Below, piece after piece: positions 1-64,000 of a stretch of DNA of 64,000 nucleotides. The notes under the pieces are model-generated. The model saw only the letters and a program-made list of their open reading frames with translations. It searched no databases and was not told the DNA's origin. Position 1 is the stretch's first letter; each line of letters begins with the position of its first letter. Source of the DNA: Candidatus Aquivivens invisus (GTDB taxonomy: Bacteria; Omnitrophota; Gorgyraeia; Aquiviventales; Aquiviventaceae); the NCBI GenBank assembly GCA_001804415.1, contig MHGA01000017.1, positions 18,390-82,389 on the forward strand, given 5' to 3'. The position numbers and the translations under genes were made by a program.

Positions 1-1032
1 GTCGTACACATCCGTCTCACCGATCGGCTCGATCGAGACAATGGTGGAATACCGAACCGCTGGACACTGCTTGCCAGGGGTCTCTAAAGATTGTCGCAGT
101 TTCGCATTCTTCCGTTCAGAGATAAATCCGATAGAACGTTGGAACGCCTCCCGCTCGGATCGAATCGAGATGTCGAGTTCCCACATATCGTACCGATCCG
201 GCCGACGCTCTTTCTTTTGACGCAATCGAGCGTAAATACCGAATCGTGTCAACAGTCGTTGTAATTCCTCCGCCCAGCCTTTGGACGTCACCGCAAACGC
301 CACGTGCGCGCTTGGCACATGGACGGCGGCATAGCCGTCGGACTGGAATAGACTCTTGACGTAGGCAGCAGCTGCGTCATTGGGTGCCGTCCATAGAGGT
401 TGAGGAATCCGAAGGTCCTCCCCGCGTCGCAGCAATCCATACTGCTCAACAAATGGCCGAAGGGCCTCGCCATACAATCGAATCCGCCGACATCGAAGCG
501 TCTGATCCTGAGTCGCCACTTCACTGACATGGTGATGATGAACAGGAAAGACTTGCTGGATATGCTGCATCACCCAATCAAATTCCTGGTCATCAACCGT
601 TATGAACTCAATAGTCAATGATTGATTCGTACCATGATCGTACTGTCCAACGAACCCGTCAGCTTGCAACCAACCGGCCAGCGCAGCTTCTGCAACGACT
701 GTGGCTTCCGCTGGTGCCGTCACGGTCACCGGCGTGTGCGCATACACGCGCATCACCATGCCGGGCTTCAGCGCATCAACCCGACGCCATTCAAGACGCT
801 GAGTCCGTCGAACCTCGTGCGCACAGACGAGATGATCGCCGGTCGCTTCAATGGAGAATCCGTCGTTGAGGGTCACGCGGTAGACCGGCTTGCGTCCGTT
901 GTGCTTCACCGCGACGACCTGCGTCAGTCCCTCCGCGTCGTAGACCGGGAGTCCGATCAGATTGCGCTCGACAATCTCACCGATTGGCATAAGACCCTCG
1001 GCGGTATTAATGAGGGCGTGGTAGGGCTGGCA
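1..1032 (-). other. Intein with a double-motif LAGLIDADG homing endonuclease inserted in nrdJ (partial). The N-terminal splice junction is at Cys codon 1030-1032; the C-terminal junction lies outside the window.
   Basis: After the extein ...PQCSA the frame continues CQPYHALINTAEGLMPIGEIV (intein block A-like), then IEATGDHLVCAHE (block B TxxH). It also has LAGWLQADGFVG and KSLFQSDGYA, two LAGLIDADG motifs. The host NrdJ SAC-FIL active-site region is interrupted. Confidence 0.7.
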
Positions 1033-1524
1033 GGCCGAGCACTGAGGACGGGGCTCGATCCCGACATTGAACCAGACGGGCGAATTAAAGGCGGCGTATT
1101 GATGGACGAGCAGGTAGGTCAGTTCCGCCCGAAAGGTCTCGGCGTCCTCCGCCGTGGCGAAATAGCCGTCTGTGATGCCCCAGTCGGTGACGGTGTTGGC
1201 GACCCGGCCGATGAGCTGTTTGACGCTGCGCTCGCGCTGCGGGGTGCCGATGGCCCCTCGAAAATATTTGGAGACCACGACGTTGGTCGCCAGCTGCGAC
1301 CACGCGCTGGGCACTTCCACATCCCTTTGCTCAAACACCACCTCGCCTTTTTCATTGGCGATGGTGGCGGCTCTCAGCTCCCAGGCGATCTCATCAAAGG
1401 GGTGGATGCCTGGACGGGTCCATCGTCTGGGGATCGTCAGACCCCGCGCGCGAAGGGCAGGAGCCTCTGAACGCTCCACGGGGGCAACCGTCGCGCCAAT
1501 CCCAGACTTGATCTGCTCAGCCAT
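1..1524 (-). CDS. nrdJ: Adenosylcobalamin-dependent (class II) ribonucleotide reductase NrdJ: N-terminal extein plus the beginning of an in-frame intein. The CDS runs off the window at position 1.
   Basis: Minus-strand translation from the ATG at 1522-1524 gives MAEQIKSGIGATVAPVERSEAPALRARGLTIPRRWTRPGIHPFDEIAWE..VVVSKYFRGAIGTPQRERSVKQLIGRVANTVTDWG..NSPVWFNVGIEPRPQCSA. This is the conserved N-terminus of monomeric NrdJ. There is no stop before the window edge, which is why the ORF track does not list it. Confidence 0.8.
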   Translation of the reverse strand, partial: MAEQIKSGIGATVAPVERSEAPALRARGLTIPRRWTRPGIHPFDEIAWELRAATIANEKGEVVFEQRDVEVPSAWSQLATNVVVSKYFRGAIGTPQRERSVKQLIGRVANTVTDWGITDGYFATAEDAETFRAELTYLLVHQYAAFNSPVWFNVGIEPRPQCSACQPYHALINTAEGLMPIGEIVERNLIGLPVYDAEGLTQVVAVKHNGRKPVYRVTLNDGFSIEATGDHLVCAHEVRRTQRLEWRRVDALKPGMVMRVYAHTPVTVTAPAEATVVAEAALAGWLQADGFVGQYDHGTNQSLTIEFITVDDQEFDWVMQHIQQVFPVHHHHVSEVATQDQTLRCRRIRLYGEALRPFVEQYGLLRRGEDLRIPQPLWTAPNDAAAAYVKSLFQSDGYAAVHVPSAHVAFAVTSKGWAEELQRLLTRFGIYARLRQKKERRPDRYDMWELDISIRSEREAFQRSIGFISERKNAKLRQSLETPGKQCPAVRYSTIVSIEPIGETDVYD

Positions 1525-1549
1525 TCGGCTCCCCCCTGTAGTATACCCA

Positions 1550-1565
1550 ACCCTATATCTTGTTT
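1550..1565. promoter_or_regulatory. Candidate NrdR box 1 in the nrdJ 5' region
   Basis: ACCCTATATCTTGTTT matches the NrdR consensus acaCwAtATaTwGtgt at 13/16 positions and lies 26-41 bp upstream of the nrdJ start. Confidence 0.45.
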
Positions 1566-1581
1566 CCTGCCTGACGCCAAT

Positions 1582-1597
1582 CCACAAGCCATTGTGG
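1582..1597. promoter_or_regulatory. Candidate NrdR box 2 (tandem with box 1)
   Basis: CCACAAGCCATTGTGG has palindromic arms CACAA/TTGTG and matches the consensus at 11/16. Start-to-start spacing from box 1 is 32 bp, about three helical turns, as is typical of tandem NrdR boxes. Confidence 0.4.
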
Positions 1598-1709
1598 TTA
1601 GGGGCCAGGCCTCTGTCAAGTAAATTTTAAGCGAAAACACAAGATCTTGAGTCCCTCGACGGAAAATATGCCTAGGGGTTGGGGTAGAGACGCGGGTATC
1701 AGCGAGTGT

Positions 1710-2135
1710 TCAGAGGACGAACCGCTCGGAAGGTTCAAGCGTAGGCGGGAGAGCCGGCTTGTTCACCGTGATCTCCAACGGATCGCTCAGTAGAGATTGT
1801 CCTCGGCGCCTCGCCTCGAATGGGCCGAGGGTGAACTGGCCAGGCTCAAGCGCCGTCAGCGCATACACAAGGCTGATCGACCGCTTCACCTGGCCCGCCT
1901 CCATCGCCAGGTGCGTCGAGCGGCTCTGCGCGACGACGCGAAAAGCCTTGGGGAATTCCACGGGCTCCAGCTCGACCTGCTGGACATTGCCTTCCACGGT
2001 GATCGTCAACGCCAGCTGCTCTCCGACATCCACGGTCGTGCGATCAACCTGCACGGAGAGCTGCACGTCGGGAGGACCCGCCTGATCGGGGGCCGCCTCC
2101 GCGATCGCCGAACCGAGGAGCGTTGCGAGACTCAC
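1710..2135 (-). CDS. Secreted hypothetical protein (possibly a BatD-like N-terminal fragment)
   Basis: 141-aa ORF, co-directional and immediately downstream of htpX. It has a hydrophobic N-terminal segment but no diagnostic motif. Confidence 0.35.
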   Translation of the reverse strand: MSLATLLGSAIAEAAPDQAGPPDVQLSVQVDRTTVDVGEQLALTITVEGNVQQVELEPVEFPKAFRVVAQSRSTHLAMEAGQVKRSISLVYALTALEPGQFTLGPFEARRRGQSLLSDPLEITVNKPALPPTLEPSERFVL

Positions 2136-2176
2136 GAGGATCGCGCGGAAAATGGGAGGCCTCGAGTGAGGTGCTC

Positions 2177-3037
2177 TTACAGCCGCATCCGCCGCAACCG
2201 ACGCACGCGCTCCTCAACCGGCGGATGCGTGGAGAACAGGCGCGCGATCGCCCCGGCCGAGAGGGGATTGACAATGAACAGGTGCGCCGTGGCGGGATTG
2301 GCGTTCGGCAGCGGGTACTCGCGCGAGGCTGTGTGCAATTTCTCCAGGGCGTCCGCCAGCCCGTAGGGGCTGCCCGCCAAATGCGCGCCCGTGTCGTCGG
2401 CGCCGTACTCGCGCGTCCGCGAAATCGCCAATTGAATCAACATCGCGGCCAGCGGGGCGAGGATGGCAATCAGCACCAGCACGACGAGCTGCAACGCCCC
2501 GGCTCCTCGGTTCTCGCTGTTGCGGCTCCGGCCGCCGCCGAACCACAACGACCACTGCGCCATGCGCGCGAGGTACATGATGGCCCCGGCGATGGCCGCG
2601 GCCAACGTCATGACCAGCGTGTCGCGGTTCTTCACGTGCGAGAGCTCATGCGCCAGGACCCCCTTCAGCTCCTCCTCGCCCATGAGCTCCAGCAACCCGG
2701 AGGTCACGGCCACCGCCGCGTGGCTGGGGCTGCGCCCCGTGGCAAAGGCGTTGGGGGTCCGCGTGGAAATCCAGTACAGCTTCGGCATGCGCATCTGGCT
2801 TCGCGAGGCGATTTCCCGCACGACCCGGTAGACCTGCGGAGCCTCAGACTCGCCGAGCGGCTTGGCCCGGTACATGGCCAGGACGATCTTATCGCTGAAC
2901 CAGTAGGTGATGAAGTTGAGGACCAGGGCGAACGCCAATGCGATCGTCGCCCCCTGCGTTCCACCTATCAGGTGGCCGAGAAATACCAGCAGGACGGTCA
3001 GCAACGCCAACAAGAATCCGGTCTTCAGCACGTTCAT
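2177..3037 (-). CDS. htpX: Zinc metalloprotease HtpX (peptidase family M48)
   Basis: HELSHV zinc motif, an N-terminal TM pair MNVLKTGFLLALLTVLLVFLGHL and GAIMYLARMA-type helices. The start at MNVLK is preferred over the ORF-track start at 3097. Confidence 0.8.
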   Translation of the reverse strand: MNVLKTGFLLALLTVLLVFLGHLIGGTQGATIALAFALVLNFITYWFSDKIVLAMYRAKPLGESEAPQVYRVVREIASRSQMRMPKLYWISTRTPNAFATGRSPSHAAVAVTSGLLELMGEEELKGVLAHELSHVKNRDTLVMTLAAAIAGAIMYLARMAQWSLWFGGGRSRNSENRGAGALQLVVLVLIAILAPLAAMLIQLAISRTREYGADDTGAHLAGSPYGLADALEKLHTASREYPLPNANPATAHLFIVNPLSAGAIARLFSTHPPVEERVRRLRRMRL

Positions 3038-3119
3038 GGTGACTTCCTCCTCTATTCTTGTGCTTGGTATTATCCCCCCTCGAAGGAGGGCTGTCAAAGC
3101 AATCCGGCGAGGTGGGCGA

Positions 3120-3878
3120 TCAGCAATGCAGGGCCTGTAGGTCGCGCGCGAGGGTGAGGCGGCCGGCGTACGAGCGGCGGATGCGGCGGCGGGCGGTGGC
3201 GAGATGGACGATCGGATAGAAGTGCGTCAGGACCAGGCGGCGGGCCTGCGCCTCGGCGGCGATCCGCCCGCAGGCCGTCGGCGTCAGGTGGCCGGCGACT
3301 TTGCGCTCATCGGGCATGGAGCATTCGAGGATCAACACATCCGCCCGGCGACCCAACTGAACGATGTCGTCGCAGACGTCGGTGTCGCCTGAATAGGCGA
3401 TCGCGCGCCCGGCGGATTCGAGGCGATAGCCCAGCGCGCGTCCCTCCGCATGGTTCATCCGCTTCGTCCGCACCGTGCCGCCAGGAAGTGCGAGCGTCGT
3501 TTCGCCGAGTTCCTTGAGGGTCAGGCGGTACGTCTGTGGCTCGATCCAGCGATGGAAGGCGGTGTTGAGCTGCCGGTACAGTTGCTTCAGCCCGCGAGGA
3601 CCATAGACCGTAAATGGTCGCGTGCGGGCAGGGTACGGGATGCGCATCGCAAAGAGGATCGAGACGAGATCGAGACAGTGGTCCGGATGGAAATGCGTGA
3701 GGAAGAGGCGGTCGAGGTCGAGGTAGCTGACCCCGATGCGCATGAGCTGTTTGAGCGTGCCGGGGCCCGCGTCGAGCACCAGGTGTTCCCTGCCCGCCTT
3801 CACGTAGACGCCAGCGTACCCGCGCGGCGTGCGCGGATCCGGAATCCCCGTGCCGGTGCCGAGGAGCACGATCTTCAT
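3120..3878 (-). CDS. MBL-fold metallo-hydrolase (RNase Z/ElaC-like)
   Basis: LLGTGTGIP N-terminus, THFHPDH (HxHxDH) metal-binding motif and a downstream D/H ligand in ECSMPDE. Confidence 0.6.
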   Translation of the reverse strand: MKIVLLGTGTGIPDPRTPRGYAGVYVKAGREHLVLDAGPGTLKQLMRIGVSYLDLDRLFLTHFHPDHCLDLVSILFAMRIPYPARTRPFTVYGPRGLKQLYRQLNTAFHRWIEPQTYRLTLKELGETTLALPGGTVRTKRMNHAEGRALGYRLESAGRAIAYSGDTDVCDDIVQLGRRADVLILECSMPDERKVAGHLTPTACGRIAAEAQARRLVLTHFYPIVHLATARRRIRRSYAGRLTLARDLQALHC

Positions 3879-3880
3879 GG

Positions 3881-3962
3881 GACACAAGACTCAAGACACA
3901 AGACCCAAGACTATGACTTGAGTCTTGAGTCTCGGGTCTTGAGTCCAACAACTGGGTCTTCC
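3881..3962. repeat. Imperfect inverted repeat built from CAAGACN heptamers (intergenic hairpin between the exonuclease-WYL gene and the MBL gene)
   Basis: gacacaagactcaagacacaagacccaagact-atg-acttgagtcttgagtctcgggtcttgagtc. Confidence 0.6.
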
Positions 3963-3967
3963 GATGG

Positions 3968-4789
3968 TCATTCGGCGACGGCCGTCGGCACGAAGTCCGC
4001 GGGAATCGTGTACCGGTTCCACGTGGGCTTGATGTCGAGGATGCGGTCAATCCGGAACTGGCGGACGTCCTGGCGGAGGTGGCAGTACCCCTCGAAATAC
4101 GGTTCGTTCACGGCGTACACATCGACCCGACGGACGCGTTGCGCCGATTCGCCGGCCTGCACGCTGGCGGAAAGGTACTCGATCTCCACTTGGAGCCGTT
4201 TCTGGAAGGCCTCCGCCAACACCTTGGCGATCATTGCGAGGTCGCGTTTTCGCTCAGGCCAGAAGACCGGAATGTTCAATTTCTCCGCTCCGTAGCGGCT
4301 GGTGGCGAAGAGCGTGCCGTGCTGTTTGCCATAATCAAACAATTCTTTGGTGAGGCGCACGTCGTCGAGACAGTATTGCTTGATGAGGTCGAACTTCCCT
4401 TCTTTAAACCAGGCCAGCGCCTGGAGCCCGCTGCCGCTCTTGCCCTTTCCCAGGGTGGCCTGACACAAACTCTCCAGGCTCACGCGATGACCCAGTTGCT
4501 TGACGGCATCGTCAATGATGTCCAAGACCGGAATCGTCGAAATAGGAAAGGGCAGATAGGGCGAGAGGACCGGCAGGTCGAAGCGTTTGATGTTGAAGCC
4601 GATCACCAGCTCCGCCTCCTGCAGGAGGGGGACGAGCTGACGCAGCTCGGCTTCCAGATACGTCTCGTAGTGATCCGCACCGTAGCGGTAGATCCCGACG
4701 ACCGAGACGCCGAGGAGCTCATGCCGACGCCCCTCGACTTCGCTGAACTCCCGCTGCGTTTCCAGATCGAGCACAATCCGTTCACCCAT
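3968..4789 (-). CDS. DnaQ-like DEDDy 3'-5' exonuclease fused to a C-terminal WYL domain
   Basis: Exo I is IVLDLETQ, Exo II is VIGFNIKRFDLPVL and Exo III is YCLDD. The C-terminal segment EPYFEGYCHLRQDVRQFRIDRILDI matches the WYL-domain core (WYLxGYCxLRxxxRxFRLDRI). Confidence 0.6.
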   Translation of the reverse strand: MGERIVLDLETQREFSEVEGRRHELLGVSVVGIYRYGADHYETYLEAELRQLVPLLQEAELVIGFNIKRFDLPVLSPYLPFPISTIPVLDIIDDAVKQLGHRVSLESLCQATLGKGKSGSGLQALAWFKEGKFDLIKQYCLDDVRLTKELFDYGKQHGTLFATSRYGAEKLNIPVFWPERKRDLAMIAKVLAEAFQKRLQVEIEYLSASVQAGESAQRVRRVDVYAVNEPYFEGYCHLRQDVRQFRIDRILDIKPTWNRYTIPADFVPTAVAE

Positions 4790-4811
4790 GGACGGAGGTC
4801 ATCCTGCGCGT

Positions 4812-4907
4812 GGTGACAAGCGACAAGGGACAAGCGACAAGTTCGATGTCACCGCTCACTCATCCGTGTTGACTTGTCGCCTGTCGCTTGTAACTTGTCC
4901 CTGTCAT
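4812..4907. repeat. Heptamer-repeat hairpin (GTGACAAGCGACAAGGGACAAGCGACAAG arm, ~30 nt spacer, complementary TTGTCGC/TTGTAAC/TTGTCCC arm)
   Basis: Direct reading. Lies between the stop of the cpATP-grasp gene and the start of the exonuclease-WYL gene. Confidence 0.65.
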
Positions 4908-6298
4908 GTGAGCATGAGGGCGCTGAGGAGGCCGCCGCCGCGGGAGACATTGACGACGGGGTCTTCCGAGAAGCGGCCGATCAGGCCGACCCCGGTCGAA
5001 TTGACAAAGAAGCCGGAGACCACGCGCCGCTGGACATCACAGACGCTCCCGCCATTGAGCCGGGGGAACCGTTCCGTCGCGATGCGGGCGCGCTCCTGCA
5101 CGACGTACCGGCTGCGCCCCCCGAGGGCTTTGTTGAGCGTGCGCTCCCACACGGATTGCAAGACGCAATCGCCCACGACCACCCCCTGCCCGCCGTAGAG
5201 GGTGTTGGGCTTGAGGACCAGACGATTCTTGTGCCGGCGGATATAGGACGCCAGCGCCACGCGCGCGCCTGACGGGTCGGATGCCTGGGTCTGGCGCACC
5301 AGCCTGGTCCACGGCAGATGGCGGCGGAAGAACCACCGCTGCTGCGTGGTAAAGTACCGGGCGTGGGTGGGATCGGTGAAGATCTCCCAGCAGGACTTCT
5401 GGTCGAATTCCCACAGCAGGCCGGAGATCAACCGGCCCTCCCGAATCGCCTGCCGCAGGGCCGCAAGCCGCCTCCCGTGGCGCTCCATGTCGAGAAATTC
5501 GTTGAGCTCGCAGTCACGATAGAGGAGATCCACCGGTTGGCCGTTCGCCACCAGGCCGCGCCGGCCCACGCGCAGCGCCCGGGGGTCGGCGACGACGGCC
5601 TTCAGGCCCCGCCCGGCGAAATACCTCGCCAGGCTTTCGAACTCGTCGGTGCCGGTCGTGAAATCGGTGTTCTCGATCAACGCGACACCTCGCAGCCGGC
5701 GTCCCAACCGGCGGGAGACGCTGACCAGTTCGTCGAGCAACAGGTCGCGCGGGTCAGGCATCGGCACCACCCGACGGCCGGGAAACGCCCGCTCGAAGGC
5801 ATCGCCCAGCACATCCAATACGATTGAGGCGGCCGCGGGGGCATAATGGATGCCGCCGACCCCGACGGTATTCGGCTCGAGCATCTGAAAGGTCTCGCGC
5901 CACCTCGCGTGGGAAAACGTCGCGTTGGAATCAAGCCGCCCGAGCAGCGCCAGAGGCCGGCTGTGGCGCTGGCCGGCCAGGAGAATCCATGAGGCCTGCG
6001 CCGCCGTCAAGGGCAGGATGCGCCGAATGGCGGGATCGCGGGCGTACAGGGCCGGCAGGCGGGCCAGCGCCTCGACCATCAGGCGCGCGGCGCCATGAAA
6101 GAACTTGACCTGGGCCGGGCTGAGGATCCAGGGCACGAGGGCGAGCTCAATCGTCTGCGGCTTGTTGTGGCCCGCGAGAAACCGAAGCCCCCGCACCGCA
6201 CTCAGTGCCTGAACGGCGTGCAAACGCCTCAGCAGCTCCTGCCGGCCAAGCCGCTTGACCGCTCGATGCAACGGCTCACACGAGAGATAATCAAGCAT
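4904..6298 (-). CDS. Circularly permuted ATP-grasp type 2 family protein (DUF404/DUF407-like amidoligase)
   Basis: LVLKPNTLYGGQGVVVG plus RYVVQERARIA and downstream glycine-rich segments resemble cpATP-grasp-2 proteins. The start is chosen at MLDYL (6296-6298). The ORF-track extension to 6571 crosses a palindromic element and is probably untranslated. Confidence 0.5.
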   Translation of the reverse strand: MLDYLSCEPLHRAVKRLGRQELLRRLHAVQALSAVRGLRFLAGHNKPQTIELALVPWILSPAQVKFFHGAARLMVEALARLPALYARDPAIRRILPLTAAQASWILLAGQRHSRPLALLGRLDSNATFSHARWRETFQMLEPNTVGVGGIHYAPAAASIVLDVLGDAFERAFPGRRVVPMPDPRDLLLDELVSVSRRLGRRLRGVALIENTDFTTGTDEFESLARYFAGRGLKAVVADPRALRVGRRGLVANGQPVDLLYRDCELNEFLDMERHGRRLAALRQAIREGRLISGLLWEFDQKSCWEIFTDPTHARYFTTQQRWFFRRHLPWTRLVRQTQASDPSGARVALASYIRRHKNRLVLKPNTLYGGQGVVVGDCVLQSVWERTLNKALGGRSRYVVQERARIATERFPRLNGGSVCDVQRRVVSGFFVNSTGVGLIGRFSEDPVVNVSRGGGLLSALMLT

Positions 6299-6415
6299 GT
6301 GAGTGGTGCTCAGGCTTGACAGATGATGACGCTGGAGAGATGGTTTCGCCTGGCATACCGCCAGCGGCGAGGGCTGACGTGCGGCCGGCGTCGCGGAGGC
6401 CGAGCGGGCATGGTG

Positions 6416-6453
6416 CCCCACATGCTTCGTTTTGCGAAGCAAAACGTGTGGGG
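6416..6453. repeat. Two-tier palindromic REP-like element, copy 1
   Basis: CCCCACA-tgcttc-GTTTTGC-gaa-GCAAAAC-g-TGTGGGG has an outer 7-bp stem and an inner 7-bp stem. A longer second copy lies at 23864-23920. Confidence 0.5.
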
Positions 6454-6634
6454 CGAGCGAGGCCGGAGCGCCGAGTGAGCGGAGCCACGCTGGGGCGAAG
6501 CGAACGTCCGGCCGAACGTGCAGCCCGAGCACAGCTGGCGGTCCGGACGAACACGCGGTAAGCCCTGTCAACCTTGACGATGACCGTCATGTGGGGATGC
6601 TATTGTAGCGGATGGCGGTTTCATTTAGTATACC

Positions 6635-8104
6635 ATGACCATGAGCAACGAACGCGTCCCCACCGCCCTCGTCCGGCAGCTCGTCAAGGACCTCAAGCGC
6701 CGCGGCGTCGATTACGCGGACGTGCGCTTCGAGCGCATCCTGCACGAGAGCCTCATCGTAGAGAACGGCCAGGTCAAGCCGATCAGCCTCTTCGAAACCG
6801 CGGGGGTGGGCATCCGCGTGCTCATCCGGGGCTCCTGGGGCTTCGCCTCCACCCCGCATCTGACACCCTCGTTCCTGCGCCGGGCCGCCACGCAGGCGAT
6901 CGACATCGCCAAGAGCTCTTCCTCTATTAATAGGAAGGTGGTCCGGCTCGCTCCGGTTGAGCCGGTCAAAGCGACGTGGCGCTCCTCGTGGCAGATCGAC
7001 CCCTTTGAGGTCCCCTTAAGCAAAAAGCTCGACTACCTCCTGTGGGCGGAGGCGACGGTCCGCGGCCCGAAACCGATCAAGCGGGTCACCGCCCACATGG
7101 ATTTCACCAAATCGACCAAGTGCTTCGCCTCCACCGAAGGGGCGGCGATCGAGCAGCGCGCCATCGAAAGCGGGGCCGGCCTGGAGGTGGTCGCCCAACA
7201 AGGCGAGGAGGTGCAGGTGCGCAGCTACCCCAACTCCCATCACGGGGCGCTGGCGCAAGCCGGCTTTGAGTACGTGAAACAGTTGGACCTCGTCGGAGGC
7301 GCCAAAACCATCCAACGCGAGGTGCTCCAGCTGCTGCGCACTACCCCTCCAAGGGCCGGCCAGACCACGCTGATCCTCGACCCCACGCAGATGGTCATGC
7401 AGCTGCATGAATCGTGCGGGCACCCGACCGAATTGGACCGTGCGCTGGGCCAGGAGCTCAGCTACGCCGGCGGCAGTTTCCTGACGCCGGAGCGCCTGGG
7501 GACGCTGCGCTACGGTTCCCCGCTCATCACGATCGTGGCGGATGCCACGGCGCCGGGCGGGGCCGGCACGTTCGGCTATGATGACGAAGGGGTGCCCGCC
7601 CAACGGACCGAGCTGGTGCGCGAAGGCGTGTTCGTCGGGTATCTCAGCTCGCGCGAATCGGCCGCCCGCTTGGGGTTGCGCCACAGCTCCGGCGCGATGC
7701 GCGCGGACGGGTGGGACGTGCCGCCGCTTGTGCGCATGACGAACGTGAACCTCGAGCCGGGCGAGGCGACCCTCGAGGACTTGCTGCACGATGTGAAACG
7801 CGGCTACCTGCTCTCGACGAATAAGAGCTGGTCGATCGACGATCAGCGGCTCAACTTCCAGTTCACCACGGAAATCGGATGGGAGATCGTCAACGGCAAG
7901 CTCGGGGCGGTGGTGAACAATCCGCTCTACACCGGCATCACCCCTCAGTTCTGGCAGCGCTGCACCGGCTTGTCGGATCGCAACACCTGGCGGCTGTGGG
8001 GGGTGCCGAATTGCGCCAAGGGCGAGCCGGTGCAATTGATGCACGTGGGGCATGGCGCGCCCTATGCCCGCTTTGATGGCGTGACGGTCGCTCCCGCCCG
8101 CTAA
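6635..8104 (+). CDS. tldD: Metalloprotease TldD
   Basis: 489 aa with HESCGHPTELDR and a GxC..GxP C-terminal region typical of the TldD/PmbA (peptidase U62) family. Confidence 0.8.
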   Translation: MTMSNERVPTALVRQLVKDLKRRGVDYADVRFERILHESLIVENGQVKPISLFETAGVGIRVLIRGSWGFASTPHLTPSFLRRAATQAIDIAKSSSSINRKVVRLAPVEPVKATWRSSWQIDPFEVPLSKKLDYLLWAEATVRGPKPIKRVTAHMDFTKSTKCFASTEGAAIEQRAIESGAGLEVVAQQGEEVQVRSYPNSHHGALAQAGFEYVKQLDLVGGAKTIQREVLQLLRTTPPRAGQTTLILDPTQMVMQLHESCGHPTELDRALGQELSYAGGSFLTPERLGTLRYGSPLITIVADATAPGGAGTFGYDDEGVPAQRTELVREGVFVGYLSSRESAARLGLRHSSGAMRADGWDVPPLVRMTNVNLEPGEATLEDLLHDVKRGYLLSTNKSWSIDDQRLNFQFTTEIGWEIVNGKLGAVVNNPLYTGITPQFWQRCTGLSDRNTWRLWGVPNCAKGEPVQLMHVGHGAPYARFDGVTVAPAR

Positions 8105-8110
8105 CGACCA

Positions 8111-8197
8111 TGGGACAAGCGACAAGAGACAAGCGACACGTCATAAGTGACCCATGTATGGCCTTGATACTTGTCGCTTGTCGCTTGTAACTTGTCA
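8111..8197. repeat. Heptamer-repeat hairpin (GGGACAAGCGACAAGAGACAAGCGACA arm / TTGTCGCTTGTCGCTTGTAACTTGTCAC arm) between tldD and pmbA
   Basis: Direct reading. The right arm overlaps the annotated 5' end of the pmbA ORF (MSLVACNLSL). Confidence 0.65.
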
Positions 8198-8203
8198 CTC
8201 GAA

Positions 8204-9550
8204 ATGATTGGTCACGCACGGTTGCTTGAGGAACTGGGAAAGCTGGTTGCGCGCTCGCCGGCCGATGCGACTAGCGTCTGCGCGGATGCCGAGCGGCTGC
8301 GCGTCTCGCGCTTCGCCCACGAGACGATCCATCAGGACCTCGTGCAGGAGAGCTTGAGCGTCACCATCAAGGTGATCGTCAACCGGCGGGTCGGGATCGC
8401 GGTCACCGACACCCTGGAGTACGCCAGCCTGCACCGGGGACTCCGCGCCGCACTCGAGATCGCCCGCCATGCCCCGCCGACCACCCTCCTAGCTCCTCTG
8501 CCAGGCCCCTACCAGCACATCACCCTGCAAGATTACGATCCGGCAACCGCCGAGATGCCCGCGCAGCATTTCGTCAACGTCTTGAAGCGGTTGCTGCAGA
8601 TCTGCCAAGGCGTCGGCGCCACACTCGCCGGCTCCTTCACCGTCTCGGAGGCGGAGCTGGCCGTCGCCAATTCCAACGGGGTGGCCTGTTACGCCGCGTC
8701 CACCGCCGCGGCCGCGAAGCTCGTGACCATGTATCGCAAGCTCTCGGGCTACGCCAGCGGGGTCGAACCGCACATCAACCACCTCGATGTCGAGGCGTTG
8801 TTGGAGCGCGCGCTGAAACTGTGCCTGCATCGACACGATCCCCTCACGCTGCCGACCGGCACCTATGAGGTCATCCTCGAGCCGGAGGCCGTCGCGGAGC
8901 TGGTGACGTGGCTCGGCTACATCGCCTTCGGGGCGAAAAGCTTCCAGGAGCGCACGAGCTGCCTGTCCGGCCGCATGGGCGAGGCGCTGCTCGCCCGGTC
9001 GATCACCATCAGCGACGACGGCAACGATCCGGCAGGGCTGCGTCAGCCGTTCGACTACGAGGGGGTGGCCAAGCAACGCGTCGCCCTCATTGACCGGGGC
9101 GTGGCCACCGGCATCGTCTATGATACGACCTACGGACATCTCTACGGACAGCCTTCCACGGGCCACGCCCAACCGCCTGATCAGCCCGACGGCCCGCTGC
9201 CGTTGCATCTCTTCCTTGAGCCGGGGACCACGCGACGAGAGGAGCTGATCCGCTCCTGCCGACGAGGGTTGCTGATTCCCCGCTTCCATTACGTCAGCGG
9301 CCTGCTGAACACCCGCGAAGCCCTGATGACCGGCCTGACCCGCGAGGGGACGTGGCTCATCGAAGACGGCAAGCTGCGGCACCCGGTGACCACGATGCGA
9401 TTTACCCAAAGCTTCCTGGAGGCCTTTGGGCACGTCCTGGGCGTGTCGAAGGAACGGCGGCTGATCGCCGACCCGGCTCAGGACGCCGGATGCGCCGTGA
9501 TGCCGACGGTGCGCCTGGCCAAGTTCCGCTTCACCGGCCGCTCCGCATGA
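8204..9550 (+). CDS. pmbA: TldD/PmbA-family metalloprotease (PmbA/TldE)
   Basis: Second U62-family paralog immediately after tldD. The start is placed at MIGHARLLEE (8204) rather than the repeat-encoded MSLVACNLSL. Confidence 0.7.
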   Translation: MIGHARLLEELGKLVARSPADATSVCADAERLRVSRFAHETIHQDLVQESLSVTIKVIVNRRVGIAVTDTLEYASLHRGLRAALEIARHAPPTTLLAPLPGPYQHITLQDYDPATAEMPAQHFVNVLKRLLQICQGVGATLAGSFTVSEAELAVANSNGVACYAASTAAAAKLVTMYRKLSGYASGVEPHINHLDVEALLERALKLCLHRHDPLTLPTGTYEVILEPEAVAELVTWLGYIAFGAKSFQERTSCLSGRMGEALLARSITISDDGNDPAGLRQPFDYEGVAKQRVALIDRGVATGIVYDTTYGHLYGQPSTGHAQPPDQPDGPLPLHLFLEPGTTRREELIRSCRRGLLIPRFHYVSGLLNTREALMTGLTREGTWLIEDGKLRHPVTTMRFTQSFLEAFGHVLGVSKERRLIADPAQDAGCAVMPTVRLAKFRFTGRSA

Positions 9551-10752
9551 CGAGCACACAGCAGACAGCACACAGCAGACAGCACAGCGCATTGCTGTGT
9601 GCTGTGTGCTTGGTGCTGTGTGCTGTCTCAGGGTGCGCGGTCCTCGGGACGATCAAGCAGCCGCTGGCGCAGGCGGTGGCGGCTGGAGGGGAACTCCTTG
9701 ACGATGGGTATGCCGACGTGGCGGGCGCCCTCCACATCCACACGACGTACTCCCATGACGCGCATGGGACGTTTGAGGACGTGGTGCGGGCGGCCAACGC
9801 GCAGCAGCTCGACTACGTCATCCTCACGGAGCACAACACCCTCCAGCCGCTTCGCGAGGGCAAGCAGGGCTGGCATGGGGCGGTTCTCGTGCTGATCGGG
9901 ACTGAGCTCTCGACTCGAGGCGGGCATTATCTGGCGTTGAACGTCACTGAGGAGATCGACCGTCATCAGCTCACCACCCAACAGATCATCGATGAGGTCG
10001 CTCGCCAGGGAGGGTTGGGATTCATCGCCCATCCGTATTTCAAGAAGGGGCGCTGGAAGGACTGGACGGTGAGGGGCTTCACCGGCATCGAGGCGTATAA
10101 CGTCGCGCACGACACGTTGGATGAGAACAAGCTCCGCCTGGCGCTGTGGACGCTCACCGCCCCGCCGGAGCCGTTTTACCTCTCGATCATCGACCGGCCG
10201 TACGATCCGCTGCGCGCTTGGGATGAGCTCGTCGCGCGGCACGGCAAGGTGGTGGGGATCGGTGCGACCGACGCGCATGAATTCCACCTGTGGGGCCTGA
10301 AGTTCGCCCCCTATGACATCATGTTCCAGATGGTCCGCACGCACCTCCTGGTGCCCTCGACGCCCCTCACCCCTGACCTGGTCTATGAGGCCCTGCGCCA
10401 GGGACACGCCTATTGGGAACTCGCCCTCGTGGCTGATGCGCAGCGCGGTGTCCGCTTTTTCGCCCACGACGGCCAGCGAGTCCTCGGGGTGATGGGAGAT
10501 GAGATCCGCCTCGAGCCGAACCTGCACCTGACCGCGATCCTCCCACAACCAGCACTCCTGACGCTGTTCAAAGACGGGCAGGCGATCGCGACGGCTTCCG
10601 AGAAAAGCTGGGACGTGGCGGTGAGCGATCCGGGCGCCTATCGCCTCGAGGCGTCGCTCAACGGCAAACCCTGGCTCTTCACCAACCCGATCTACGTCCG
10701 CCCCGCACCCAATGACGAGCCAACAGCACCAAGCACACAGCACACAGAATAA
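9547..10752 (+). CDS. PHP-domain metal-dependent phosphoesterase, predicted lipoprotein
   Basis: HIHTTYSHD PHP motif. The N-terminus MTSTQQTAHSRQHSALLCAVCLVLCAVSGC has a hydrophobic core and an AVSGC lipobox. The ATGA overlap with the pmbA stop is at 9547-9550. Confidence 0.6.
   Translation: MTSTQQTAHSRQHSALLCAVCLVLCAVSGCAVLGTIKQPLAQAVAAGGELLDDGYADVAGALHIHTTYSHDAHGTFEDVVRAANAQQLDYVILTEHNTLQPLREGKQGWHGAVLVLIGTELSTRGGHYLALNVTEEIDRHQLTTQQIIDEVARQGGLGFIAHPYFKKGRWKDWTVRGFTGIEAYNVAHDTLDENKLRLALWTLTAPPEPFYLSIIDRPYDPLRAWDELVARHGKVVGIGATDAHEFHLWGLKFAPYDIMFQMVRTHLLVPSTPLTPDLVYEALRQGHAYWELALVADAQRGVRFFAHDGQRVLGVMGDEIRLEPNLHLTAILPQPALLTLFKDGQAIATASEKSWDVAVSDPGAYRLEASLNGKPWLFTNPIYVRPAPNDEPTAPSTQHTE
9553..9637. 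repeat. Inverted repeat (CACAGCAGA)n / (TGCTGTGTG)n overlapping the 5' coding end of the PHP lipoprotein gene
   Basis: agcacacagcagacagcacacagcagacagcacagcgcattgctgtgtgctgtgtgcttggtgctgtgtgctgtc. Confidence 0.6.
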
Positions 10753-11752
10753 CGGTTGGCGGCCTACCGCTCGATGGCTCCCTCTGTCTGCTGTGTGCTG
10801 TCTGCTGGGTGCTCCAATGGGGTGCGCTCACGTCCCCTTCCGCGCCGCTCGACCGGCCCAGCCGCTCTCCGCTGAGATCGCGGCCTACTACGACTACCCG
10901 GCGCGCCCCCAAGAAGTCACGCGCCAACTCACCAAGGACACGCCGCGGGTCACCGAATGGCTCATGCAGTTTCCGCTCTCCGCCTCAGGATTCGAGCCGA
11001 CCGAGCCGGTTGTGGAGTTCGAGTGGTTCGAGTCGAAGCAACCCGGCCAGCGGCCTGCGATTCTGTTCAACCCGATCCTCGGCGGCGACTACCCGCTTGA
11101 GCACGGCATCTGCCGATACTTCGCCGCGCGCGGATGGCATGTCGCGCTCGTCCACCGCAAGACGCTCAAGGTCTCTCCTGAACATCCGATCGAGCGTTTG
11201 GAGCTGCTGCTCCGGCAGGCCGTGGTGCGCATGCGACAGGTCGTCGACTGGATGGAGGGCGAGGGGCGGGTGGATCCGGAGCGTCTGGGAGGTTTCGGGA
11301 TCAGCATGGGCGGCATGGCCGGCGTGATCGCCGCGGCCCTTGACCCAAGGTTGAAGGCGCATGTGGTGGTCTTGGCCGGCGGTCCCATTGCGACGATCCT
11401 TGCCACCTCCCGCGATCCGCTGCTGGCCAAGCCTCGCCGACGGTACCTCGAGCACAACCAGATGGACCTGGCGACCTTTGAGGGGCGCGTGCGGGACACG
11501 GTGAAGACGGACCCCGTCGCCCTGGCGCCGTACGTCGACCCGTCACGGATGTTCATGGTGATTGCCCTGGCCGACCACACGATCGGCCGAACCAATGCGA
11601 TCCGGCTGTGGGAAGCCGTGGGACGACCCGAGGCGACCTTCATCCCGCTGGGGCACTACACGTCCTACTTGTCCCTCCCCTACCTCAAGCGCGCCAGCCT
11701 CCGATTCTTCCGAAAGACGCTTGGCAGTCCTTCCACCGACGAGCTACAATAG
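10712..11752 (+). CDS. Alpha/beta-hydrolase fold protein (dienelactone-hydrolase-like), putative exported
   Basis: GISMGG nucleophile elbow. The N-terminus MTSQQHQAHSTQ..LSAVCCLLGAPMGC is encoded by a second CA/TG-rich hairpin module. The true start is uncertain. Confidence 0.5.
   Translation: MTSQQHQAHSTQNNGWRPTARWLPLSAVCCLLGAPMGCAHVPFRAARPAQPLSAEIAAYYDYPARPQEVTRQLTKDTPRVTEWLMQFPLSASGFEPTEPVVEFEWFESKQPGQRPAILFNPILGGDYPLEHGICRYFAARGWHVALVHRKTLKVSPEHPIERLELLLRQAVVRMRQVVDWMEGEGRVDPERLGGFGISMGGMAGVIAAALDPRLKAHVVVLAGGPIATILATSRDPLLAKPRRRYLEHNQMDLATFEGRVRDTVKTDPVALAPYVDPSRMFMVIALADHTIGRTNAIRLWEAVGRPEATFIPLGHYTSYLSLPYLKRASLRFFRKTLGSPSTDELQ
10718..10812. repeat. Second CA-rich/TG-rich inverted-repeat module (paralog of 9553-9637)
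   Basis: ccaacagcaccaagcacacagcacacag...ctctgtctgctgtgtgctgtctgctgggtgc. Confidence 0.55.
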
Positions 11753-11759
11753 GACTCCC

Positions 11760-12722
11760 ATGTCGCTTGAGAAAATCATCCTGGCGAAGCCACGCGGGTT
11801 TTGCGCGGGGGTGGAGCGGGCGATTGAGATCGTCGAGCAGGCCCTCCAGCATGTGGAAGGCCCGATCTACGTCCGCAAGGAGATCGTCCACAACCCCCAC
11901 GTGGTCACCGGCCTGCGCGCCAAAGGGGCGGTGTTCGTGGAAGCCCTCGAGGAGGTCCCTCAAGGCCGGTTGGCGATCTTCAGCGCGCATGGGGTCTCCC
12001 CCGCCGTCCATCAGCAAGCCGCACGGCGGACGCTGCGGGTGATCGATGCCACCTGCCCCCTGGTGACCAAGGTGCACGTCGAAGCCAAGCGTTATGCCCG
12101 CGAAGGCTACACGATTCTCCTCGTCGGGCATGAAGGGCACGATGAGGTGATCGGCACGATGGGGGAAGCCCCGGCGTCGATCCGCCTCATTCAAACGACC
12201 CAGGACGCCGAACGCGTCCAGGTCCCCGATTCTCAGAAAGTCGCGGCCATCACCCAGACGACGCTGAGCCTGGACGACACCAGGGCGATCATCGACGTGT
12301 TGACACGGCGATTCCCCACACTGGTGTCCCCCTCAAAAGACGATATCTGTTACGCCACCCAGAACCGGCAGAACGCGGTGAAGGCCATCGCCAAGGAAGC
12401 CGAGGCGATCCTGGTCATCGGGGCCAAGAACAGCTCCAACTCCATCCGCCTCGTCGAGGTCGCGCAGGGCGCAGGACGCCGCGGGCACCTGATCAATCAG
12501 GCGAACGAGATCGACCCGAGGTGGTTTGAGGGCGTGCGATGCGTCGGGGTGACCTCGGGGGCTTCAGCGCCGGAGCATCTCGTGCAGGAGGTGGTCGCCT
12601 CTCTCCAACGGCTCGGGGCCACCCGCGTCGAGGAGTGGGAGCTGGTGAAAGAGGATGTCAACTTCGGCCTGCCCCTTGAACTGACCCAGCTGGAAGCCGG
12701 AAGCAGGAAGGCGGAAGCATGA
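11760..12722 (+). CDS. ispH: 4-hydroxy-3-methylbut-2-enyl diphosphate reductase (IspH/LytB)
   Basis: [49 protein letters not shown] are conserved LytB motifs including the three Cys ligands. An AGGA RBS lies 6 nt upstream. Confidence 0.85.
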
Positions 12723-13132
12723 AGTCGTTCACGGAATATCTCTGGTTTCACACAAAGACGCGACGCGATCTCATCAACATCACCGACACGGTTGAGCAGC
12801 TCGTGAAGACAAGCGGAGTGCAGGAAGGCTTCTGCCTCGTCTCGGCCATGCACATCACGGCGGGCATCTGGGTCAATGATGACGAAGAGGGATTGTGGCA
12901 GGATTTCTGGGAGCTGCTGGAACGGCTCGCACCGTTTCGTGAGGACTACAAGCATCACGCAACCGGCGAAGACAACGGGGACGCCCACCTGAAACGCACC
13001 CTCATCCACCACCAAGCGATGCTCCCGATCACCAAGGGCACGCTCGACCTGGGGCCCTGGGAGCAGGTGTTTTACGCGGAGTGCGACGGCAAGCGCAAGA
13101 AGCGGGTCGTCGTCAAGATCCTGGGGGAATAG
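12719..13132 (+). CDS. yjbQ: YjbQ/UPF0047-family protein (secondary thiamine-phosphate synthase-like)
   Basis: 137 aa, with [21 protein letters not shown] and [14 protein letters not shown], which is typical of UPF0047. There is an ATGA overlap with ispH. Confidence 0.7.
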
Positions 13133-13225
13133 CCTCATCAGTTCGAAGCGAGAAGTTCAAAGTTCGAAGTGACTGGAAACCTCGAACATCCACTTCGAAC
13201 TTCCGGCTTCGAACTTCGAACTAGT
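13133..13225. terminator. Hairpin array of GTTCGAAG/CTTCGAAC repeats between convergent genes (candidate bidirectional terminator)
   Basis: agttcgaagcgagaagttcaaagttcgaagtg ... cacttcgaacttccggcttcgaacttcgaact are near-complementary arms. Confidence 0.4.
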
Positions 13226-14438
13226 CCTCGAAGGTGTCGAGAGCGAACAGCTCCCGAAGATCGAGGCGGTGATAGGTGGTGTAGGCGGCGCGCGTTGGGC
13301 CCTGCGCGTTGGCCACCCAGAGCTCCGGCCAGGCGAAGATGACGCTCTGCACGTTCGAGCTGGGTGCTGCCGCTTTCGCGAGTTCCTTCGCCGCCTCGAC
13401 ATTGATCCGGCCGTAGCGCGATAGAATGCCCGCGGCTTGCCCCAGGTACCTCACCTCGTAGGCTGACCCTGCCGGCGACTCAAGGCCCGGTGCGCGCGGG
13501 TTGCCCCCTGAGGCGAGTTGCCGGTCCCGAATACCAGCATCCACCGCCGTATCCGCCCGGAAGACCGCGTCGGGCAGGGGGCGCGCGTACGCCACACCAT
13601 GCTCTGTGGCATCATCCGCCTCAAAGACCGCGACGTGCGAGCGGGTCGTCTCGACGACGACCGCCCGGTTGGCCTTCGCGTCTGCCACCACGTAGTTCAC
13701 CCCCACCGTCCGAGGCGCCTCGCGAATCAGGCGAACGGCTTCATCGAGGTCGTCCGCTTCTTCGAGGACGCGCCGCATGAGAAACGCCATCGGGATGCCG
13801 GCGTAGGTGGCGTCGACCGTCTCAGCGCCAATCTGCCCGATCGAAATCTGCCGGTCATTCATCCCGGTGAGCGCGCCGATAAATCCGGCCCAGCCGACGT
13901 TGACAAACGCGTGCTTGCCTGCAGGACGCACGACACACACGGTGGCGTAGCGTTGGATGCCGACCTCGATGGTCCAATCGAGGTTGCGCGTGTGGATCAG
14001 CCTGCCGCCTGAGGTCGCGCGCCCCCACACCGCCAACCCGGAGCACGCATAGGTGCGGTCGGGAACCGCGTGGAAGCGCCAGAGATCGCGCAGGCTCACC
14101 CCTGAGGCCGACGCCAGCGCGCGTAATTCTTCGAGATAGTCAGCCGGGACAAAGGGCTTGGCCTGAGCCCATGAACGGTCCAGCCACCAGTTCGCCGCCA
14201 CAGACCGGATGAGGGGCACTTTGAGGTACGCGCGGAAATAGCCCAGCAGCGTGGCGGTGGCGCGGCGCACGTCATCGGTAAGCAGCTCACCATGCTGGCG
14301 TCCAAGTTCCGTTGGCGCGCCCTCCAGGTAGACAATGGGCAGCCCGTCGTGATGTTCGACGCGCGCCGCTTCGGCGGTGACAGGTGACAGGTGACAGGTG
14401 ACAAGTGTGATGATCAGCAACGCGCTTGCACGCTTCAT
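13221..14438 (-). CDS. Peptidase C45 / acyl-CoA:6-APA acyltransferase-like Ntn-hydrolase, secreted
   Basis: TYACSGLAVWG (candidate Cys nucleophile) and RNLDW motifs. The N-terminal signal [25 protein letters not shown] has its hydrophobic core encoded by the (GTGACAG)n repeat. Confidence 0.5.
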   Translation of the reverse strand: MKRASALLIITLVTCHLSPVTAEAARVEHHDGLPIVYLEGAPTELGRQHGELLTDDVRRATATLLGYFRAYLKVPLIRSVAANWWLDRSWAQAKPFVPADYLEELRALASASGVSLRDLWRFHAVPDRTYACSGLAVWGRATSGGRLIHTRNLDWTIEVGIQRYATVCVVRPAGKHAFVNVGWAGFIGALTGMNDRQISIGQIGAETVDATYAGIPMAFLMRRVLEEADDLDEAVRLIREAPRTVGVNYVVADAKANRAVVVETTRSHVAVFEADDATEHGVAYARPLPDAVFRADTAVDAGIRDRQLASGGNPRAPGLESPAGSAYEVRYLGQAAGILSRYGRINVEAAKELAKAAAPSSNVQSVIFAWPELWVANAQGPTRAAYTTYHRLDLRELFALDTFED

Positions 14439-14484
14439 ACGTGGTCTCTTGAGCTTGTCACTTGTCACTTGTCGCTTGTCACGA
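14378..14484. repeat. Heptamer-repeat hairpin: (GTGACAG)x3-GTGACAA arm, ~43 nt spacer, CTTGTCAC-TTGTCAC-TTGTCGC-TTGTCAC arm
   Basis: Direct reading. The left arm lies inside the 5' coding end of the C45 gene. The right arm overlaps the stop of the ceramidase-like gene (..QIVTSDK*). Confidence 0.65.
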
Positions 14485-15766
14485 TCTGGTCAATCATCTG
14501 CTTCAATTCTTCAACGATCAGCTCGCCCGTTGAGGGGCCGTTGAGCATCATGGTGGCCTCATACGCATCCGTGTGGTAGACGGACTCGGCCATGCAGTAA
14601 CCGATGTAGTCGTTGGCGAACCCCACGATCAGAGGCTCGAAGCCCCGCGCCCGGGCATAGCGCTTGAGCTCCATGCCGAGCTCGGCGCTGAGATCGCACG
14701 GCACCCCGATGAAGAGCGCTGATCCAACGCTGACCAGGGACACGGTGGCGTCGTCATCCACCATCCCACGACTCAGCCATGTCGGAAGCGCCCATGACCC
14801 GAGGCGCACCCGCGCAGGCGGCAGGGGTACGACGCGCTGCGCCACGGTCAATCCGATCGCTTCACGCCGAGACGATTGCTCGAGTAACGTCACGGTTTCC
14901 GTCGCTAAGAGATCGCCCAAATGCCTGGCGGCCTCAAACGCACTTCCCTGTTTCACCGGGCCCTGATCGCCGACGGCTCCGGCGACAAACAGGCACACGG
15001 CTTCCGGGTACCGGGCTTCGACCTTCTCCGCCAACACCCCCGGATAGTCGGCGCTGAGCTGCCGATTCCACGCGCCCAGCGTCGTCGGGTGCGCGGCAAA
15101 TCCGGCCACAACCGCGACGGGCGTTCCCTTCGAATCCTCAACCACCACCACGCTCAGCTCGGGATCGGTGAGTCCCTCGGCGTTCATGCGATTGATGACG
15201 AGTCCCGTGGTGGCTGCGCTGGCCACGCGCGCCGTCACCGGTTGGCTCTGCGCTGAAGCCGTCACCACGGCCTGGGCGATGCGAGCGGACAAGAAGGTAA
15301 AGACCTCCGGATCGGCATGCCCCATGGACAGTTTTTCGAGAAATTTCTTCCCGTACGCCCCGGGGCCTGAGTGGGTATGGGTGGCGGCGAGTACCACCGA
15401 TATCGGCGGCAGGGACGGCTCGCGCCGCAGCCGTTCCTCCACGGCCTGGAACAAGGTTTCATCGATGACCAGCAGGTCGCAGCTCACGAGGGCCACGGCG
15501 GTGGCTCCCTCGCGAAGGACGAGGGCGCGGACGGACACCGGATCGTGGACGCCCACCGAGAGCGCGCCCTTGCGACGGCTGTACCCGGCGAGCGGCACGC
15601 GTTTGGGAGGCGTGAGATCCAGCTTCGCCGTTCCCGCGAGGAGTTCCTCAGCCCCGACCAGTGAGCCGTGGAGCGCGAGGCCCGCGAGAACGACCACCAG
15701 TAGTTGGAAGGAACGCTTACGGGGTCTGATGACGGAGAGACTGTTGGGCAAGGGCCAGCGCCTCAT
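14465..15766 (-). CDS. Neutral/alkaline ceramidase-like hydrolase (catalytic domain only), exported
   Basis: AATHTHSGPGAYG is the hallmark motif of the neutral ceramidase family, and there is an N-terminal hydrophobic segment. The start codon is uncertain. The model overlaps the cca 3' end by ~50 nt. Confidence 0.5.
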   Translation of the reverse strand: MRRWPLPNSLSVIRPRKRSFQLLVVVLAGLALHGSLVGAEELLAGTAKLDLTPPKRVPLAGYSRRKGALSVGVHDPVSVRALVLREGATAVALVSCDLLVIDETLFQAVEERLRREPSLPPISVVLAATHTHSGPGAYGKKFLEKLSMGHADPEVFTFLSARIAQAVVTASAQSQPVTARVASAATTGLVINRMNAEGLTDPELSVVVVEDSKGTPVAVVAGFAAHPTTLGAWNRQLSADYPGVLAEKVEARYPEAVCLFVAGAVGDQGPVKQGSAFEAARHLGDLLATETVTLLEQSSRREAIGLTVAQRVVPLPPARVRLGSWALPTWLSRGMVDDDATVSLVSVGSALFIGVPCDLSAELGMELKRYARARGFEPLIVGFANDYIGYCMAESVYHTDAYEATMMLNGPSTGELIVEELKQMIDQIVTSDK

Positions 15767-17186
15767 CTTTGGAATGGATGGTCCCCTCGGCCTGCGCCTC
15801 TTCAATGGCGCGAAGGAGCTTCCCAATCAGCGGACCCGGCTCAAGCGCCAGGGCCTGCATGAGCGCCTGGCCATCGATGAGCTTCGGGGGCCTGACGGCT
15901 TCTTCGGGTTTGAAGAAATACGCCCGCAGCAGCTCCTCCAGGCGGGCGCGCTGCTGATCGATCTGGTCAAGCCGAGAGGCGCTCCCGCGCGTGGCCATCC
16001 GGTCGAGCCACCAGACCAACAGACACGCCGGCCCGTCCTCCTCGAGATCGCGGAAGAATCGAAAGATCGCCCGCCGGGTCAGCACCGGCTCCCGGCTTAA
16101 GAATCCGGGCCGCAAATGGTAGAGTACTAGGCGGCGGATCATCTGCGCCTCGCGGTTCGAGAGGCGCAGGCGCTGGGTGACGGGTTCGACGAGCTCCGCG
16201 CCGAATTGCTCATGCCCCAGAAACCAAATGTCGCCGTCCGCCTTGACTCGACGGGTCGCGGGCTTGCCCACATCATGAAACAAGCCCGCCAGTTTCACCA
16301 AGGCCTTGCGGGATCGTCGCTCAACCGGTTCGACCGCCAGATATCCCGCCAGCGGTGGACGAAGCTCAGGGCTGAATTCAGCCAAGTCGGCCAGGATGCG
16401 ATCGGCCTGAGCCACGGTCTCGAGTTGGTGGTTCAGCACATCCAGGTGATGGAACGGTCCTTGATCGATCCCGCGGCCTGGAATCAGATCGGGGAAGAGC
16501 GCATCGAGGATCCGCAGGTCGTTGAGCTGCCGCCACGCCACGCTGGCGTGATCGGTTTCCAGGATCAGAAACACCTCATCCCGGATCCGTTCCCCGGAGA
16601 CCTGCGCCAGCTTGCCTGCGCAGGCGGCCATCAGGGGAGGCAGGCTGGCATCGAGCGCGCATGACAGCTCTGCGACAAAGCGAAACGCCCGCAGGATCCG
16701 CAGCGGGTCATCCTCGAAGGTGCCCGGAAAACAGGCCAGGAGCGTGCGAGACGCCAGAGCCTGACGGCCGTGCAGCGGATCGATGAGGGGCTGCGGGTTG
16801 TCCGGATTGCGCAACCATGCGGCGAGATCAATCGCCATCGCGTTCATCGTAAAGTCCCGGCGCCGCAGGTCCTCGTCCAGAGTCGCTCCACGGAAGTCGC
16901 CCAGATCCAGCTCGACGCGACCGGCGTCGGTGCCGACGATGATCCGAGCACAGCCGTTCGTCTCGTCCAGCAAGACAAAGGTCCCTGAGAGCCTCTGGGC
17001 CAAGGCCTGAGCCAGCGGGATCGCCTGCCGGGGAACTGCCAGATCCACGTTCCAGCCACGGATCGGCCGCTGCAACACCTGGTCCCGCAGCAGCCCCCCC
17101 ACGAGGTAACAAGGGCTTTGCCGGCTGCGCAAGAATTCTTGCGCGCGTTGTAAGAGGTCTCTCAGGTCTTGAGGGATCATCCGCAT
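15717..17186 (-). CDS. cca: CCA-adding tRNA nucleotidyltransferase / poly(A) polymerase head domain with HD domain
   Basis: CYLVGGLLRD..GWNVDLAV and DFTMNAMA are Pol-beta nucleotidyltransferase motifs. The LFHDVGKP HD motif is also present. Confidence 0.75.
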   Translation of the reverse strand: MRMIPQDLRDLLQRAQEFLRSRQSPCYLVGGLLRDQVLQRPIRGWNVDLAVPRQAIPLAQALAQRLSGTFVLLDETNGCARIIVGTDAGRVELDLGDFRGATLDEDLRRRDFTMNAMAIDLAAWLRNPDNPQPLIDPLHGRQALASRTLLACFPGTFEDDPLRILRAFRFVAELSCALDASLPPLMAACAGKLAQVSGERIRDEVFLILETDHASVAWRQLNDLRILDALFPDLIPGRGIDQGPFHHLDVLNHQLETVAQADRILADLAEFSPELRPPLAGYLAVEPVERRSRKALVKLAGLFHDVGKPATRRVKADGDIWFLGHEQFGAELVEPVTQRLRLSNREAQMIRRLVLYHLRPGFLSREPVLTRRAIFRFFRDLEEDGPACLLVWWLDRMATRGSASRLDQIDQQRARLEELLRAYFFKPEEAVRPPKLIDGQALMQALALEPGPLIGKLLRAIEEAQAEGTIHSKDEALALAQQSLRHQTP

Positions 17187-17258
17187 TGTATTATAGCTTG
17201 ACAATTCCGTCCGAATGACGAGAATACACTCAGATCATTCGCTCGTCTTCTCTATATT

Positions 17259-17645
17259 ATGGAACGGCCCAAGCGCTCCCGCACGAAAGACCTGCTCGAC
17301 TTCGAGATTGCCTTTTACGAACGCCTGCTCTGTGAGGACCCGGATTTCATCGATGCGCTGCGCGCAGTCGGTGAAGCGTATACCAGACGAGGATGGCACG
17401 AGAAGGCGTTCGCCGTGGATCAGCGGCTGACCCGGCTTCGGCCCGAGGATTCCTTCGCGTGGTACAACGCCGCCTGCAGCTTGGCCTTGCTCAACCGTCT
17501 GGATGAGGCGTTTGAAACTCTCGCCCATGCCTTGGCGTTGGGTTACGATGACTTCGAGTACCTCCTGAAGGATCCGGACCTCTCCGTCCTCCGCCGTTCG
17601 CCAAAGCTCCGGCAGCTTCTCGAACAGCGCCTCGCCTCTCAATAA
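17259..17645 (+). CDS. Small TPR-repeat protein
   Basis: 128 aa with W/Y-A..A-type TPR helices (EAYTRRGWHEKAFAVDQRL.., AWYNAACSLALLNRLDEAFETL). Confidence 0.5.
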   Translation: MERPKRSRTKDLLDFEIAFYERLLCEDPDFIDALRAVGEAYTRRGWHEKAFAVDQRLTRLRPEDSFAWYNAACSLALLNRLDEAFETLAHALALGYDDFEYLLKDPDLSVLRRSPKLRQLLEQRLASQ

Positions 17646-17648
17646 TTA

Positions 17649-18185
17649 CTAACCTCCGCCGTGCCATAGGCCTCGCCCTTCCCTGCGGGCTTGCCTGGCG
17701 AGCGCTTGAAACCGCTCGACATATTTGACGTTGGGCGGAATCGTCAACAGCTGGGCGAATCCCTCCTCGAGCAGTTTGGCGTTGATCATCTCGCCCTCGA
17801 CGTAGACGTAGGCCAGCACCCGCCCGTACCGGTCATGCCGCTGCACGTCATATTCCAGGCGCACCCGCTTTCCGTCCACCCACCGGCGATTGGCTTCGGC
17901 GGCTTCGCGCCCGAACGGCTCCGGGTCTTCCACCCACCGACCGCCCACGCGCCGCCGTGTTTCCGGCGTATCGACGCCGATGTACCGAACGAGCTCACCG
18001 GTTGCCAATGTGATGGTGTCGCCGTCGATTGCGCGGGTGACCAAGACGCCCTCGCCTGACCCCTGCTCAGCGAGACGGGCAGGAGTCGCCGGCTCTTGAG
18101 GCGTCGAACGGAGCACCGCGACGAGGAGCGTCGCCGCCGCGCAGACCCCCATGACCAGCGACCGCTTCCGAGGCCACCGAAGCAT
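17649..18185 (-). CDS. Thermonuclease (SNase/micrococcal nuclease family), exported
   Basis: IDGDTITLATGELVRYIGVDTPE, RYGRVLAYVYV and LLEEGFA are SNase motifs. The start is placed at MLRWPRK.. with a signal-like MGVCAAATLLVAVL. The ORF-track start at 18263 uses GTG. Confidence 0.7.
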   Translation of the reverse strand: MLRWPRKRSLVMGVCAAATLLVAVLRSTPQEPATPARLAEQGSGEGVLVTRAIDGDTITLATGELVRYIGVDTPETRRRVGGRWVEDPEPFGREAAEANRRWVDGKRVRLEYDVQRHDRYGRVLAYVYVEGEMINAKLLEEGFAQLLTIPPNVKYVERFQALARQARREGRGLWHGGG

Positions 18186-18257
18186 GCGCGAGCCGTGCCC
18201 GCCAGAAGGCAGGCGGAGAGGAACGAGGCGACTTCTTGGTCGTGCCTTAATTTTGGA

Positions 18258-18331
18258 TTTCACAGATTAACGAGGATGATTACACCGATGACGTAATCTG
18301 TGTAATCTGAGTGGTTCAAATCTGTGTAATC
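18258..18331. promoter_or_regulatory. AT-rich segment with four copies of a TCTGTGTAATC / GATTACAC(A) motif, upstream of the thermonuclease gene
   Basis: ttcacagattaac; gattacac; taatctgtgtaatc; aatctgtgtaatc. Local GC is about 38% in a ~65% GC genome. Confidence 0.3.
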
Positions 18332-18346
18332 AACTTCAGACGATAC

Positions 18347-18661
18347 CTACTGCTTGAGGGGCTTGCCGACTTTGGCTTCAAGGGACTGCACTTTCGCGGT
18401 GATGCGGCCAGCACCGGGTTGGTCCTTGCGATCGTCGATCTGGATGGTCATCATGACGCGATCCGCTGTGTGGAGTGTGGCGTCGCGGCATCGTTTGGCC
18501 AAGGCCATAATCTGATCCCACTCCCCTTCCACGGTCGTCCCCATCGGACCCACCCGGTAGTCGAGCCCGCTCTGGTCAATGAGCGTGACCACCTGCGCCA
18601 GGAGGCCGCTGAGACTCGCACTGCCCGTCCCGATCGGCACCACGTCAAGTAACGCGAGCAT
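18347..18661 (-). CDS. MTH1187/YkoF-family (DUF77) small ligand-binding protein
   Basis: MLALLDVVPIGTGSASLSG..YRVGPMGTTVEGEWDQIM resembles the MTH1187/YkoF fold family. Confidence 0.55.
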   Translation of the reverse strand: MLALLDVVPIGTGSASLSGLLAQVVTLIDQSGLDYRVGPMGTTVEGEWDQIMALAKRCRDATLHTADRVMMTIQIDDRKDQPGAGRITAKVQSLEAKVGKPLKQ

Positions 18662-18706
18662 CGTTCTCACCCCCGTTGGGTACTATAGCAGCGTCGAGGA
18701 CATCCG

Positions 18707-18750
18707 TCAAAAACGAAAGCCCCGCATGCCAGACTTGCCTGCGGGGCTCT
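18707..18750 (-). terminator. Rho-independent terminator downstream of the 694-aa exported-protein gene
   Basis: Minus-strand stem AGCCCCGCAGGC-aagtctg-GCATGCGGGGCT followed by TTTCGTTTTTGA. Confidence 0.6.
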
Positions 18751-18764
18751 CGCATCACATCGAT

Positions 18765-20849
18765 CTACCCCCGCCGAAGACGAGTGACGACCACACCGCC
18801 CACCGGAAACAGGAACAGACCGATCGCGGTCAACGGCACCCACGGCTCGGGCAGCCGGACGAAGGTGGCGTCCAATTCCAGCGCCTCCTGCACCGTCATC
18901 AGCCGGCTGAACCGATGGACGGTACCGGCCTTCGGCAGCTGAATCTTGAGCGGCAAGATGCCGCGTTCTTGAAGCTGACCAAGCCCTTTGATCACTTGAT
19001 CGACGAGCCCGTCGTCAGAGCCCGAAGCGTCGTCACCGCTTCCGCCTGTCTGTCGATCTCGCGCAACGAGTCTCTTGACAGAGGAGCTTTCGGATCGGCC
19101 ATACGCGTCACCAGATTGCGCTTTCTCGAGGAGAACAGCCTTGTTGTTGTGCTCCAAAGCCCGGATCGTTCGAGGCAATTTCTCTTGGGTCTGTTTGTTG
19201 CCTCCCTCCTTTAACCGTTCGTCCTTGTATTCGTACCCCGCCTGGTTCGACAGAGGAGCGGACATCGCCGCCAACACAAATGGCTCCTCCACGAAGCCAC
19301 CCGCGGCGACCCCTCGATCGAGGTTGCCGCTGAACTTGAAGAACTTGACCTGCTTGGGTGCGAAGAGCGACCAGTTGGCGACGGTGGTCGGCACATCGAG
19401 CCTCGGGCCGTGGAGTCGCAACTGGCCGAGGCGCGACAGCTCCGGCCGCTGCTCAAAATAGACAAGCTCCACCGCCACCGCCCGCGCGGAGTCGCTCGTT
19501 GTGTCCAACGGAACGAGCAACACGTCCCCGTCACCCTTGACCGGCTTGACCGACCGTCCATCGACGATGCAGCTCCATAACGTCGCCCCTTCAGGCAAGG
19601 TGACGCCGAGGAACTGCTTCTTGTTGGCCTTCACGAGGTAGGTGGCACGGGTCAGGAGCTGGCCTTGTCGAGAGAGCACCGTCACCAATTCGCCGCGCTC
19701 GGCGACGGCCGCCAAGACCGCGTGATCCTCATGTCGGGTCAATGCCAACATCCCTCGGTACGGATGCTGGTGGTAGCGGAAGGCCAGGACGGCCGGGGCG
19801 GAGGTCCCAGTCCGAAGGACGTCGGGAAGCTCCCTGACGTCGACGCGGTTCATCCCCTCCGTGGTCCGTGGGGCGATCTCGATGTTGCCGGTTCTGGCGA
19901 TGGCGAGATACCCGCGTTCCTGCTTGACCCCCACTAACTCAATCTCCGGCAGGGTGTACTCGGTGGCAGCCTCCGTGATCGTCTCCTCCCCCTCGACGAT
20001 CAGCTGATACGTCGTCTCTTTCAGGGCTCCTCCGAGTGTCACCGTCAGTGTCTTGTGCCCGTCGATCTCCGTCACCTTCCAGTCCTCAATCCCTGCGCCT
20101 CGGACGTTGAGCACGTTGATGGCCGACGGCAGACGCAGACGAAACTCCTTCGTCTCCCCTTGCGCGATGCGATAGGCTGCCATCGTGGTCAGACGCGCGA
20201 GCTGTTCTTCGAGGATGACGAGGTGAGAGGTCTCCGCGTAGAGGACGGGCTCCACATGGACCGGTGCGGCGGGTCTCGTCTTCCATCGCAGATCAATCCG
20301 GTCAGCAGCCCCGACCCGAGCCACGAGCGTGACACCCTCCCGCAGACCATCCGGCTTCCGCTCCACATAGAGCTGATCCTGCGGACGCAGCTCCACATCC
20401 TTGCGCGGGACAAAGAGGGAGACGGTTGAAAACGTCGCCGTCGGAATACTGAACTGAACCCCCTCAGACTGGCTGTCCTGCGTCAGGAGGGCTGCGAACT
20501 TCACCTCCACTGTGTAGGCGCCCTTCTTCGAGGCCGCCAGGACATACGATCCGTTCCGGGCCACGACGTGCGCTTCCCCGGCTTTCGAGCGGATCTCGAT
20601 GGAGGTCACGGTGGCCCCATCGAGTTGCAGCGGAACCTCGGTCCATCCTTCGCGGATGACGCGGATGGTATAGCGCGCTTCGATACGCGCGATCTGCTCC
20701 TTGACCTCGCCGGTGTACTCCGCCGATTCAACCACCCAGGCGGGCGATCCTGGGGCGATCGAGGATTCGGTGGCGCCGAGGAGGGGGCACCATCCGAACA
20801 GTGCCATCACCACGACGTTAGTTGCCATGCGGCTTGCACGGGACATGGG
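18765..20849 (-). CDS. Large exported protein of unknown function with a C-terminal membrane anchor
   Basis: The start MSRASRMATNVVVMALFGWCPLLGA is signal-like and is preceded by a GGAGG RBS. The C-terminal hydrophobic segment is WVPLTAIGLFLFPVGGVVV. No recognisable catalytic motif. Confidence 0.5.
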   Translation of the reverse strand, partial: PMSRASRMATNVVVMALFGWCPLLGATESSIAPGSPAWVVESAEYTGEVKEQIARIEARYTIRVIREGWTEVPLQLDGATVTSIEIRSKAGEAHVVARNGSYVLAASKKGAYTVEVKFAALLTQDSQSEGVQFSIPTATFSTVSLFVPRKDVELRPQDQLYVERKPDGLREGVTLVARVGAADRIDLRWKTRPAAPVHVEPVLYAETSHLVILEEQLARLTTMAAYRIAQGETKEFRLRLPSAINVLNVRGAGIEDWKVTEIDGHKTLTVTLGGALKETTYQLIVEGEETITEAATEYTLPEIELVGVKQERGYLAIARTGNIEIAPRTTEGMNRVDVRELPDVLRTGTSAPAVLAFRYHQHPYRGMLALTRHEDHAVLAAVAERGELVTVLSRQGQLLTRATYLVKANKKQFLGVTLPEGATLWSCIVDGRSVKPVKGDGDVLLVPLDTTSDSARAVAVELVYFEQRPELSRLGQLRLHGPRLDVPTTVANWSLFAPKQVKFFKFSGNLDRGVAAGGFVEEPFVLAAMSAPLSNQAGYEYKDERLKEGGNKQTQEKLPRTIRALEHNNKAVLLEKAQSGDAYGRSESSSVKRLVARDRQTGGSGDDASGSDDGLVDQVIKGLGQLQERGILPLKIQLPKAGTVHRFSRLMTVQEALELDATFVRLPEPWVPLTAIGLFLFPVGGVVVTRLRRG

Positions 20850-21030
20850 AGCCTCCTTGCATCGTTGAGTGCAGTTGTTCCAGCCTCCGCTTGAGTTCTC
20901 GGATATCCGCATCCGACAGCGGAGGGGCTACCAGCACGAGATCGATCGCCTGTTGGGGCATCGTCGCCTCCTTATCTACGTGATGAGACACGCCGGAGGC
21001 GAAAAAGTTCCAGGGAAAATGCGCGGGGGC

Positions 21031-21954
21031 TTACTCGGAGGGCACGAGTTGGAGTTCGATCACGAGGAGTGACTCAACGGGCCGAGCGGCAGGGGAGACC
21101 CCAGACGTACCCGAGACGGAAGAGGTGGCGGCGAGCTCGTCGGCTTTGACGTTCGCTTCAGCTTTCTGACCGGTTTCCTGCTCAGAGGCGAGGTGTCCAT
21201 ACGTCTGAAGCGCAGCCAAGAGCGTCGGGTAGCGGGAGGCGGGAAGCCGCACGATCAGACGATCGCCGTGCGTCGTCATCGTCGCTCCTGGGATGGGGGA
21301 GAGCCATCCATGCAGTTGTACGGTCGCCTGGACCCGATCAGGGACGGCCCACCTGATCAACCGGTCATGGTCGTTCGCGCGGCCAGCTTCAGAGAAGAAA
21401 ACGTCACTGTCGCCCCCTTCACCGGGCCGTTGTCTCTCAGCAATCTTTGCAACAGGAGCTTGAGGAAGACGCGGTGCCATGGCGCTGAGGAACTCTGAGG
21501 AGCTCACTTGCTTACGGCGTTCGCCCACCGCGGATCGGTCAGCTTCCCGTGTTGACTTACGGTCCGCCACGGTCTGCTTGTTCAGTGTGCCTGCCAACCG
21601 GAGGCGCCCCGGCAGAGCGTGTTGCAGGTAGAGGGGGGTAGCGACGAGGAAAACTAAGAGGACGGTGACCGCGAGCGCCAGACTGTGTTGCAATCTCGGA
21701 AGCGGCCACCAGGCCAGCAGGGGCTTCCAGCGCGGCTTGACCGCGAGTTTCTCGTGGACACCCGCCAGCAAATCCCGAGGCGCCTCAACCGCCTTCAGGC
21801 CTTTGAACGAAGCGAGAAGCTGTTTCAAACAGTCCAGCTCGCTGCCGCAGGTGGGGCAGCGGCCCAGATGTTGCTCGAGCTCGGCGCGTCGTGCGGTCTC
21901 CAGCGCCCCATCGAGATACGGAGACAACCATTGACGATAGTCTTGACAGTCCAT
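21031..21954 (-). CDS. Anti-sigma factor (zf-HC2 zinc-finger N-terminus, single TM)
   Basis: MDCQDYRQWLSPYLDGAL..HLGRCPTCGSELDC is the HxxxCxxC anti-sigma zinc motif. The TM is LALAVTVLLVFLVATPL. The stop overlaps the ECF sigma start. Confidence 0.65.
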   Translation of the reverse strand: MDCQDYRQWLSPYLDGALETARRAELEQHLGRCPTCGSELDCLKQLLASFKGLKAVEAPRDLLAGVHEKLAVKPRWKPLLAWWPLPRLQHSLALAVTVLLVFLVATPLYLQHALPGRLRLAGTLNKQTVADRKSTREADRSAVGERRKQVSSSEFLSAMAPRLPQAPVAKIAERQRPGEGGDSDVFFSEAGRANDHDRLIRWAVPDRVQATVQLHGWLSPIPGATMTTHGDRLIVRLPASRYPTLLAALQTYGHLASEQETGQKAEANVKADELAATSSVSGTSGVSPAARPVESLLVIELQLVPSE

Positions 21955-22556
21955 CAGACTCTCCCGTCCACCAGCGCCTTCAACCGAAGCCGGGCTCGGC
22001 TCAGCCTCGATTTCACGGTCCCGAGGTTCCAGCGCAACGCCTGCGCGATCTCTTCGTACGACAGACCCTGGATATCCCGCAAGACCACGACCGAACGACT
22101 CTCGTCATCCAGCAGCTGTAAGGCCGCCATCAGCTGGTGCTGCTGCTCATGCCCCATCGCCTGCGCCGCGGGGGTTGGTGACGGATCGGCCACTTCCGGG
22201 TCCATTGGTCCCTCCTCCCCTTCGACCGGATCATCCAGCGAGGCGACGATGAGCCGATTCCTCCTGGCCCACCAGCGCCGGCGGTTGCGGCACAGATTCA
22301 TCGTAATCGCGACGAGCCATGTTGACAACTTCGCCTCGCCCCGAAACGTCCCGATCCTCCGGTAGGCCAGGACGAACACGTCTTGGGCGACGTCTTTCGC
22401 TTCGTCCCAGTGGCCGAGCATCCGCAGGGCGACCGCAAAAACCTGCTGCTGATGTGTGAGCACCAACTGATCGAAGGCCGCCGCGTCGGCCTGCCGGCAC
22501 CGCTGGACGAGATGGCGTTCCTCTTCGGTAGGATTAGACACGCGAGCGGGCTCCAT
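21954..22556 (-). CDS. ECF-type RNA polymerase sigma factor (sigma-70 family)
   Basis: Region 2 is FDQLVLTHQQQVFAVALRMLGHWDEAKDVAQDVF and region 4 is VVLRDIQGLSYEEIAQALRWNLGTVKSRLSRAR. Confidence 0.8.
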   Translation of the reverse strand: MEPARVSNPTEEERHLVQRCRQADAAAFDQLVLTHQQQVFAVALRMLGHWDEAKDVAQDVFVLAYRRIGTFRGEAKLSTWLVAITMNLCRNRRRWWARRNRLIVASLDDPVEGEEGPMDPEVADPSPTPAAQAMGHEQQHQLMAALQLLDDESRSVVVLRDIQGLSYEEIAQALRWNLGTVKSRLSRARLRLKALVDGRV

Positions 22557-22582
22557 AGTTCCCGAGACGCGACACACCCGGG

Positions 22583-23680
22583 TTATTTCGAGGCTTCTGC
22601 GACTCGGATGCGCTTGCTGATCGCGGGGTGATCATAGAACATCCATTCGATCCAGCGGGGTGGGGCGGGGTCGGCGAGGTTGAGCTCGCCGAGCTTGCGC
22701 AAGGCATTCGCAAACACGATCGGAGCGCGTGTCACCGAGACGGCGAACCGATCCGCTTCCCACTCGAAGGCGCGCGAGATAGCATTCTGCAACGGCAGAC
22801 CGAGGAGGCCGATGACCGACAAGGCCAACAGGAGCGCGGGAAACCCGGCGATGTCCGACAATCCCGAGAGCTGCAGCCGGGCGACCCACCAGCGCGAGGC
22901 CCATGCGATGAGCGAGAAAGCGATCCACGAGCCCGCGGCGCTGATCAACAGCATTTTCGTGATGTGCCGCGCGCGGTGATGGCCCAGCTCGTGAGCGAGG
23001 ACGCTTTCGATTTCTTCGTGGCTGAAACGCTCAAGCAGCGTGTCGGACAAAAGCACGCGGCGCGTCCGCCCCAACCCGGCTAACGCCGCATTGGCTTTGC
23101 GGGTTTCGGCGCCGAGGCCGACACGAAACGCCCCCAGCGCCTTGACCCCGAGCCGCTCACACAACGACAGGAGCCGTTGGATGAGCAAGGCATCGGTAAG
23201 GGGTGAGGTCTTGTAAAGAAAAGGCAGCAGCATCGTGGGGAAGATCCGGGCTAGCACCACACTCACGCCCACCCAGCCGATCGTCGCCCAGATCGTCCAC
23301 GTGGTCGGCGCGAGGCGCAGGATGGCGTACCATCCCTCGAGGAGGGCTCCCCACACCACGGCGCTGACGAGGACATGTTTGCCCTCGCGACTGAACCAGC
23401 CCGCCACCGTCAACCGAGACAGCCCGAAGCGATGCTCCAGCGTGAAGCTGCCGTACCAATGCAGCGGGAAAAAGATCACATAGTTGACCAGGCCGAACAC
23501 CGCCAGGTAGGCCGCAATGCGCAGCCACTCCACTGAGGTCAGCGTGACCACAAGCCGAGCCGCGGCGTCAGAGAACCCAAGTCCCTGAAAGGCGAGCAGG
23601 AAGACGATCCAACCGAGGAGCTCAGCGAGCAAGAGTCGGTACCGAATCCTCGCGTACTGACGAGCTGCGGTGTCAGTCAT
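22583..23680 (-). CDS. M48-family zinc metalloprotease (Ste24/HtpX-like), polytopic membrane protein
   Basis: HELGHH zinc motif, a downstream EWEADRFA glutamate and several TM helices. The start is at MTDTAARQY. The ORF-track extension to 23869 crosses the palindrome cluster. Confidence 0.7.
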   Translation of the reverse strand: MTDTAARQYARIRYRLLLAELLGWIVFLLAFQGLGFSDAAARLVVTLTSVEWLRIAAYLAVFGLVNYVIFFPLHWYGSFTLEHRFGLSRLTVAGWFSREGKHVLVSAVVWGALLEGWYAILRLAPTTWTIWATIGWVGVSVVLARIFPTMLLPFLYKTSPLTDALLIQRLLSLCERLGVKALGAFRVGLGAETRKANAALAGLGRTRRVLLSDTLLERFSHEEIESVLAHELGHHRARHITKMLLISAAGSWIAFSLIAWASRWWVARLQLSGLSDIAGFPALLLALSVIGLLGLPLQNAISRAFEWEADRFAVSVTRAPIVFANALRKLGELNLADPAPPRWIEWMFYDHPAISKRIRVAEASK

Positions 23681-23688
23681 TTGCACTG

Positions 23689-23925
23689 TGGAGCCCCACG
23701 GGCAAGCCCGTGGCCCCCTCCACGACGCCCCGTGTGGGGCGAACATCCCGCCCACCGGTCCGCTGAAGTACAGCCGACGGGGCCCCCGGCCAAGGCCGGG
23801 GCCCGATGGCGGGGTCGAAACGCCGCCAGGCCGCGGGTGACGCGGAGCCAAGGCTCCCGCCGTCCCCACTGCTTCGTTTTGCTTCGTTTTTGCGAAGCAA
23901 AACGAAGCAAAACGGTGGGGAAGGC
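23689..23925. repeat. Cluster of GC-rich palindromes (REP/BIME-like), including copy 2 of the CCCCAC..GCAAAACG..GTGGGG element at 23864-23920
   Basis: gtggagccccacgggcaagcccgtggccccctccac; gccccgtgtggggc; gggcccccggccaaggccggggccc; ccccactgcttcgttttgcttcgtttttgcgaagcaaaacgaagcaaaacggtgggg. Confidence 0.5.
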
Positions 23926-23964
23926 GCAGCGGCAGGCCCTGCGGCCCCAGGGCGTTTCGACATT

Positions 23965-25605
23965 TCAGTCATCCACGACAGCGAGATGGCCGCCAGGCGA
24001 GGCGACCTCCCCCCCACGGCACGCGAGACTGGCGGACAGAACCTGATGGTAGTCATGGACCTGCGTGGCAATCTCCTCATCCGAGAATCGCCCGTACCGC
24101 TTCAGCAGATCGGTGAGTGTCGAAAGCCCGTCGAGTCCCTGGCAGGCACTGAAGGCGATGGCGGTCCGACGGACCAGCAGATCGCTGACCGTGCACGCCA
24201 GCTCGTCCTGGAGGGCGTAGACCAACTCCGCCTGGATGACGTCGTGGTGCGGGCAGACCGGCTGGATGAGGCGAGGCTCGAACTCCAGCAGGTGGAGGAT
24301 GCGAAAGGTGCCGGTCCCGTAGCGGATCAGCAAGCGGGCAAGGAGAGGCTCCGGAATGTCCCGTGTCACCTCCTGCCAGCGAGTGAGCACGACGGGATGG
24401 ACAGGCTCAAGCAGGCCGACCTGATGCGTGAGGCACGCCTCGGCCCGAAACCGCCAGCGGCTGAGCACCGCATCCAGCGTCTGCTTCGCCATCAAGCGGA
24501 ACGTCGTGTACTTGCCCCCCATCACGCTGACCAACCCCGCCGCATCGACTTCAAGGCGATGCTCCCGTGAGGCGCGCGTGGCGGATCCTGAAAACGCCAG
24601 GAGCGGCCTTGCGCCGGCGAACGTCGCGATGACATCGCGGGCTGTGAGCCGCGCACCGGGCACCACGCGGTTCGCCTCCGTCAACAGAGACTCGACTTCC
24701 TCCGGGGTCGCCGAGAGCGTCTCGAGATCCGGGGCGTCTGATTCGGTGGTCCCGAGCAACGTCGCCTCGGCCCAGGGCACCAGGAACATCATCCGTCGAG
24801 TGGAACGGGCCTGGACGAAGAGGGGATGGGCGCAGAGCCGAGGCACCACGACGTGAATGCCTTTCGTCGGAGCAAGCCGCGTGCCGGCGTGCGGGACGCT
24901 CAGCCTTCTCACCGCGTCAGACCACGGCCCGGTGGCGTTGACGACGACGCGGGCGCTGAGGCTGAAGCGCTCGCCGGTTGGCCGATCTTCCACGAATGCG
25001 CCGGTGAGCCTGCCCGCGGTTTTCTGAAAGGCCAGCAGCGTCACATAGTTGACGCAGACCGCTCCGAAGGCGACGGCCTGCAGGATGTTCGCCAGGCACA
25101 ACCGGGCATCATCCATCTGGCAATCGACATAGGTGCCCATGGCGCGCAACCCGTCGGGATTCAACCGTGGTTCGTACTGGACCGCCCGGCGAGGCGACAG
25201 CAGCCGATGGCGGGTCAGCCCGCCTCGCCCGGCGAGCAGGTCATAGAGCCTCAATCCGCACGCGATCTTCCACGGCGCCCGGACATCGCCTCGATAGACG
25301 GGAATGGCGAGGGTCGCCGGCCACACCAACTGAGGGGCGATGGTCCGGAGGATGCGCCGCTCCCGCAGGCTTTCAGCCACAAGCCGCAGCCGACCCTGCT
25401 CGAGATAGCGAAGGCCGCCGTGGATGAGCTTCGAGGTCTTGGAGCTAGCACCCCCGGCAAAATCTCCTCGCTCGATGAGGGCGACCCGAAGGCCCCGCAT
25501 GGCCGCATCGCGGGCGATCCCTGCCCCGACAATCCCGCCGCCGATGACCAGCAGGTCAAACGATTTGGATCTCAAGCGGGCGAGGAGTTCGCTACGTCGA
25601 TTCAT
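23965..25605 (-). CDS. glpD: FAD-dependent glycerol-3-phosphate dehydrogenase
   Basis: DLLVIGGGIVGAGIARDAAMRG (FAD GxGxxG) and the GlpD-like C-terminal domain. Confidence 0.8.
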   Translation of the reverse strand: MNRRSELLARLRSKSFDLLVIGGGIVGAGIARDAAMRGLRVALIERGDFAGGASSKTSKLIHGGLRYLEQGRLRLVAESLRERRILRTIAPQLVWPATLAIPVYRGDVRAPWKIACGLRLYDLLAGRGGLTRHRLLSPRRAVQYEPRLNPDGLRAMGTYVDCQMDDARLCLANILQAVAFGAVCVNYVTLLAFQKTAGRLTGAFVEDRPTGERFSLSARVVVNATGPWSDAVRRLSVPHAGTRLAPTKGIHVVVPRLCAHPLFVQARSTRRMMFLVPWAEATLLGTTESDAPDLETLSATPEEVESLLTEANRVVPGARLTARDVIATFAGARPLLAFSGSATRASREHRLEVDAAGLVSVMGGKYTTFRLMAKQTLDAVLSRWRFRAEACLTHQVGLLEPVHPVVLTRWQEVTRDIPEPLLARLLIRYGTGTFRILHLLEFEPRLIQPVCPHHDVIQAELVYALQDELACTVSDLLVRRTAIAFSACQGLDGLSTLTDLLKRYGRFSDEEIATQVHDYHQVLSASLACRGGEVASPGGHLAVVDD

Positions 25606-27086
25606 CTCGTTCTCGACCGAACCCGCTCAACGGCTTCCTTCCAACCCTGGTAGAGTCGGTGACGTTGGGTTGAGGACATCCGCGGCCGAAAGATTCGCTC
25701 GGCACGCTCCAGCACACAATCGAGTCGATCGGCCTTCCACCACCCAAGCGCCATCCCGGCTAACAAGGCTGCGCCCTTCGCGGTGTTTGCCACGAGGTGG
25801 GGCCGCGCCACCTCAATGCCCAGTAGGTCCGCTTGAAACTGCATGAGCCAATTGTTTTGCGCCGCTCCTCCATCGACCTGGAGACGTCGCAGTCGCATCC
25901 CGCTGTCCTGCTGCATTGCCTCCACCACATCGCGGGTCTGGTACGCCAGCGACTCCAGGGTCGAGCGCACGATGACCTCGCGCGTCGTGCCCCGCGTCAG
26001 GCCCACCATCGCGCCGCGCGCAAACATATCCCAGTACGGCGCCCCCAACCCCACAAACGCCGGGACGACATAGACTCCGCCCGTGTCGTGGACCTGGCGG
26101 GCCACCGCCTCAGTCTCCTGCGCCGTGTCGATCAGCTTCAGGCCGTCCCGCAACCACTGAATAGCCGCTCCGGCGATGAAGACGCTGCCTTCCAGCGCGT
26201 AGACCGGCTGTCGGTCTTCGCCGACCGCCAGGGTCGTGATCAACCCATGACGGCTCTGCACGTATCGCCGTCCGGTATTCACCAGGAGAAAGCAGCCGGT
26301 ACCGTACGTGTTTTTAGCGGTGCCGGGTTGCAGGCAGCCGTGACCCACCATCGACGCTTGCTGATCCCCGGCGAGCCCCAGAATCGGAATGCCCGCAGGC
26401 AACGGTCCAACGGCACAGCTCGTTCCGAAGAGTCCGCTGGATGATTGCACCTCGGGCAAGAGGCTGCGCGGCACGCCGAAGAGGCGCAACAACGCGGGGT
26501 CCCACGCGCGGGTGCGGATGTTGTACAACAGCGTCCGCGAGGCGTTCGTGTAGTCGGTCGCGTGGATGCTCCCGCCGGTCAGGTGCCACAACAACCAGGC
26601 ATCCACCGTGCCGAACGCGAGATGCCCCTGCCGGGCCAACCGGCGAACGCCCGCGACATGGTCCAACAGCCAGCGGATTTTCGTCCCGGAGAAATAGGCG
26701 TCGAGGACCAGGCCGGTTGTGCGGCGGATGAGGGGCTCCGCCTTGCGGCGCTTGAGCGCCTCGCACATCGGGGCGGTTCGACGGCACTGCCACACGATCG
26801 CCGGTGCGACCGCCTTGCCGGTGCGCCGATCCCAGAGGATGGTGGTCTCGCGCTGGTTGGTGATCCCGATGGCGCTCAGGCGCCGTGCGGGCAGATGCGC
26901 CCCATCCAGCGCCCGCTTGATGACCCGCAGGGTGATCGTCAGGATTTCATGCGGGTTGTGCTCAACCCATCCCGGCTTGGGGTAGTGCTGGGGAAGCTCC
27001 TCGTAGCCCCGTCCGACCACCCGTCCCCGACGATCGACGAGCAGCACGGTGGTGCCGGTGGTCCCCTGATCAATCGCGAGAATCAT
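25602..27086 (-). CDS. glpK: Glycerol kinase
   Basis: MILAIDQGTTGTTVLL.., GWVEHNP, and FGT..AWLLW are FGGY kinase motifs. The stop overlaps the glpD start. Confidence 0.9.
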   Translation of the reverse strand: MILAIDQGTTGTTVLLVDRRGRVVGRGYEELPQHYPKPGWVEHNPHEILTITLRVIKRALDGAHLPARRLSAIGITNQRETTILWDRRTGKAVAPAIVWQCRRTAPMCEALKRRKAEPLIRRTTGLVLDAYFSGTKIRWLLDHVAGVRRLARQGHLAFGTVDAWLLWHLTGGSIHATDYTNASRTLLYNIRTRAWDPALLRLFGVPRSLLPEVQSSSGLFGTSCAVGPLPAGIPILGLAGDQQASMVGHGCLQPGTAKNTYGTGCFLLVNTGRRYVQSRHGLITTLAVGEDRQPVYALEGSVFIAGAAIQWLRDGLKLIDTAQETEAVARQVHDTGGVYVVPAFVGLGAPYWDMFARGAMVGLTRGTTREVIVRSTLESLAYQTRDVVEAMQQDSGMRLRRLQVDGGAAQNNWLMQFQADLLGIEVARPHLVANTAKGAALLAGMALGWWKADRLDCVLERAERIFRPRMSSTQRHRLYQGWKEAVERVRSRTR

Positions 27087-27099
27087 CTCAGCGCCTGCG

Positions 27100-27942
27100 T
27101 TGAGTATACCGTATACTATCGTGATGTCGACGTCATTCCCTCATCGCTGTCTTGAGGTGGCCGTCGAGGCGGCGCGTCGAGCGGGCCGCGTGCAGGCGCG
27201 TGCCATCGGACGCCCCGCGAGTGTGGCCACCAAACGCAGCCCGATCGACCTGGTCACCGATGTGGATCGCACCTCTGAGCGGCTCATCCGCGCGCACATC
27301 ACCCGCCATTTTCCGGCTCACGGGATCTACGGGGAGGAATACGGGCGTCTGAAGCCGCGCGCGGCCTATCAATGGTTCATCGACCCGTTGGACGGGACGA
27401 TGAATTTCGTGCACGGCGTGCCCTGGTTCGCCGTCTCCATCGGCCTCATCCGTCAGGGCCGGCCCATCCTCGGGGTCATCTATGATCCGATCCGAAAGGA
27501 GCTGTTTACGGCCGTGCACGGAGGGGGCGCGCAGCTCAATGGAAGGCGCATCCGCGTCTCACGCGTCCGACATCTGAAAGACGGCTTGCTCTCCACCGGC
27601 TTCTCCTCGCAATTCCACAACGATCCCGCGCGGTATCTGCGATGGTTCGAGCAGCTGCAGCAGCGGAGTCACGGGGTGCGCCGCGTCGGTTCAACGGCCA
27701 TCAGCCTCGCGTATGTGGCGTGCGGGCGATTCGACGGGTTCTACGAGCATGACCTGTGGCCGTGGGATGTCGCCGCAGGGATGGTGCTGGTGCGCGAAGC
27801 GGGAGGGCGCGTGACCGATTTCGGGGGACGCGCATTGCCCAACGCCAGGCGCGGTCTCCTGCTGGCTTCCAATGGAGACATTCACCCCGAGCTGGTCCGC
27901 GTCCTTAGCTATCGCTCAAAGAGCGCGAGAACCTCCACATGA
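27100..27942 (+). CDS. suhB: Inositol monophosphatase family protein
   Basis: WFIDPLDGTMNFVHG and WDVAAG are IMPase motifs. Confidence 0.75.
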   Translation: MSIPYTIVMSTSFPHRCLEVAVEAARRAGRVQARAIGRPASVATKRSPIDLVTDVDRTSERLIRAHITRHFPAHGIYGEEYGRLKPRAAYQWFIDPLDGTMNFVHGVPWFAVSIGLIRQGRPILGVIYDPIRKELFTAVHGGGAQLNGRRIRVSRVRHLKDGLLSTGFSSQFHNDPARYLRWFEQLQQRSHGVRRVGSTAISLAYVACGRFDGFYEHDLWPWDVAAGMVLVREAGGRVTDFGGRALPNARRGLLLASNGDIHPELVRVLSYRSKSARTST

Positions 27943-29126
27943 GGGGTGTGAGGAAACAGATCGAAGGCCACGAGATCGCGCAGACGGTAGCGTGGGAAGC
28001 TGTTCATGAGCAGGCGCGAATCCCGCACCAAGGTCTGCGCGTTGCAGGACAGGCAGATGAGCTGCTTGGGCCGGGCGGCCAGCACGGTCGAGATCACGCG
28101 CGGGTGTAATCCTGACCGGGGCGGATCGACGACCACGACGTCCGGCTGGGCCTCCCCGAGCCAGAAGCGTTTGTTCAGGAACACGTCCTCCGCTCGGCCG
28201 AGTTGAAACTGCACGTTGGTGATTCCGTTGGCTTGTGCGTTCACCCGCGCCAGCTCCAGATTGCGTGCCTCGGAGTCGATGGCGTAGATCGTCCGGAATC
28301 CTGACGACAGGTAGAACGCGATCAAGCCGATCCCGCAGTACACGTCCCACGCCACCCCCTGCCCGGAGGCGCTGACCCACCGGCGCACCTGCTCATACAT
28401 CCGCTCGGCCTGGGCGCTGTTCGGTTGGAGAAAGTTGAGCGGATGCAGACGGATCGTCAACGCCCCCACCTGATCTTCGAGATACGTCTCCCCGCGAATC
28501 AAGAAGAGCTCCTCAGGCATCGCGACATCCGCCACGTTCGTCGCGATCCCCCAATAGACACTGCTGATCGCGGGGTGTTTGCGCAACAGCTCATCCGCGA
28601 AGGACTCGATGAGCGACCGCTCACCCCGCGTCGTCATCAGACAGATCAGCAGCTTGTCCCTCGAGCGGCTATGCCGGATGACGAGGTAGCGGAAAAATCC
28701 CTGGTGTGTTCGAGGATTGTAGGCCGGCTGTCCGGTGCGCTGCGCCAGCTCTCGAATGTCGGCGATCAGCCGGCTGACCGCCTCCGGCAGCAAGAGGCAG
28801 TCGTCGAGATCCACGATGCGCCAGAACGAACGGGCGGCGTGGTAGCCCAGCACCAGGGAATCCGCCGCTGGCCCCAGCGCGCTGAAGGTCAGTTCAGCCT
28901 TGTTGCGATACCTCCACGGATCCTCCACGGGTACTAGCTCGAGGGTGAGGCTCGGATCAAGCGTCCCTAACGTCCGCAACAGGCGCTGGCGTTTGAGGGT
29001 CAGCTGGTCGGCGTACTCCAGATCCTGGAGGGTGCAGCCCCCGCAGCTCCCGACGTAGGGGCACGGAGGTTCCACCGTGCGAAACGCGGCTTTGTCGTGC
29101 AGGAGAACCTTGTCAGCCGTCTTCAT
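27909..29126 (-). CDS. rlmD: 23S rRNA (uracil-C5)-methyltransferase RlmD/RumA (TRAM + 4Fe-4S + MTase)
   Basis: CPYVGSCGGC cluster motif, DVYCGIGLIAF SAM-binding motif and a LICLSCN catalytic Cys region. Confidence 0.75.
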   Translation of the reverse strand: MKTADKVLLHDKAAFRTVEPPCPYVGSCGGCTLQDLEYADQLTLKRQRLLRTLGTLDPSLTLELVPVEDPWRYRNKAELTFSALGPAADSLVLGYHAARSFWRIVDLDDCLLLPEAVSRLIADIRELAQRTGQPAYNPRTHQGFFRYLVIRHSRSRDKLLICLMTTRGERSLIESFADELLRKHPAISSVYWGIATNVADVAMPEELFLIRGETYLEDQVGALTIRLHPLNFLQPNSAQAERMYEQVRRWVSASGQGVAWDVYCGIGLIAFYLSSGFRTIYAIDSEARNLELARVNAQANGITNVQFQLGRAEDVFLNKRFWLGEAQPDVVVVDPPRSGLHPRVISTVLAARPKQLICLSCNAQTLVRDSRLLMNSFPRYRLRDLVAFDLFPHTPHVEVLALFER

Positions 29127-29812
29127 AGGTCAGCCACGCGACGACGGATCCCCCACAGCCTGGTCAACAGGAGGCCGCTGACAAATCCTCCGACGTGGGC
29201 CCACCAGGCAATCCCGCCGCCGACGTCCGCGACCCGCCCGACGGTGGTCATCCCTTGCACCCACTGCAGCAGAAACCATATCCCCAGGAACACAAACGCC
29301 GGCAACTGCACGAATTGCCAGGCGAAGATCAGCGGCACCAGGGTCGTGATCCGCGCAAACGGAAACAGGAGGAAATAGGCTCCCAGGATGCCGGCGATCG
29401 CTCCGCTGGCCCCGATCATCGGCACCGAGGAGGCCGGCTGAATCACCAGTTGCGTGAGGGACGCCACCACCCCGCTGCCGAGGTACAGCAGGAGAAACCG
29501 GCCGTGCCCGAGACGATCCTCGACGTTGTCGCCGAAGATCCACAGGTAGAGCATGTTGGAGGCCAGATGCAGGAGGCCGCCGTGGAGAAACTGCGACGTG
29601 AACAAGGTCACCACCAGCCGCGGCCACTCCGGCACATCCCAGGGGACCGTCGCGGTCCAGGCGGAAGGCGTCACCCCGAAGCGATAGATCCAGCCCGGGA
29701 TGTCCGGCCCCTGCAGCAGCTCCCAGAGGAAGATGACGCTGTTGACGAGGACCAGCGCGCGGACCAGATAGGCGGTGTGGCGGGCGGAAATCGTGTCACG
29801 AATGGGAATCAT
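29123..29812 (-). CDS. Rhomboid-family intramembrane serine protease
   Basis: The catalytic Ser is in GASGAIAGILGAY and the His in HVGGFVSGLL, with 6 TM helices. The start is at MIPIRDTIS. Confidence 0.7.
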   Translation of the reverse strand: MIPIRDTISARHTAYLVRALVLVNSVIFLWELLQGPDIPGWIYRFGVTPSAWTATVPWDVPEWPRLVVTLFTSQFLHGGLLHLASNMLYLWIFGDNVEDRLGHGRFLLLYLGSGVVASLTQLVIQPASSVPMIGASGAIAGILGAYFLLFPFARITTLVPLIFAWQFVQLPAFVFLGIWFLLQWVQGMTTVGRVADVGGGIAWWAHVGGFVSGLLLTRLWGIRRRVADL

Positions 29813-30632
29813 GCGGAGGAACAACCCCGACCAGCGCGAGGCCGACGCGGTCGGCCTGCTCGATGAGCACGGCCTTGTCCAGCAACACCGTCGAGCGGGC
29901 TTCGACCGCCGCGCACCGCACCCCGGCGGCTGCGGCCACCGCGATGGTCTGGGGCCCAAGCACCGGCAGATCGAATCGGCGATCCTGTTTGGGTGAGGCC
30001 ATCTTGACCACCACACAGCCTCTCCCCGCCACCTGGCCGGCCCGCTGGATGACCGCGTCCGTGCCTTCCATGGCCTCAAGGGCCACCACGACCTTGCGTT
30101 TCACGACCACCGTCTGGCCGATGTCCAGGGAGGCGATCTGTCGAGCCACCTCCACGCCGACGCGGATGTCCTCCTGCTCCTCGTCGCTTGGGCGCGAGCG
30201 CGTCAGCGCGCCCTCCGGACAGAGGGCCTCGCCCAGGAACGTGGAGGAATCCAGCAACGTGATCCCCTCGCGCGCCAGCCGCTGCGCGATCGCTCCGAGC
30301 AGGCTGTTCACGGAAAAATCTTTGAGCCGGCCCAGCAGCCCCAGCGTCTCGCCGTCCAATTGCACGCGCGAGTCAAACAACACCCCTTTCGTCACCTTGC
30401 CCGCCATGATGGCCTGGCGGATGTGATGGGTTTTGAGCCGTTCGATCAAGGCGGTCAGCTGGCCCACGGAGAGCTCTTCGTAACTATCGGCGTGCTGGGC
30501 GAGGGCTGGGTCGGCCCACCCTTTGAGCCCGATGACCGCCACGCGCAGGCCCTGCCGCCTGGCTTCTTGAGCCACCTGGATGGGAAACGATCCGGCTCCG
30601 GCGATGATCGCGCAGGAATCACTCATCAACAA
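29796..30632 (-). CDS. lpxI: UDP-2,3-diacylglucosamine hydrolase LpxI (DUF1009)
   Basis: IIAGAGSFPIQVAQEARRQGLRVAVIGLKGWAD..IMAGKVTK matches the LpxI N-terminus. It is located in the lpxA cluster. Confidence 0.6.
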   Translation of the reverse strand: MLMSDSCAIIAGAGSFPIQVAQEARRQGLRVAVIGLKGWADPALAQHADSYEELSVGQLTALIERLKTHHIRQAIMAGKVTKGVLFDSRVQLDGETLGLLGRLKDFSVNSLLGAIAQRLAREGITLLDSSTFLGEALCPEGALTRSRPSDEEQEDIRVGVEVARQIASLDIGQTVVVKRKVVVALEAMEGTDAVIQRAGQVAGRGCVVVKMASPKQDRRFDLPVLGPQTIAVAAAAGVRCAAVEARSTVLLDKAVLIEQADRVGLALVGVVPPHDSHS

Positions 30633-30641
30633 AGGGGCGGA

Positions 30642-31469
30642 TCAGGCGCGGCAGACGCCGCGCTTGGACTGACGAATGAACTCCAGCAGATGCTCCACCT
30701 CGGGGCACGATGGCATGTTCTGCGCGACATGCTGGAGGGCATTGGACATGGAGAGCTTCGAATGGAAGAGGATCTTGAAGGCCCGGTGGAGGCGTTCCTT
30801 AATCTCCTCGGGCATCCCCACCCGTTTCAGGCCTTCGCTGTTGAGCCCGAAGACCTTCGCGGGATACCCCACACAGGTGGCGTAGGGGGGCACGTCCTGC
30901 GCGACCCGCGAGCAGCCGCCCACCATCGCCAGCGTGCCGATTCGAACAAACTGGTGAACCCCGACCAATCCCCCGACGATCGCCCGATCCTCGACAAGGA
31001 TGTGCCCGGCCAACGCGACGCTGTTCGCAATGACGACGTGATCGCCCACTTGGCAATCATGGGCCACATGGGCGTAGGCCATCAACAGGCAGTCCGAGCC
31101 GATGACCGTTTTGCCCCCCCCGCCTTTGGTGCCGGGGTTCATCGTCACATACTCCCGGATGCGATTGCGGTCCCCGATGATCAATTCGCTCTTCTCCCCC
31201 TCGTACTTGAGATCCTGGGGAATGCTGCCGATCACCGCGCCGGTAAAGATCTGGCAGTCAGCGCCGATGGTGGTGCACCCTTCGAGGACGCAGTGGGCGC
31301 CGACGGCGGTCTGCGGGCCCACGCGGACCTGCGGGCCGATCACCGCATACGGCCCCACCACGACCCCGGATGAGAGCTCGGCCTGGGGATCCACAATGGC
31401 CGTTGGATGGATGGTTGGAGCCGCCGGAGATTCGGTCGCCACGGGAGGACTACTCATCTTGAATGGCAA
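30642..31469 (-). CDS. lpxA: UDP-N-acetylglucosamine O-acyltransferase
   Basis: IHPTAIVDPQAELSSGVVVGPYAVIG hexapeptide repeats and the LpxA C-terminal helical domain. Confidence 0.85.
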   Translation of the reverse strand: MPFKMSSPPVATESPAAPTIHPTAIVDPQAELSSGVVVGPYAVIGPQVRVGPQTAVGAHCVLEGCTTIGADCQIFTGAVIGSIPQDLKYEGEKSELIIGDRNRIREYVTMNPGTKGGGGKTVIGSDCLLMAYAHVAHDCQVGDHVVIANSVALAGHILVEDRAIVGGLVGVHQFVRIGTLAMVGGCSRVAQDVPPYATCVGYPAKVFGLNSEGLKRVGMPEEIKERLHRAFKILFHSKLSMSNALQHVAQNMPSCPEVEHLLEFIRQSKRGVCRA

Positions 31470-32769
31470 ACATCAACTCGCCTTCGCACACCAGCTTGTT
31501 GTCCACCAACGCCTTCGCGCTCACCTGGCCGATCCGAGCGCGCAGCTTCCCAAGCTCCACTTCCAGGACGAGCTGATCGCCGGGGACCACCGGCTTGCGA
31601 AACTTCACCTTGTCCACCGACATGAAGTACACCAACCGCCGCATGCTGTCCGTCTTGTTCAGGATGAGGATCCCGCCGACCTGCGCCATCGCTTCAATGA
31701 TGAGGACCCCCGGCATGATCGGACGGCCCGGGAAGTGGCCGCGGAAGAAATAGTCGTTGATCGTCACGCATTTGATCCCGACGGCCTTCGTGTCGGTCAG
31801 TGAGAGAATGCGATCAACAAAGAGGAACGGGTAGCGATGGGGAAGGATCTTCTCGATCTGCGTGATGTCCAGCTGCGGACCGACGAGACCCTCGCGGCTT
31901 TTGGACTGGAGTGCGCCCAGCCGCCACTGCTCGCGGGCTTGGGTGAGCTTACGGATCAGTTTGAGATTGACGCGGTGGCCGCTTTTGACGGCCACCACTT
32001 TCCCCTGCAAGGGCGCGCCCAGCAGATACAGATCACCGATCAAATCCAAGACTTTATGCCTGGCGCACTCATCGTCAAACCGCAGCGTGTTCTGGATCAC
32101 CCCCTTGCGGCCGATGACCAGCGTATTCTCAACGGTGGACCCCTTCCCGAATCCTTGAGCCCGCAACGTCTCGGCCTCCTCCTCCAGGCAGAACGTCCTC
32201 GCCGGGGCGATCGTCCTGGCAAACGACTCCCCGTTGAGCGGGAAGGCCGCGAATTGCGCCTTGAGAACCGGGTGGGCGTAACTGAGCGTGTAGGCGATGG
32301 AGAACTCAGGAGCCGGGAAGACGGCCACGCACGACTCACCCGCTTCCACGATGACCGGCTCGCGCACCTCAAAACGCTTCCGCGGCGCGGGGCAGGCGGT
32401 CAAGCCCGCGTCCTGCACCTGGGCGAGAAACGGCTGCGCGGATCCATCGAGCCCTGGGACTTCGGGCCCCGACAGCTCGACGTAGGCGTTGTCAATGCCC
32501 GCTCCCCACAGCGCCGCCATGAAGTGCTCGACCGTTTGCACCTCCACGCCGTCTTTGGCGAGAATCGTCCGCCGGCCCACGCTGGTGTCGACGGCGTAAG
32601 GCACGAGCGCCGGAATGGCGGGCCGATGCGGCAGATCGGTCCGGATAAAGACGATGCCCGCATCCGCCGGAGCCGGCAGGACCCGCATGGTGACGGGCTG
32701 ACCGGTATGGAGCCCCGTCCCGCGGATGGTGACGTCTTTGGCCAGGGTCTGTTGGCAGTCGCTCATCAC
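31450..32769 (-). CDS. lpxC/fabZ: Bifunctional UDP-3-O-acyl-GlcNAc deacetylase LpxC fused to 3-hydroxyacyl-ACP dehydratase FabZ
   Basis: The N-terminal LpxC region has [16 protein letters not shown] and [13 protein letters not shown]. The C-terminal FabZ hotdog region has [10 protein letters not shown] and [16 protein letters not shown]. Confidence 0.8.
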
Positions 32770-33362
32770 CGTGGCGCCGCTGAGGACTGCTTCGCGGCAT
32801 ACCGCTCGTTCAGGAGCTTCAGGACCTCATCGGTGACATCATACGCCTCTTGCCCGTAGACGAGGGAACGCTGATCCAGCATCACCGCGAACCCGTTGGC
32901 TTTCGCATAGTCGGTGATGACTACCTCAATTTCCTCGAGCAACGCTTTGCCGACCAGGTTGCGCTCTCGCACGAGGTCGCGTTGACTGCGGGCTTTCAGC
33001 CGCTGGAATTCATCAGCCTTCTCTTCGACTTCTCTCGCCTTGGCCTCTCGCGCTTGCGCGCTTAACAACTCGAGGCTTTCGCGCATCTTCTTCAACTCCG
33101 TGGCGCGGGTCTCGAGCTCCGCTTGCTTCTTCTGCACTTTCTGTTCCAAGGCCTGCTCGGATGCCTTCGTGCGCTGATACCCCTCCAGCACCGCCCCCAC
33201 ATTGACATAGCCGATCTTCAGCTCCGCCGCCCACGCGGAGCGACAAGGGACAAGCGACAAGGGACAAGCCCAGAGCGAACCAACGAGTATCCCGATGGTC
33301 AAGCCCCTGAGCGATCTTGTCTCCACGCGCCGAACTGATCGAACTGTGTGTTGACGTTTCAT
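32766..33362 (-). CDS. skp: Periplasmic chaperone Skp (OmpH)
   Basis: Signal peptide followed by a K/E/Q-rich coiled coil (KASEQALEQKVQKKQAELETRATELKK). Positioned between bamA and the lpx genes. Confidence 0.65.
   Translation of the reverse strand: MKRQHTVRSVRRVETRSLRGLTIGILVGSLWACPLSLVPCRSAWAAELKIGYVNVGAVLEGYQRTKASEQALEQKVQKKQAELETRATELKKMRESLELLSAQAREAKAREVEEKADEFQRLKARSQRDLVRERNLVGKALLEEIEVVITDYAKANGFAVMLDQRSLVYGQEAYDVTDEVLKLLNERYAAKQSSAAPR
33240..33269. repeat. Heptamer-repeat arm (CGACAAG-GGACAAG x2) inside the Skp signal-peptide coding region
   Basis: On the minus strand it encodes ..ACPLSLVPCRS.. between the hydrophobic core and the AWA cleavage site. Confidence 0.6.
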
Positions 33363-33383
33363 CGCCTTGTCTCCTTTTGGATC

Positions 33384-33413
33384 GCTTGTCGCCTGTCGCT
33401 TGTCGCCTGTCGC
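33384..33413. repeat. Complementary heptamer-repeat arm (GCTTGTCGCCTGTCGCTTGTCGCCTGTCGC) in the skp 5' UTR
   Basis: Reverse complement of the 33240-33269 arm. The two arms bracket the skp start codon. Confidence 0.6.
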
Positions 33414-33418
33414 AGCTC

Positions 33419-35716
33419 TTAAAAACTGCGGCTGATGTTGAAGTGCAGGCGCGGCTTGCGCTTCTCGTCTTCGAGCCGGCTGATCGGAAAACCCACATCC
33501 AGTCGAACCGGACCGATCGGGGTCGTGACCCGAACGCCCATGCCGGCGCCGGCCTTCAACGACTCACCGTACTCGTCGACCTTCTGCCACACATCCCCCA
33601 CGTCGAAGAAGGCGGTCCCTTTGAGAATCGGCTTGCCCCGTTCGTCGCTCATGAGGGTCGCCACTTCCTCGACACCGCCCATGAACGTCGCCTCCCCGCC
33701 GATTGGGTCGTTCGACCGAGGATCGCGAGGCCCGATGCGCCGCTCGCGGAACCCGCGGACCGTGTTCGCCCCGCCGCCGAAGAACCGCTCAAAGATCGGC
33801 ACGGTGCTGCTGCCTGAATACGCCTGCACGAGGCCGGTGTGCAGGCGGCTTTCCAGCACAAACCGCCTCCCGTGAGGCCAATAGGCGCTCGCTCCACCTT
33901 GAAGCCGGTAGAAATCGCGATCCCCGGCCAGCACCCCCCCGGCCAGATCCGCGGAGCCAAACACCAACCACCCTGCGGTTGGATCGAACCGGTTGTCTCG
34001 GGAATCCCAGCTGATGCCCAGACCGCTGAGGCTGACGTCGCTGCGGCCGACCTCGGCCTTCAAATCGGCGGAGGCTTCTTCCACGATATCCGAAATGTCC
34101 GTCCGGAAGAGCTGGTAGTTCCAGGTCACGCGCAGCGCATCGGTGAGATCCTTCCCCAGGCGCAGCGCGCCCCCCACGCTCTGCTCCTCAAAGGCCAAGC
34201 CGAGGTCTTGGCTGCGCAGCCTCGTCCGGCTGAACGCATCAAACCCGAATGAGATGGGGCGAGCAAAGATCCAGGGTTCGGTAAACGACAGGTCGAAATT
34301 CCGGCGAACGGATCCCGCTTCCACGCGGAACCGCAGGTCCTGCCCTGCCCCGGTGAAGGTGGGCCAGTTCCTCCAGTCGAAGTTGCGCTGCTCGATCTCC
34401 ACCAGGCCCACCAGCCGATCCACCGAGGAGAACCCGCCGCCGAAACTGAAGCTGCCGGTCTTGGCTTCTTTGACCTTGACGAGGAGGTCTTCCCGATTCG
34501 CCGCGTCGGTCGGGGCGGTCTCCACGTTGACCTCCTCGAAATAGCCGAGGTTGTAGAGCCGCTCGATCGAGCGCCGGATCAGCTTCCCGTCAAAGGGCTG
34601 CCCGGGATGGATCCGCAGTTCCCGACGGATCACGACGTCCCGGGTCCGGAGATTCCCCTGGACCTCCACGCGATGCACGTAGACCAGCTCGTTCTCGGTA
34701 ATGCGGAAGGTGACATCCACCCGCTTAGTGTCCGGGTCGAGCTGGATGTCAGGCGCGACGTCGGCGTTGATGTGCCCGCGGTCTCCGTAGTACTGCTTGA
34801 TCGCACGCAGGGTTTCCTGGAGGGCTTCCTGCTGGTAGACCGAGCCCGGCTTGATCGTCAGCACCTGGCGGATCTCCCGCTCAGGGAACACGACCGTGCC
34901 GGCGAGGCTGATCGTGCCGATGCGATGCTGCAACCCTTCGGCAATCGTGACGATCAGGTAGAGCCCCTCGCCCTCAGGCGCCGCCGCCACCTCCGAGCTC
35001 GCCTGGACGTCCTGATAGCCGGCCCGGCGGTAAAAGGCGCGTATCCGTTCAAGATCCTCTTCGAGCACCTGCTCGGCATAGACCCCCCGGATGAACCATT
35101 GGCGGCGCTTGGTCTTCATGACCTTGCGAATGCGCGCGTCGGAGAAGGCGAGGTTGCCTTCCACCAGGGTGTCTTTGATGAGCATCCGTGGGCCTTCATC
35201 GATGACGACGTACACGGTCACCGTATTCGCCGACGCATCCACCTGGGTCGATGAGGCCGCTTCAACCCTCGCGAATCCTCGCCGCCGATACTCCGCTTTC
35301 ACCCGGTCGAGGCCTTCCTTGAGCAGGCGCGCGTCATACAGCGCTCCCGCCTTCAGGCCCAGCAGCTGCAGGATCTTGTCCTTGCCCAGGCGGCGAAACC
35401 CCTCCGCGGCCACTTCCCCAAGCGCGGGTTTCTCGGTGACGCGGAAGATCACGCGCAGCCCTTCAGCCACCGACTGGGTCTCGACGCGCACATCCGTGAA
35501 ATACCCCAGCGCGAACAGGCGCCGGATATCCTCGGTGACGATGTGCTCAAGGTAGGGTGATCCGGGACGCGTCTGCAGGCGCGCCACGCAGGTCTCCGTC
35601 GCGATGGTGCGCGTGCCTTCGACCTCAACCGACACGACTCGTGGGCTCGGTACCTCCTCGGCCTGCGCGGGCACGCACCCCATCCCCATGGCCCACAGGC
35701 CGAGCCCAAGCCCCAT
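33419..35716 (-). CDS. bamA: Outer membrane protein assembly factor BamA (POTRA domains + Omp85 barrel)
   Basis: 765 aa with POTRA-like repeats and the C-terminal Omp85 barrel ending ..HFNISRSF. Confidence 0.85.
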   Translation of the reverse strand: MGLGLGLWAMGMGCVPAQAEEVPSPRVVSVEVEGTRTIATETCVARLQTRPGSPYLEHIVTEDIRRLFALGYFTDVRVETQSVAEGLRVIFRVTEKPALGEVAAEGFRRLGKDKILQLLGLKAGALYDARLLKEGLDRVKAEYRRRGFARVEAASSTQVDASANTVTVYVVIDEGPRMLIKDTLVEGNLAFSDARIRKVMKTKRRQWFIRGVYAEQVLEEDLERIRAFYRRAGYQDVQASSEVAAAPEGEGLYLIVTIAEGLQHRIGTISLAGTVVFPEREIRQVLTIKPGSVYQQEALQETLRAIKQYYGDRGHINADVAPDIQLDPDTKRVDVTFRITENELVYVHRVEVQGNLRTRDVVIRRELRIHPGQPFDGKLIRRSIERLYNLGYFEEVNVETAPTDAANREDLLVKVKEAKTGSFSFGGGFSSVDRLVGLVEIEQRNFDWRNWPTFTGAGQDLRFRVEAGSVRRNFDLSFTEPWIFARPISFGFDAFSRTRLRSQDLGLAFEEQSVGGALRLGKDLTDALRVTWNYQLFRTDISDIVEEASADLKAEVGRSDVSLSGLGISWDSRDNRFDPTAGWLVFGSADLAGGVLAGDRDFYRLQGGASAYWPHGRRFVLESRLHTGLVQAYSGSSTVPIFERFFGGGANTVRGFRERRIGPRDPRSNDPIGGEATFMGGVEEVATLMSDERGKPILKGTAFFDVGDVWQKVDEYGESLKAGAGMGVRVTTPIGPVRLDVGFPISRLEDEKRKPRLHFNISRSF

Positions 35717-35727
35717 GGCGAGGCGAG

Positions 35728-37071
35728 CTACGTCTGCGCGAGATTTTCGAATCGCGTGTACTCCTTGATGAACGCCAGCTTCACCGAGCCGGTGGGGCCG
35801 TTGCGCTGTTTGGCGATGATGACTTCGGCGATCCCCTGGTTGTCATCGGTCGGGTTGTAGTAGTCCTCGCGGAAAAGCATCAGGACGACGTCGGAATCCT
35901 GCTCGATCGCCCCGCTTTCGCGCAAGTCGGACAGCCGGGGCCGGAACGTTTCGCGCCGCTCGGGCGCCCGGGAGAGCTGGCTCACCGCCACGACGGGGAC
36001 GTGCAGTTCCCGGGCCAGCGCTTTGAGATTGCGAGAAATCACCGCGATCTCCTGTTGCCGGTTCTCGGATTGCGTGGGTTCCTCCATCAGCTGCAGGTAG
36101 TCAAGGATCAGCAGGCCGATGCCGTGGCGGCTGCGCAGCCGCCGCGCCTTGGCCCGAAGCTCCAGGATAGAGAGGCCGGGGGTATCATCAATGAACAGGG
36201 GGGCCTCGGAGAGCTTGCCGGCGGCTTGGGTCAGCTTCGGCCAGTCGCTGGTCGAGAGCATGCCGGTGCGCACGTTGTGCGCGTTGATCCGCGCATGGGA
36301 ACACAGCATCCGCTGGACCAAATGCTCCTTGGACATTTCCAAGCTGAAGAGTGCGACGGGAATTTTCTGGACGACCGTCGCATATTCGGCCACCCCCAGC
36401 GCCAGGCTGCTCTTGCCCATCGCGGGCCGCCCGGCCACGACGATGAAATCGGACGGTTGCAGGCCCGCCAGCATCTGATCCAGCTCGGTGAAGCCTGTGG
36501 CCAGGCCGGTGATGAACCCCTTGCGCTGGTAGAGCGCATCGATGGTCTCGATGGAGCTTTTGATCAGCTCCTTCAGCGACACGACATCGCCCTTCACTTT
36601 CTGCGAGGCGATCTCGAAGATGCGCTGCTCGGCCTGATCGAGCAGGATGTCCGGAGCGGTCGCGTCTTCGTAACAGTCGCTGGTGATCTGGGTGGCGGCT
36701 TTGATGAGGCTTCGCAGGATCGCTCGCTCTTTGACGATCCGGCAATAGTGCTCGACGTTGGCGGCGGTGGGGACCAGGCTCGTCAAGGTCGCCAGGTAGC
36801 TGGGGCCGCCCACCTCATCAAGGAGGTTGTGCTTCTTGAGCTCATCGGTCAACGTCACGAGATCCACGGCGACATGCTCTTGGTACAGCGAGAGCATACT
36901 CGAGAAAATCCGGCGGTGGGCTTCCTTGTAGAACGCCCTCGCCTCGAGCAGCTCCGTCGCGCGCACCAGGGCGTCCTCCTCGAGCAGCATGGAGCCCAGG
37001 ACGGCCATTTCTGCTTCGAGGTTTTGCGGCGGGAGCCGCTCAATCGTCGCAGCGACGTCAGTCAGTTCCAT
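35728..37071 (-). CDS. dnaB: Replicative DNA helicase DnaB (no intein)
   Basis: Walker A GRPAMGKSSLALG and the DnaB N-terminal domain PPQNLEAEMAVLGSMLL. Confidence 0.9.
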   Translation of the reverse strand: MELTDVAATIERLPPQNLEAEMAVLGSMLLEEDALVRATELLEARAFYKEAHRRIFSSMLSLYQEHVAVDLVTLTDELKKHNLLDEVGGPSYLATLTSLVPTAANVEHYCRIVKERAILRSLIKAATQITSDCYEDATAPDILLDQAEQRIFEIASQKVKGDVVSLKELIKSSIETIDALYQRKGFITGLATGFTELDQMLAGLQPSDFIVVAGRPAMGKSSLALGVAEYATVVQKIPVALFSLEMSKEHLVQRMLCSHARINAHNVRTGMLSTSDWPKLTQAAGKLSEAPLFIDDTPGLSILELRAKARRLRSRHGIGLLILDYLQLMEEPTQSENRQQEIAVISRNLKALARELHVPVVAVSQLSRAPERRETFRPRLSDLRESGAIEQDSDVVLMLFREDYYNPTDDNQGIAEVIIAKQRNGPTGSVKLAFIKEYTRFENLAQT

Positions 37072-37076
37072 GGGGA

Positions 37077-37526
37077 TCAGGCTTTCACCACCCAGAGCTT
37101 GAGGGTGGCGGTCACCTCGGCAGGGAGTTTGATGGGGACCTCGTAAATCCCCAACGCCTTGATCGGCTCGTCCAACACGATCTGATGCTTCTCAACCGGC
37201 AGCCCTTCCTGCTTCAACGTCTCGGCGATCTCGTGCGCGGTCACCGACCCAAAGGCCTTGTCGCTTTCACCGAGATGGAGTTTGAGGGTCAGCGAGCGGC
37301 TTTCCACCTTGCGCTTGAGCTGCTCAACCTGTTCTCGCTGGCGTGCGACTTTGCGCTCGGCGTGGCGCTTGCGCGTTTCCACCTCGCGCAAGGCGTCGGG
37401 GCTGGCGGCCGTCGCCAGGCCTCTCGGGATGAGGTAATTGCGCGCGAACCCCGGCTTGACCCGCACCACCGTCCCCTCAGCGCCTAGCCGTTCAACCGCT
37501 TTCAAGAGAATAATCTCCATGCTCAC
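37077..37526 (-). CDS. rplI: 50S ribosomal protein L9
   Basis: MEIILLKAVERLGAEGTVVRVKPGFARNYLIPRGLA. Confidence 0.85.
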   Translation of the reverse strand: MSMEIILLKAVERLGAEGTVVRVKPGFARNYLIPRGLATAASPDALREVETRKRHAERKVARQREQVEQLKRKVESRSLTLKLHLGESDKAFGSVTAHEIAETLKQEGLPVEKHQIVLDEPIKALGIYEVPIKLPAEVTATLKLWVVKA

Positions 37527-37529
37527 CTA

Positions 37530-37564
37530 CCTTGTCCCTTGTCCCTTGTCGCTTGTCGCTTGTT
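37530..37564. repeat. Single-arm heptamer repeat (CTTGTCC x2, CTTGTCG x2) abutting the rpsR stop codon
   Basis: ccttgtcccttgtcccttgtcgcttgtcgcttgtt. Confidence 0.6.
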
Positions 37565-37839
37565 CAGGCGGCGTACGGCAACAACGCCATGTAGCGAGCC
37601 CGCTTGATGGCCACAGCCAAGCTGCGTTGATGCTTGGCGCATGCGCCGCTGATGCGCGAGGGCATAATTTTGCCTCGTTCGGTCACGAAGCGTCCAACCC
37701 GTTCGAGGTCTTTGTAATCGACCTCTCGGAGATCTTCCTGGCACAACCGGCAGCTCTTGGGCGTGCCCCGCCGGAGGAAGGTGGCCGGACGTCGCCCTGC
37801 CTTTCGTTTCGCGTCTTTCTTATCCCGCTTGATCCACAT
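37564..37839 (-). CDS. rpsR: 30S ribosomal protein S18
   Basis: [60 protein letters not shown]. Confidence 0.85.
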
Positions 37840-37852
37840 GTGTCAGCTCCTG

Positions 37853-38293
37853 TTAAAACGGCGGTTCGTCGCCCTCTGCCGTGCGCGCGCCCTCGGCCTC
37901 GTCCACCGCCAGGGCCCCGGATGTGCCCTCAGGCGCGGAGGCCTCTTCCGCCCGGCGGGCGCCGCCCAGGAATTGCACGCGGTCCGCGCGCACCTCGAGC
38001 GTCGAACGCGTCTTGCCCTCCTGCTCCCAACTCCGGTAGATCAGCCGCCCTTCCACGCACACCAGCCGCCCTTTCGCGAGGTACTGCTTGCAGCTCTCGG
38101 CCTGCTTGCCCCACACCACAATGCGGACAAAGCAGGTTTCTTCTTTTGGATCCCCACCGTCCGAACGGCCGATGGTCGTATTGATGGCCAGCCCGAAACT
38201 CGTCACCGCCGCCCCGCTGGGGATATAGCGAAGCTCCGGATCACGCGTCAGGTTGCCGATCAGCAACACCCGATTGAGATTCGCCATGGTCAC
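37853..38293 (-). CDS. ssb: Single-stranded DNA-binding protein
   Basis: MANLNRVLLIGNLTRDPELRY OB-fold N-terminus and an acidic tail ..DEPPF. Confidence 0.85.
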   Translation of the reverse strand: MTMANLNRVLLIGNLTRDPELRYIPSGAAVTSFGLAINTTIGRSDGGDPKEETCFVRIVVWGKQAESCKQYLAKGRLVCVEGRLIYRSWEQEGKTRSTLEVRADRVQFLGGARRAEEASAPEGTSGALAVDEAEGARTAEGDEPPF

Positions 38294-38658
38294 ACCCTCG
38301 CTGGATGTCTGACAGGTTCGGCGGCCTCCGCGTGTGTCTTGGAAAGCGCCGGCACCTCCGGCACGCCGCCGTTGGCTTGGTGCAGAATCAGAAACCGCAT
38401 CACGGCCTCATTGAGGCGCAACAGCCGTTTGACTTCTTCCACCTGATTCGGATCCGCCTGGAAACGGAGCAGGTGGTAGTGCCCTTCGAGGTGGCGGTTG
38501 ATCCGATACGCGAGACGTCGCCGGCCCCACCCCTCGGACTTGTCGATCTGCCCGCCCAGCTTCCTGATGGGCTCCTCAACCTGTTTCACGGCCTGGGCCA
38601 GCTCGGCTTCCGAGCCGGATGCGTTCAAAATGAGCAAGGCTTCGTACTCACGGTTCAC
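38290..38658 (-). CDS. rpsF: 30S ribosomal protein S6
   Basis: (V)NREYEALLILN..GWGRRRLAYRI. The GTG start at 38656-38658 is preferred. Confidence 0.75.
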   Translation of the reverse strand: MNREYEALLILNASGSEAELAQAVKQVEEPIRKLGGQIDKSEGWGRRRLAYRINRHLEGHYHLLRFQADPNQVEEVKRLLRLNEAVMRFLILHQANGGVPEVPALSKTHAEAAEPVRHPARV

Positions 38659-39232
38659 CACGCACCCCCTTGTTGCGAACATTGACGCGATTCATGGCGA
38701 CCGGCATGCCCTCCCTCGCCCACACCTCGCAGGCCTCCGTCGCCCGCTTGACGGCCTGATCGATGAGCCGTTGCTCCTCGACGGTGAAAGGCGACAAGAC
38801 AAACTCGGTCAGATCCGTTGGCAACGGCTCGCATCCCACGCCCAGACGCAGCCGTGGCACCTCGTGCGTGCCCAGCGCCTCAAGACAGGAGGCCAGTCCA
38901 TGATGTCCTCCGTCGCTCCCACCAGGACGAAGCCGCAATCGACCCAGCGGAAGATTCACATCGTCACAGAGGATGAGGATGTCTGTGGGGGCCACGCGCC
39001 AATCGGCCGCGGCTGTGAAGGCTTCTCCGGAGGCGTTCATCATCGTCAAGGGGCACATAAGACGAATCAGGCCTTGCGGAGCGTGCCAATCTCCATACAC
39101 GGAGCGAGGACGACGACACGCCCACGCGACTCGATGCCGGCGTGCGAGTTGTCGCACCGCCTCCATCCCGACATTGTGTCTCGTGCCCTCGTACCGACCG
39201 CCCTCATTGCCCAACCCCACGATCAGCTTCAT
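38648..39232 (-). CDS. pth: Peptidyl-tRNA hydrolase
   Basis: MKLIVGLGNEGGRYEGTRHNVGMEAV. Confidence 0.85.
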   Translation of the reverse strand: MKLIVGLGNEGGRYEGTRHNVGMEAVRQLARRHRVAWACRRPRSVYGDWHAPQGLIRLMCPLTMMNASGEAFTAAADWRVAPTDILILCDDVNLPLGRLRLRPGGSDGGHHGLASCLEALGTHEVPRLRLGVGCEPLPTDLTEFVLSPFTVEEQRLIDQAVKRATEACEVWAREGMPVAMNRVNVRNKGVRGEP

Positions 39233-39257
39233 GCACTACGATTTTGGTGCTTCGTGC

Positions 39258-39995
39258 TTACTGCTTCTCTTTCCTCTCGCCCTTCTCGGGCGCCTTCTCT
39301 TCCTTGTCCTTCGCCGGTTTCTCGGCGCCGGCTTCCTCGCCTTCGGCTTCAGGTTTCTTCTCGCGGATGACCTCCGGTTCCGTGACCGCTTCAGCCGGGA
39401 CTTCCTCCACCTTCTCTTCCTTCGGCATCAGGACCGACGCGATCACGCCTTCCGGATCAGAGAGTAGGCGGGCGCCGTCCGGCACGGCCAGGTCCTTCAC
39501 GTGAATCGCATCCCCGATCTTCATCTGGCTGATGTCGTGCTCAATCTGGTTCGGGATGCTCGTCGGGAGACACTCCACTTCCACCTCGCGCAAGAAGTGC
39601 TCCAGCATCCCACGGTCTTGCTTGACCCCCACGGCATCCCCCTTCAAGACGACCGGGACCTTCACGCGAATCTGCTCGGTCAACACCACGGCGTGAAAGT
39701 CAATGTGCGTTACCTCGCCGTGGAGGGGATCATGCTGCAGGCGCTTCAGCAGCACAGGCGTTTCCACCGGTTTGCCATCTTGGGCAACCTGCAAGGTGAG
39801 GACGCCGTGCTCGCCGTGGCGGCCATGGAGGAACTTCGTGAATTCCAGCCGATCAACCAGCAGGGAGACGGGAGGGGTCTTCTTGCCATACAGCACCGCG
39901 GGAATCATCCCTTGCCGGCGCAGGCGCCGTGAGGGGCGCGTGCCCTCTTGGACGCGTTGCGTGGCCTGCAAGGTCATGCGTTGTGTCGTCGCCAT
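39258..39995 (-). CDS. rplY: 50S ribosomal protein L25 / general stress protein Ctc with a K/E-rich C-terminal tail
   Basis: MIPAVLYGKKTPPVSLLVD..HGEVTHIDF. Confidence 0.8.
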   Translation of the reverse strand: MATTQRMTLQATQRVQEGTRPSRRLRRQGMIPAVLYGKKTPPVSLLVDRLEFTKFLHGRHGEHGVLTLQVAQDGKPVETPVLLKRLQHDPLHGEVTHIDFHAVVLTEQIRVKVPVVLKGDAVGVKQDRGMLEHFLREVEVECLPTSIPNQIEHDISQMKIGDAIHVKDLAVPDGARLLSDPEGVIASVLMPKEEKVEEVPAEAVTEPEVIREKKPEAEGEEAGAEKPAKDKEEKAPEKGERKEKQ

Positions 39996-40011
39996 CAGTC
40001 CTCCATTACCC

Positions 40012-41016
40012 CTACCCCGGGATGCCGTCAAAGAGCGAACTGATCGATTGCTCATCGTGGATCCGCCGAATCGCCTCCGCCAGGAGGGGGGCGACGGAGA
40101 GCACGGTGAGGCGTGCACGCGGCTGCACGTTCGTCAGGGGGATCGTGTCGGTGACGATCAGCTCCTCAATCGCCGAGCCGGCCAGGCGCTGCACCGCCGG
40201 ACCGGACAGCACCGGATGGGTCACCGCGGCGAACACCGTTTTCGCGCCTGAGCGCTTCACCGCCGAAGCCGCCTCCACGAGCGAGCTGCCGGTGGCCAGG
40301 AGATCATCGACCAGCACGCACGCCTTGCCGGAGACGTCCCCCAGGATATGCATCACGTCGGTGGACTCGGGGGTGTTGCGACGTTTATCGACGATGGCCA
40401 AGCCCGCGTGCAGCCGCTTGGCATAGGCCCGCGCCATCTTGATCCCGCCCACATCCGGCGAGACGATGACCAGCGGCTTCAGGCGTTTGCGCCTGAGGTA
40501 GTCGGCGAAGACGTTGATGGCATAGAGATGGTCGAGGGGGATATCGAAAAACCCCTGGATCTGCCCGGCGTGAAGATCCATCGTCAAGATCCGATCGGCG
40601 CCGGCGGTCGTGATCAGATTGGCGACCAGTTTCGCGGTGATGGGCACCCGCGGCTGATCCTTGCGGTCTTGACGGGCGTAGCCGTAGTAGGGGATCACCG
40701 CCGTGATGCGACGCGCGGAGGCGCGGCGGATCGCATCGAGCATGATCAAGAGTTCCATCAGGTTGTCATTCGGCGGCGGGCACGTGGGTTGCACCACAAA
40801 GACGTCTTTGCCTCGGATGTTCTCTTGGATCTTGACGGAAATCTCCCCTTCGCTGAACCGCCCGACGAGACACTTCGAGAGATCCACCCCCAGATGCCTG
40901 CAAATCGCTTTGGCCAGCGGGGGGTTGGCGTTGCCGCTTAAGATCGCCAGCCCGGAATCGACCGGTTGAGGACGTCGGAGGGTTCGAGGTTTCGTGGCAC
41001 GCAGGGTTGCTGGCAT
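40012..41016 (-). CDS. prs: Ribose-phosphate pyrophosphokinase
   Basis: LAILSGNANPPLAKAICRHLG.., VVSPDVGGIKMARAYAKRL, and the DLHAGQIQGFF PRPP-binding loop. Confidence 0.8.
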   Translation of the reverse strand: MPATLRATKPRTLRRPQPVDSGLAILSGNANPPLAKAICRHLGVDLSKCLVGRFSEGEISVKIQENIRGKDVFVVQPTCPPPNDNLMELLIMLDAIRRASARRITAVIPYYGYARQDRKDQPRVPITAKLVANLITTAGADRILTMDLHAGQIQGFFDIPLDHLYAINVFADYLRRKRLKPLVIVSPDVGGIKMARAYAKRLHAGLAIVDKRRNTPESTDVMHILGDVSGKACVLVDDLLATGSSLVEAASAVKRSGAKTVFAAVTHPVLSGPAVQRLAGSAIEELIVTDTIPLTNVQPRARLTVLSVAPLLAEAIRRIHDEQSISSLFDGIPG

Positions 41017-42428
41017 TACCGTCGTCGCCTCGCGGTGTGTGTCGCTCGCCGAGCCTTCGGAGCCTTCCGAACGGCTCGTTTCACGATCCGACGAGCGGTG
41101 TTCATGGGTCGTCTTGTGACAGGCTTCTGCCTCGACGGGTTCTTCCGGACAGGTTGCTTCTTCGCGGCAGGCTTCGCCCGCTCTAACAGGTGCGCCGGCA
41201 CCCCGACCACGACGCTGCGAGGGGCCACATCGTGCCCCTTGGGCACGACGCTGCCGGCCCCTGTCACCGCACCGGATCCGACCTTGACCGGTGCGACCAG
41301 CACCGTGTCGCATCCAATGAAGGCTCCGCGGCCGATGGTCGTGGGGAGCTTGTTCGTCCCGTCATAGTTGGCCGTGATGGTGCCCGCGCCGATGTTCACG
41401 TCCTCTTCCACCGTCGTATCGCCTAAATACGTCACATGGTTGATGCGGACACGCGTGCTGACCTTGGTCCGCACCAACTCCACGAAATTGCCCACCCGCA
41501 CCTCATCCCCGAGCACCACCCCCCGCCGCAGGCGGGCGAAGGGCCCGATGGCGCATCGGCGTCCGACGCTCACCCCGGACTCAATCACGGTGCCAGGGTG
41601 GATCACGGTGTCATGCCCGATGTATACCCCGTGATCGATATACGTCATCTGGGGATCCACAATCGTCACACCGTTGGTGAGATGGCCCTCGAGGATCCGC
41701 TGCCGCACGACCGCGGTGGCTTTCGCCAAGTCCTGCTGCGAGTTGACGCCCAGCCCCTCAGCCGCCATCTCCAACCGGACCACCTGGAATTTCGTCCCCG
41801 GCTGTTTGGCCAGCCGGTTGACCGCCTGGGTCAGGTACAGCTCTTTTTTGGCCTGGCTGGGGTGGACGGTGGCCAGGGCCTCGAACAGCAGCTGCGCCTT
41901 CACGCAGATCGGCCCGACGTTGATCTCGCGGATGGCGCGTTGCGAGGTCGTGGCGTCCGCTTCTTCCGCGATGCCGACGACCTCCCCGGTCGCTTCCCGC
42001 AGGATGCGCCCGTAGCCGGCCGGATCGGCGAGATGGGTCGTCAGGAGCGTGCAGGTGGCATTCGCCCGGTTGTGCGATTCGATCAACCGCTGGACCGTGG
42101 TGCGACGCAACAACGGCGTGTCCGCGTAGAGGACCAACACGTCTCCCGACAGGCTGCCCGCGGCGCGTTTGGCCAGCAGCACCGCGTTGGCGGTCCCCAA
42201 GGGTTTGGATTGGATCACGACCTTCACGTCCTTGGGCAGGTGCGGCGCGATCTGATCCGCCGCCTCACCGAGAATGACGATGGGGTGTTTGGCCCCGGCG
42301 GAGGCCGCCAGATCCAGGGCGTAGCCGATCATCGGCCGCCCGCAAATCGGATGGAGCACCTTGGGGCATTCCGACTTCATCCGCGTGCCGCTGCCCGCCG
42401 CCAGAATGATGACGCTGAGTGGTTTCAT
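41016..42428 (-). CDS. glmU: Bifunctional GlmU (GlcNAc-1-P uridyltransferase / GlcN-1-P acetyltransferase) with a basic C-terminal tail
   Basis: MKPLSVIILAAGSGTRMKS..LGTANAV and C-terminal hexapeptide repeats. Confidence 0.85.
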   Translation of the reverse strand: MKPLSVIILAAGSGTRMKSECPKVLHPICGRPMIGYALDLAASAGAKHPIVILGEAADQIAPHLPKDVKVVIQSKPLGTANAVLLAKRAAGSLSGDVLVLYADTPLLRRTTVQRLIESHNRANATCTLLTTHLADPAGYGRILREATGEVVGIAEEADATTSQRAIREINVGPICVKAQLLFEALATVHPSQAKKELYLTQAVNRLAKQPGTKFQVVRLEMAAEGLGVNSQQDLAKATAVVRQRILEGHLTNGVTIVDPQMTYIDHGVYIGHDTVIHPGTVIESGVSVGRRCAIGPFARLRRGVVLGDEVRVGNFVELVRTKVSTRVRINHVTYLGDTTVEEDVNIGAGTITANYDGTNKLPTTIGRGAFIGCDTVLVAPVKVGSGAVTGAGSVVPKGHDVAPRSVVVGVPAHLLERAKPAAKKQPVRKNPSRQKPVTRRPMNTARRIVKRAVRKAPKARRATHTARRRR

Positions 42429-42478
42429 CACGTGGTCCTCTCTTGTGGCTCCCACGACCGCCCCGCCAGCGCGTTGCG

Positions 42479-42549
42479 CTGGGGAGCCAGGGCTCGAACC
42501 TGGACGTAGAGCTTCAAAGGCTCTTGTGCTACCGTTACACTACTCCCCA
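42479..42549 (-). tRNA. tRNA-Gln (anticodon UUG)
   Basis: The minus-strand sequence TGGGGAG..CTCCCCA has a 7-bp acceptor stem. The anticodon stem AGAGC/GCTCT has loop CTTTGAA. The T-arm is CCAGG-TTCGAGC-CCTGG. No encoded CCA. Confidence 0.75.
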
Positions 42550-42580
42550 ATCCCGAGGGAACACAACTTTCCGACGTGGA

Positions 42581-43468
42581 TTAGCGTGTCGCGGTCTTCA
42601 CCACCGCAATCCGCCACGAGGAGCCACCCTTCTCTCGGAGGCGCCGCGAGGCGGTCTCGGCATGGGCGCGATCCTGACACAGCCCAAAAACGGAAGGACC
42701 GCTGCCGCTTACCATGGTACCGAGGCACGGACACGACTGCAGAAACCCCTGGATGTCTTGAATGACAGGACAACGCCGGATCGCTTCGGGTTGTAGATCG
42801 TTCCTCAACCCGCTCGCGAGCTCGCTGAGCGAGCCGTTGCGTAAGGCGTGCAGGAGCATGCTAATCGAACGCCGACTCACCGTCAAGGACGATTTCTTCA
42901 ACGGCTTGGCGGCGTCAAACCCCTCGTAGACGTCCTGGGTGGACAGACGAGCCGTCGGCACGACCACGACCTGCCACAACGTGGGGCACCCGCCGGCGAC
43001 CGGCTCGCACGCATCTCCCCTCCCCCGACCCACGGCAAACGGCCCCCGCTCCAAGAAAAACGGGACATCGGCCCCCAACGGCCCTGCGAGTTGACGCAGG
43101 CGCTGCGCCGAAAGCCGCAGAGCCCAGAGCCGATTCAACCCGATGAGTGTCGCGGCCGCATCGGAGGAGCCTCCGCCCAGCCCCGCGGCGATGGGGATGC
43201 GCTTGGCCAAGTGAATCGCCGCGCCCTGAGAGACGTTGCAGGTCTGCTGCAGAAGGTGCGCGGCTTTCGTGACGAGATTGGACGCTCCACACGCCAGGGT
43301 TGGATCATCACAGGTCATGGTGATGCCACGTGCCTGCGGCTTGAACGTCAGCTCATCCGCGAGATCGATGCGCTCGAACAGCGTCTCCAGCTCGTGATAG
43401 CCGTCAGGACGACGCCCGAGGATCCGCAGATAGAGGTTCAGCTTGGCCGGTGCGTGGAGGCGGAGCAT
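42581..43468 (-). CDS. ispE: 4-diphosphocytidyl-2-C-methyl-D-erythritol kinase
   Basis: PAKLNLYLRILGRRPDGYHEL and the PIAAGLGGGSSDAAA GHMP-kinase motif. Confidence 0.8.
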   Translation of the reverse strand: MLRLHAPAKLNLYLRILGRRPDGYHELETLFERIDLADELTFKPQARGITMTCDDPTLACGASNLVTKAAHLLQQTCNVSQGAAIHLAKRIPIAAGLGGGSSDAAATLIGLNRLWALRLSAQRLRQLAGPLGADVPFFLERGPFAVGRGRGDACEPVAGGCPTLWQVVVVPTARLSTQDVYEGFDAAKPLKKSSLTVSRRSISMLLHALRNGSLSELASGLRNDLQPEAIRRCPVIQDIQGFLQSCPCLGTMVSGSGPSVFGLCQDRAHAETASRRLREKGGSSWRIAVVKTATR

Positions 43469-43534
43469 GTCAACGGGTTGGCGCGTTAGCCGGTTTGCGG
43501 GTTTGCGCGTTCAACGCGCCAACGCGCGAACGCG
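43469..43534. repeat. Hairpin built from NNAACGCG octamer repeats between ispE and the transketolase genes
   Basis: ttggcgcgttagc...cgcgttcaacgcgccaacgcgcgaacgcgctaacgtttggcg. Confidence 0.5.
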
Positions 43535-44473
43535 CTAACGTTTGGCGTGCAAGACGTCCTTGACCGCGGAAGCGATGTCGTCGGGCATCAAGTGGAAGGC
43601 GCGGAGCAGCTCGGCAGGATCGCCGGAGGTCCCGAAGCGATCGAGGACGCCGACGAAGCGCATCGGCACCGGGTGGTGCCTGACCACGACCTCCGCGACG
43701 GCGCCTCCGAGCCCGCCCAGAACGGTATGCTCTTCCACCGTCACGATCGCACCGGTCTCGCGGGCGGCGGCGATGAGGGCGTCTTCATCGATCGGCTTGA
43801 TCGTGTGGAGGTTGATGACGCGGGATTCGATGCGCTCTCGCGCGAGCCGTGCGGCGGCTTCGAGGGCGTGGGCGACCATCGTCCCGCAGGCGATGATCGC
43901 GACATCCGCGCCGTGTCGCAGGACGTTCGCTTTGCCGATCGTGAAGGCGTCGTCGGGCTTCGTCACCGTCGGCACCGGCGCTCGGCCGAGCCGAAGGAAG
44001 ACCGGGCCGGGGTAGGAGGCCGAGGCGATGGTCGCCTGCTTGGCCTCCATCGCATCGCAGGGGACGATCACGGTCATGTGCGGCAGCACGCGCATGTGGG
44101 ACAGCTCTTCCAGCGCTTCCGCCGTCGCCCCATCCGCGCCGACCGACAGACCCCCGTGCGACCCCGCGGTCTTGACGTTGAGCCGCTGATAGCAGACGGC
44201 CAGACGAAATTGCTCCAGGGCTTTCCCCGTGACGAACTGGCTGAAGGAACACGCAAACGCAATCTTGCCGGCCCAGGCCAGGCCCGCCGCCGTGCCGATC
44301 ATGTCCTGCTCCGCGATGCCGACGGAGAAAAAGCGATCCGGGAATTCTTTCTTGAACCACACGGCTCGCGCGGAATCCTCCAGGTCGCCGGAGAGGGCGA
44401 CGACGTTGGGATTGCTGCGCCCCAGCTCCAACAGCCCCTCGCCGAATCCGTCCCGCGTCGGTTTGTCGCTCAT
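43535..44473 (-). CDS. Transketolase, C-terminal (pyrimidine-binding) subunit
   Basis: GIAEQDMIGTAAGLAWAGK and the C-terminal domain of split two-subunit transketolases. Confidence 0.75.
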   Translation of the reverse strand: MSDKPTRDGFGEGLLELGRSNPNVVALSGDLEDSARAVWFKKEFPDRFFSVGIAEQDMIGTAAGLAWAGKIAFACSFSQFVTGKALEQFRLAVCYQRLNVKTAGSHGGLSVGADGATAEALEELSHMRVLPHMTVIVPCDAMEAKQATIASASYPGPVFLRLGRAPVPTVTKPDDAFTIGKANVLRHGADVAIIACGTMVAHALEAAARLARERIESRVINLHTIKPIDEDALIAAARETGAIVTVEEHTVLGGLGGAVAEVVVRHHPVPMRFVGVLDRFGTSGDPAELLRAFHLMPDDIASAVKDVLHAKR

Positions 44474-45354
44474 GAGAGCTTCGCCTTGGCGGCGTCCAAT
44501 TCGCTCAACGCCTTCTCGAGCTCATCAGGTTTCGGCGCCACCCCGTGCCACGCGGGGTTGAGCTCCATGAACGACACCCCCTTGCCCTTCACCGTCCTAG
44601 CGACGATCGCTTGGGGTTGACCTTTGACCGTCTGCGCCTTGTCATAGGCGTCGATCACTTGGACGATGTCGTGCCCGTCGATCTCGAGGGTATGCCACCC
44701 GAACGCCCTCCACTTGTCGGCCAGCGGCTCGATATCTTGAATCTGCGCTACCGGTCCGTTCTGCTGCAGCTGATTCGCGTCCACGATCGCGCACACGGCC
44801 TCCAGCTTGTGGTGGTGGGCGGTCATCGCCGCCTCCCACACCTGGCCCTCCTGGATCTCGCCGTCTCCCATCAGGCAGAAGATGCGGCGCCGACGGCGAT
44901 CCAGCCGATCCGCCAAGGCGATGCCGTTGGCCATCGACAAGCCCTGGCCGAGCGACCCGGAGGCAATCTCCACGCCCGGCGGGGAGTCTTTCTCCGGATG
45001 GCCCTGCAAACGGGTGGGATAGCGACGCAGGGTCCTGAGTTCCTCTTTCGGGAAGTAGCCTCGAGCGGCCAGCACCACGTAGAGGGCCGGGCAGCCATGG
45101 CCTTTGGAGAGCAGGAACAGATCCCGATCCGGCCAGAACGGCTGCGCGGGATCATGCCGCAGCGCGTGCCAATACAGGCCGATGAGCAGCTCCACCATGG
45201 ATAGCGAGCCGCCGGGATGCCCGCTGCCGGCCGCAGCGATGGTGCGCAGGATGTCCTGGCGCAGGTCGACGGCGAGTCGGCGCAGCATCGTGATGTCGGG
45301 ACGGCCCTCAACAGGAGGCATCCGCGTCACCTTAGTGCCGGCTGGTGGCGTCAT
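44470..45354 (-). CDS. Transketolase, N-terminal (TPP-binding) subunit
   Basis: AAGSGHPGGSLSMVELLIGLY and GDGEIQEGQVWEA are TPP-binding motifs. Confidence 0.75.
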   Translation of the reverse strand: MTPPAGTKVTRMPPVEGRPDITMLRRLAVDLRQDILRTIAAAGSGHPGGSLSMVELLIGLYWHALRHDPAQPFWPDRDLFLLSKGHGCPALYVVLAARGYFPKEELRTLRRYPTRLQGHPEKDSPPGVEIASGSLGQGLSMANGIALADRLDRRRRRIFCLMGDGEIQEGQVWEAAMTAHHHKLEAVCAIVDANQLQQNGPVAQIQDIEPLADKWRAFGWHTLEIDGHDIVQVIDAYDKAQTVKGQPQAIVARTVKGKGVSFMELNPAWHGVAPKPDELEKALSELDAAKAKLS

Positions 45355-46840
45355 GGGCCTGCCGGTTCATCAACTGCTCAAGGCGCCGCGTGACGTCTTG
45401 GAGACCGGGGTCCAACTCCAAGGCTTTCTGCCAGGCGCGCTGGGCGCGCTTGAGATCGCCCAGGGTGAAGTAGGCTTGTCCGAGATGATCGAAGACCGTC
45501 GGGTCATCCGCCACGAGGCCAACCGCCTGTTCGAGATGGCGGATCGCGTCCTCCACCTGACCGAGTCGGTACAGCACCCACCCCAAGCTATCGAGGTAGG
45601 CGCCGTTGTCAGGATCCAGGGCGACGGCGCGCTCGATGAGCGCCTTCGCCTCCCGCAGGTCCACCCCATCTTCGGCATCCATGTAGCCCAAGTAGTTGAG
45701 GGCATCGGCGTGGTTCGGATCGAGCTCGATGGTCCGACGCAGGTGACCGCGCGCTTCGTCTTCCAGATGGAGGCGCTCCAACTGGGCGCCGAGATAGAAG
45801 TGCGCCTGCGGCGCGTCGTCCTTCAGCGCCAGCGCGCGCTCAAAGGCGCGCAGCGCCTCGAGCGGGGCATCGGCCTCCCGATAGACCAGCCCTACTAAGA
45901 GGTAGAGCTCCGGGCGCTCGCCCATCACGCCCAACTTGGCGGCCAGCAGATGCTGCGCCTCGCCGTAGTCACCCTGAGCCATCCAGAGGCGCACCAGGCC
46001 CACGACGGCTTCGAGATCCTGCGGATCGATATCCAAGAGGGTCTGGTAGTGGCGCACGGCCTTCGGCATGTCGTCTTGATTCGCAGCGACCCGCGCCGCG
46101 TGGTGATAGAGACGGGTGTTCAACGGATCCAGCCGGATCGCTTCCTCATAGTGGGCCGCCGCCTGCACGGGTTGGTCCGCCAGCTCGTACGTCAACCCCA
46201 GCGCCACCCGCACCTCGACGGAATCAGGCACCAGCTCCAACGCGCGCGAGAGATGCTCGATCGCCTGGGGGAATTGCCCCAGCCGGCCGTAGAGCACGCC
46301 AAGATTGAAGTAGAGCTGCTGGGACGGGCCCTCCACCTCGATCAAGCGCTCATACATGCGAATCGCCTCGTCGAGTCGTCCCTGCAGCACGTAGAGATCC
46401 GCGAGGGTGCTGAGCACGAAGCGATCCGCCGGTTCCTGTTGGCTGAGGCGCTCATACATGCGAATCGCTTCGTCAATCTGCCCCTGGGAGGTGTGGAGCA
46501 TGGCCATCCACCGCAGCGCATCCGGCTGGGACGGCTCCAGGCTGAGGGCGCGCTGAAAACTTTTGAGGGCCTGCTGGGTCTTGCCGAGCTTCACTTGGGT
46601 GGCTCCCACGCGCACGTGGAGGAACGGCGAGTCCTGGTCGTGCTCAAGCGCCTGCTGGTACGCATCCAACGCGTCGGCCAATTGCGTGGAGCGCTCAAGC
46701 ATCAACCCGCGCATGTACAGCCCATAGGAGGGACGGCGCTCCCCCTGAGGGGAGCGCATCGGGGCGCTGGCGCAGCCCACGCCGAGGCACAATCCGACAC
46801 CGACTGCTGCGTTGACGCACGCCTTCCATGCCATGCTCAC
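45332..46840 (-). CDS. TPR-repeat protein, putative lipoprotein
   Basis: The N-terminus MSMAWKACVNAAVGVGLCLGVGC has a lipobox. The remainder is 10 or more TPR units (YQQALE.., AIRMYERL.. repeated). Confidence 0.6.
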   Translation of the reverse strand: MSMAWKACVNAAVGVGLCLGVGCASAPMRSPQGERRPSYGLYMRGLMLERSTQLADALDAYQQALEHDQDSPFLHVRVGATQVKLGKTQQALKSFQRALSLEPSQPDALRWMAMLHTSQGQIDEAIRMYERLSQQEPADRFVLSTLADLYVLQGRLDEAIRMYERLIEVEGPSQQLYFNLGVLYGRLGQFPQAIEHLSRALELVPDSVEVRVALGLTYELADQPVQAAAHYEEAIRLDPLNTRLYHHAARVAANQDDMPKAVRHYQTLLDIDPQDLEAVVGLVRLWMAQGDYGEAQHLLAAKLGVMGERPELYLLVGLVYREADAPLEALRAFERALALKDDAPQAHFYLGAQLERLHLEDEARGHLRRTIELDPNHADALNYLGYMDAEDGVDLREAKALIERAVALDPDNGAYLDSLGWVLYRLGQVEDAIRHLEQAVGLVADDPTVFDHLGQAYFTLGDLKRAQRAWQKALELDPGLQDVTRRLEQLMNRQAHDATSRH

Positions 46841-46955
46841 GGTTCGCCTGTTTCAAAACCTCAGGGCAGCAAGGTGGGAACGTGACTCCGTGGCCACGTG
46901 TTCTCTTGACTCCTTGGCCACTGGGTCACTGACGGGAGGTTTTTGAAACTTCCTG

Positions 46956-47045
46956 TTAGTGCTTCTTATGCCGCATCCGCTTGCGCAATTTCTTGCGCTT
47001 GTGGGTGCGGATCTTCTGAAGCTTGCGCTTCCGCCCACTGGGCAT
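46956..47045 (-). CDS. Small highly basic peptide (29 aa), possibly a bS22/AURKAIP1-like ribosome-associated peptide
   Basis: The ATG at 47043-47045 encodes MPSGRKRKLQKIRTHKRKKLRKRMRHKKH*. It is not in the ORF track because it is too short. Composition and length resemble mycobacterial bS22. Confidence 0.35.
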   Translation of the reverse strand: MPSGRKRKLQKIRTHKRKKLRKRMRHKKH

Positions 47046-47116
47046 GTCGCCTCCAGTTAACGGGTTCAAGGCAAAGCTAACACACGTTCACGAGCACCTA
47101 TCACCTGCCAGGCCCG

Positions 47117-48079
47117 TTAGTAGATGACTTTGTTGAGCGGGTACTCGATGATGTCGCGCGCGCCGGCGGCTTTCAATTTCGGCACCAGCTCCTTCACCGA
47201 GCACTCGTCAATGACGACTTCAATCGCCCACCAGTCTTCGCCCGCGCCTTCTTTCCAGAGTTGCGAGACAGTCGGCCGTTTCATCGCCGGCAGGACGCTG
47301 ATCACCGTCTTCAGGTCGGCTTTGGAGACGTTGAGTTTCACCCCCACCTTGCCCTCGGCTTCGACCGCGCCGAGCAACAGCGTCTTCAGGCTCTCGATTT
47401 TCCGCCGCTTCCACGGATCCGCCAGCGCCTTCCGATTGGCGATGAACTGGGTGGTGGACTGGCAGATCGTCTCGATGATGCGCAGGCCGTTGGCGATCAG
47501 GGTCTGGCCCGTCTCGGTCAATTCCACCACGGCATCGACGAGGCCGGCGCGGACCTTGCCTTCCGTCGCCCCCCAGGAAAACTCGACCTTGGCGCGCACG
47601 CCGTGGGTGGCGAGATACGACTTGGTGACGTGGACCAGCTCCGTGGCAATGCGCTTGCCGTTGAGATCCGAGAGCGCGCGAATCGGCGAGGCCGCCGCCA
47701 CCGCCAGCACCCACCGGACGGGATGCGCGGTCCGCTTGGCATACCGGAGCTCCGCCACCCGCTGCACCTGCGAGCCGTTTTCCAGAATCCAGTCGTGGCC
47801 CGTGATCCCGCAATCGAGGAGGCCCCCCTCGACGTACCGCGACATCTCCTGGGCCCTCAGCAGCATGGGTTCGAGTTCCGGGTCATCGATGGACGGCATG
47901 TAGGAGCGCTCGCTGATGACGACCGAAAAGCCGGCTCGCCCGAAGAGCTTAGCGGTGGCCTCCTGGAGGCTGCCTTTGGGCAGGCCGATCTTCAGCTTCG
48001 TCGGGGAGCTCAAGGACGTGGAGCGTTTTGCGAACGCGGGTTTTGTCGCGCGTTCTCGAGTAGCGCTTTTTGCTTTCAT
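47117..48079 (-). CDS. hisG: ATP phosphoribosyltransferase, long form with C-terminal regulatory domain
   Basis: LKIGLPKGSLQEATAKLFGRAGF.. and GLVDAVVELTETGQTL. The true start is probably near LKIGLP; the ORF-track ATG adds about 27 aa. Confidence 0.75.
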   Translation of the reverse strand: MKAKSATRERATKPAFAKRSTSLSSPTKLKIGLPKGSLQEATAKLFGRAGFSVVISERSYMPSIDDPELEPMLLRAQEMSRYVEGGLLDCGITGHDWILENGSQVQRVAELRYAKRTAHPVRWVLAVAAASPIRALSDLNGKRIATELVHVTKSYLATHGVRAKVEFSWGATEGKVRAGLVDAVVELTETGQTLIANGLRIIETICQSTTQFIANRKALADPWKRRKIESLKTLLLGAVEAEGKVGVKLNVSKADLKTVISVLPAMKRPTVSQLWKEGAGEDWWAIEVVIDECSVKELVPKLKAAGARDIIEYPLNKVIY

Positions 48080-48159
48080 GGATGCGTGTTCTTGGATTGA
48101 TGGCCCAATGCTTGCGCGGCCGTTTCATCGACGTGATGAGGCGCCACGATTGTACCGTA

Positions 48160-48207
48160 GGTGCTGGGGGGGTGTCAACGAACTGTGCTCGTGGGTAGTG
48201 CATCAGT
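48160..48207. repeat. Palindrome-containing element, copy 1, with core TGCTCGTGGGTA, at the left edge of the lower-GC island
   Basis: gtcaacgaactgTGCTCGTGGGTAgtgcatcagtttgac has arms gtcaa..aactg / cagtttgac. Confidence 0.45.
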
Positions 48208-49051
48208 TTGACCTGAAGATTTTTTGAGCTACGAGGTCAAGCACATCCTCAAGCTCCCATAACTTATTCGTTACCCCTGCCGCCATCGCTGGCGTAACTC
48301 GTAGGCTCTTGTGAATCCTCACGAAGTTATAGTACATGAAGTGGAGGGCTACTGCCGCCTCTAGGTTCTGCACCTTCTTGGAGAAGGCGTTGGTCAGGCG
48401 GGTAAAACGCCTCATGCTCATCCGCATGGTCAGGTTTTGCCGCTCCGCGAAGCTCGTGGAGACGTGCCAGGGGTCCGGGTTTCCCTGAATCCTGGTTCCC
48501 TGGACCGCCAGGCATACCGCCGGGCTGTACCGGGTTTGCTCAGGCTTGGGATCGTTGCCGTAGATTTTAACGAGCATCGAATAGTCCACCTCAGAGCCAA
48601 ACGCCCCCTCTACCGCCTCGATATAGACCCGGAAGCCATCTGTCGTGATCTGCGGACGGTACTTGAGGCGGCTGGCGAGATCGCCCATGAACGCTTGGGC
48701 GGCGGTCAGGTTGCGCGGAGCCACAAGCCACGAGGGGACGAGCTTGGTATCCGCGCAGATCGCCGTCCAGGTCCACACGTCCCCATAGCCCCACTTGCCC
48801 AGCTTGTCCTTCGGGACATTCTTCTCTTTGGCGTAGCAGAAGGACCAGATTTCATCACATTGAAGGCGCTTACAGGAGAGGTTGCGGAGCGTTTCGTCCT
48901 GGTAGGCGGCACACGCTGTACCCGCGTCTAGAAGCAACTTGACGACCGTATTGAATGACACGTCACCCATCCGGGCGGTGGCGCGCATGGAGTTGCCTTC
49001 GACGAGGGCTTGGAGAATGGTGGTTTGTCGTTCCATATCTAGCCTGTTCAT
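48203..49051 (-). CDS. IS1-family transposase (HTH + DDE)
   Basis: CDEIWSFCYAKEKN..WTWTAICADTKLV..ITTDGFRVY..SFAERQNLTMRMSMRRFTRLTNAFSKK..HFMYYNFVRIHKSL follows the IS1 InsB motif order DE..W.W.A.D / TDG..Y / IER.N...R..RL.R.T..FSK / YNF.R.H. Confidence 0.7.
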   Translation of the reverse strand: MNRLDMERQTTILQALVEGNSMRATARMGDVSFNTVVKLLLDAGTACAAYQDETLRNLSCKRLQCDEIWSFCYAKEKNVPKDKLGKWGYGDVWTWTAICADTKLVPSWLVAPRNLTAAQAFMGDLASRLKYRPQITTDGFRVYIEAVEGAFGSEVDYSMLVKIYGNDPKPEQTRYSPAVCLAVQGTRIQGNPDPWHVSTSFAERQNLTMRMSMRRFTRLTNAFSKKVQNLEAAVALHFMYYNFVRIHKSLRVTPAMAAGVTNKLWELEDVLDLVAQKIFRSN

Positions 49052-49107
49052 ACACCTAGTATACTTGAGCGCTCAAGCATAAGTCAACAAAAAAGATTCA
49101 CCCCACA
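48203..49107. mobile_element. IS1-family insertion sequence (ends approximate)
   Basis: Single-ORF IS1 transposase plus imperfect terminal inverted repeats: TGAAGATTTTTTGAGCT at ~48209-48225 and its partner, the reverse complement of 49087-49104 (TGAATCTTTTTTGTTGACT). Local GC is ~56%. Confidence 0.55.
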
Positions 49108-49177
49108 TTATTCTCTCAACTTGCTTGCTGACTCACGGTCTCTTAACGCCTTACTCTTATCCTTACAGGTGGCGTCG

Positions 49178-50221
49178 TCACGAAGCCCCTTCGTGGCTTT
49201 TCCCGTTCGGCTTGCTCGATCCAGCCGCTTCAGGCTTTCCTGCAGCATCCGGCTGAATACCGCCGCCGTCAGCTTGTTCTCTGACATTGCTGTCCTCCTT
49301 TTCCAGTTCCGCATCCTCTTTGACAGTAGCCCCCAGGTCAACCACCAGGGGTTCCGCTGACGCTCTGACGATTCGTCCCTGAATTTCATCCACCAATGCC
49401 TGTTCAGCTGGGTCAAGGGCAGAGACCGACTTGAATAGTTCGGCGGCTTCCGCTGCATCAATCACGAAACCGTGTGAGGGATAATCATTAATCAACCGCT
49501 CAAGTGCTCCGGTCTTTAAATTCCCTTTCTCCAAACGGTCGCCGTACGCTTTAGCAATCGTCATCTGACGCTCAATCTCCCCAACGCGATAAGGATCAAT
49601 CTGGGCAGCCACAGGAGTGAAGATGCCGCTCACCAACTGGCTGGAAATATCTGACGCCGTCTTGGTCGAGATCGCCCGACCGCTCTTAGTCACCAATTCC
49701 AGCATATAGGTTTCAAAGCTCTTGAAGGCGTGGGTCGTAACTGTCGTCAATGCCTGCAGCGTGTCCAGCCCAGATTCCATGTTGAAAATCTCATCGGGCT
49801 TGTTGATCTGAATGTCGAGCGGACCCAATTCGCCGTAGTCGCCAAACGCGAGGTGGTTGGAGCCGACGGCAAGCAACGTACCAGCGCTCTTGCACGGTCC
49901 CGCCACTAACAAGCGGATTTTTTCATACGAGCGCTGCAGCCAACGGGCAAGACGATATGCCCCATGCGCGTCTCCACCATGCGTTGTCAGGAAGAGAGAC
50001 ACGTTGGTCCGCTTCGCCTTGCCTTTGGCAGCGATTTTGCGACACAACTGGTCAACTCCGCTGTCCTCAATGGGACCACTGTAGACGTACAGGTCGGACT
50101 GAAACTCTTCAAGCAGCGCGTTGACTTGCTTGGAACAGCGGTATTTTGGCGATCTCTTCTTGGCGGGAGTTGTCATCGAGAATGCTACCTCAGCGGGTTT
50201 TGGCTTTCTTCCACCTGGCAT
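49178..50221 (-). CDS. ClpP-fold serine peptidase of the SDH/S49-like family
   Basis: LFLTTHGGDAHGAYRLARWL and VAGPCKSAGTLLAVGSNHLAFGDYGELGPLD follow the Ser-nucleophile-elbow pattern of S49/SDH ClpP-fold peptidases. The low-complexity C-terminus is uncertain. Confidence 0.5.
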   Translation of the reverse strand: MPGGRKPKPAEVAFSMTTPAKKRSPKYRCSKQVNALLEEFQSDLYVYSGPIEDSGVDQLCRKIAAKGKAKRTNVSLFLTTHGGDAHGAYRLARWLQRSYEKIRLLVAGPCKSAGTLLAVGSNHLAFGDYGELGPLDIQINKPDEIFNMESGLDTLQALTTVTTHAFKSFETYMLELVTKSGRAISTKTASDISSQLVSGIFTPVAAQIDPYRVGEIERQMTIAKAYGDRLEKGNLKTGALERLINDYPSHGFVIDAAEAAELFKSVSALDPAEQALVDEIQGRIVRASAEPLVVDLGATVKEDAELEKEDSNVREQADGGGIQPDAAGKPEAAGSSKPNGKSHEGAS

Positions 50222-50417
50222 ACGCGGCGCTTTGCGCGATCCTACTTCGTGCTTCGGCTGACAGCTTTGCCGCTCTTGCAGGTCCGCCCTTCATCCCACC
50301 CTTTTTACCTAGATAAACGGCGGCGGCATCCTTACCGTCGGTAGAAACCTCAGCGATCCACTTCGCTAACTGGTTGAGGTCCTTTGGTAGACCACGTTTG
50401 CTTGAGCGCTTTGGCAT
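50190..50417 (-). CDS. Small basic protein, possibly DNA-binding
   Basis: MPKRSSKRGLPKDLNQLAKWIAEV..KKGGMKGGPARAAKLSAEARSRIAQSAAYARWKKAKTR. The GG..ARA..LS.E.RS.IA..AA.ARW tail is a recurrent basic helix motif whose family I could not name. The stop overlaps the protease start. Confidence 0.35.
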   Translation of the reverse strand: MPKRSSKRGLPKDLNQLAKWIAEVSTDGKDAAAVYLGKKGGMKGGPARAAKLSAEARSRIAQSAAYARWKKAKTR

Positions 50418-50625
50418 ACGGATAGTATGCCATAACATACGGAAAGGTCAACTAGCGATTTGAAAGAATATGTCCAGAGTGATTCAGATCAATACGGATT
50501 TGGGGTCTATCAGAGAGTAGCGCCGACAATAACAAGAGAAGAAGGACCGTTAAGATCGCGTTGACGATGAATGTCCGATACGAGCACTTCGGCCATCGCA
50601 TGGGAAGCTATTATAACACGCTCCG

Positions 50626-50672
50626 TCAAACTGACGCACTACCTGCTCGTGGGTACTGGTCAAGTTTGACAG
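50626..50672. repeat. Palindrome-containing element, copy 2, with core TGCTCGTGGGTA, at the right edge of the lower-GC island
   Basis: gtcaaactgacgcactaccTGCTCGTGGGTActggtcaagtttgac has arms gtcaaactgac / gtcaagtttgac. Confidence 0.45.
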
Positions 50673-50778
50673 GGCCTGTCGCTGCGCCATCCCGCCGTCC
50701 GTCCTCGGCGACGGGCGGCTGTACAGCCGCGCTCGTCACCTGCGGGCGGGCGGCGGGAGCCCTGGCTCCGCGCCCCCC

Positions 50779-50810
50779 GTCAAACTTGACCACCACCTGC
50801 TCGTGTGCTC
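50779..50810. repeat. Third, degenerate copy of the same element
   Basis: gtcaaacttgaccaccaccTGCTCGTGtgctcg. Confidence 0.35.
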
Positions 50811-50851
50811 GCCCGCTTGCGGCGGCTCGATAGATGCGTTACGATACCCGC

Positions 50852-52450
50852 ATGTTCCGCCAGTTGCTGAGGCTGAAAAAACGCCAGGTGATCGTCCTCT
50901 GGCTGCTCGTGCTCGTCTTTGTCCTGCCCTTCATCCTGTTCTTCCACGCCGGGGCCCTCAGCCCCTCGCATGGACCCGGCGGAGCGGCCGGCGAGATCTT
51001 TGGACGCAAGATCCCGTGGGACGTCTTCCAAGAGGAGTCCCGCCTTCTCCGGATGGAGCTCCAAGCCCGATTCGGGAGCATCCCGGTGGGCCTTGAGGAG
51101 GCCTTGCGCCAGCAGACCTGGGAGCGGCTGATCCTGAAAGAAGAAGCCCGGCGGACCCAACGGGTCAGCGACGAGGAGGTCGCCGCGGCCGTCCGCCGGC
51201 ATCCGCAATTCCAACAGGGCGACCGATTCCTGCCGGAGCTCTACTTCCAATTTACGCGCGCCTTGGGCATCACCCCGCAGGCCTTTGAAGCGCGGGTGCG
51301 CGACGAGCTGCGGACGGCCAAGCTGCTCGAGCAGGTCGTCGCCGAAGTGGTCGTCAGCGAGGAGGAGCTGCGCCGGGCGTATGCGCAGCGGCACGAGCGC
51401 ATCCGTGTGGCTTTCGTCGTCATCACCCCGACCGACTTCGAATCGGCCATCCGAAGCGCCGTCACCGATGAGGAAGCCCGCGCCTACTTCGCGAAGCAGG
51501 CTGAGGCGTTTCGGCGTCCTGCGCAGCGCACCATCGACTACGTGGGGATGACGGCTGAGGACGCCCTCGCAACGACCGGAGGCGTGCCTGACGAGGACAT
51601 GCAACGGCACTACGAGCTGTATCAGGAGGAATTCACGCGCGACGATGGGACCGTTCGACCGCTCGAGGAGGCCCGTGTCGACATCCTGAATCGCCTCGTC
51701 CTCAAGCGGGCGCAGGCCCGCCTCACGGATCTGGCGCTCGATCTAGGAGCTGACCAACGTGACGGCCTGACCTTCGAGGCGATGGCTTCCAAACGCGAGC
51801 TTGCGCCGAAGACCGTCGGGCCGCTGGCGCAAGGCGCCCCGGAACTTCCCGACGGACTCACCGCGTCCATGCTCGAAGCCGCCTTCGCCGTCCCGGTGGG
51901 CCAGATGACGGAGGTGCTCGAACATCCCAGCGGGGTCTTCGTCCTCCGTCCCACGGATGAACAGCCTTCAACCATCCCGGCGTTTGACGGCATCAAGGCA
52001 GCGCTCATTGCGCGAATGGTCCTGGAACGGTCCCGCGAGCAGGCGCGCGCCCGTGCCGAGCAGCTTCGCGCCTCGTTTGTGACCAAACGATCCGAGGGCC
52101 TCACCTTCGATGAGACGTGCGCCACACTCGGTGTGGCTCCTCAGCGAAGCGACCCTCTCACGCGGCACGATCCTCTTGGCCCGCTGGGGGTCGTTCCTCA
52201 CGTCACCGACGGGCTGTTTGCTCTTGAGCCCGGGCAGCTCTCTGAGATCTCGGAAGGTCCCCAAGGGGACGCGATGATCGCCGTGGTGGAGGAGCGGATC
52301 CCGTTTGATGAGACGCAGTTTGAGGAAGCCCGCGAGGCGTTTCGAGCAACACGCTTAGAAGCCAAGCGGCAGGAACACGTGGCGGCGTGGCTGGCAACCC
52401 TTCGAGACCAAGCCCGTCTCAAGACCTTCCCCGAGATCCCACCCGATTAA
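50852..52450 (+). CDS. SurA-N-terminal-domain / PpiD-like periplasmic chaperone
   Basis: N-terminal TM anchor VIVLWLLVLVFVLPFILFF followed by a long helical chaperone-like region. There is no clear parvulin signature, so the assignment is tentative. Confidence 0.45.
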   Translation: MFRQLLRLKKRQVIVLWLLVLVFVLPFILFFHAGALSPSHGPGGAAGEIFGRKIPWDVFQEESRLLRMELQARFGSIPVGLEEALRQQTWERLILKEEARRTQRVSDEEVAAAVRRHPQFQQGDRFLPELYFQFTRALGITPQAFEARVRDELRTAKLLEQVVAEVVVSEEELRRAYAQRHERIRVAFVVITPTDFESAIRSAVTDEEARAYFAKQAEAFRRPAQRTIDYVGMTAEDALATTGGVPDEDMQRHYELYQEEFTRDDGTVRPLEEARVDILNRLVLKRAQARLTDLALDLGADQRDGLTFEAMASKRELAPKTVGPLAQGAPELPDGLTASMLEAAFAVPVGQMTEVLEHPSGVFVLRPTDEQPSTIPAFDGIKAALIARMVLERSREQARARAEQLRASFVTKRSEGLTFDETCATLGVAPQRSDPLTRHDPLGPLGVVPHVTDGLFALEPGQLSEISEGPQGDAMIAVVEERIPFDETQFEEAREAFRATRLEAKRQEHVAAWLATLRDQARLKTFPEIPPD

Positions 52451-52455
52451 GCCGG

Positions 52456-52836
52456 TCACTCCGGGGCGTCGACGAGCGAGAGCACCGTCGACCAGGTCGA
52501 TTCCGAAAGGTCAAACGGCTTGGTCACGTAGGCCTCCACCCCGAGCGCTCTGGCTTGACTCCGAAGGTGGTCATCCGCCAGCGCCGAGATCACGACGACC
52601 AGCGCCGTGGGATACAGCTGTTTGGCCTGCTTGACCACCTCCAGCCCGTGAATGCCTGGCAAGAGGATGTCGATGAGGGCGACATCGATCGGGCCTTCCT
52701 TCAGGCAGGTCAAGGCCTCCTCTCCGCTGTGCGCGACGCGAATGACGAAGCCCCGCAGGCGGAAAAATTCTGCCAGAGCCTGGCAGATCCGCTGCTCATC
52801 ATCCACGATCAGCATCCGGCGGGTCGGTGCGGGCAT
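52456..52836 (-). CDS. Single-domain response-regulator receiver (CheY-like)
   Basis: MLIVDDEQRICQAL..DVALIDILLPGIHGLEVVKQ..VVVISA..KPF carries an acidic pocket, a phospho-acceptor Asp and a conserved Lys. Confidence 0.7.
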   Translation of the reverse strand: MPAPTRRMLIVDDEQRICQALAEFFRLRGFVIRVAHSGEEALTCLKEGPIDVALIDILLPGIHGLEVVKQAKQLYPTALVVVISALADDHLRSQARALGVEAYVTKPFDLSESTWSTVLSLVDAPE

Positions 52837-52838
52837 CG

Positions 52839-53309
52839 TCAGCCTCCCGGGTTGGTTTGTTTGGCCAAGACGTCTTTCAGCTCGCGCATAAACTGCTCCA
52901 CATCCTTGAACTCGCGATAGACCGACGCAAACCGCACATAGGCCACCGGATCGACGTCGTGGAGACGGCGCATCACGCGCTCGCCGATCTCTTGCGAGGG
53001 CACCTCGTGCTCGAAGGTGCGGGAGAGGTCCCGTTCGATCTCGTCGGCCAGATCTTCCAATTGATCCATGCTCACGGGACGCTTCTCGCACGCCTTGACG
53101 AAACCCGCCAGCAACTTGTTGCGATCGAAGGGCTCGCGGCGCCCGTCTTTCTTGATCACCATCAGGCGCTGCTCCTCGAGGTGCTCGTAGGTGGTAAACC
53201 GCTTCCCGCAGGACAGGCACTCCCGCCGGCGGCGGATCGCCTGGCCGTCCGCGCTCGTCCGAGAATCCACCACCTTGTGGTCGGGATGACCGCAGAAGGG
53301 ACACGTCAT
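52839..53309 (-). CDS. nrdR: Transcriptional repressor NrdR (zinc ribbon + ATP-cone)
   Basis: [33 protein letters not shown] plus the ATP-cone [20 protein letters not shown]. Confidence 0.85.
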
Positions 53310-54556
53310 CAGCGACGAAGTTCGGGATAGAGGGGAAACTGCTCCACGAGGTCGTGGACCTGTTCGCGCACGCGGGCGAGGGCCTGCGCCTCCACGCGGT
53401 GCGCGAGCGCCTCGTCGATGAGCTGGGCGATGCGGATCATCTCGCCTTCCCGCATCCCCCGCGTCGTCACCGCGGGGGTGCCCAGGCGAATGCCGCTGGC
53501 CTTCAAGGGAGGGAGCGGATCAAAGGGAATGGCGTTTTTGTTCACGGTGATCCTGGCCTGATCCAGCGTTTCCTGGGCCTCCTTGCCCGTCAAGTGTTTC
53601 GGGGTCAGATCGACGAGGAGTAGATGGTTGTCGGTCCCTCCGGAGACGATGCGATAGCCCCGCTGGCTCATCGCGGCGGCCAGGGCTTGCGCGTTGGCGA
53701 CGATCTGCCGCGCGTACGCCTTGAAGGCATCGGTCGATGCTTCTTTGAAGCAGACGGCTTTCGCCGCGACGACATGCATCAACGGCCCGCCTTGGATGCC
53801 CGGGAAGACCGCGGAGTCGATGGCTTTGGCATGGGCGGCTTTGCAGAGGATAAACCCGCCGCGAGGCCCCCGTAGGGTCTTGTGGGTCGTCGAGGTGACC
53901 AGGTCCGCATGCGGTGTGGGATTGGGATACACGCCGGCGGCGGCGAGTCCCGCGAAGTGGGCCATATCCACGAGGAGCAACGCCCCCACCGCGTCTGCGA
54001 TCTGGCGGAAGCGCGCGAAGTCGAGCACGCGCGGGTAGGCGGAGTAGCCGGCGAGAATCATCTTCGGCTTGTGCTCGCGCGCCAGCGCGTCGAGCTCGTC
54101 GTACTCGAGCTGTTCGGTCGTCTTGTTGACGCCGTACGGGATGATGGTGAAATATTTTCCGGAAAAATTCTTCGGGTGGCCGTGCGACAGGTGTCCCCCG
54201 TGGGCGAGACTCATCGCGAGGATCGCATCACCCGCCTGCAAGGTGGCGTAGAACACCGCGATATTGGCTTCGGTGCCTGAGTGCGGTTGGACGTTGGCGT
54301 GCTCCGCGCCGAAGAGCGCTTTGACCCGATCGATCGCCAGCCGTTCCGCCACGTCCACGAATTCGCAGCCCCCATACCAGCGGGCGCCTGGATAGCCCTC
54401 GGCGTATTTGTTCGTCAGCACGGAGCCTTGCGCTTCCAGCACCGCAGGGCTTGTGAAGTTCTCCGAGGCGATGAGCTCTAGATGCTCGTGCTGCCGTTGC
54501 AGCTCCTTTTGAATCGCGTCGTCAATCTCCGGATCAACCCGTCTGAGCGCGTCCAT
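53309..54556 (-). CDS. glyA: Serine hydroxymethyltransferase
   Basis: [39 protein letters not shown] and the [15 protein letters not shown]-lysine motif. Confidence 0.9.
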
Positions 54557-54564
54557 GCCCTTCC

Positions 54565-55053
54565 TTATTGTCGTCTCCTGTCTCCTGTCTCATGTCTCTT
54601 GAGTCTTCGCTCGATGGCCGCGAGCTGCTTCACGCGACGCTCGTGGCGTCCGCCGGCTTCAAACGGGGTCGCGAACCACGCCCGCACGATCCGCTTCGCG
54701 TGCGCCAGCGGTAGGCGTTCGGCCCCCAAGACGAGGACGTTCGCGTCGTTGTGCGCGCGGCTGCGCTGCGCGTCGAACACCGTCTGGCATGCGCCCGCGC
54801 GGATGCCGGGAACCTTGTTCGCGACCATCGCAATCCCGATCCCAGACTTGCATAACAGCACCCCCCGATCGAATCGACCGCCGGCAACCGCCTGCGCGAC
54901 CTTGAAGCCGATGGCGGGATAGTCGCAGGGTTCAGGGGAATGCGTCCCCAGATCCGCCACTTCGCAGCCGAGGGCGCTCAACACGGGGATCAACGTGGCT
55001 TTCAACGCAAACCCGCCATGGTCGGCTCCGATCGCCACCCGCAGCGGCCTCAT
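54565..55053 (-). CDS. rpiB: Ribose-5-phosphate isomerase B
   Basis: [30 protein letters not shown]. Confidence 0.75.
54566..54607. repeat. GTCTCNT heptamer tandem repeat overlapping the rpiB 3' end and stop
   Basis: gtctcct gtctcct gtctcat gtctctt gagtctt. On the minus strand it encodes ..HETGDRRRQ*. Confidence 0.55.
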
Positions 55054-55076
55054 CTGAAGACGCGGCGCGTGGCCCA

Positions 55077-55565
55077 TCACGAGGATGCCCCTCGCACGAG
55101 CTGGTTGATGAGCTGTTCCACGCCCTGCCGGATCGTTTCGAAACAGGCCTCGTAGACTTCGCGAGGCTTGCCGATGGGATCAGGGACATCGACGTCTGGT
55201 CCGTCCGGGTCCGCCGATCGGCCCACGGATGTCAAGAGGGTTACTTTGGCCTTCGCCTCCGGCACGCGCCGCAGGATCTCGTCCCTGTGGAAGCGCTCCA
55301 TCACGACGACCAAGTCGGCGTGACGGAGCATCTCATCCGTCAGCATCCTCGACATATGGCTCGAGAAATCCTCGCCTTCGCGCTGGAGCATGGCGAGGGT
55401 GTCCTTCGTCGGGGACATCCCCTCGATGGCAAAGACGCCGGCCGAACTGACCTCGATCGGCTCGCGCAGACGGAACTCCAGTTGTCTCAACCGATGCTGC
55501 AGCAGCCCCTGGGCCATCACGCTGCGACAACTGTTGCCGGTGCACACAAACAGCACGCGTTTCAT
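55077..55565 (-). CDS. Low-molecular-weight protein-tyrosine phosphatase / arsenate-reductase-like
   Basis: MKRVLFVCTGNSCRSVMAQG is the CX5R P-loop, and DPIG is the DPYY-type loop. Confidence 0.75.
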   Translation of the reverse strand: MKRVLFVCTGNSCRSVMAQGLLQHRLRQLEFRLREPIEVSSAGVFAIEGMSPTKDTLAMLQREGEDFSSHMSRMLTDEMLRHADLVVVMERFHRDEILRRVPEAKAKVTLLTSVGRSADPDGPDVDVPDPIGKPREVYEACFETIRQGVEQLINQLVRGASS

Positions 55566-55569
55566 AACA

Positions 55570-55660
55570 GTGACAGGTGACAGGTGACAGGTGACAGGTC
55601 AAGACCTTTCATTAGGAACCGTTGTTTGTCGCTTGTCACTTGTCACTTGTCGCTTGTCAC
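55570..55660. repeat. Heptamer-repeat hairpin: (GTGACAG)x4 arm, 25-nt spacer, TTGTCGC-TTGTCAC-TTGTCAC-TTGTCGC-TTGTCAC arm
   Basis: Direct reading. The right arm supplies the C-terminal ..DVTSDK* and the stop of tsaC. Confidence 0.65.
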
Positions 55661-56263
55661 GTCTTTCACCGTGGCTCTCAGGACCGCTTCGGGAATCGCC
55701 CCGTCACGCAACACGGTCAGCGTTCCACCGACGACGGAGACGACCGTGGACTCCCGTCCCAGCGGCGTCGGACCGGCATCCAGGAGGTAGTCATAGGATC
55801 CCTGCAAGGCTTCGGCCACCTCCTTCCCATCCGTCGGAGGGGGCGACCCGGATCGGTTGGCGCTCGGCGCCACCACCGCGCGGGCGCAGCATCGCAGGAA
55901 CGCCAACGCCACCGGGTGGCTGGGCAACCGGAAGCCGACGGTGCCTCCGCCTTTCGACGGCATCACAATCGTCAACGGACCGGGCCAGAAGCGTTTCATG
56001 AGGCGCTCGGCCGCCGGCGGAATGTCGTCAACGAACTGGAGGACCTGTGCGGCGTCGTAGAGATGGAGTGAGTACGGTTTCTCCGGCGGGCGGCCTTTCA
56101 CCTGGTTGAGCCGCGCAATCGCCTGCGGGTTCGTCGCATCCGCGCCGAGCCCGTAGACCGTCTCGGTCGGGAACGCCACCAGCCCTCCGGCGCACAGCCG
56201 TCGCGCGGCTTCGGCGATCAGCTCAGGCTGCGGGGCGCTCGGATGCCTGGGCACTGCCGTCAC
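55643..56263 (-). CDS. tsaC: L-threonylcarbamoyladenylate synthase (TsaC/YrdC)
   Basis: GGLVAFPTETVYGLGADA and VVAPSANRSG are YrdC/Sua5 motifs. Confidence 0.75.
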   Translation of the reverse strand: MTAVPRHPSAPQPELIAEAARRLCAGGLVAFPTETVYGLGADATNPQAIARLNQVKGRPPEKPYSLHLYDAAQVLQFVDDIPPAAERLMKRFWPGPLTIVMPSKGGGTVGFRLPSHPVALAFLRCCARAVVAPSANRSGSPPPTDGKEVAEALQGSYDYLLDAGPTPLGRESTVVSVVGGTLTVLRDGAIPEAVLRATVKDVTSDK

Positions 56264-56769
56264 GACCGCCCCCGCAGTGTGGCCTGTAACATTCGGTCAG
56301 CCTTCAGATTCTTCGCCGTCAACCGGTGTTTATACGCCGCCAGTTTCCGCTGCAAGGCGCGATCGTGGATGGCGAGCGTTTGAATCGCCAAGAGCGCGGC
56401 GTTGGTGGCATTGCCGATCGCCACCGTCGCCACGGGCACCCCGGTGGGCATTTGCACCATCGACAGCAAGCTATCCAGTCCCTTGAGCGACTTCGTCTCG
56501 ATGGGCACCGCGATCACCGGCAGGGTCGTGTGGGCCGCGACGACACCTCCCAGATGGGCCGCGCCTCCCGCTCCCGCGATGAACACGCGAATGCCTCGCC
56601 TCGGAGCGCCTTCGACATAGCGACGCAAGGGCCCGGGGCTTCGGTGCGCGGAGAGGACTCGCACCTCGTGCGGCACGCCGAAATCCTTCAGCACCTTCGA
56701 GGCGGCCTCCAACGCCGGCCAATCCGACTCGGAGCCCATCACAATACTCACGACGGGTTGTTTCATCAA
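56260..56769 (-). CDS. purE: N5-carboxyaminoimidazole ribonucleotide mutase
   Basis: [28 protein letters not shown]. Confidence 0.85.
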
Positions 56770-56791
56770 TGCGCGTCCTTCGTCAGTCCAT

Positions 56792-58075
56792 TCAATGGCT
56801 CACGGGTTTCTTGAGGGCGCGCCAGGCGATGTCTTTCCGATACGTCATCCCGTCAAATGCCAGCTGCCCGATCGCGTCGTAGGCCCGTTTCACCGCGCCT
56901 TCGATCTCGTCATCCACGGCGACGACGTTCAACGCCCTGCCACCCCAATTGACAAACCGTTCCCCGTCCCGCTTGGTTCCCGCGTGGAAGACCAGGACGC
57001 CCTCGCGGCCTTGGAGCCGTTCCAACCCGCGAATCTCTTTGCCGATTTGAAACTCACCCGGATAACCTCCCGAGGCCAGGACGACACACACGCAACTGCC
57101 CGCCTGCCACTCGCACCGATGCTGGCTCAACCGCCCTTCCACCGTGTCGTCCAACAGCGGCACGAGATCCGTCTTCAAGAGCGGCAAGATGGCCTGGATC
57201 TCCGGGTCGCCGAAGCGGACGTTGAACTCCAGCACCTTCGGGCCGTCGGCGGTGAGCATGATGCCGGCATAGAGCACGCCCTTGAAGAGAATCCCCTCGC
57301 TCACCAAGCCGTTGAGAGTCGGATGGATGACCTGCTCCATGAGCCCCTTGGCCAGCGTCCCGGTCACCACCGGCGCAGGGGCGTAGGCCCCCATGCCGCC
57401 GGTGTTCGGCCCCTTATCCCCGTCGAGCAGGCGCTTGTGGTCTTGAGAGGTCAGCAGCGGGATCGCCGTCGCCCCATCCGTCAGGACGATCATCGACACC
57501 TCCTCGCCCACCAACCGCTCCTCCACGACGATGCGCTCCCCCGCTTGCCGGAAGATGCGGTCTTCCATCAACAGGTCAATCGCGCCCAGGGCTTCGCTCA
57601 GGGTGTGCGCGACGATGGTTCCCTTCCCGCCGCACAACCCATCGGCTTTGATGACGATCGGCGCGCCCACCTGGCGCACGTACGAGCGCGCCGCCTGGGC
57701 GTCATCAAAGACGGCAAATTGCCCCGTAGGGATGTGGTATTTTTTCAGCAGATTCTTTGAGAAGGCCTTGCTTGATTCCAATCGCGCAGCGGATTTCGTC
57801 GGCCCGAAGATCCGAAGCCCCCGCTTCTCAAAGATGTCCACAATCCCTTTCGCCAGCGGCCCCTCAGGGCCCACGATGGTCAGGTCGATGTCTTTGGCCT
57901 CGGCAAACTCCGCCAGCGACTCGATGTCCTCGGCCCCGATATCGACGAGCTGCGCCAGCTCGCCGATGCCGCCGTTGCCGGGGGCGCAATACAGGCCACG
58001 AATCTCGGGCGACTGGCTCAGCTTCCACAGGAGCGCGTGCTCTCGTCCGCCTGATCCCACGACCAGAATCTTCAT
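56792..58075 (-). CDS. purD: Phosphoribosylamine--glycine ligase
   Basis: MKILVVGSGGREHAL.. and an ATP-grasp domain. Confidence 0.85.
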   Translation of the reverse strand: MKILVVGSGGREHALLWKLSQSPEIRGLYCAPGNGGIGELAQLVDIGAEDIESLAEFAEAKDIDLTIVGPEGPLAKGIVDIFEKRGLRIFGPTKSAARLESSKAFSKNLLKKYHIPTGQFAVFDDAQAARSYVRQVGAPIVIKADGLCGGKGTIVAHTLSEALGAIDLLMEDRIFRQAGERIVVEERLVGEEVSMIVLTDGATAIPLLTSQDHKRLLDGDKGPNTGGMGAYAPAPVVTGTLAKGLMEQVIHPTLNGLVSEGILFKGVLYAGIMLTADGPKVLEFNVRFGDPEIQAILPLLKTDLVPLLDDTVEGRLSQHRCEWQAGSCVCVVLASGGYPGEFQIGKEIRGLERLQGREGVLVFHAGTKRDGERFVNWGGRALNVVAVDDEIEGAVKRAYDAIGQLAFDGMTYRKDIAWRALKKPVSH

Positions 58076-58083
58076 GCCGTCAG

Positions 58084-58119
58084 TCTCCTCGTTCTTGTCA
58101 CTTGTCGCTTGTCACTTGT
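58084..58119. repeat. Single-arm heptamer repeat (CTTGTCAC TTGTCGC TTGTCAC TTGTTGC TTGTTAC) overlapping the purM stop
   Basis: It encodes the purM C-terminal ..QQVTSDK*. Confidence 0.6.
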
Positions 58120-59110
58120 TGCTTGTTACGCTCGATTGTGCCAACGGGCCATGCGGCAACCCCAAGACGCCGAAGGGTCGCAAGGACCGAGGTGGACGCC
58201 CGGGGCCGACACGACAAGGCCATGCCCACACCCATGTTGAACGTCCGGAACATCTCGTCCGTCGAGATCCTGCCCGCCCGCTGGATCGCGCCGAAGAGCG
58301 GCGGCACCGTCCATCGACCGGGCTGCCAGGTCACACGCAGCTCGGGGCGCTTCGCGACCAGCGATGGCAGCCGGCGCGCCAACCCGCCGCCGGTCACGTG
58401 CGCGATCGCCGTCACCGGAATCCGTTTGAGCAATGCGAGAACCGGTTTGACATAGATGCGCGTCGGCGTCAGCAACTCACGCCTCCATCGTTTCAGCTCC
58501 GAGAGGCCGAAGACCTTCCGCACGAGCGAGAACCCGTTCGCATGGATGCCGGACGACGCCAGGCCGATGACAATATCGCCTGCCCGCACCGCCGAGCCAT
58601 CGATCAGTTTCCGACGCTCCACGACGCCCACACAGAATCCCGCCACATCATAGTCCCCGTTGCGATAGACCCCCGGCATCTCCGCGGTCTCGCCGCCGAC
58701 CAACGCGCAGCCGCTTTGCTGACAACCCTTGACGATGCCGGCGATCAGCTCTCGCATCCGTCGCGGATTCAGCTTCCCCACCGCGAGATAATCGAGAAAA
58801 AACAACGGCCGCGCGCCGTAGACCACCAGGTCGTTCACGTTCATCGCCACGAGGTCGATTCCGATGCCTGCGTGGTCGCCCAACAACTCCGCCACCTTCA
58901 GTTTGGTGCCGACCCCGTCCGTGGAGGACACCAGCACCGGATCGCGCAATCCGCTCGGCAACCGCACCAGCGACGCAAACTGCCCTCTGTCCGGCAGCAC
59001 CTCCGGTCCGTGCGTCGACCGGATCAGCGGCGCCAACCGCGCCAGCGTCCGATCCGCCGCCTCGATATCCACCCCCGCCTGCCGATAGGTCGTTGCGGTC
59101 ACGATGTCCT
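58098..59110 (-). CDS. purM: Phosphoribosylformylglycinamidine cyclo-ligase (AIR synthetase)
   Basis: YRQAGVDIEAADR.. is the PurM N-domain and GGETAEMPGVY the C-domain. The start is probably a GTG near 59110. Confidence 0.8.
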
Positions 59111-59437
59111 CAACACGCCGGCGGCTTCCAACAGGCGTTGCGAGCCCTGTCGCGCCGCCTGCGCGATCGCTGAGGGATCCATACGACGTCCCCACTGCCG
59201 TTCCCACACCGCAAGATCACGCTGCAGCTCTGCCAACAGGCCTTGCTGTTCAATATCGCATGACGGCACCGCCCACTCGGTGAAGTATTTGCTTTCCCGG
59301 AGCACCGGCAGGGCTTGTTGTTGGTTCGCCTGTTCCGCGCACCAGGCAATCCGGTTGAGGTTCGAGGCCAACCCTCCCAGCTGGATTGAAACGCTGTCCC
59401 GCTGGTACCTCGCTCGACGCGTTTCCCAATCGTTCAT
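59099..59437 (-). CDS. Hypothetical protein (112 aa)
   Basis: ORF MNDWETRRARYQRDSV.. between purF and purM, with no recognisable motif. Confidence 0.35.
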   Translation of the reverse strand: MNDWETRRARYQRDSVSIQLGGLASNLNRIAWCAEQANQQQALPVLRESKYFTEWAVPSCDIEQQGLLAELQRDLAVWERQWGRRMDPSAIAQAARQGSQRLLEAAGVLRTS

Positions 59438-59775
59438 GATCGTTGTAGCAGGCGGCGGACGATCACGTCGACGCGCTGCCGAATCGTGCGATCCTGAATC
59501 TCCAGATTTGGATTCACTCGCGGACGGATGTTGATGAGCGCAGCATACCGGACGACCTGCTCGGCCGGCAGCCAATCCGCGCCCCACACGTTTTCGCGTC
59601 GACTGCCATCTTCAATCAGCACCGCTTCGCAGTCGGCATGGAACTCCCCACCGCCGACCAGGACGCCCCGTCGAATATCCACGGCCACCTTGATGTACGA
59701 TTCGTGGACTTCAAGCATTCCTTTGATCTGCTCATCCGTCGCTCGCTCACTCAGCAGATGGATCATCCTGTTCAT
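59434..59775 (-). CDS. Hypothetical protein (113 aa)
   Basis: ORF MNRMIHLLSERATDEQIKGMLEVHESYIKVAVDIRRGVLVGGGEFHADCEAV.. with no confident family. Confidence 0.4.
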   Translation of the reverse strand: MNRMIHLLSERATDEQIKGMLEVHESYIKVAVDIRRGVLVGGGEFHADCEAVLIEDGSRRENVWGADWLPAEQVVRYAALINIRPRVNPNLEIQDRTIRQRVDVIVRRLLQRS

Positions 59776-59789
59776 TAATCCAAAATCGA

Positions 59790-61208
59790 TTAGCAGCGGC
59801 CTTGGCCGGAGAATTTCTCCAGCGCGAACTTGTCGCCCTCCCCACCGAAGGGGATCGGGTACGTCCCGCTCCAGCAGGCGGTGCAGTAGTTGCCGGGCGG
59901 CTTGCTGACGGCCTTCAGCATCCCCTCCAGCGAGAGGTAGCCCAGCGTCGTCGCCCCGATGAACTTGCAGATCTCCTCGACGGACAGCCGGTTGGCGATG
60001 AGCTCCTTGCGCGTCGGGAAATCGATGCCGTAGAAGCACGAGTGCTTCGTCGGCGGGCAGCTGATGCGCATGTGGATCTCCTTCGCGCCAGCCTCCCGCA
60101 GGCTTTTGACGCGGGCCCGCGTCGTCGTCCCGCGGATGATCGAGTCGTCGATCAGCACGAGCCGCTTGCCCTTGACGATCGAGCGGATCGGATTGAACTT
60201 CACGCGCACCTTCAGGTCGCGGATCTCCTGCGCCGGCTGGATGAACGTGCGGCCGACGTAGTGGTTCCGGGTCATCCCCATCATGAACGGAACTTTCGAC
60301 TCGAGACTGAAGCCCAACGCGGCGAAATTCCCGGAGTCCGGGATCGGCATGACCAGATCCGCCTGCGCGGGATGCTCGCGCGCCAATTGCCGCCCGAGGT
60401 TCATGCGAACCGCCTGCACGTTTTCGCCAAAGATGTTCGAGTCCGGCCGCGCGAAGTAGACATGCTCAAAGAGACAGTGTGAGGGCTTAATCTCCTCGTT
60501 CTTGAAGGGATGCAGCGAGCGCAGACCGCCGGCGGTGATGACGACGATTTCGCCAGGCTCCACGTTGCGCACAAATTTGGCGCCGATGAGATCCAGCGCG
60601 CAGGTTTCCGAGGCCAGCACGTACGTCTTGTTGAGCCGCCCGATGCACAGCGGGCGGAATCCCTGCGGGTCGCGGCAGCCGATCAGCGCGCGCTCCGTGA
60701 GGAACAGCAGCGAAAACGCCCCTTTCAGCAGCCGCACGCATTCGACCAGATCGTCCTCGATCTCCTTGTTCGTCGACCGAGCCAGCAGGTGCAGGATGAT
60801 CTCGCTGTCGACGGTGGTTTGGAAAATCGAGCCGTTCGCCTCGAGCTGTTGGCGCAGCTCGTACGCGTTCACCAGGTTGCCGTTGTGCGCCACCGCCAAG
60901 GCACCCTTGGCGCAGCTGACCACCAGCGGCTGCGAATTCTTGAGGGTACTGGAGCCGGTGGTGGAGTAGCGCGTGTGGCCGATCGCCATGCGGCCGGGCA
61001 GCGCGCGCAGCGACTCTTCGCTGAACACCTCCGACACCAGGCCCATGCCTTTGTGGGTGCGCATCTCGCGGCCGTCGAACGTGACGATGCCCGCCGCCTC
61101 CTCGCCACGGTGCTGCAACGAATATAATCCCAGATACGTCAACCGCGCCGCGTCCCGGTGCCCGTAGATGCCGAAGAGCCCGCACGAATGCTTGACGGCC
61201 TCATCCAT
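59790..61208 (-). CDS. purF: Amidophosphoribosyltransferase
   Basis: CGLFGIYGH is the Ntn Cys1, and there is a PRTase domain with a C-terminal Cys cluster. Confidence 0.9.
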   Translation of the reverse strand: MDEAVKHSCGLFGIYGHRDAARLTYLGLYSLQHRGEEAAGIVTFDGREMRTHKGMGLVSEVFSEESLRALPGRMAIGHTRYSTTGSSTLKNSQPLVVSCAKGALAVAHNGNLVNAYELRQQLEANGSIFQTTVDSEIILHLLARSTNKEIEDDLVECVRLLKGAFSLLFLTERALIGCRDPQGFRPLCIGRLNKTYVLASETCALDLIGAKFVRNVEPGEIVVITAGGLRSLHPFKNEEIKPSHCLFEHVYFARPDSNIFGENVQAVRMNLGRQLAREHPAQADLVMPIPDSGNFAALGFSLESKVPFMMGMTRNHYVGRTFIQPAQEIRDLKVRVKFNPIRSIVKGKRLVLIDDSIIRGTTTRARVKSLREAGAKEIHMRISCPPTKHSCFYGIDFPTRKELIANRLSVEEICKFIGATTLGYLSLEGMLKAVSKPPGNYCTACWSGTYPIPFGGEGDKFALEKFSGQGRC

Positions 61209-61710
61209 GCGACGTGCCCCTCCGGATCACCCATCGCTCAAATCCCGTGCCGAGGAGAAAGTAGTACAGCGCGTTCGCCGCGACATTCGTCACCAGGAGG
61301 ACCGTCTGGGAGGCGATCGCGGCTCCGCCGATCAGCACCAGCAAGGTGAGCGGAGAGACCACCACAAACATCGACATCATCCACCGCGACATGAAGGACT
61401 GCATCATCGCCGCTGACTCGCTCCATAGCCCGCGGTGCTCCGCCATCACCACCATGACGGAAAGCGGAATGGCCAACGGAAGATAAATCATCACCAGCCA
61501 CGCGCCGGCGGAAAGCGGCATCCGCGACTTGACCGCCTTCCAGAGGCTCCACATGCTCAGGCACACCAGGATTCCAATGGTGTTCAAGATGCCAAACATG
61601 ACGGTGGGTTGAACCCACTCCTTCCCCATGCTGACCCAGCGAAGCGTGATGAACCCTGTCAGGGGAATGACGCTCCACAGTCCAAGCACAAAGAGGAGCA
61701 ATCGCCGCAT
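61201..61710 (-). CDS. Integral membrane protein of unknown function (4-5 TM)
   Basis: [21 protein letters not shown].. with several hydrophobic helices. Confidence 0.45.
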   Translation of the reverse strand: MRRLLLFVLGLWSVIPLTGFITLRWVSMGKEWVQPTVMFGILNTIGILVCLSMWSLWKAVKSRMPLSAGAWLVMIYLPLAIPLSVMVVMAEHRGLWSESAAMMQSFMSRWMMSMFVVVSPLTLLVLIGGAAIASQTVLLVTNVAANALYYFLLGTGFERWVIRRGTSHG

Positions 61711-63956
61711 TACGCGTGCGCTCCACCTGCGAGGCCTGCTCGCCACACGCGGCTCAACTGCTCCACCGTGAGGTCGATCCGCGGCCGGATCACCAGGCGG
61801 GTGCCCCCAACACGACCAAGCGTTGTCAGAGGAACACGGACGCGTTTCGCCAACGCCTCGATACGCTCCTGGTGATATCGCTCGCACGTCACGACAATCC
61901 GCCCGGCCGACTCGCCGAACAGGAGCGCATCTGGACGAAGTGACAGGTGACAGGTGACAGGTGACAGGTCAAGCGCTGCACCAATGAGATGCTCCGGCTC
62001 CGTGATGCAGCATTCGGCCAGCGCCACGGCCAGGCCGCCTTCGGAGCAATCGTGCGCGGATTTGATCAGTCCTCGATGCGCGAGCTCCAGCATGAGGTGA
62101 CCAAGCCGCCGCTCGCTCGGCAGATCGCACGCCGGCGGCCTGCCCTGTTTGCGGTGGTGGATGAGCTTGAGGTATTCGCTGCCGCCAAGCTCTTCCCTCG
62201 TCTCGCCGAAGAGCAGGATCGCGTCACCCTCCTGCTTGAAGCTCGCCGTGATCGGCTGCATTCCGCATTCCGCATTCCGCATTCCGCATTCGATCAACCC
62301 CACCATCCCGATCACCGGCGTCGGGTCGATGGCGCCGCGCGGGCTCTCGTTGTAGAAGCTCACGTTCCCGCCGGTGACGGGCGTGCCGAACGCCCGGCAC
62401 GCCTCGGCGATCCCGCGCACGCATTCCTTAAACTGCCACATCACCTCAGGGTCTTCCGGATTGCCGAAGTTCAGGCAGTCGGTGACCGCAAGCGGCTTCG
62501 CCCCGACGCACACCAGATTGCGCGCGGCCTCCGCCACCGCCAGCTTGCCCCCCTCATACGGATCGAGATAGCAGTAGGTGGCGTTCGCATCGGTCGTCGC
62601 CGCCAACAGCGCGCCGGTTCCCTTCACCCGCAAGACCGCGGCGTCCGCCCGGCCCGGCAACACGACGGTGTTGGTCTGGACCATGTGGTCGTATTGTTCA
62701 AAGACCAGGGCTTTGCTGGCGATGGTCGGTGCGCCCAGCAGTGCCAGCAGCGCCTCGCCATAGTCCCTTGGCTGAGAGACGGCCCGTAACGAGAGCCGCT
62801 GCGCTTTCGAGAGATACGCGGGACGCCTGGTGGGGCGTCGATAGACCGGAGCCTCGTGCGTCAGCGCGCCCACCGGAATCTCCGCGACGACCTGGTCGCC
62901 GTCCTTGACCCGCATGAGGTTTCCGTCCTTCACGCGTCCGATCTGAACCGCATGCAAGCCCCACTTGGCGAAGCGCCGCGCAACCTGCGCTTCCCGTCCG
63001 CGCTTGACAATGAGCAGCATGCGCTCCTGCGATTCGGAAAGCATCACCTCAAAGGGCGTCATCCCCTCTTCCCGGCGGGGGACCTTGGCCACGTCGATCT
63101 CGATGCCGCAGCGGCCTCGTGAAGCCGTCTCGCAGGTCGAGCACGTCAGGCCCGCCGCGCCCATGTCTTGAATGGCGATGACGTCACCGGTCGCCAGGAC
63201 CTCCAGGGTCGCTTCGAGCACGCACTTTTCCGCAAACGGATCCCCGATCTGCACCGCCGGCCGATCAGCCTCAGAGCCGTCGGTGATTTCCCGCGAGGCG
63301 AAGCTCGCGCCCCCCAATCCGTCCCGCCCGGTGGAGGAGCCGACATACACGACCGGGTTGCCCGCGCCGCGGGCTTTCGCCACGGCGATTGAGCCCCTCG
63401 GCACGATCCCGATGCACATGACGTTGACCAGCGGATTCTCGCGGTACGTCTCATCGAAGGCGATTTCCCCGCCGATGGTCGGCACCCCGACTGCGTTGCC
63501 GTAGTCGGCGATCCCTTTGACGACCCCGCCAAACAGAAACCTCGTGCGGCCCGATCCGTTCAACGGGCCGAACCGCAGGCTGTCAAACAGCGCAATCGGC
63601 CTGGCCCCCATCGTGAAGATGTCGCGCAGAATCCCTCCGACACCGGTCGCCGCTCCGGCGTGCGGCTCGACGGCGGACGGATGGTTATGCGACTCGATTT
63701 TGAACGCCACGCCTAACCCATCTCCGATGTCAATGACCCCTGCGTTCTCCTCGCCCGCACGAATGAGAACGCCCTTCCCTCTCGTCGGAAATGTCTTGAG
63801 GTAGATCTTGGAACTCTTGTACGCACAATGTTCGGACCATTGGACGCTGAAGATGCCGAGTTCCGTCGTCGTCGGAGCGCGTCCCAGGATCTTCACAATG
63901 CTCCGGTATTCGTCCTGCGTGAGGTTGAGTTTCTTCAGCAACGCCGCGTCAGGCAT
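61710..63956 (-). CDS. purL: Phosphoribosylformylglycinamidine synthase subunit PurL (FGAM synthase II)
   Basis: [26 protein letters not shown].., tandem AIR-synthase-like domains and the DxGxGG motif GDPF.. Confidence 0.85.
61940..61967. repeat. (GTGACAG)x4 tract inside the purL coding sequence, in frame
   Basis: It encodes ..[11 protein letters not shown].. within PurL. Confidence 0.65.
62258..62291. repeat. (GCATTCC)x5 tract inside the purL coding sequence, in frame
   Basis: It encodes ..[13 protein letters not shown].. within PurL. Confidence 0.65.
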
Positions 63957-64000
63957 GCGCGTGCGCCTCAATGAGCGACTCGAAGAGCAACCGCCCGTCA
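63954..64000 (-). CDS. 3' end of the upstream pur gene (partial; likely purQ or purS)
   Basis: The frame ends ..[11 protein letters not shown] with its TGA overlapping the purL ATG (ATGCCTGA). Confidence 0.3.

Follow-up and report, generated by a model that had tools for sequence, protein, structure and literature searches.

Gene arrangement and intergenic hairpins

The window, a 64,000-nucleotide stretch of Candidatus Aquivivens invisus DNA, carries three co-directional open reading frames on the minus strand at 4904-6298 (gene 1), 3968-4789 (gene 2) and 3120-3878 (gene 3). An earlier note on this DNA had described these genes and the repeat hairpins in their spacers, and both the coordinates and the hairpins were confirmed. 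The start of gene 1 was fixed by homologues of 463-465 aa (55-89% identity), that of gene 2 was backed by full-length 273-aa homologues (70-90% identity) and that of gene 3 by a 252-aa gene call. The features, with their predicted identities, are as follows.

2177..3037, minus strand: HtpX M48 protease, a syntenic neighbour outside the unit
3069..3097, minus strand: sigma-70-like promoter match (TTGACA-17-GATAAT, 11/12) between the MBL and HtpX genes
3120..3878, minus strand: gene 3, short RNase Z-family MBL phosphodiesterase, 252 aa, with HFHPDH motif; class II phosphodiesterase of the YhfI/BA1088/Apyc1 type
3881..3945, no strand assigned: intergenic hairpin built from AGACNCA-type units in tandem, directly next to the start codon of the MBL gene (RNA fold)
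3968..4789, minus strand: gene 2, DEDDy 3'-5' exonuclease-WYL fusion, 273 aa (Pfam, motifs, homologues, AF2/Foldseek)
3971..4027, minus strand: C-terminal tail of gene 2, residues 255-273, RYTIPADFVPTAVAE, lineage-conserved
4028..4225, minus strand: WYL domain of gene 2, residues 189-254 (Pfam WYL, PDB match to PafBC)
4256..4789, minus strand: exonuclease domain of gene 2, residues 1-178 (Exo I-III motifs, Foldseek, weak profile matches)
4813..4902, no strand assigned: intergenic hairpin of tandem GACAAGC-type 7-nt units and their complement (RNA fold)
4904..6298, minus strand: gene 1, divergent circularly permuted ATP-grasp carboxylate-amine ligase, 464 aa (homologues, profile, fold)
6635..8104, plus strand: TldD, a divergently transcribed neighbour, link unsupported
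8204..9550, plus strand: PmbA/TldE, 448 aa, a neighbour, link unsupported

A longer PmbA/TldE reading frame, from 8171, begins within a hairpin.

Each spacer (114 and 89 bp) is filled by one long imperfect hairpin of tandem 7-nt units. RNA folding gave dG -50.9 kcal/mol (z -4.66) for the hairpin at 4813-4902, which has no U-tract, and dG -43.5 kcal/mol (z -5.31) for that at 3881-3945. The hairpins are missing from several related loci: at the ligase/exonuclease junction from L008 and L083, whose genes adjoin or overlap there, and at the exonuclease/MBL junction from L001, L003, L006, L081 and L083, where the genes overlap or lie at most 10 bp apart. A search for sigma-70-like promoters returned two sites against 0.8 expected, and no promoter-like site was found between the three genes in the window; the match at 3069..3097 marks the predicted 3′ boundary of any cassette transcript.

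Domains of the three proteins

The N-terminal domain of gene 2 contains Exo I (D8-x-E10), Exo II (N66-x3-F70-D71) and Exo III (Y139-x3-D143), and D90 and K117 are also conserved. D8, E10, F70, D71, Y139 and D143 were invariant in 30 diverse exonuclease-WYL fusions as well as in 20 helicase-fused or stand-alone relatives, and N66 was nearly invariant (at least 90%), with one S among the latter 20. Of the Pfam profiles, DNA_pol_A_exo1 reached 23.5 of the 23.6 bits required and RNase_H_2 was sub-threshold (19.7 against 22 bits); close homologues carry a precomputed PF13482 match. Foldseek searches with the AF2 model (pLDDT 92.4) retrieved the T7, PolB and RB69 proofreading exonuclease domains and TREX1; weak profile matches connected the domain with the exonuclease domains of PolB and Pol delta and, at E values of 0.3-1, with NrnC. 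The C-terminal domain matched Pfam WYL above gathering (E=8e-10, 39 bits against 21.8) and PafBC in the PDB by sequence (1.9e-4), and resembled PafBC, CapW and BrxR in both sequence and fold. As judged from the sequence and the model, gene 2 is a catalytically intact DEDDy exonuclease domain followed by a WYL domain, in agreement with the DnaQ-like fold, the DxE, NxxxFD and YxxxD motifs and the WYL assignment that had been noticed earlier.

WYL domains bind ssDNA in PafBC (PMC11804915), CapW (PMC11662680) and the Thermotoga elfii Pif1 helicase (10.1101/163188). Like these proteins, gene 2 has a predicted Sm-like fold with an R-x3-R-x2-R-x2-R groove and an aromatic residue, represented here by the basic patch R239/R243/R246/R249 and Y231, and the +8/+4/+3/+3 spacing of these residues is that of the residues PafB requires to bind ssDNA (PMC11804915). 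R243, F245, R249 and Y205 were retained in 23-29 of the 30 fusions (R243 and R249 in 23 each, F245 in 26). Unlike PafBC and CapW, gene 2 possesses neither an HTH nor a WCX dimerisation domain and is therefore not a transcription factor. In Pif1 the WYL domain serves a DNA enzyme as an accessory module for binding ssDNA, which provides the analogy for the role proposed here.

The C-terminal tail of gene 2 occupies the site of a terminal QxxLF motif present in most family members, this motif being the consensus clamp-binding motif, or CBM (PMC12309361). A terminal Q-x-x-[LM]-[FLIV] was found in 52 of 70 family members outside the lineage of the window but in 1 of 689 background ORFs (Fisher p ~1e-63). 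The window protein has no QxxLF ending; its tail, which ends in DFVPTAVAE, is conserved within the lineage, with a terminal E in 109 of 120 sequences. In E. coli Pol III epsilon (PMC3664792), too, a short peptide that binds the clamp follows a small exonuclease of the DnaQ superfamily; family members ending in QxxLF would resemble it in this, and the tail of the window protein does not. Epsilon differs further in being a DEDDh enzyme that binds the PHP domain of Pol III alpha.

The ligase scored below gathering for Pfam CP_ATPgrasp_2 (E=0.036, 13.4 bits against 32), and a few of its homologues have precomputed PF14403 matches. By contrast, a profile of 24 ligase sequences matched PDB 3n6x colinearly (E=8e-6), aligning the ATP-grasp lysine/glycine loop (KPN..GG.G) and the C-terminal N.S.GGG motif; K363, G369, G370, G372, N450 and G454-456 are invariant. 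The AF2 model (pLDDT 87.7) matched eukaryotic-type glutathione synthetases (2e-16) and 3n6x (1e-13) in Foldseek, together with Cp1B and GspS/YgiC/YjfC, and the whole-chain fold agreement with 3n6x and the glutathione synthetases (TM 0.60-0.71) was accompanied by only 11-20% identity. Recognisable by these profile and fold matches only, gene 1 is classed as a circularly permuted ATP-grasp ligase that has diverged very far; the cpATP-grasp-2 fold read from the sequence earlier held, but membership in the Pfam family fell short of threshold. Unlike PF14403 systems, the ligase family, which numbers about 260 proteins of at least 54% identity, is confined to the lineage of the window, and no partner of the alpha-E, transglutaminase or peptidase kind lies within 10 kb of the gene; that the first two were missing had been seen before, and neither Pfam family occurred among the genes in that interval.

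Gene 3 matched Pfam Lactamase_B_2 (E=1e-24), and its N-terminal half is RNase Z-like. The flexible, tRNA-binding arm of RNase Z, about 50 residues long, is missing: in the alignment with 1y44, MBL residues 134-155 span RNase Z residues 130-201. Full-length alignments (residues 1-245) were obtained with 1zkp (6e-15) and 6kns (1e-14), and the protein shares the HxHxDH motif and a length of ~250 aa with YhfI, BA1088 and Apyc1 (PMC9117128); it also matched Apyc1 7u2s (E=6e-4) and has a precomputed PF23023 hit. Unlike YhfI/Apyc1 and RNase Z, it stays far below every NCBIfam equivalog cut-off (NF041851, 116.5 against 400 bits; TIGR02651, the RNase Z equivalog, 130.6 against 292.95). From these matches gene 3 is predicted to be a short MBL phosphodiesterase that belongs to the RNase Z family and is of the YhfI/Apyc1 type, in keeping with the RNase Z-like MBL assignment made earlier. 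Among the domains named at the outset, profile searches bore out WYL and Lactamase_B_2, left CP_ATPgrasp_2 sub-threshold and placed DNA_pol_A_exo1 0.1 bit under its cut-off.

Conservation of the gene order

The order of the three genes is kept only within one groundwater bacterial lineage (in the window, L001, L004, L005, L008 and L081-L086), where about 20 kb are syntenic. The exonuclease and MBL genes are adjacent in every lineage locus with downstream sequence, and stop/start overlaps or gaps of at most 36 bp separate the three genes in L008, L081 and L083; the ligase, exonuclease and MBL genes are probably co-transcribed in some relatives. HtpX, BatD, class II RNR, dCTP deaminase and OGG are, however, equally syntenic with them. 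L003 has no ligase gene beside the exonuclease, the cassette genes of L001, L002, L004 and L005 are interrupted by ParE or PIN toxin genes and by 0.5-1.8 kb of further sequence, and TldD/PmbA are replaced by unrelated genes in L081 and L082. Outside the lineage, 38 exonuclease-WYL loci were compared, belonging to Patescibacteria, Aerophobetes and other Omnitrophota, and none had an MBL, ligase or TldD homologue within 6 kb. By this comparison the ligase and MBL genes are lineage-specific neighbours that form no conserved system with the exonuclease, and TldD/PmbA are probably unrelated to it. The earlier proposals of a cassette pairing a ligase with a WYL-gated nuclease and of a link to TldD/PmbA are not upheld. 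The locus is a conserved housekeeping block and not a variable island.

The exonuclease-WYL family and its probable function

Exonuclease-WYL proteins are 70-90% identical across more than 100 clusters of the lineage of the window and are common in minimal Patescibacteria genomes. The fusion had already been catalogued in 2014 by Makarova et al., as 'WYL + 3'->5' exoRNase' (PMC4012209). The same exonuclease domain occurs alone, with a WYL domain inserted before the C-terminal tail, and at the C terminus of MrfA/YprA-type repair helicases, in which DEAD, Helicase_C, WHD_HRQ1 and the MrfA Zn-binding domain precede it (P0317, P0318, P0331). Across phyla its gene adjoins those for UvrD/PcrA helicases, ExoVII and LigA-PolX. 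In 16 of the 38 fusion loci outside the lineage, the exonuclease is preceded on its own strand by a gene of the UvrD family; since these loci fall mostly into one clade of an unsupported NJ tree, they possibly represent few independent events. The Omnitrophota loci L072 and L056 contain a 970-aa UvrD-PD(D/E)XK gene, L039 and L080 show a LigA-exo-PolX arrangement, L064 has LigA-exo, and the ExoVII large subunit is encoded near the exonuclease in L011, L040, L059 and L067.

Three other explanations were weighed. The genes abut or overlap in relatives and have no promoter-like site between them in the window, and a lineage-specific functional link is therefore possible: ligase, exonuclease-WYL and MBL phosphodiesterase might act together as an operon, the only strong promoter-like site lying after the MBL gene. 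The MBL enzyme might, for example, clear away 3'-phosphate or cyclic-phosphate blocks or break down a cyclic nucleotide sensed by the WYL domain, and the ligase would produce or alter a cofactor or partner; the kinship of the MBL protein with cyclic-nucleotide phosphodiesterases (PMC9117128) and the binding of nucleotides such as c-di-GMP by some WYL domains (PMC11880434) are consistent with this. The shared gene order, however, comes from one evolutionary lineage and amounts to one observation, and together with the equal synteny of the surrounding genes, the interruptions and the 38 loci of other phyla in which the pairing is not seen, this leaves a joint function unlikely.

A 3'-5' exoribonuclease of the RNase D/T or nanoRNase kind, whose WYL domain binds RNA as in type VI-D WYL1, appears less likely still. 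It would agree with the NrnC matches, with the RNase Z family of the adjoining MBL, with the 'exoRNase' catalogue label (PMC4012209) and with a PF04308 RNase H-like gene directly downstream in nine Parcubacteria fusion loci. It is at odds with the DNA-polymerase proofreading domains as best fold and profile matches, with the DNA helicases, DNA ligase, PolX and ExoVII found as fusions or neighbours, with a terminal QxxLF typical of clamp-bound DNA enzymes and with an MBL protein that has no tRNA-binding arm. DEDDy domains are also found in RNases such as RNase D and NrnC, which counts against a reading confined to DNA. Very improbable is a role in anti-phage defence or abortive infection, with a WYL sensor gating a nuclease effector; a defence module had been suggested in the earlier note. 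WYL domains are indeed frequent in defence regulators (CapW, BrxR, WYL1), the PADLOC WYL models match residues 183-266 of gene 2, and the neighbouring MBL protein is similar to Apyc1, an anti-Pycsar enzyme. PADLOC nevertheless gave no match for the exonuclease domain or for the MBL, ligase, TldD, PmbA and PHP proteins, the full-length fusion was not found in phage or plasmid collections, and the GC content of the locus is uniform with its surroundings; the housekeeping block, the 70-90% conservation across the lineage and the frequency of the gene in minimal genomes likewise speak against defence.

The best reading of these comparisons is that gene 2 is one of a widespread and uncharacterised family of exonucleases acting in DNA repair or replication. 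We consider it somewhat better than even (probability about 0.55) that it is a housekeeping-type enzyme of this kind with an ssDNA-binding WYL module and incidental neighbours, not a signal-gated defence nuclease; its place in a conserved lineage block with RNR, dCTP deaminase and OGG favours this reading. Because its own tail has no QxxLF and no helicase, ligase-A or polymerase gene neighbours it in the window, this role is read from relatives that are 36-56% identical. In repair or replication the enzyme would degrade DNA that is single-stranded or unwound from its 3' end, and the WYL domain, as an accessory module that binds or senses ssDNA like those of PafBC, CapW and T. elfii Pif1, may hold it on its substrate or turn it on when ssDNA is present. 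Most family members would be recruited by the sliding clamp, and the lineage of the window may have swapped the clamp peptide for a conserved tail of its own, with a terminal glutamate.

Among the closest known systems is MrfAB of Bacillus subtilis mitomycin-C repair, in which MrfB/YprB, likewise a stand-alone DnaQ/RNase H-fold 3'-5' DNA exonuclease, works with the helicase MrfA/YprA (PMC11194089). Gene 2 is not MrfB/YprB itself: MrfB is a DEDDh enzyme with a C-terminal TPR region (PMC11194089), whereas gene 2 combines Y139 with a WYL domain, and the Exo III residue is tyrosine, not histidine, in all members. Sequence searches of the PDB did not retrieve the structure of MrfB at E<=10, and no MrfA/YprA helicase is encoded in the window or the lineage loci. 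The likeness lies in the PF13482 matches of gene 2 homologues and in the exonuclease domain of gene 2, which is 40-45% identical to the C-terminal domains of MrfA-type helicases.

Gene order around the exonuclease-WYL gene

The earlier note described three co-directional minus-strand genes separated by repeat hairpins, and this layout was confirmed, with one long imperfect hairpin of tandem 7-nt units and their complement in each of the 114-bp and 89-bp spacers:

4904–6298, minus strand, circularly permuted ATP-grasp ligase gene, co-directional with the next two genes
4813–4902, hairpin, GACAAGC-type units, ΔG −50.9 kcal/mol, z −4.7
3968–4789, minus strand, exonuclease-WYL gene, co-directional
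3881–3945, hairpin, AGACNCA-type units, ΔG −43.5 kcal/mol, z −5.3
3120–3878, minus strand, MBL-fold gene, co-directional

Gene calls on the same groundwater contig give proteins of 464, 273 and 252 aa. An extension of the ligase reading frame to 6571 was not supported, as its homologues measure 463–465 aa and the alignment begins at residue 1 of the 6298 start. No U-tract was found at either spacer hairpin, and a terminator scan of both was blank, with no intrinsic terminators. Rfam and tRNA scans of the region returned no matches, and its GC content is even throughout.

Nine such intergenic hairpins (3881–3945, 4813–4902, 6415–6455, 8109–8199, 9553–9628, 10717–10814, 13140–13222, 14384–14482 and 23854–23935) are confined to the first 24 kb of the window. 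Each consists of tandem 6–10-nt units and their reverse complement, the units differing between sites (GACAAGC, AGACNCA, CAGCACA, GTTCGAA, GCTTCGTTTT). ΔG spans −38 to −66 kcal/mol and z −4 to −6.5, and U-tracts and Rfam matches are absent throughout. Since the genes of relatives overlap at the same junctions, the hairpins are insertions or expansions in this genome. The longest PmbA reading frame (from 8171) begins at a TTG within the 8109–8199 hairpin, the call on the identical contig being ATG 8204 (448 aa); the PHP-domain reading frame from 9352 also has a shorter call there (401 aa).

With one genome scanned per GTDB species, an exonuclease relative turned up in at least 559 genomes, and 80 loci were kept and searched with the window's proteins. 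Seven of these loci, L001–L006 and L008 (67–93% identity), represent the window's own lineage, in MAGs mostly labelled Candidatus Omnitrophota. Their gene order is PHP-PmbA-TldD followed by the divergent series ligase-exonuclease-MBL-HtpX-BatD, and on further lineage contigs the block continues to a class II ribonucleotide reductase (RNR), dCTP deaminase and OGG. Synteny thus does not single out the three genes from the housekeeping genes around them. The start of the block's intein-containing RNR lies at 1–1524 (minus strand) of the window, where the N-terminal 508 aa of this B12-dependent enzyme are encoded; the gene extends beyond the window start, is split by an intein that carries a LAGLIDADG homing endonuclease, and has a σ70-like promoter match at 1619–1591.

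The block is breakable, and toxin-antitoxin-type genes interrupt it in relatives: DoxX and ParE toxin genes are inserted between ligase and exonuclease in L004 (4208–5937), and a PIN toxin gene with a small upstream reading frame between exonuclease and MBL in L002 (1376–2016). In L003, the expected ligase site holds a DNA methylase gene, a gene resembling those for phosphatases and an unrelated reading frame of 383 aa; the last was rejected as a hidden ligase (hhalign probability 0.2%). In L008, L081 and L083 the genes overlap or almost abut, and strong σ70-like matches on the window's minus strand occur only past MBL (TTGACA-17-GATAAT, 3097–3069) and ahead of RNR, so that co-transcription is likely in at least some members of the lineage.

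Outside the lineage, no homologue of MBL, ligase or TldD was found within 6 kb at the 38 full-length fusion loci or at the exonuclease-only loci. The cassette proposed in the earlier note is therefore an order kept only in this lineage, and a functional link to TldD/PmbA was rejected because Pribosyltran, AhpC and FIST genes replace that pair in L081 and L082 and no non-lineage locus has a TldD homologue. The check for a variable region instead revealed a conserved housekeeping block. The proposed cassette is no new system, and is accordingly best dropped as a candidate for defence.

The exonuclease-WYL protein and its family

Pfam WYL matched the protein above its gathering threshold (E = 8e-10), whereas DNA_pol_A_exo1 fell just short (23.5 bits against a cut-off of 23.6) and RNase_H_2 and DNA_pol_B_exo2 were weaker. 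All three exonuclease motifs are present; 30 aligned fusions with only 34–72% identity to the query all carry D8, E10, F70, D71, D90, Y139 and D143, residues that are also kept in 20 helicase-fused or stand-alone relatives. In Foldseek searches, the confident AlphaFold2 model (pLDDT 92.4) retrieved the WYL domains of PafBC, CapW and BrxR in one set of matches, and the proofreading domains of T7, family B and RB69 DNA polymerases together with TREX1 in another. Taken together, the motifs, Pfam match, folds and conserved residues show that the DEDDy exonuclease-WYL domain call was correct. Sequence profiles of the exonuclease gave weak matches to PolB/Pol δ and T7 exonuclease domains and a still weaker one to NrnC; a viral library returned a 'YprB RNase H-like' protein as well as stand-alone exonucleases of phages. 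A 2014 catalogue already lists the fusion, as WYL plus '3′→5′ exoRNase' (PMC4012209), and our literature search found no characterised exonuclease-WYL protein.

The WYL part aligns with PafBC (E = 1.9e-4) and keeps Y231, R239, R243, R246 and R249, whose +8/+4/+3/+3 spacing is that of Y196, R204, R208, R211 and R214 of PafB, residues required for its ssDNA binding (PMC11804915). Across the family, R243 and R249 are present in 23 of 30 members, F245 in 26 and Y205 in 29. In its proposed way of working the protein most closely resembles MrfB and other accessory repair exonucleases, although its Exo III residue is tyrosine where MrfB has histidine, and it carries WYL where MrfB carries TPR. Membership of MrfB was rejected, the exonuclease being DEDDy rather than DEDDh and having no PDB sequence match to MrfB.

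Inspection of C-termini revealed that most family members, with or without WYL, terminate in Q-x-x-L-F or a near variant (HQAALF, as in Saccharibacteria; QQSLF; QKTLF, as in Parcubacteria; QGSLL). Counted as Q-x-x-[LM]-[FLIV] ending at most 3 residues from the C-terminus, the motif occurs in 52 of 70 family reading frames outside the lineage (L009–L080; 31/35 fusions and 21/35 exonuclease-only forms), compared with 1 of 689 other reading frames of those loci (Fisher p about 1e-63). The bacterial clamp-binding consensus is QL[S/D]LF or QxxLF (PMC12309361). The architecture can thus be written exonuclease-[WYL]-QxxLF. The window's lineage departs from this pattern: a strongly conserved tail, [IV]-P-x-D-[FY]-[VI]-P-T-A-[IV]-x-E, replaces QxxLF (3971–4015 in the window, residues 259–273, ending in DFVPTAVAE), with the terminal Glu in 109 of its 120 exonuclease clusters (P0001–P0120). 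The gene directly upstream of this Glu-ending exonuclease is that of the lineage-restricted ATP-grasp ligase.

Searched exhaustively, 1.84 billion representatives yielded 2,044 clusters at E ≤ 1e-3, with four architectures:

about 190 aa, stand-alone exonuclease
about 260–290 aa, exonuclease-WYL
about 300 aa, with an N-terminal extension
800–1,176 aa, exonuclease C-terminal

The large proteins are MrfA/YprA-type helicases with DEAD, Helicase_C, WHD_HRQ1 and MrfA Zn-binding domains. The family is uncharacterised yet widespread, occurring in no fewer than 559 species-level genomes and filling over 2,000 clusters at 50% identity. In a neighbour-joining tree of exonuclease domains, calculated without support values, fusion and exonuclease-only forms interleave: L007 (fusion) falls beside L026 (exonuclease only), and L051 and L066 lie inside a fusion clade. 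WYL therefore appears to be an optional module, repeatedly gained or lost.

Flanking reading frames of the 80 loci were clustered and the clusters annotated. At 16 of 38 non-lineage fusion loci, mostly from a single clade, the fusion gene is preceded on its own strand by one for a UvrD/PcrA helicase, often with a gap of 20–80 bp; in Omnitrophota, a 970-aa UvrD-PD(D/E)XK helicase-nuclease is encoded upstream of the fusion in L072 and of the exonuclease-only form in L056. L011, L040, L059 and L067 have the gene for the ExoVII large subunit close by. A PF04308 (YkuK/DUF458) RNase H-like gene, the product of which is a second predicted nuclease, directly follows the exonuclease in nine Parcubacteria fusion loci; among Parcubacteria it immediately follows the exonuclease gene, WYL-bearing or not and often with overlap, in L009, L010, L013, L017, L019, L020, L024, L028, L038, L051 and L066. 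The gene order is LigA-exonuclease-PolX in L039 and L080; L064 has LigA-exonuclease. In these three UBP18-type MAGs, a separate lineage, the stand-alone exonuclease sits between an NAD-dependent DNA ligase and a PolX-PHP polymerase, with an MBL/β-CASP nuclease gene two genes upstream, forming a putative compact DNA-repair cluster.

The ligase and the MBL protein

Because the ligase matched nothing in Pfam or NCBIfam at E ≤ 0.01, its identity rests on profile and fold searches. A 24-homologue profile found PDB 3n6x, the structural-genomics representative of cpATP-grasp type 2, at E = 8e-6 in two colinear stretches that bring the KPN..GG.G loop and the C-terminal N..GGG motif into register. All fold matches to the model (pLDDT 87.7) are circularly permuted ATP-grasp carboxylate-amine ligases: eukaryotic-type glutathione synthetases (E 2e-16, TM 0.65–0.71), and further the E-64 pathway ligase Cp1B, 3n6x, YjfC, YgiC and GspS. 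The cpATP-grasp-2 assignment thus stands at the level of fold, but not by the threshold of CP_ATPgrasp_2 (PF14403) itself (E = 0.036, 13.4 bits against 32). The family is small and closed: single-sequence and profile searches agree on about 260 proteins, all at least 54% identical and from one group of MAGs. Profile searches found no distant relatives beyond the lineage, which leaves the ligase without an independent gene context.

Lactamase_B_2 matched the MBL protein at E = 1e-24; in NCBIfam, RNase Z models and NF041851, 'cyclic nucleotide-degrading phosphodiesterase', all scored far under cut-off. The N-terminal half and C-terminal motifs align with B. subtilis RNase Z (1y44), and residues 134–155 cover RNase Z 130–201, indicating that the tRNA-holding flexible arm is absent. 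With these scores and no arm, a true RNase Z was rejected, and 'RNase Z-like' holds as a family label, not as an identity. Full-length PDB matches were the ~250-aa enzymes 1zkp and 6kns, with Apyc1 (7u2s) at E = 6e-4, and among the precomputed Pfam hits for the window's own protein is PF23023 Anti-Pycsar_Apyc1. Its motif is HFHPDH; Hobbs et al. (PMC9117128) assign YhfI, Apyc1, PDE1 and RNase Z to one group, the class II MBL phosphodiesterases, which share an HxHxDH motif.

Candidate roles of the exonuclease family

The intact DEDDy site, the WYL ligand groove, the DNA-repair fusions and neighbours, and the clamp-motif-like end of most relatives suggest a 3′-end exonuclease of DNA repair or replication with a WYL ssDNA module and, in most relatives, clamp recruitment (probability roughly 0.55). 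The enzyme would trim 3′ ends of single-stranded or helicase-unwound DNA; WYL would bind ssDNA, by analogy with the ssDNA sensors of PafBC and CapW, and keep the enzyme on its substrate or activate it, as an accessory DNA-binding module like that of T. elfii Pif1; and the sliding clamp would recruit most relatives. Several points weaken this reading: the protein in the window has no QxxLF peptide and no neighbouring gene for a helicase, ligase-A or polymerase, some DEDDy nucleases are RNases, and most UvrD-linked loci belong to one clade.

A lineage-specific functional operon of ligase, exonuclease-WYL and MBL is unlikely. Overlapping or nearly abutting genes and the strong σ70-like site past MBL would suit it, and in one version MBL may clear 3′ blocks or a cyclic nucleotide while the ligase acts on the Glu-ending tail; however, HtpX, BatD, RNR, dCTP deaminase and OGG are equally syntenic, the block breaks in L002, L003 and L004, and the 38 non-lineage fusion loci lack the partners within 6 kb. 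Processing of RNA rather than DNA is distinctly improbable, even though DEDDy nucleases include RNases, the NrnC profile matches weakly and the 2014 label was 'exoRNase'. Least probable is the defence role raised in the earlier note: PADLOC matches the WYL domain only, the locus is a conserved housekeeping block, and no full-length copy occurs in the phage and plasmid collections searched, so the defence module was rejected.

Exonuclease-WYL is a variant of a known enzyme type among ordinary neighbours, and its value lies in the family-wide clamp motif and WYL modularity, not in the cassette. The modular WYL, recurrent UvrD/MrfA/LigA/PolX links and near-universal terminal QxxLF make the family's role directly testable. 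A true clamp link would add a repair or proofreading component for Patescibacteria and Omnitrophota, in which the machinery of replication and repair is still little understood, and the role proposed for WYL would be the second case, after Pif1, of this domain serving an enzyme instead of a regulator. As a long shot, stand-alone, WYL-bearing and MrfA-fused forms might together be a clamp-tethered DEDDy DNA exonuclease that has gone unrecognised in bacteria with small genomes (Patescibacteria, Omnitrophota, Aerophobetes); it might proofread in trans or serve as an excision nuclease, licensed through WYL by ssDNA, and the lineage's ligase might modify or use the terminal Glu. Such a ligase-tail relationship is conceivable from the Glu-ending tail and the position of the ligase gene, RimK acting on S6 and LysX on LysW being parallels for a ligase acting on a C-terminal Glu.

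Follow-up and report, generated by a model that had tools for sequence, protein, structure and literature searches.

Heptanucleotide tandem arrays, mostly in inverted pairs, at gene junctions and within genes of an Omnitrophota bacterium

Described repeat systems and their likeness to the arrays

The cyanobacterial STRR heptamers are described as 7-bp repeats forming hairpins within operons, for example between hupS and hupL, and roles in transcript stability or translational coupling have been proposed for them (PMC2670836). A preliminary description of the DNA studied here (64,000 nucleotides, the window) likened its repeats to STRR heptamers, and the comparison is apt: tandem 7-nt units, several families per genome and many dispersed, mostly intergenic loci are found in both. 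The arrays differ in their host, which belongs to the Omnitrophota and not to the filamentous cyanobacteria, and in their units, which are GNGACAR, AGCACAC, GGAATGC and others. Their arms are uniformly short (4-5 units), whereas copy numbers have a long tail in a sample from other phyla, of which about a quarter is cyanobacterial. In addition, the arrays here are also documented in frame within conserved proteins.

In Xanthomonas, GGGAATC repeats most commonly have four units, and 89-93% are intergenic, near the 3' end of the upstream ORF and mostly with co-oriented genes (Rehm et al. 2015, PMC4692102). Each genome carries 70-75 convergent inverted pairs capable of forming stem-loops, and gene positions of the arrays are not conserved between related species (PMC4692102). 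The heptamer arrays, the inverted-pair architecture, the location near 3' ends of upstream genes and the shifting of positions between species are all shared with the window. However, the G-rich Xanthomonas unit was investigated for G-quadruplex formation, whereas the units here lack G-tracts; one family dominates there, whereas several coexist here; and the focus of that study was elsewhere than in-frame coding insertions, which occur here (PMC4692102).

Heptanucleotides are, as summarized in PMC4679880, the most abundant class of long SSRs in most genomes, with polymerase slippage over a 7-nt contact as the proposed cause (Mrazek et al. 2007). The 7-nt unit is shared with the arrays; the survey, as represented in that summary, concerns simple direct repeats and leaves the inverted pairing, uniform arms and inter-locus sharing of families seen here unexplained. 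The TAACTGA repeats of marine Beggiatoaceae, cyanobacteria and Bacteroidetes are intergenic and occur in 2-6 copies directly ahead of start codons, also within ribosomal-protein operons; 169 sets are direct and one indirect, a role in translation was suggested, and the mechanism of spread is unknown (MacGregor 2015, PMC4679880). The window also has short heptamer arrays by start codons, including in a ribosomal-protein operon, but with diverse units and a predominance of inverted pairs instead of one unit that is almost always direct.

Borg tandem repeats are lineage-specific and fast-evolving, enter ORFs and add new peptide segments (PMC9879509). The likeness lies in lineage specificity, fast evolution and entry into ORFs; the Borg host is an archaeal extrachromosomal element and its repeats are direct only, whereas the 7-nt units here are read in all three frames. 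REP, BIME and REPIN elements are like the arrays in that they are abundant and extragenic, form hairpins and occur within operons. REP elements stabilise upstream mRNA and are single imperfect palindromes of conserved sequence with no internal 7-nt tandem structure, and REPIN copies share a spacer and depend on a RAYT transposase. In contrast, the spacers here are unrelated and the window contains no RAYT. With unrelated spacers and no target-site duplications at the array copies compared in the window, the suggested resemblance to REP/BIME elements and MITEs did not hold.

Arrays in the window and their position relative to genes

TRF and an inverted-repeat scan of the window located arrays at 17 loci, of which 11 are hairpins and 6 are single. 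Every locus of the preliminary description exists and was recovered, some with slightly revised coordinates, and five had been missed (9553-9626, 10717-10814, 23870-23914, 12688-12724 and 61940-61969); its observation was real and under-counted. Two elements listed there as hairpins, 54566-54607 and 62258-62291, are single arrays. The loci are as follows (dG in kcal/mol; strand is given for single arrays).

3881-3945: hairpin of GACACAA/CAAGACN heptamers (arms 3881-3911 and 3917-3945, 8-nt loop; dG -36/-42, z -6.9) in the intergenic stretch that separates the MBL-fold gene start (3878) from the WYL gene stop (3968).
4812-4907: GACAAG-family hairpin (arms 4815-4842 and 4872-4907, ~30-nt unique spacer; inverted-repeat scan, folding); an arm contains the stop codon (4904-4906) of the upstream 464-aa gene.
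8111-8199: GACAAG-family hairpin filling the gap between tldD (stop 8104) and pmbA (start 8204).
9553-9626: AGCACAC/AGCAGAC hairpin (TRF, inverted-repeat scan; dG -53, z -9.6) beginning 2 nt past the pmbA stop; an ORF from 9547 reads through.
10717-10814: AGCACAC-type hairpin (TRF, inverted-repeat scan, folding); 5' arm in the final codons of the PHP gene (stop 10752), next start (10817) 2 nt beyond the 3' arm end.
12688-12724, plus strand: single GGAAGCN/AGCCGGA array (TRF) forming the LytB/IspH C-terminus as well as the yjbQ start (ATG 12719) and its ribosome-binding region.
13140-13222: hairpin of GTTCGAA units (dG -38/-40, z -6.1) in the convergent gap between the stops of yjbQ (13132) and the C45 peptidase gene (13221).
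14376-14482: hairpin, (GTGACAG)4 / (CTTGTCR)4, 48-nt spacer (inverted-repeat scan, folding); in mRNA sense, the ceramidase stop lies in the 5' arm and the C45 peptidase start (14438) in the spacer, and the 3' arm encodes 10 residues of the C45 peptidase signal peptide.
23870-23914: hairpin with two 10-mer units per arm, TGCTTCGTTT / CGAAGCAAAA (dG -34, z -7.6), 50 nt 3' of the DAO gene stop; the heptamer-hairpin architecture with another period.
33240-33413: inverted GACAAG-family arms (33240-33269 and 33382-33413) with a 112-nt host spacer; in sense, one arm begins 5 nt past the bamA stop, the skp ribosome-binding site and start lie in the spacer, and the other arm supplies the ACPLSLVPCRS portion of the Skp signal peptide.
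37530-37563, minus strand: single array, (GACAAGG/GACAAGC)5 in mRNA sense (TRF), taking up most of the 43-nt rpsR-rplI gap (37521-37563) and reaching the rplI ribosome-binding site.
43474-43540: hairpin of octamer units, GGGTTTGC... / CAACGCGC... (dG -42/-33), filling the 66 nt that separate the transketolase C-terminal subunit gene from ispE.
54573-54598, minus strand: single GAGACAG array (54566-54607 as first listed; dG -3.6, z -0.1) encoding the 10-residue C-terminal tail of RpiB; on the other strand it is of the GACARG family.
55570-55660: hairpin, (GTGACAG)4.3 / (CTTGTCR)5 (TRF, folding); the sense 5' arm includes the tsaC stop (55643), and the LMW phosphatase gene begins (55565) 4 nt beyond the 3' arm end.
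58094-58127, minus strand: single CAAGYGA array (TRF) encoding the extra PurM C-terminal KQQVTSDK-stop; purD is next.
61940-61969, minus strand: single in-frame (CCTGTCA)4.3 array in purL, encoding LSPVTCHLS at PurL site 2.
62258-62291, minus strand: single perfect in-frame (GGAATGC)4.9 array, equivalent to (GCATTCC)4.9 on the opposite strand, in the purL coding sequence, encoding 11 residues at PurL site 1.

The repeat pattern is far above chance. About 0.03 arrays were expected, 30 Markov surrogates yielded one array in total, and the GACARGNGACARGNGACARG pattern had 20 matches in the window versus 0 in 100 shuffles (34 versus 0.05 for its two-unit version). Period 7 accounts for 16 of the 17 tandem arrays with a period of 5-12 nt, and arms are ~31 nt, mostly of four to five tandem 7-nt units. 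At least eight unrelated unit sequences coexist in the window, alongside 8-nt and 10-nt periods. An inverted partner lies within 200 nt of 11 of the 17 heptamer arrays (both arms of the merged 9553-9626 hairpin counted) and a direct partner within that distance of none. Folding energies of the 11 hairpins range from -30 to -83 kcal/mol (z -3.7 to -9.6), and no match to the array hairpins was found in Rfam or among known RNA families.

With gene starts taken from automated gene calls, the 5' arm overlaps the upstream stop or begins at most 9 nt from it in 9 of the 11 hairpins. In 7 of 10 co-directional hairpins the 3' arm ends at most 6 nt from the next start, or the start is in the spacer; this count leaves out the start that follows the 9553-9626 hairpin, as its position in the PHP gene is ambiguous. 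Genes directly 3' of a 3' arm have weaker anti-SD pairing (-1.3 versus -4.6 kcal/mol; Mann-Whitney p = 0.009, n = 7 versus 52). The arm described earlier as the 5' end of pmbA has that position in the longest ORF (TTG 8171), but three independent gene calls place the start at 8204. A terminator role, also suggested earlier, was not borne out, and the hairpins are not intrinsic terminators: no T-run follows the hairpin sequences examined, no terminator-like site in window positions 1-20000 coincides with an element, and most hairpins are inside conserved operons. No sense-strand folding bias was consistent across hairpins, and two pair far better antisense (-62/-55 versus -44/-35 kcal/mol).

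Translations confirmed that three genes end in VTSDK-stop, as had been claimed: purM (...QQVTSDK), tsaC (...VKDVTSDK) and the ceramidase-like gene (VTSDK). By sequence comparison, the tails of PurM, TsaC, RpiB and GlyA are extensions relative to orthologues. The 22-residue C45 peptidase start containing an arm and the ACPLSLVPCRS preceding AWA in Skp were likewise correctly described, and the Skp arm is a 9-residue insertion missing from other relatives. The two purL arrays lie within internal segments and preserve the reading frame; relative to T. thermophilus PurL 3VIU, each segment has 7 additional residues (21 nt, three units). PurL arrays of different species have different units, and orthologous arrays have the same length. 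Stop codons are avoided by the in-frame PurL arrays and hairpins, the hairpins keep strong pairing (z -2.8 to -6.3), and TGA-bearing units just past stop codons soon end the extended ORF. Arrays in coding sequence appear only in stop-free, frame-preserving versions. The surviving arrays occur in tight operon junctions, positions just past stops, signal peptides and two indel-tolerant PurL segments. The earlier proposal of persistence only where insertion is tolerated agrees with the C-terminal extensions and the Skp insertion; its list of sites was too narrow, as the two arrays in the PurL interior indicate.

Relatives and recurrence between loci

The window belongs to the MAG Omnitrophica WOR_2 RIFCSPHIGHO2_02_FULL_63_39. 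Twelve near-identical contigs covering parts of the window, most from other samples or assemblies (MEGAHIT-style k141/k127 contigs, Rifle scaffolds, NCBI and JGI records), carry identical arrays with unchanged unit number. The arrays are therefore neither artefacts nor, to judge from these contigs, phase-variation switches. Among related Omnitrophota (26 loci; PurL identity of 66% or more, except 60% in L155), heptamers made up 67 of 73 arrays, a density of 2.2 per 10 kb, against 0.05 per 10 kb in PurL relatives that are more distant (57 loci). The window and clade together have 3.5-5 units in 72 of 85 arrays.

Comparison of orthologous loci, which the preliminary description had proposed, showed that presence at orthologous junctions varies between species, but the near-identical contigs had no unit-number polymorphism. 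Array-free members exist within the array-bearing clade. Gap lengths point to insertions and not to conserved elements: 77 nt separate tsaC from the phosphatase gene in the window versus 10-18 nt in three relatives, and L217 has a bamA-skp gap of 15 nt that carries an AGGAGG site. In both L216 and the window, the ribosome-binding site and start of skp lie between the arms; this pair is kept as pure arrays in two species (Skp 84% identical) with a spacer diverged beyond alignment.

A few unit families recur within each genome, and families are common to non-orthologous loci in different genomes. GACARG-type arrays occur at 9 loci of the window, the AGCACAC family at three loci of L133 (with a variant arm, ACAGCAT, paired with one of these), and four CAGAAGA arrays over three loci of L134. 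The arms of 8111-8199 and 4812-4907 are identical at 27/31 and 30/36 positions and both include an odd CTTGTAA unit, with spacers at chance level; those of 55570-55660 and 14376-14482 are identical at 29/32 and 30/36. Unit variants even come in the same order in arms from different loci, and the spacers consist of unrelated host sequence. Different hairpins also show the same imperfect complement between their two arms, GACAGG opposite CTTGTC, which implies coordinated copying of the two arms; no known mechanism accounts for this.

Origin and possible function

We consider it somewhat probable that these are STRR-type heptanucleotide long SSR arrays, mostly in inverted pairs, generated by slippage and inter-locus copying and kept only where tolerated. 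The 7-nt periodicity would arise by replication slippage, and the few unit families of a genome would be spread and homogenised by inter-locus copying (ectopic template switching or gene conversion), which would need no transposase. As the comparisons show, arrays land in or beside genes and purifying selection retains the harmless ones alone. Each inverted pair may form a 25-35-bp stem, looping out the inserted sequence and probably holding the upstream stop adjacent to a downstream start without a Shine-Dalgarno site, so translational coupling would survive. The stems probably also influence mRNA processing or stability. The uniform arm length counts against this explanation, as free slippage does not predict it, and so does the coordinated copying implied by the shared imperfect complement; PurL arrays that switch units at constant length are not explained by simple slippage.

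Selection for the stem could account for the retained bamA-skp pair and the strong pairing within coding sequence. These observations also favor a tentative and rather unlikely alternative, that the hairpins are selected intercistronic RNA devices (RNase III-type processing sites, 3'-end stabilisers or enforced translational-coupling switches) whose arms were recruited from a genome-wide heptamer vocabulary to enclose junctions or starts. The stems of 25-35 bp exactly between stop and start codons, the two hairpins that surround the start codons and ribosome-binding sites of skp and the C45 peptidase gene, the lack of SD pairing in downstream genes, the narrow arm length and the same roles proposed for STRR agree with it. 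However, relatives differ in presence at orthologous junctions and some have no arrays, the transcribed strand has no consistent folding advantage, single unpaired arrays and in-frame protein insertions would make no sense, and cleavage in the coding-sequence arm would destroy the skp and C45 peptidase mRNAs.

Near-identical arms down to unit-variant order, families shared by non-orthologous loci and fast gain and loss between species would also be expected of MITE/REPIN-type miniature elements with heptamer arrays as terminal inverted repeats and a transposase supplied in trans from elsewhere in the genome. This is improbable, as copies have unrelated spacers without target-site duplication, the interior at skp and the C45 peptidase gene is host sequence (ribosome-binding site, start codon, signal peptide), single arms are common, and no Y1 or RAYT transposase is in the window. 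The sole transposase-like ORF there (48203-49051, weak DDE hit) belongs to a strain-variable and unrelated segment. A role as DNA or RNA binding sites for a multimeric protein, with four to five 7-nt units recognised and with families tracking the factor of each genome, would suit the uniform unit number, the genome-specific dominant families and the constant length of PurL arrays that change unit; it is likewise improbable, with at least eight unrelated units and two other periods in one window, no candidate factor identified, and locations within protein loops and signal peptides that are hard to rationalise. Nothing was found in favor of short-read sequencing or assembly artefacts, a negligible prospect given the identical arrays in other samples and the preserved reading frames.

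The earlier interpretation is partly supported. The unit sequences and the host lineage alone are new; the kind of element has been described, as heptameric long SSRs and as the inverted heptamer arrays of Xanthomonas (PMC4692102). As far as the sequences compared indicate, the arrays are a class of repetitive DNA specific to one lineage, a subclade of the Omnitrophota, the source organism being from groundwater.

Census of the heptamer arrays

Tandem Repeats Finder returned period-7 arrays of 3.4-5.0 copies at all loci named in the preliminary description, which confirms that the named arrays exist. A lag-matching scan over periods 5-12 identified 17 arrays in the window; their period is 7 nt in 16 cases and 8 nt in the remaining one. 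Thirty first-order Markov surrogate sequences together contained a single array (0.03 per window). The loci counted previously (more than 12) are real, but the count was too low, as the window holds 17 loci in 64 kb. The three-unit pattern GACARGNGACARGNGACARG had 20 matches in the window and none in shuffles, and its two-unit form had 34 matches versus 0.05 in shuffles.

Table. Elements overlooked in the preliminary description, identified by Tandem Repeats Finder and an inverted-repeat scan (window positions).
9553-9626, hairpin
10717-10814, hairpin
23870-23914, hairpin
12688-12724, single array
61940-61969, single array

An inverted partner was found within 200 nt for 11 of the 17 heptamer arrays counted, and a direct partner for none of the 17. 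Most arrays are paired in the inverted-repeat scan, with arms 25-37 nt long and 77-91% complementary. The 11 hairpins have folding energies of -30 to -83 kcal/mol (z -3.7 to -9.6). Two loci first described as hairpins, 54566-54607 (dG -3.6, z -0.1) and 62258-62291, proved to be single arrays instead; the former reads (GACAGGA)n on the opposite strand and is a member of the main (GACARG) family.

The dominant family is GNGACAR, also written GTGACAG, GCGACAA, GGGACAA or AGGAGAC, which occupies nine loci in the window. The AGCACAC family occupies two loci, and CAAGACN, GTTCGAA, GGAAGCN and GGAATGC one locus each; the common architecture is also seen in one octamer hairpin and one 10-mer hairpin. 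Across the window and related loci, 72 of 85 arrays hold 3.5-5 units, and the six longer entries (9.5-11 units) each represent a hairpin whose arms were merged across a tiny loop. The arms of separate loci are near-identical, including the order of unit variants. For example, the arms of the hairpins at 4812-4907 and 8111-8199 are identical at 27/31 and 30/36 positions and have an odd CTTGTAA unit in common, and those at 14376-14482 and 55570-55660 are identical at 29/32 and 30/36 positions. The spacers are at chance-level identity in global alignment (15/29 and 18/46) and resemble each other in neither orientation, and inspection of the flanks of the compared hairpins revealed no target-site duplication. 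The GACAAG arm comes first in all five GACARG-family hairpins of the window and in the one found in L216, a related locus covering bamA-skp and rpsR-rplI. A general rule for the first arm, such as A-rich or stop-containing, is broken by the other unit families.

An assembly artefact, which had been named as a possible explanation, is excluded for practical purposes, because the same arrays occur without indels in 12 contigs (NCBI, ENA and JGI records; 99.5-100% identity) that cover parts of the window and come mostly from other samples or assemblies. Only two SNPs fall inside elements: the first affects a spacer, the second the stop codon of purM. The latter (window 58099, contig L003) changes TGA to TTA within the heptamer array, and the gene is called six codons longer. 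No unit-number polymorphism was found among these consensus assemblies, and phase-variable contingency SSRs, whose unit number varies, are therefore rejected at this time-scale.

The same contigs differ elsewhere in the window. A 2.4-kb segment with two ORFs (48212-50644) is missing from the otherwise near-identical contigs L004 and L006 and is probably a strain-variable insertion element. The ORF at 48203-49051 has weak sub-threshold matches to DDE transposases (IS240/IS1), the second ORF has a weak match to a ClpP-like protease, and inverted repeats lie at 50616-50797. Positions 50706-50740 are hypervariable in L002 and L006, with many substitutions and small indels between flanks more than 99.9% identical. 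In L004 a 29-nt deletion in ispE (window 42907-42935), where the gene is called at 192 aa only, is either a frameshifting population variant or an assembly error.

Placement relative to genes and turnover among relatives

The gene map was taken from the gene calls of matching contigs; no recorded gene has exactly the product of ORF 18765-20912, and 18.1-23.4 kb is mapped from ORFs alone. Elements sit in co-directional gaps within operons, where they occupy 10 of about 21 gaps of at least 40 nt, and in one convergent gap; none lies in the divergent, promoter-bearing gaps of the window. Only gene ends, signal peptides and two segments of PurL show overlap between an element and coding sequence. 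The tolerated places proposed previously, namely gaps, signal peptides and extreme C-termini, were correct as far as they went, but the list lacked the two internal PurL segments.

In 9 of 11 hairpins, read in the direction of the mRNA, the 5' arm either overlaps the stop codon of the preceding gene or starts no more than 9 nt from it. For five of the 10 co-directional hairpins, at most 6 nt separate the end of the 3' arm from the following start codon; at the C45 peptidase gene and skp, two further cases, the start lies inside the spacer and the 3' arm is translated. The PHP start after the hairpin at 9553-9626 is ambiguous. An ORF starting at 9547 (9547-9640), joined to the pmbA stop by an ATGA overlap, reads through the entire AGCACAC hairpin and encodes a lipoprotein-like signal peptide, MTSTQQTAHSRQHSALLCAVCLVLCAVSGC, with its polar region from one arm and its hydrophobic region from the other; one gene caller gave an alternative start at 9610. 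With gene starts taken from automated calls, the seven genes directly 3' of a 3' arm have weaker anti-Shine-Dalgarno pairing than the other 52 (mean -1.3 vs -4.6 kcal/mol; Mann-Whitney p = 0.009, n = 7 vs 52).

A separate motif, TAGTATAC, occurs four times in the window (1539-1546, 6626-6633, 27111-27118 on the reverse strand and 49057-49064) against 0.01 expected. All four sites are in gaps that resemble operon starts and hold no heptamer arrays, and the one at 6626 ends 1 nt short of the tldD ATG (6635). The motif may be a -10-like promoter box, possibly of leaderless or very short-leader mRNA.

The array content of 26 relative loci (PurL at least 66% identical, 60% in L155; 307 kb) was compared with that of 57 more distant PurL loci (655 kb). 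In the relatives, 67 of the 73 arrays of any period are heptamers (2.2 per 10 kb), versus three heptamer arrays in the distant loci (0.05 per 10 kb). Presence among the 26 is patchy, with no arrays in seven of them (L139, L144, L147, L148 and L151-L153) and arrays in L133-L138, L140-L143, L145, L146, L149, L150 and L154-L157. Every genome has its own dominant unit family, some families are common to several genomes at non-orthologous loci, and families also recur within L133, L134, L135, L141 and L146.

A comparison of orthologous loci, as the preliminary description suggested, showed that the species differ in occupancy. In the window a hairpin occupies the tsaC-phosphatase gap, which measures 77 nt, versus 10-18 nt and no hairpin in L133-L135. 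Between rpsR and rplI there are 43 nt and an array in the window and 110 nt and arrays in L216, and the genes overlap in L217, a second related locus. The clearest case of junction change between species is bamA-skp. In L217 the gap is 15 nt, with an AGGAGG site and no arms. L216 and the window each have two arms, GACAAG after the stop codon of bamA and CTTGTC within the Skp signal peptide. The 105-112 nt between these arms are host sequence that includes the skp ribosome-binding site and start codon and encodes the n- and h-regions of the signal peptide. The spacers of L216 and the window have diverged past alignment, and the arms are still pure. Array-derived tails are extensions relative to orthologues in PurM (+KQQVTSDK), TsaC (+TVKDVTSDK) and RpiB, and in GlyA of relatives.

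Further features of gene content were observed at these loci. The window has a single 438-aa lpxC-fabZ fusion gene (31450-32766; Pfam LpxC and FabA/FabZ), which is kept in L216 and L217. Three extra small genes in the window pur operon (59099-59766 and 61201-61710) are missing from its syntenic counterparts in L133-L135. One, of 169 aa, separates purL from purF; the other two, a DUF5674 gene and one of 112 aa, lie between purF and purM. Two of these extra genes gave no match in Pfam.

The purL gene carries two in-frame arrays, (GGAATGC)4.9 at 62258-62291 (site 1), encoding 11 residues, and (CCTGTCA)4.3 at 61940-61969 (site 2), encoding LSPVTCHLS. Compared with T. thermophilus PurL 3VIU, the window protein has seven additional residues at each site, corresponding to three units (21 nt). 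In related Omnitrophota, homologues of PurL are 738 to 863 aa long. Among the relatives site 1 is empty, holds one arm or holds an entire translated hairpin, for example GCTCAGG...AGCCCAG read as GSGLRAQ...PRAQSPEP. The length of site 2 is usually constant at 24 codons and its units vary by species (CCTGTCA, CAATCCG, CGATCCA, TCAGAAG, AATCCAA, CAGTCCA and CGACAAT). In these PurL sequences the complementarity of the second arm is imperfect where an exact complement would make TGA, and the hairpins with such imperfect arms fold with z of -2.8 to -6.3. Inteins were also noted: several related PurL proteins (P0004, P0058, P0072 and P0082) are about 1260-1280 aa, with intein and LAGLIDADG Pfam matches, and the ribonucleotide reductase gene at the left edge of the window (1063-4890 of contig L010, equal to window -2303 to 1524) contains an intein with a LAGLIDADG domain.

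Origin and role of the arrays

The elements are lineage-specific heptamer arrays, most of them inverted pairs, which are gained and lost between species, and the survivors are found only in frame-preserving, stop-free or gene-end positions. The following account of their origin and retention is, on balance, probable. The 7-nt period would arise from slippage; according to a passage in PMC4679880, this was proposed for heptameric long SSRs by Mrazek 2007. Copying between loci is required by the sharing of families and the identity of arms, and may proceed through template switching or gene conversion. Retention would then depend on tolerance. On the mRNA each pair would loop out the inserted sequence, so that stop and start codons which formerly abutted or overlapped would stay next to each other. 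Such looping-out would explain how tightly coupled operons, with downstream genes that now have no Shine-Dalgarno site, can tolerate insertions of 60-100 nt.

The main rival holds that the stems themselves are selected as coupling, processing or stabilising devices. The retained bamA-skp pair and the uniform arm length speak for it, but the turnover between species and the existence of single arrays do not. Folding of both strands of the 11 hairpins also leans against selected stems, as it gave a mixed result with no consistent advantage for the transcribed strand: the antisense strand was favoured about as often as the sense strand, and in two GTGACAG/CTTGTCR hairpins the non-transcribed strand pairs markedly better through G-T wobbles. 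We regard selection of the stems as rather unlikely, although it deserves serious attention. Mobility of a MITE or REPIN-like kind is very improbable. A resemblance to REP/BIME elements had been proposed, and a known MITE considered, but the interiors are unrelated and there is no target-site duplication. In REP/BIME/REPIN elements a shared palindrome and linker are expected; here the spacers are unrelated and the arms are tandem arrays rather than single palindromes. A MITE is rejected as there are no flanking direct repeats, and two of the unrelated interiors are host translation-start regions. No RAYT (Y1 transposase) lies within the 64-kb window, and the search for transposases or nucleic-acid enzymes among its unannotated ORFs gave one weak DDE match only, in the strain-variable segment. 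That the arrays are bound by proteins is hardly to be expected. It is also doubtful, but conceivable, that a clade-specific trans-acting process writes and re-writes the arrays, overwriting sequence without change of length, with the stems acting as Shine-Dalgarno-independent coupling devices. Each arm would be built to a set length of about 31 nt (4.5 units) with heptamers drawn from a limited repertoire particular to the genome, and in most cases two matching arms would be placed in inverted orientation on either side of a stop/start junction; PurL site 2 would be an example of overwriting at constant length. If true, it would represent a previously undescribed bacterial mechanism of sequence turnover and would offer a handle on the decades-old question of the origin of STRR-type heptamers.

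Transcription termination, also suggested in the preliminary description, did not hold. No T-run follows the stems, as one would after the G+C-rich stem of an intrinsic (Rho-independent) terminator. None of the five terminator-like sites in 1-20000 is at an element, and this number is lower than in shuffles (5 vs 13.5). An Rfam scan at gathering scores detected tRNA-Gln only, with no match to the elements; with E up to 1, hairpins in 3800-14600 gave only sub-threshold matches to models of eukaryotic miRNA precursors, which represent generic long hairpins.

Relation to known heptameric repeats

The feature is real, striking and under-counted, and it belongs to an already described kind rather than a new one. 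The elements show the three characteristics of the generic class of heptameric long SSRs or STRR-like repeats: an excess of period 7 with units in at least three tandem copies, dispersed recurring families and mainly intergenic placement. The hosts of STRR1-3 are heterocystous cyanobacteria, and the units of these families, from Mazel et al. 1990, are reportedly CCCCAGT, TTGGTCA and CAACAGT. The window elements are not STRR1-3 in the strict sense, as their units are GNGACAR, AGCACAC, CAAGACN, GGAATGC and others and their host is an Omnitrophota MAG. The likeness to STRRs remarked on earlier agrees at the level of architecture, since cyanobacterial STRRs, with a 7-bp unit, fold into hairpins in the hupS-hupL gap, where a role in stability or translational coupling has been proposed (PMC2670836). 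The GGGAATC repeats of Xanthomonas, in which four units are commonest, are 89-93% intergenic, sit close to where the preceding ORF ends and form 70-75 convergent inverted pairs per genome (PMC4692102). Convergent inverted pairs by the 3' end of the upstream ORF are likewise found in the window. In the Xanthomonas G-quadruplex heptamers every unit has a tract of at least three G, which enables four units to form a G4; no window unit has GGG in all copies, and GGGACAA alternates with GCGACAA. A third published case of matching architecture comes from Beggiatoaceae, in which heptamer arrays adjoin start codons (PMC4679880).

A degenerate 20-mer for the GACARG family was scanned against 185,579 species (596 Gb) and gave at least 120 matching stretches, with about 140 expected by chance by our own arithmetic, so that the number of stretches is in itself uninformative. 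The window's own genome is absent among the matches listed. The loci among these listed matches contain 296 arrays of period 7, and no other period exceeds 18. An inverted partner accompanies one third of the arrays, and the same syndrome is seen in cyanobacteria, Chloroflexota (L037 and L078), Ignavibacteriales and Pyrinomonadaceae. For example, L037, from a Thermomicrobiales MAG, has five inverted heptamer pairs within 8 kb (499-7713). Its units differ (AGTGGCA, AGCCGGT twice, GGCGGAA and CGAGCTT), and the architecture is the same in an unrelated phylum. No relevant paper linking Omnitrophica to heptamers or to tandem repeats was found in a search of open-access PubMed Central full text and bioRxiv preprints.

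In practical terms, the arrays distort gene calls in these MAGs and lead to false N-terminal extensions, C-terminal tails and apparent signal peptides. To our knowledge, the STRR, Xanthomonas GGGAATC and Beggiatoaceae TAACTGA families have been known for years with their origin and function unsettled. The Omnitrophota subclade provides a compact comparative system for the origin and role of heptamer families, with array-rich beside array-free relatives, orthologous junctions with and without hairpins, and two sites in the essential enzyme PurL that hold in-frame arrays or entire hairpins with units differing by species. With this system, gain, loss and unit switching could be traced on a phylogeny, a co-varying factor could be sought, and preservation of translational coupling by the stems could be tested directly.

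What the first reader, a model, noticed from the sequence alone, without database searches (positions are those of the whole stretch)
9547..10830. Two adjacent exported-protein genes begin with paralogous hairpin modules that encode their signal peptides
Both the PHP-domain gene (9547) and the alpha/beta-hydrolase gene (10712) start with ATGACGAGC. This is followed by a CA-rich arm (CACAGCAGA or CACAGCA units) and its near-complement, a TG-rich arm (TGCTGTGTG). The CA-rich arm translates to a polar Q/H/T/S-rich n-region, for example MTSTQQTAHSRQHS. The complementary arm translates to a Cys/Leu/Val hydrophobic core, LLCAVCLVLCAV, ending in GC; AVSGC is a plausible lipobox. The same self-complementary DNA therefore supplies both halves of a lipoprotein signal peptide. 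At the RNA level it would sequester the start codon in a stem. I have not seen this arrangement described. It suggests signal-peptide exon shuffling by a repeat element, or translational control by 5' structure.
Basis: partly seen in the sequence, partly recalled or inferred. Interest (0 to 1): 0.55.

Follow-up and report, generated by a model that had tools for sequence, protein, structure and literature searches.

The report
Signal peptides built from heptamer-repeat hairpins
Two neighbouring lipoprotein genes of an uncultivated Omnitrophota bacterium have export signals encoded by a pair of complementary 7-base repeat arrays, a local case of a repeat class common across this lineage and in other metagenomes, for which I found no published description of this use.

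Summary
Both genes start with ATGACGAGC, followed by a CA-rich arm and a complementary TG-rich arm. The arms are tandem heptanucleotide arrays.

The arrays are translated. All orthologues keep a lipobox Cys directly after the TG arm. Codons at and after that Cys differ synonymously between species. The PHP start overlaps the upstream pmbA stop (ATGA/GTGA) in nine loci, with or without arrays. The proposed refutation (start at MGCAHVPF) fails, because that Cys is the conserved lipidation residue.

The modules are not unique. The window has 20 period-7 arrays, against 0-2 in shuffles. Related genomes carry 3.4 per 10 kb, with 70 different units. Arrays often form inverted pairs at gene junctions, usually A-rich arm first (25 of 30). 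They are translated where they fall in signal peptides, protein tails or loops, and are untranslated before cytoplasmic genes.

A heptamer array encodes the same 7-residue repeat in every frame. Its complement has opposite hydropathy, so a hairpin reads polar then hydrophobic on either strand.

Corrections: the start codon is not buried, copy number did not vary among six strains, and the hydrolase lipobox is non-canonical. The closest precedent is the Neisseria opa CTCTT repeat. The hairpin's own function is unresolved.

The parts
9548..9550 (+). TGA stop of the upstream pmbA/tldD-family gene, overlapping the PHP start as ATGA
   Evidence: The same stop/start overlap occurs at the orthologous junction in L001, L002, L004, L005, L010, L015, L016 and L023.
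9547..9549 (+). ATG start codon of the PHP-domain lipoprotein gene (best-supported start)
   Evidence: Conserved coupled ATGA/GTGA start across orthologous loci. It gives a 29-residue leader before Cys30. The exact 401-aa product is seen on 23 contigs. Gene callers also chose TTG 9592, GTG 9604 and 9610.
9551..9586 (+). Module D 5' arm: CA-rich heptamer array (CACACAG/CAGACAG units), translated as the polar n-region TSTQQTAHSRQHS
   Evidence: No stop codon in any frame.
9587..9592 (+). Module D loop
   Evidence: fold.
9593..9628 (+). Module D 3' arm: TG-rich heptamer array, translated as the h-region LLCAVCLVLCAV
   Evidence: It must be coding because the conserved lipobox follows directly.
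9625..9636 (+). Lipobox codons V-S-G-C (Cys30 codon at 9634-9636)
   Evidence: Gly29 and Cys30 are invariant in a 29-sequence alignment. Synonymous codon differences against L001 and L002.
9547..10752 (+). PHP-domain (CehA/McbA-like metallohydrolase) lipoprotein gene
   Evidence: Pfam PF02811; 312 homologues.
10712..10714 (+). ATG start of the alpha/beta-hydrolase lipoprotein gene, 41 nt inside the end of the PHP gene
   Evidence: It is the only in-frame start that gives a leader long enough (37 residues). The next in-frame start, GTG 10793, leaves 10 residues. The same ATGACGAGC start occurs in the 80%-identical relative L057.
10716..10749 (+). Module E 5' arm: CA-rich array, read in two frames (PHP C-terminal tail NDEPTAPSTQHTE and hydrolase n-region TSQQHQAHSTQ)
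10750..10782 (+). Module E loop. It holds the PHP stop TAA (10750-10752), two Arg codons of the hydrolase leader, and an out-of-frame ATG at 10774
10783..10816 (+). Module E 3' arm: TG-rich array, translated as the h-region LSAVCCLLGA
10823..10825 (+). Cys codon of the hydrolase lipobox (P-M-G-C, non-canonical at position -3)
   Evidence: Cys located at this position in 102 of the 120 listed homologues. Synonymous differences against L057.
10712..11752 (+). Alpha/beta-hydrolase lipoprotein gene
8114..8199 (+). Same class: GACAAGC/CTTGTCG hairpin between the tldD stop and the pmbA ATG. The 3' arm ends 5 nt before the ATG. Untranslated
   Evidence: z = -5.0. L002 has a hairpin at the same junction with a different unit.
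3881..3939 (-). Same class: hairpin ending 2 nt before the ATG of an MBL-fold gene
4813..4902 (-). Same class: GACAAG/CTTGTC hairpin upstream of a WYL/exonuclease gene
14376..14480 (-). Same class: the 5' arm carries the upstream gene's tail and stop, the ATG (MKRAS) lies in the loop, and the 3' arm encodes [10 protein letters not shown] in the signal peptide of a C45/AAT-family protein
   Evidence: Orthologues in 5 species show the same layout with different units.
33242..33413 (-). Same class: an SD sequence and the ATG lie in the loop, and the 3' arm encodes ACPLSLVPCRS at the end of the OmpH/Skp signal peptide
   Evidence: the OmpH domain starts at residue 49.
55570..55658 (-). Same class: hairpin ending 4 nt before the ATG of an LMW phosphotyrosine phosphatase gene
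13140..13225 (.). Same class: GTTCGAA-type hairpin between convergent genes

Best explanation
What it is. Positions 9551-9628 and 10716-10816 are two related copies of an inverted pair of tandem heptanucleotide arrays. This repeat class is abundant in this Omnitrophota lineage. It also occurs in other GC-rich environmental genomes.

Where the copies sit. Each lies inside the signal-peptide coding sequence of a lipoprotein gene. It lies between a start codon coupled to the upstream gene (ATGA overlap at 9547; ATG 10712 inside the tail of the PHP gene) and a conserved lipobox Cys. Both are translated.
- The TG-rich 3' arm gives the hydrophobic h-region. This is shown.
- The CA-rich 5' arm gives the polar n-region. 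This is probable.
- The preprotein would then follow the ordinary Sec, Lgt and LspA lipoprotein route. This is inferred.

Why the arrangement works, from the sequence itself.
(1) Seven is coprime with three. An array of at least three units is read in all three frames and gives the same 7-residue repeat whatever the frame.
(2) Complementary codons swap a middle A for a middle T. The complement of a hydrophilic array is therefore hydrophobic (CACAGCA gives HSTQHTA; TGCTGTG gives CCVLCAV).
A hairpin with the A-rich arm first thus reads polar then hydrophobic on either strand.

Why it sits here. Signal peptides tolerate such sequence, as do intergenic spacers, protein tails and surface loops. Arrays therefore accumulate there. 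The leader turns over quickly between species while the lipobox stays fixed.

The two modules. They exchange sequence with each other, by copying or gene conversion.

The hairpin itself. Its role is not established. It may be an RNA element that makes translation of the downstream cistron depend on ribosomes arriving from the upstream one. It may instead be a by-product of how the arrays arise.
For: Coding status.
- The lipobox Cys is present in the homologues examined: located in 109 of 120 PHP and 102 of 120 hydrolase homologues. Gly29 and Cys30 are invariant in alignment A1.
- Of the 16 codons spanning the Cys, 7 differ synonymously and 6 non-synonymously between species.
- In the window nothing but the TG arm lies upstream of the lipobox.

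Start codon.
- The pmbA C-terminus FTGRS[AE] is conserved.
- The PHP start overlaps its stop in the window and eight other loci, including loci with ordinary leaders.
- Hydrolase starts likewise abut or overlap the PHP stop.

Repeat origin of the leaders.
- Residue identity at period 7 in the pre-Cys region is 0.19 (PHP) and 0.15 (hydrolase). Other periods and mature-region controls give 0.06-0.11.
- DNA of the orthologous loci shows arrays and hairpins with many different units.

Class membership.
- The window holds 20 period-7 arrays against 0-2 in shuffles. No other period from 4 to 15 is enriched.
- Relatives carry 3.4 arrays per 10 kb against 0.45 in outgroups.
- There are 30 inverted pairs, 25 with the A-rich arm first.
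- There are 70 distinct units among 105 arrays.

Other exported proteins with a translated 3' arm.
- C45/AAT orthologues in five species.
- OmpH.
- Unrelated lipoproteins and secreted proteins in other metagenomes with the same CA/TG hairpin.

Hydropathy and frame independence are computed.

Relatedness of the two modules.
- L057's hydrolase 3' arm equals the window's PHP 3' arm, including the odd CTTGGTG unit.
- L010 has the same unit family at both genes.
- L012 has an unrelated ~85-nt hairpin leader nearly identical at both genes.
Against: - There is no direct evidence for the start codons. Gene callers chose four different starts for PHP and the MGC start for the hydrolase (P0121).
- No signal-peptide predictor was available.
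- The PHP leader has no K/R in its first 7 residues (Arg at position 11).
- The hydrolase lipobox has Pro at -3 and Cys at residue 38. It fails the PROSITE-style lipobox rule, which I applied by hand from memory.
- A helix of about -50 kcal/mol begins at +3 of the start codon. It would be expected to hinder initiation unless translation is coupled.
- In some orthologues the 5' arm cannot be translated: an in-frame TAG in L007, and TAA-containing units in L008. 'Both halves from one hairpin' is therefore not universal.
- Arm mismatches show no excess of G.U compatibility on the sense strand (17 against 21, p = 0.63). This gives no support for selection on the RNA helix.
Confidence: 0.75

Rival explanations
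1. Only the TG arm is translated. Translation starts in the loop or 3' arm (TTG 9592 or GTG 9604 for PHP). The CA arm is an untranslated intercistronic element, as it is at the cytoplasmic-gene junctions.
For: - Gene callers chose these starts (P0003-P0005).
- In L007, L008, L019 and probably L002 the start is in the loop.
- In the window's own C45 and OmpH genes the ATG is in the loop.
Against: - These starts leave a 15- or 11-residue leader with no n-region.
- The ATGA-coupled start is conserved across loci with and without arrays.
- The module D loop is only about 6-8 nt and has no SD sequence.
- For the hydrolase, no in-frame start exists between 10712 and GTG 10793.
Confidence: 0.15
2. 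The modules are non-coding 5' UTR hairpins, and the true starts lie downstream (for example MGCAHVPF).
For: One gene caller started the hydrolase at MGC (P0121). At cytoplasmic junctions, hairpins of the same class are untranslated.
Against: - The Cys is the conserved lipobox +1 residue in the homologues examined.
- Codons before and after it are under protein-level constraint.
- Orthologues without arrays carry ordinary lipoprotein leaders at the same place.
Confidence: 0.04
3. The arrays are contingency loci of the opa type. Gain or loss of a 7-nt unit shifts the frame between start codon and mature protein and switches lipoprotein expression on and off.
For: - The SSR unit is not divisible by 3 and lies in the signal-peptide region, as with CTCTT in opa.
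- Removing one unit from module E would bring the loop ATG at 10774 into frame (and sequence).
Against: - Both modules are identical in six assemblies at 99.3-99.9% identity (6-26 SNPs each).
- The exact 401-aa product is on 23 contigs.
- The arrays are short (4-5 units) and imperfect.
- The same class sits in essential genes (purL) and before housekeeping genes.
Confidence: 0.07
4. The primary function is at the RNA level. The hairpins would be intercistronic elements giving translational coupling, RNase processing or transcript stabilisation. Their coding use in leaders would be a secondary accommodation where genes overlap.
For: - Hairpins recur at the same orthologous junctions while their units change.
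- Non-repeat hairpins occupy the same positions in L009, L011, L012 and L013.
- 3' arms end 2-6 nt before ATGs that lack an SD sequence.
- Upstream stop codons lie in or next to the 5' arm.
- Folds are strong.
Against: - The G.U test is neutral, and most arm mismatches are non-wobble.
- Many arrays are single arms or lie inside genes.
- One hairpin lies between convergent genes.
- The polarity bias is strand-symmetric, so transcription direction does not explain it.
Confidence: 0.3
5. The modules are copies of a small mobile element (MITE-like) that inserts at gene starts.
For: - Module E looks like a flipped copy of D.
- L012 and L009 share an ~85-nt module at different sites.
- The CA/TG hairpin is found at many unrelated loci.
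Against: - There are 70 different units among 105 arrays.
- No terminal inverted repeats, target duplications or constant core were seen.
- Copy length and loop vary freely.
- Arrays also occur as single arms.
Confidence: 0.06

Closest known systems
Neisseria opa 'coding repeat' (CTCTT pentamers in the signal-peptide coding region)
   Same: Both are simple sequence repeats whose unit length is not a multiple of three. Both lie between the start codon and the mature protein, are read in all frames, and encode the hydrophobic leader (PMC3960869; bioRxiv 10.1101/2020.09.16.300947).
   Different: - Here the unit is 7 nt.
- The array is paired with a complementary array that encodes the polar n-region and forms a hairpin.
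- Copy number is fixed among six strains.
- The genes are ordinary enzymes in an operon of an environmental bacterium, not a surface-antigen family.
- The same class is mostly intergenic.
Heptameric long simple sequence repeats of bacteria (Xanthomonas/Nostoc GGGAATC arrays, cyanobacterial STRR, Geobacter four-heptamer elements, Beggiatoaceae TAACTGA)
   Same: Period 7 is specifically over-represented. Arrays have about four units, are mostly intergenic and near gene ends, and are occasionally intragenic or in inverted pairs (PMC4692102, PMC2700814, PMC4679880).
   Different: - Those families have one dominant unit per genome. Here there are 70 units in 105 arrays.
- 60 of 105 arrays are in inverted pairs, with a strong A-rich-first polarity.
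- The papers read did not report translation into signal peptides.
Intercistronic stem-loops and REP/BIME-type palindromes of enterobacterial operons
   Same: Both are imperfect palindromes in transcribed spacers between co-directional genes, with no U-tract.
   Different: Here there is no conserved consensus. The arms are built of tandem heptamers, and some copies are translated.
Tandem repeats in Borg elements that create disordered protein regions (PMC9879509)
   Same: Both are nucleotide-level perfect repeats that arise locally, turn over fast, and are translated where tolerated.
   Different: I did not read the Borg paper, so the contrast is from its title and abstract only: Borg repeats create disordered regions in proteins. 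Here the 7-nt unit is read in all three frames, and the product is a targeting signal.

Membership tests
Bacterial lipoprotein signal peptide (SPase II type) | Lipobox [LVI][ASTVI][GAS]C with an invariant Cys at +1 | tested here: met
   PHP has V-S-G-C. Gly29 and Cys30 are invariant in 29 aligned homologues. For the hydrolase the Cys is conserved, but the window has P-M-G-C, with position -3 not met.
Bacterial lipoprotein signal peptide (SPase II type) | Hydrophobic h-region of about 7-22 residues directly before the lipobox | tested here: met
   ALLCAVCLVLCAV (PHP) and WLPLSAVCCLLGA (hydrolase). The three-frame mean Kyte-Doolittle hydropathy of the 3' arms is +2.7 and +2.8.
Bacterial lipoprotein signal peptide (SPase II type) | Positively charged n-region, with Cys within about the first 35 residues | tested here: inconclusive
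   PHP has one Arg at residue 11 and none in the first 7, with Cys at 30. The hydrolase has two Arg (17, 21) and Cys at 38. The rule was applied by hand. No SignalP or LipoP was available.
Bacterial lipoprotein signal peptide (SPase II type) | Lipid modification and cleavage by Lgt and LspA | not testable with these tools
   This needs globomycin sensitivity, lipid labelling or N-terminal mass spectrometry.
Phase-variable coding repeat (opa type) | SSR with a unit not divisible by 3 between the start codon and the mature protein | tested here: met
   Period-7 arrays at 9551-9628 and 10716-10816.
Phase-variable coding repeat (opa type) | Copy-number polymorphism among closely related strains | tested here: not met
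   Both modules are identical in L051-L056, which are 99.3-99.9% identical overall.
Heptameric long SSR class | Tandem period-7 arrays over-represented relative to other periods and to shuffles | tested here: met
   20 arrays against 0-2 in shuffles, with at most two arrays at any other period tested.
Heptameric long SSR class | One dominant unit sequence per genome (as in GGGAATC, TAACTGA, STRR) | tested here: not met
   70 canonical units among 105 arrays. The most frequent unit has 6 arrays.
Rho-independent terminator | GC-rich stem followed by a U-tract | tested here: not met
   No terminator-like site in 8000-13400.
Described RNA families (Rfam 15) | Match at gathering score | tested here: not met
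   The only match in the window is a tRNA at 42479-42549.
MITE or other small mobile element | Conserved core with terminal inverted repeats and target-site duplication | tested here: not met
   Units, arm lengths and loops differ between copies. No constant flanks were seen.

The most novel reading that the evidence does not exclude
Inverted pairs of heptanucleotide arrays may act as portable signal-peptide cassettes that work in any frame and either orientation. Because the A-rich arm comes first on either strand, a copy dropped or flipped at a gene start would read polar n-region then hydrophobic h-region. Such cassettes would be copied between genes. Three species show paired leaders on this gene pair, and the same CA/TG cassette sits on unrelated lipoproteins in other metagenomes. 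This would drive rapid turnover, and possibly the birth, of export signals in uncultivated bacteria. The hairpin would at the same time couple translation of neighbouring cistrons.
Probability: 0.25. Interest if true: 0.85.

Novelty: new variant of a known kind. Interest (0 to 1): 0.68.

Why it matters
- It would show a simple route from mutation-prone repeats to working protein-targeting signals. The route rests on two properties of the genetic code: a unit length coprime with three, and the hydropathy inversion of complementary codons.
- It would explain why leaders in these lineages diverge completely while lipoboxes stay fixed.
- It has a practical consequence. Gene callers disagree on starts at such sites: four different starts for one gene here, and one call that removes the leader altogether. 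Secretome and lipoprotein predictions for Omnitrophota and similar metagenome-assembled genomes are therefore likely to be biased.
- Positional conservation of hairpins with complete turnover of their sequence at operon junctions points to an undescribed structural element or generating mechanism that can be tested experimentally.

Tried and rejected
A 40-residue query then found nothing and used the last search.
- Rfam gave no family for any hairpin.
- The terminator and promoter scan found nothing at the modules.
- No copy-number variation was found among near-identical strains. This argues against an opa-like switch.
- The G.U wobble asymmetry test for sense-strand RNA selection was neutral.
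- Literature searches found no description of Omnitrophota repeats or heptamer-encoded signal peptides.
- A long-range RNA helix bracketing the PHP gene (D5' with E3') was considered because the cross-module arms fit best. I set it aside as a general function, because most species have different units at the two junctions.
- The period-7 density in the metagenome hits is not informative, because each of those loci was selected for having two arrays.
- The taxonomy of the metagenome hits could not be determined with the remaining tools.

Full report
**1. The observation**

The sequence is as described. ATGACGAGC occurs at 9547 and 10712 and nowhere else in the window. A 9-mer occurring twice is not significant on its own: 0.79 matches are expected.

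Each start is followed by a CA-rich stretch and, after a loop of about 8 nt (first gene) or about 34 nt (second gene), by its near-complement.
- The 12-mer GCTGTGTGCTGT with up to 1 mismatch matches 7 times, all inside these two modules. The expectation is 0.21, and 0 of 100 shuffles reach 7.
- Tandem Repeats Finder shows that each arm is a tandem array of period 7 with 3.4-4.9 copies. The units are CACACAG and CAGACAG, alternating as a 14-nt super-unit.
- Both modules fold much better than dinucleotide shuffles: -71.4 kcal/mol, z = -6.2, and -66.1 kcal/mol, z = -4.6.

In that fold only the G of the AUG at 9547 is paired, at the foot of the helix. The claim that the start codon is sequestered therefore needs correcting. 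The helix begins at +3.

**2. The modules belong to a larger class**

The window (63.7% G+C) contains 20 arrays of period 7, against 0-2 in shuffles. No other period from 4 to 15 is enriched. Most units share a GACA/TGTC core.

Read on the strand of the flanking genes (gene identities from Pfam), the arrays fall into five groups.

| Group | Window sites |
|---|---|
| Hairpin filling an intercistronic spacer, with the 3' arm ending 2-5 nt before an ATG that has no SD sequence | 3881-3939 (MBL-fold gene); 8114-8199 (tldD to pmbA); 55570-55658 (LMW phosphatase). The hairpin at 4813-4902 (WYL/exonuclease gene) also fills a spacer, but its 3' arm ends about 30 nt before the start |
| Hairpin whose 3' arm lies inside a signal peptide | The two modules of the finding; 14376-14480 (C45/AAT family, ATG in the loop, [10 protein letters not shown], then AEA\|A); 33242-33413 (OmpH/Skp, SD and ATG in the loop, ...ACPLSLVPCRSAWA\|AELKIGYV, with the Pfam domain starting at residue 49) |
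| Single GACAAG-type arm upstream of a start | rplI, purD, glyA, UPF0047 |
| Hairpin between convergent genes | 13140-13225 |
| Array inside the purL reading frame, translated in frame | LSPVTCHLS (61940-61969) and [11 protein letters not shown] (62258-62291) |

**3. Organism and relatives**

Homologues of both proteins are named Candidatus Omnitrophica or Omnitrophota. Six public assemblies are 99.3-99.9% identical to the window over 3-4 kb.

A genome scan returned 23 orthologous Omnitrophota loci (58-78% protein identity) and 27 outgroup loci.
- Period-7 arrays occur at 3.4 per 10 kb in the relatives and 0.45 per 10 kb in the outgroups. Periods 5, 6, 8 and 9 are near zero.
- Among 105 arrays there are 70 different canonical units. 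The period is the invariant, not the sequence.
- Sixty of the 105 arrays form 30 inverted pairs. In 25 of these pairs the A-rich arm is 5' and the T-rich arm 3' (binomial p of about 3e-4, my calculation). This property is the same on both strands.

**4. Are the arrays translated?**

Yes for the 3' arms, and probably for the 5' arms of these two genes.

- *Conserved lipobox.* PHP homologues carry [AST]-G-C-[AS]-[VL]-L about 20 residues before the DDGY...HIHTTYSHD core. Gly29 and Cys30 are invariant in a 29-sequence alignment. Hydrolase homologues carry [ST]-G-C-A-[HY] at the window's P-M-G-C-A-H.
- *Ordinary leaders exist.* Some homologues have plain lipoprotein leaders, for example MNRRGVLCVSLALVSLAVAGC and MRNRLLLALFLLLTGC. 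Both families are therefore lipoproteins regardless of repeats.
- *Protein-level constraint.* Of the 16 codons spanning the Cys, 7 differ synonymously and 6 non-synonymously between the window, L001 and L002. The hydrolase comparison with L057 gives 7 and 5. Translation is therefore already under way at the Cys codon.
- *No other leader sequence.* In the window only the TG arm lies immediately upstream of the lipobox.

**5. The start codons**

The pmbA C-terminus FTGRS[AE] is conserved. The PHP start overlaps the pmbA stop as ATGA or GTGA in two kinds of locus:
- loci with no 5' arm or no arrays: L001, L004, L015, L023;
- loci with arrays or hairpins in the leader: the window, L002, L005, L010, L016.

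The arrays therefore sit between a conserved coupled start and a conserved lipobox.

For the hydrolase, orthologous starts abut or overlap the PHP stop (TAATG, ATGA, TGATG). In the window the only in-frame start that leaves a workable leader is ATG 10712. It lies 41 nt inside the PHP gene, so the 5' arm is read in two frames: the PHP tail NDEPTAPSTQHTE and the hydrolase n-region. The 80%-identical relative L057 has the same ATGACGAGC start.

Other layouts also occur.
- The start lies in the loop in L007 (in-frame TAG before the 5' arm), L008, L019 and probably L002.
- L001-L004 have only a TG-type array.

'Both halves from one hairpin' is thus true here and in several relatives, but it is not obligatory.

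**6. Repeat-built leaders are common**

- In the region before the Cys, residue identity at period 7 is 0.19 (PHP, n = 109) and 0.15 (hydrolase, n = 102). Other periods and mature-region controls give 0.06-0.11. Forty-one and 22 proteins respectively have five or more period-7 identities.
- C45/AAT orthologues in five species have a 3' arm in the h-region before an AxA site, each with a different unit.
I examined 80 of these. By my rough estimate fewer than one match would be expected by chance.
  - In about 15 of the 80, the TG arm runs into a lipobox or AxA site of an unrelated protein. Examples are MTSAHSTQHTAHRRVGFVCVLTAVCCLL|SGCGYTTRP and MSSTQHTAHSTQ...CCLLSAVCCLLMPGC, with the ATG directly before the CA arm.
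  - In others the arm ends 6-12 nt before the ATG of cytoplasmic proteins whose N-termini read like ribosomal protein L3 and PurA (identified by eye).
  - About half are plainly intergenic.

**7. Why a heptamer hairpin can be a signal peptide**

Three tandem heptamers are read in all three frames. They give the same 7-residue repeat whatever the frame. Complementary codons exchange a middle A for a middle T, which inverts hydropathy.

| Unit | Peptide | Mean Kyte-Doolittle |
|---|---|---|
| CACAGCA | HSTQHTA | -1.47 |
| TGCTGTG (its complement) | CCVLCAV | +3.07 |
| GACAAGC | DKRQATS | -2.16 |
| GCTTGTC (its complement) | ACRLSLV | +1.54 |

A pair with the A-rich arm first therefore reads polar then hydrophobic on either strand. 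This follows directly from the sequence and the genetic code. That it is the reason for the polarity bias is inference.

**8. Relationship of the two modules**

They are related copies, not independent expansions.
- L057's hydrolase 3' arm (CTGTGTGCTGTGTGCTTGGTGCTGTGTGC) equals the window's PHP 3' arm, including the irregular CTTGGTG unit.
- L010 (62% protein identity) has the same unit family at both genes, and also at its C45 gene.
- L012 has an unrelated, non-heptamer ~85-nt hairpin leader that is nearly identical at its PHP and hydrolase genes. It is shared with L009's PHP gene.

One feature remains unexplained. Arms fit better across modules than within them.

| Species | Across modules | Within modules |
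|---|---|---|
| Window | 91% and 85% | 82% and 79% |
| L010 | 100% and 94% | 88% and 88% |

The simplest reading is that module E is a flipped copy of module D. No mechanism is established.

**9. What the hairpin itself does**

*For a function:*
- Hairpins recur at the same junctions in different species while their units change.
- Non-repeat hairpins occupy the same places in L009 and L011-L013.
- 3' arms abut ATGs that lack an SD sequence, and upstream stop codons lie in or beside the 5' arm.

This geometry is expected for translational coupling.

*Against, or neutral:*
- There is no U-tract and no Rfam match.
- Arm mismatches are G.U-compatible on the sense strand no more often than on the antisense strand (17 against 21, p = 0.63). 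Sixty-three of 101 mismatches are non-wobble.
- Many arrays are single or intragenic.

I rate an RNA-level coupling or processing role at about 0.3.

*A phase-variation role is unlikely.* Both modules are identical in six assemblies that differ by 6-26 SNPs. The exact 401-residue product is recorded on 23 contigs.

**10. Comparison with what is known**

- Heptameric SSRs are a recognised over-represented class. Polymerase slippage in a 7-nt register has been proposed as the cause (PMC4679880 introduction).
- Examples are the Xanthomonas and Nostoc GGGAATC arrays, which prefer four units and occasionally form inverted pairs (PMC4692102). Others are the Geobacter four-heptamer elements found between and within genes (PMC2700814) and TAACTGA repeats upstream of start codons (PMC4679880).
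- The one clear precedent for an SSR encoding a leader is the CTCTT pentamer of Neisseria opa genes, which acts by frameshift phase variation (PMC3960869; bioRxiv 10.1101/2020.09.16.300947).
- SSRs are generally tolerated at protein termini (PMC3315296).
- I found no report of paired heptamer arrays encoding both regions of a signal peptide, nor of these repeats in Omnitrophota. The library searched does not cover most subscription journals.

**11. Verdict**

- The core of the interpretation, a self-complementary repeat encoding a lipoprotein leader in paralogous modules, is supported by comparative evidence.
- The ideas of start-codon sequestration and of export conferred by shuffling are not supported.
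- The finding is best filed as a new variant of known kinds: heptameric SSRs and SSR-encoded leaders.
- It is of fairly high interest because the phenomenon is widespread, affects annotation, and exposes a code-level route from repeats to targeting signals.

Noticed in passing
window 61940-61969 and 62258-62291 (- strand): Two heptamer arrays lie inside the purL (FGAM synthase, AIRS domains) reading frame. They are read through in frame as LSPVTCHLS and [11 protein letters not shown], so they are repeat-derived insertions in an essential enzyme.
   Followed up: partly
window 9551-9628 vs 10716-10816; L010 4076-4151 vs 5268-5336: Arms match better across the two modules than within each module, in two species. 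Module E looks like a flipped copy of module D. No mechanism is established.
   Followed up: partly
L012 1380-1517 and 2561-2698; L009 5914-6051: A non-heptamer ~85-nt hairpin leader (ACAAATGAGGAGGACTGGTCTATTTTTGCC...GGCAAAAATGGACCTGTCCCCGGGACTATCG) is nearly identical at the PHP and hydrolase genes of L012 and at the PHP gene of L009. It is a different module copied between the same two junctions.
   Followed up: partly
window 10774-10869 (+): An out-of-frame ATG in the module E loop opens a 31-codon ORF, MAPSVCCVLSAGCSNG..., with a good lipobox. Deleting one 7-nt unit from the 3' arm would put this ATG in frame with the hydrolase.
   Followed up: no
window 43474-43540 and 23866-23918: Hairpins built from tandem arrays of other periods: period 8 (CGGGTTTG / CAACGCGC), and period 10 (TGCTTCGTTT x2 / CGAAGCAAAA x2, flanked by CCCCAC/GTGGGG).
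   Followed up: no
window 12688-12717 and about 13195-13215: A purine-rich array (AGCCGGA type) forms the IspH C-terminal tail and sits just before the ATGA-coupled start of the UPF0047 gene. Its complement CTTCCGGCTTC occurs in the hairpin after that gene, so the small gene is bracketed.
   Followed up: no
L032 and L034 (Elusimicrobia outgroup loci): These AT-rich genomes (39% G+C) also carry five period-7 arrays each, for example ACTTCCG x4 and TCACTAA x4. The period-7 excess is therefore not confined to Omnitrophota.
   Followed up: no
P0001, P0003, P0004, P0005 (PHP) and P0121 (hydrolase): Different annotation pipelines chose four different starts for the same PHP gene and dropped the hydrolase leader entirely. 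Repeat-built leaders appear to be a systematic source of start-codon and secretome mis-annotation in these genomes.
   Followed up: partly
L058-L137 (metagenome contigs, several over 300 kb, 0.60-0.71 G+C): The CA/TG hairpin occurs repeatedly on single long soil and rhizosphere contigs, for example three hits on Ga0157375_10000001. The organisms were not identified, so the phylogenetic range of the class may be wide.
   Followed up: partly
window 42479-42549 (-): A tRNA gene, the only Rfam match in the window.
   Followed up: no
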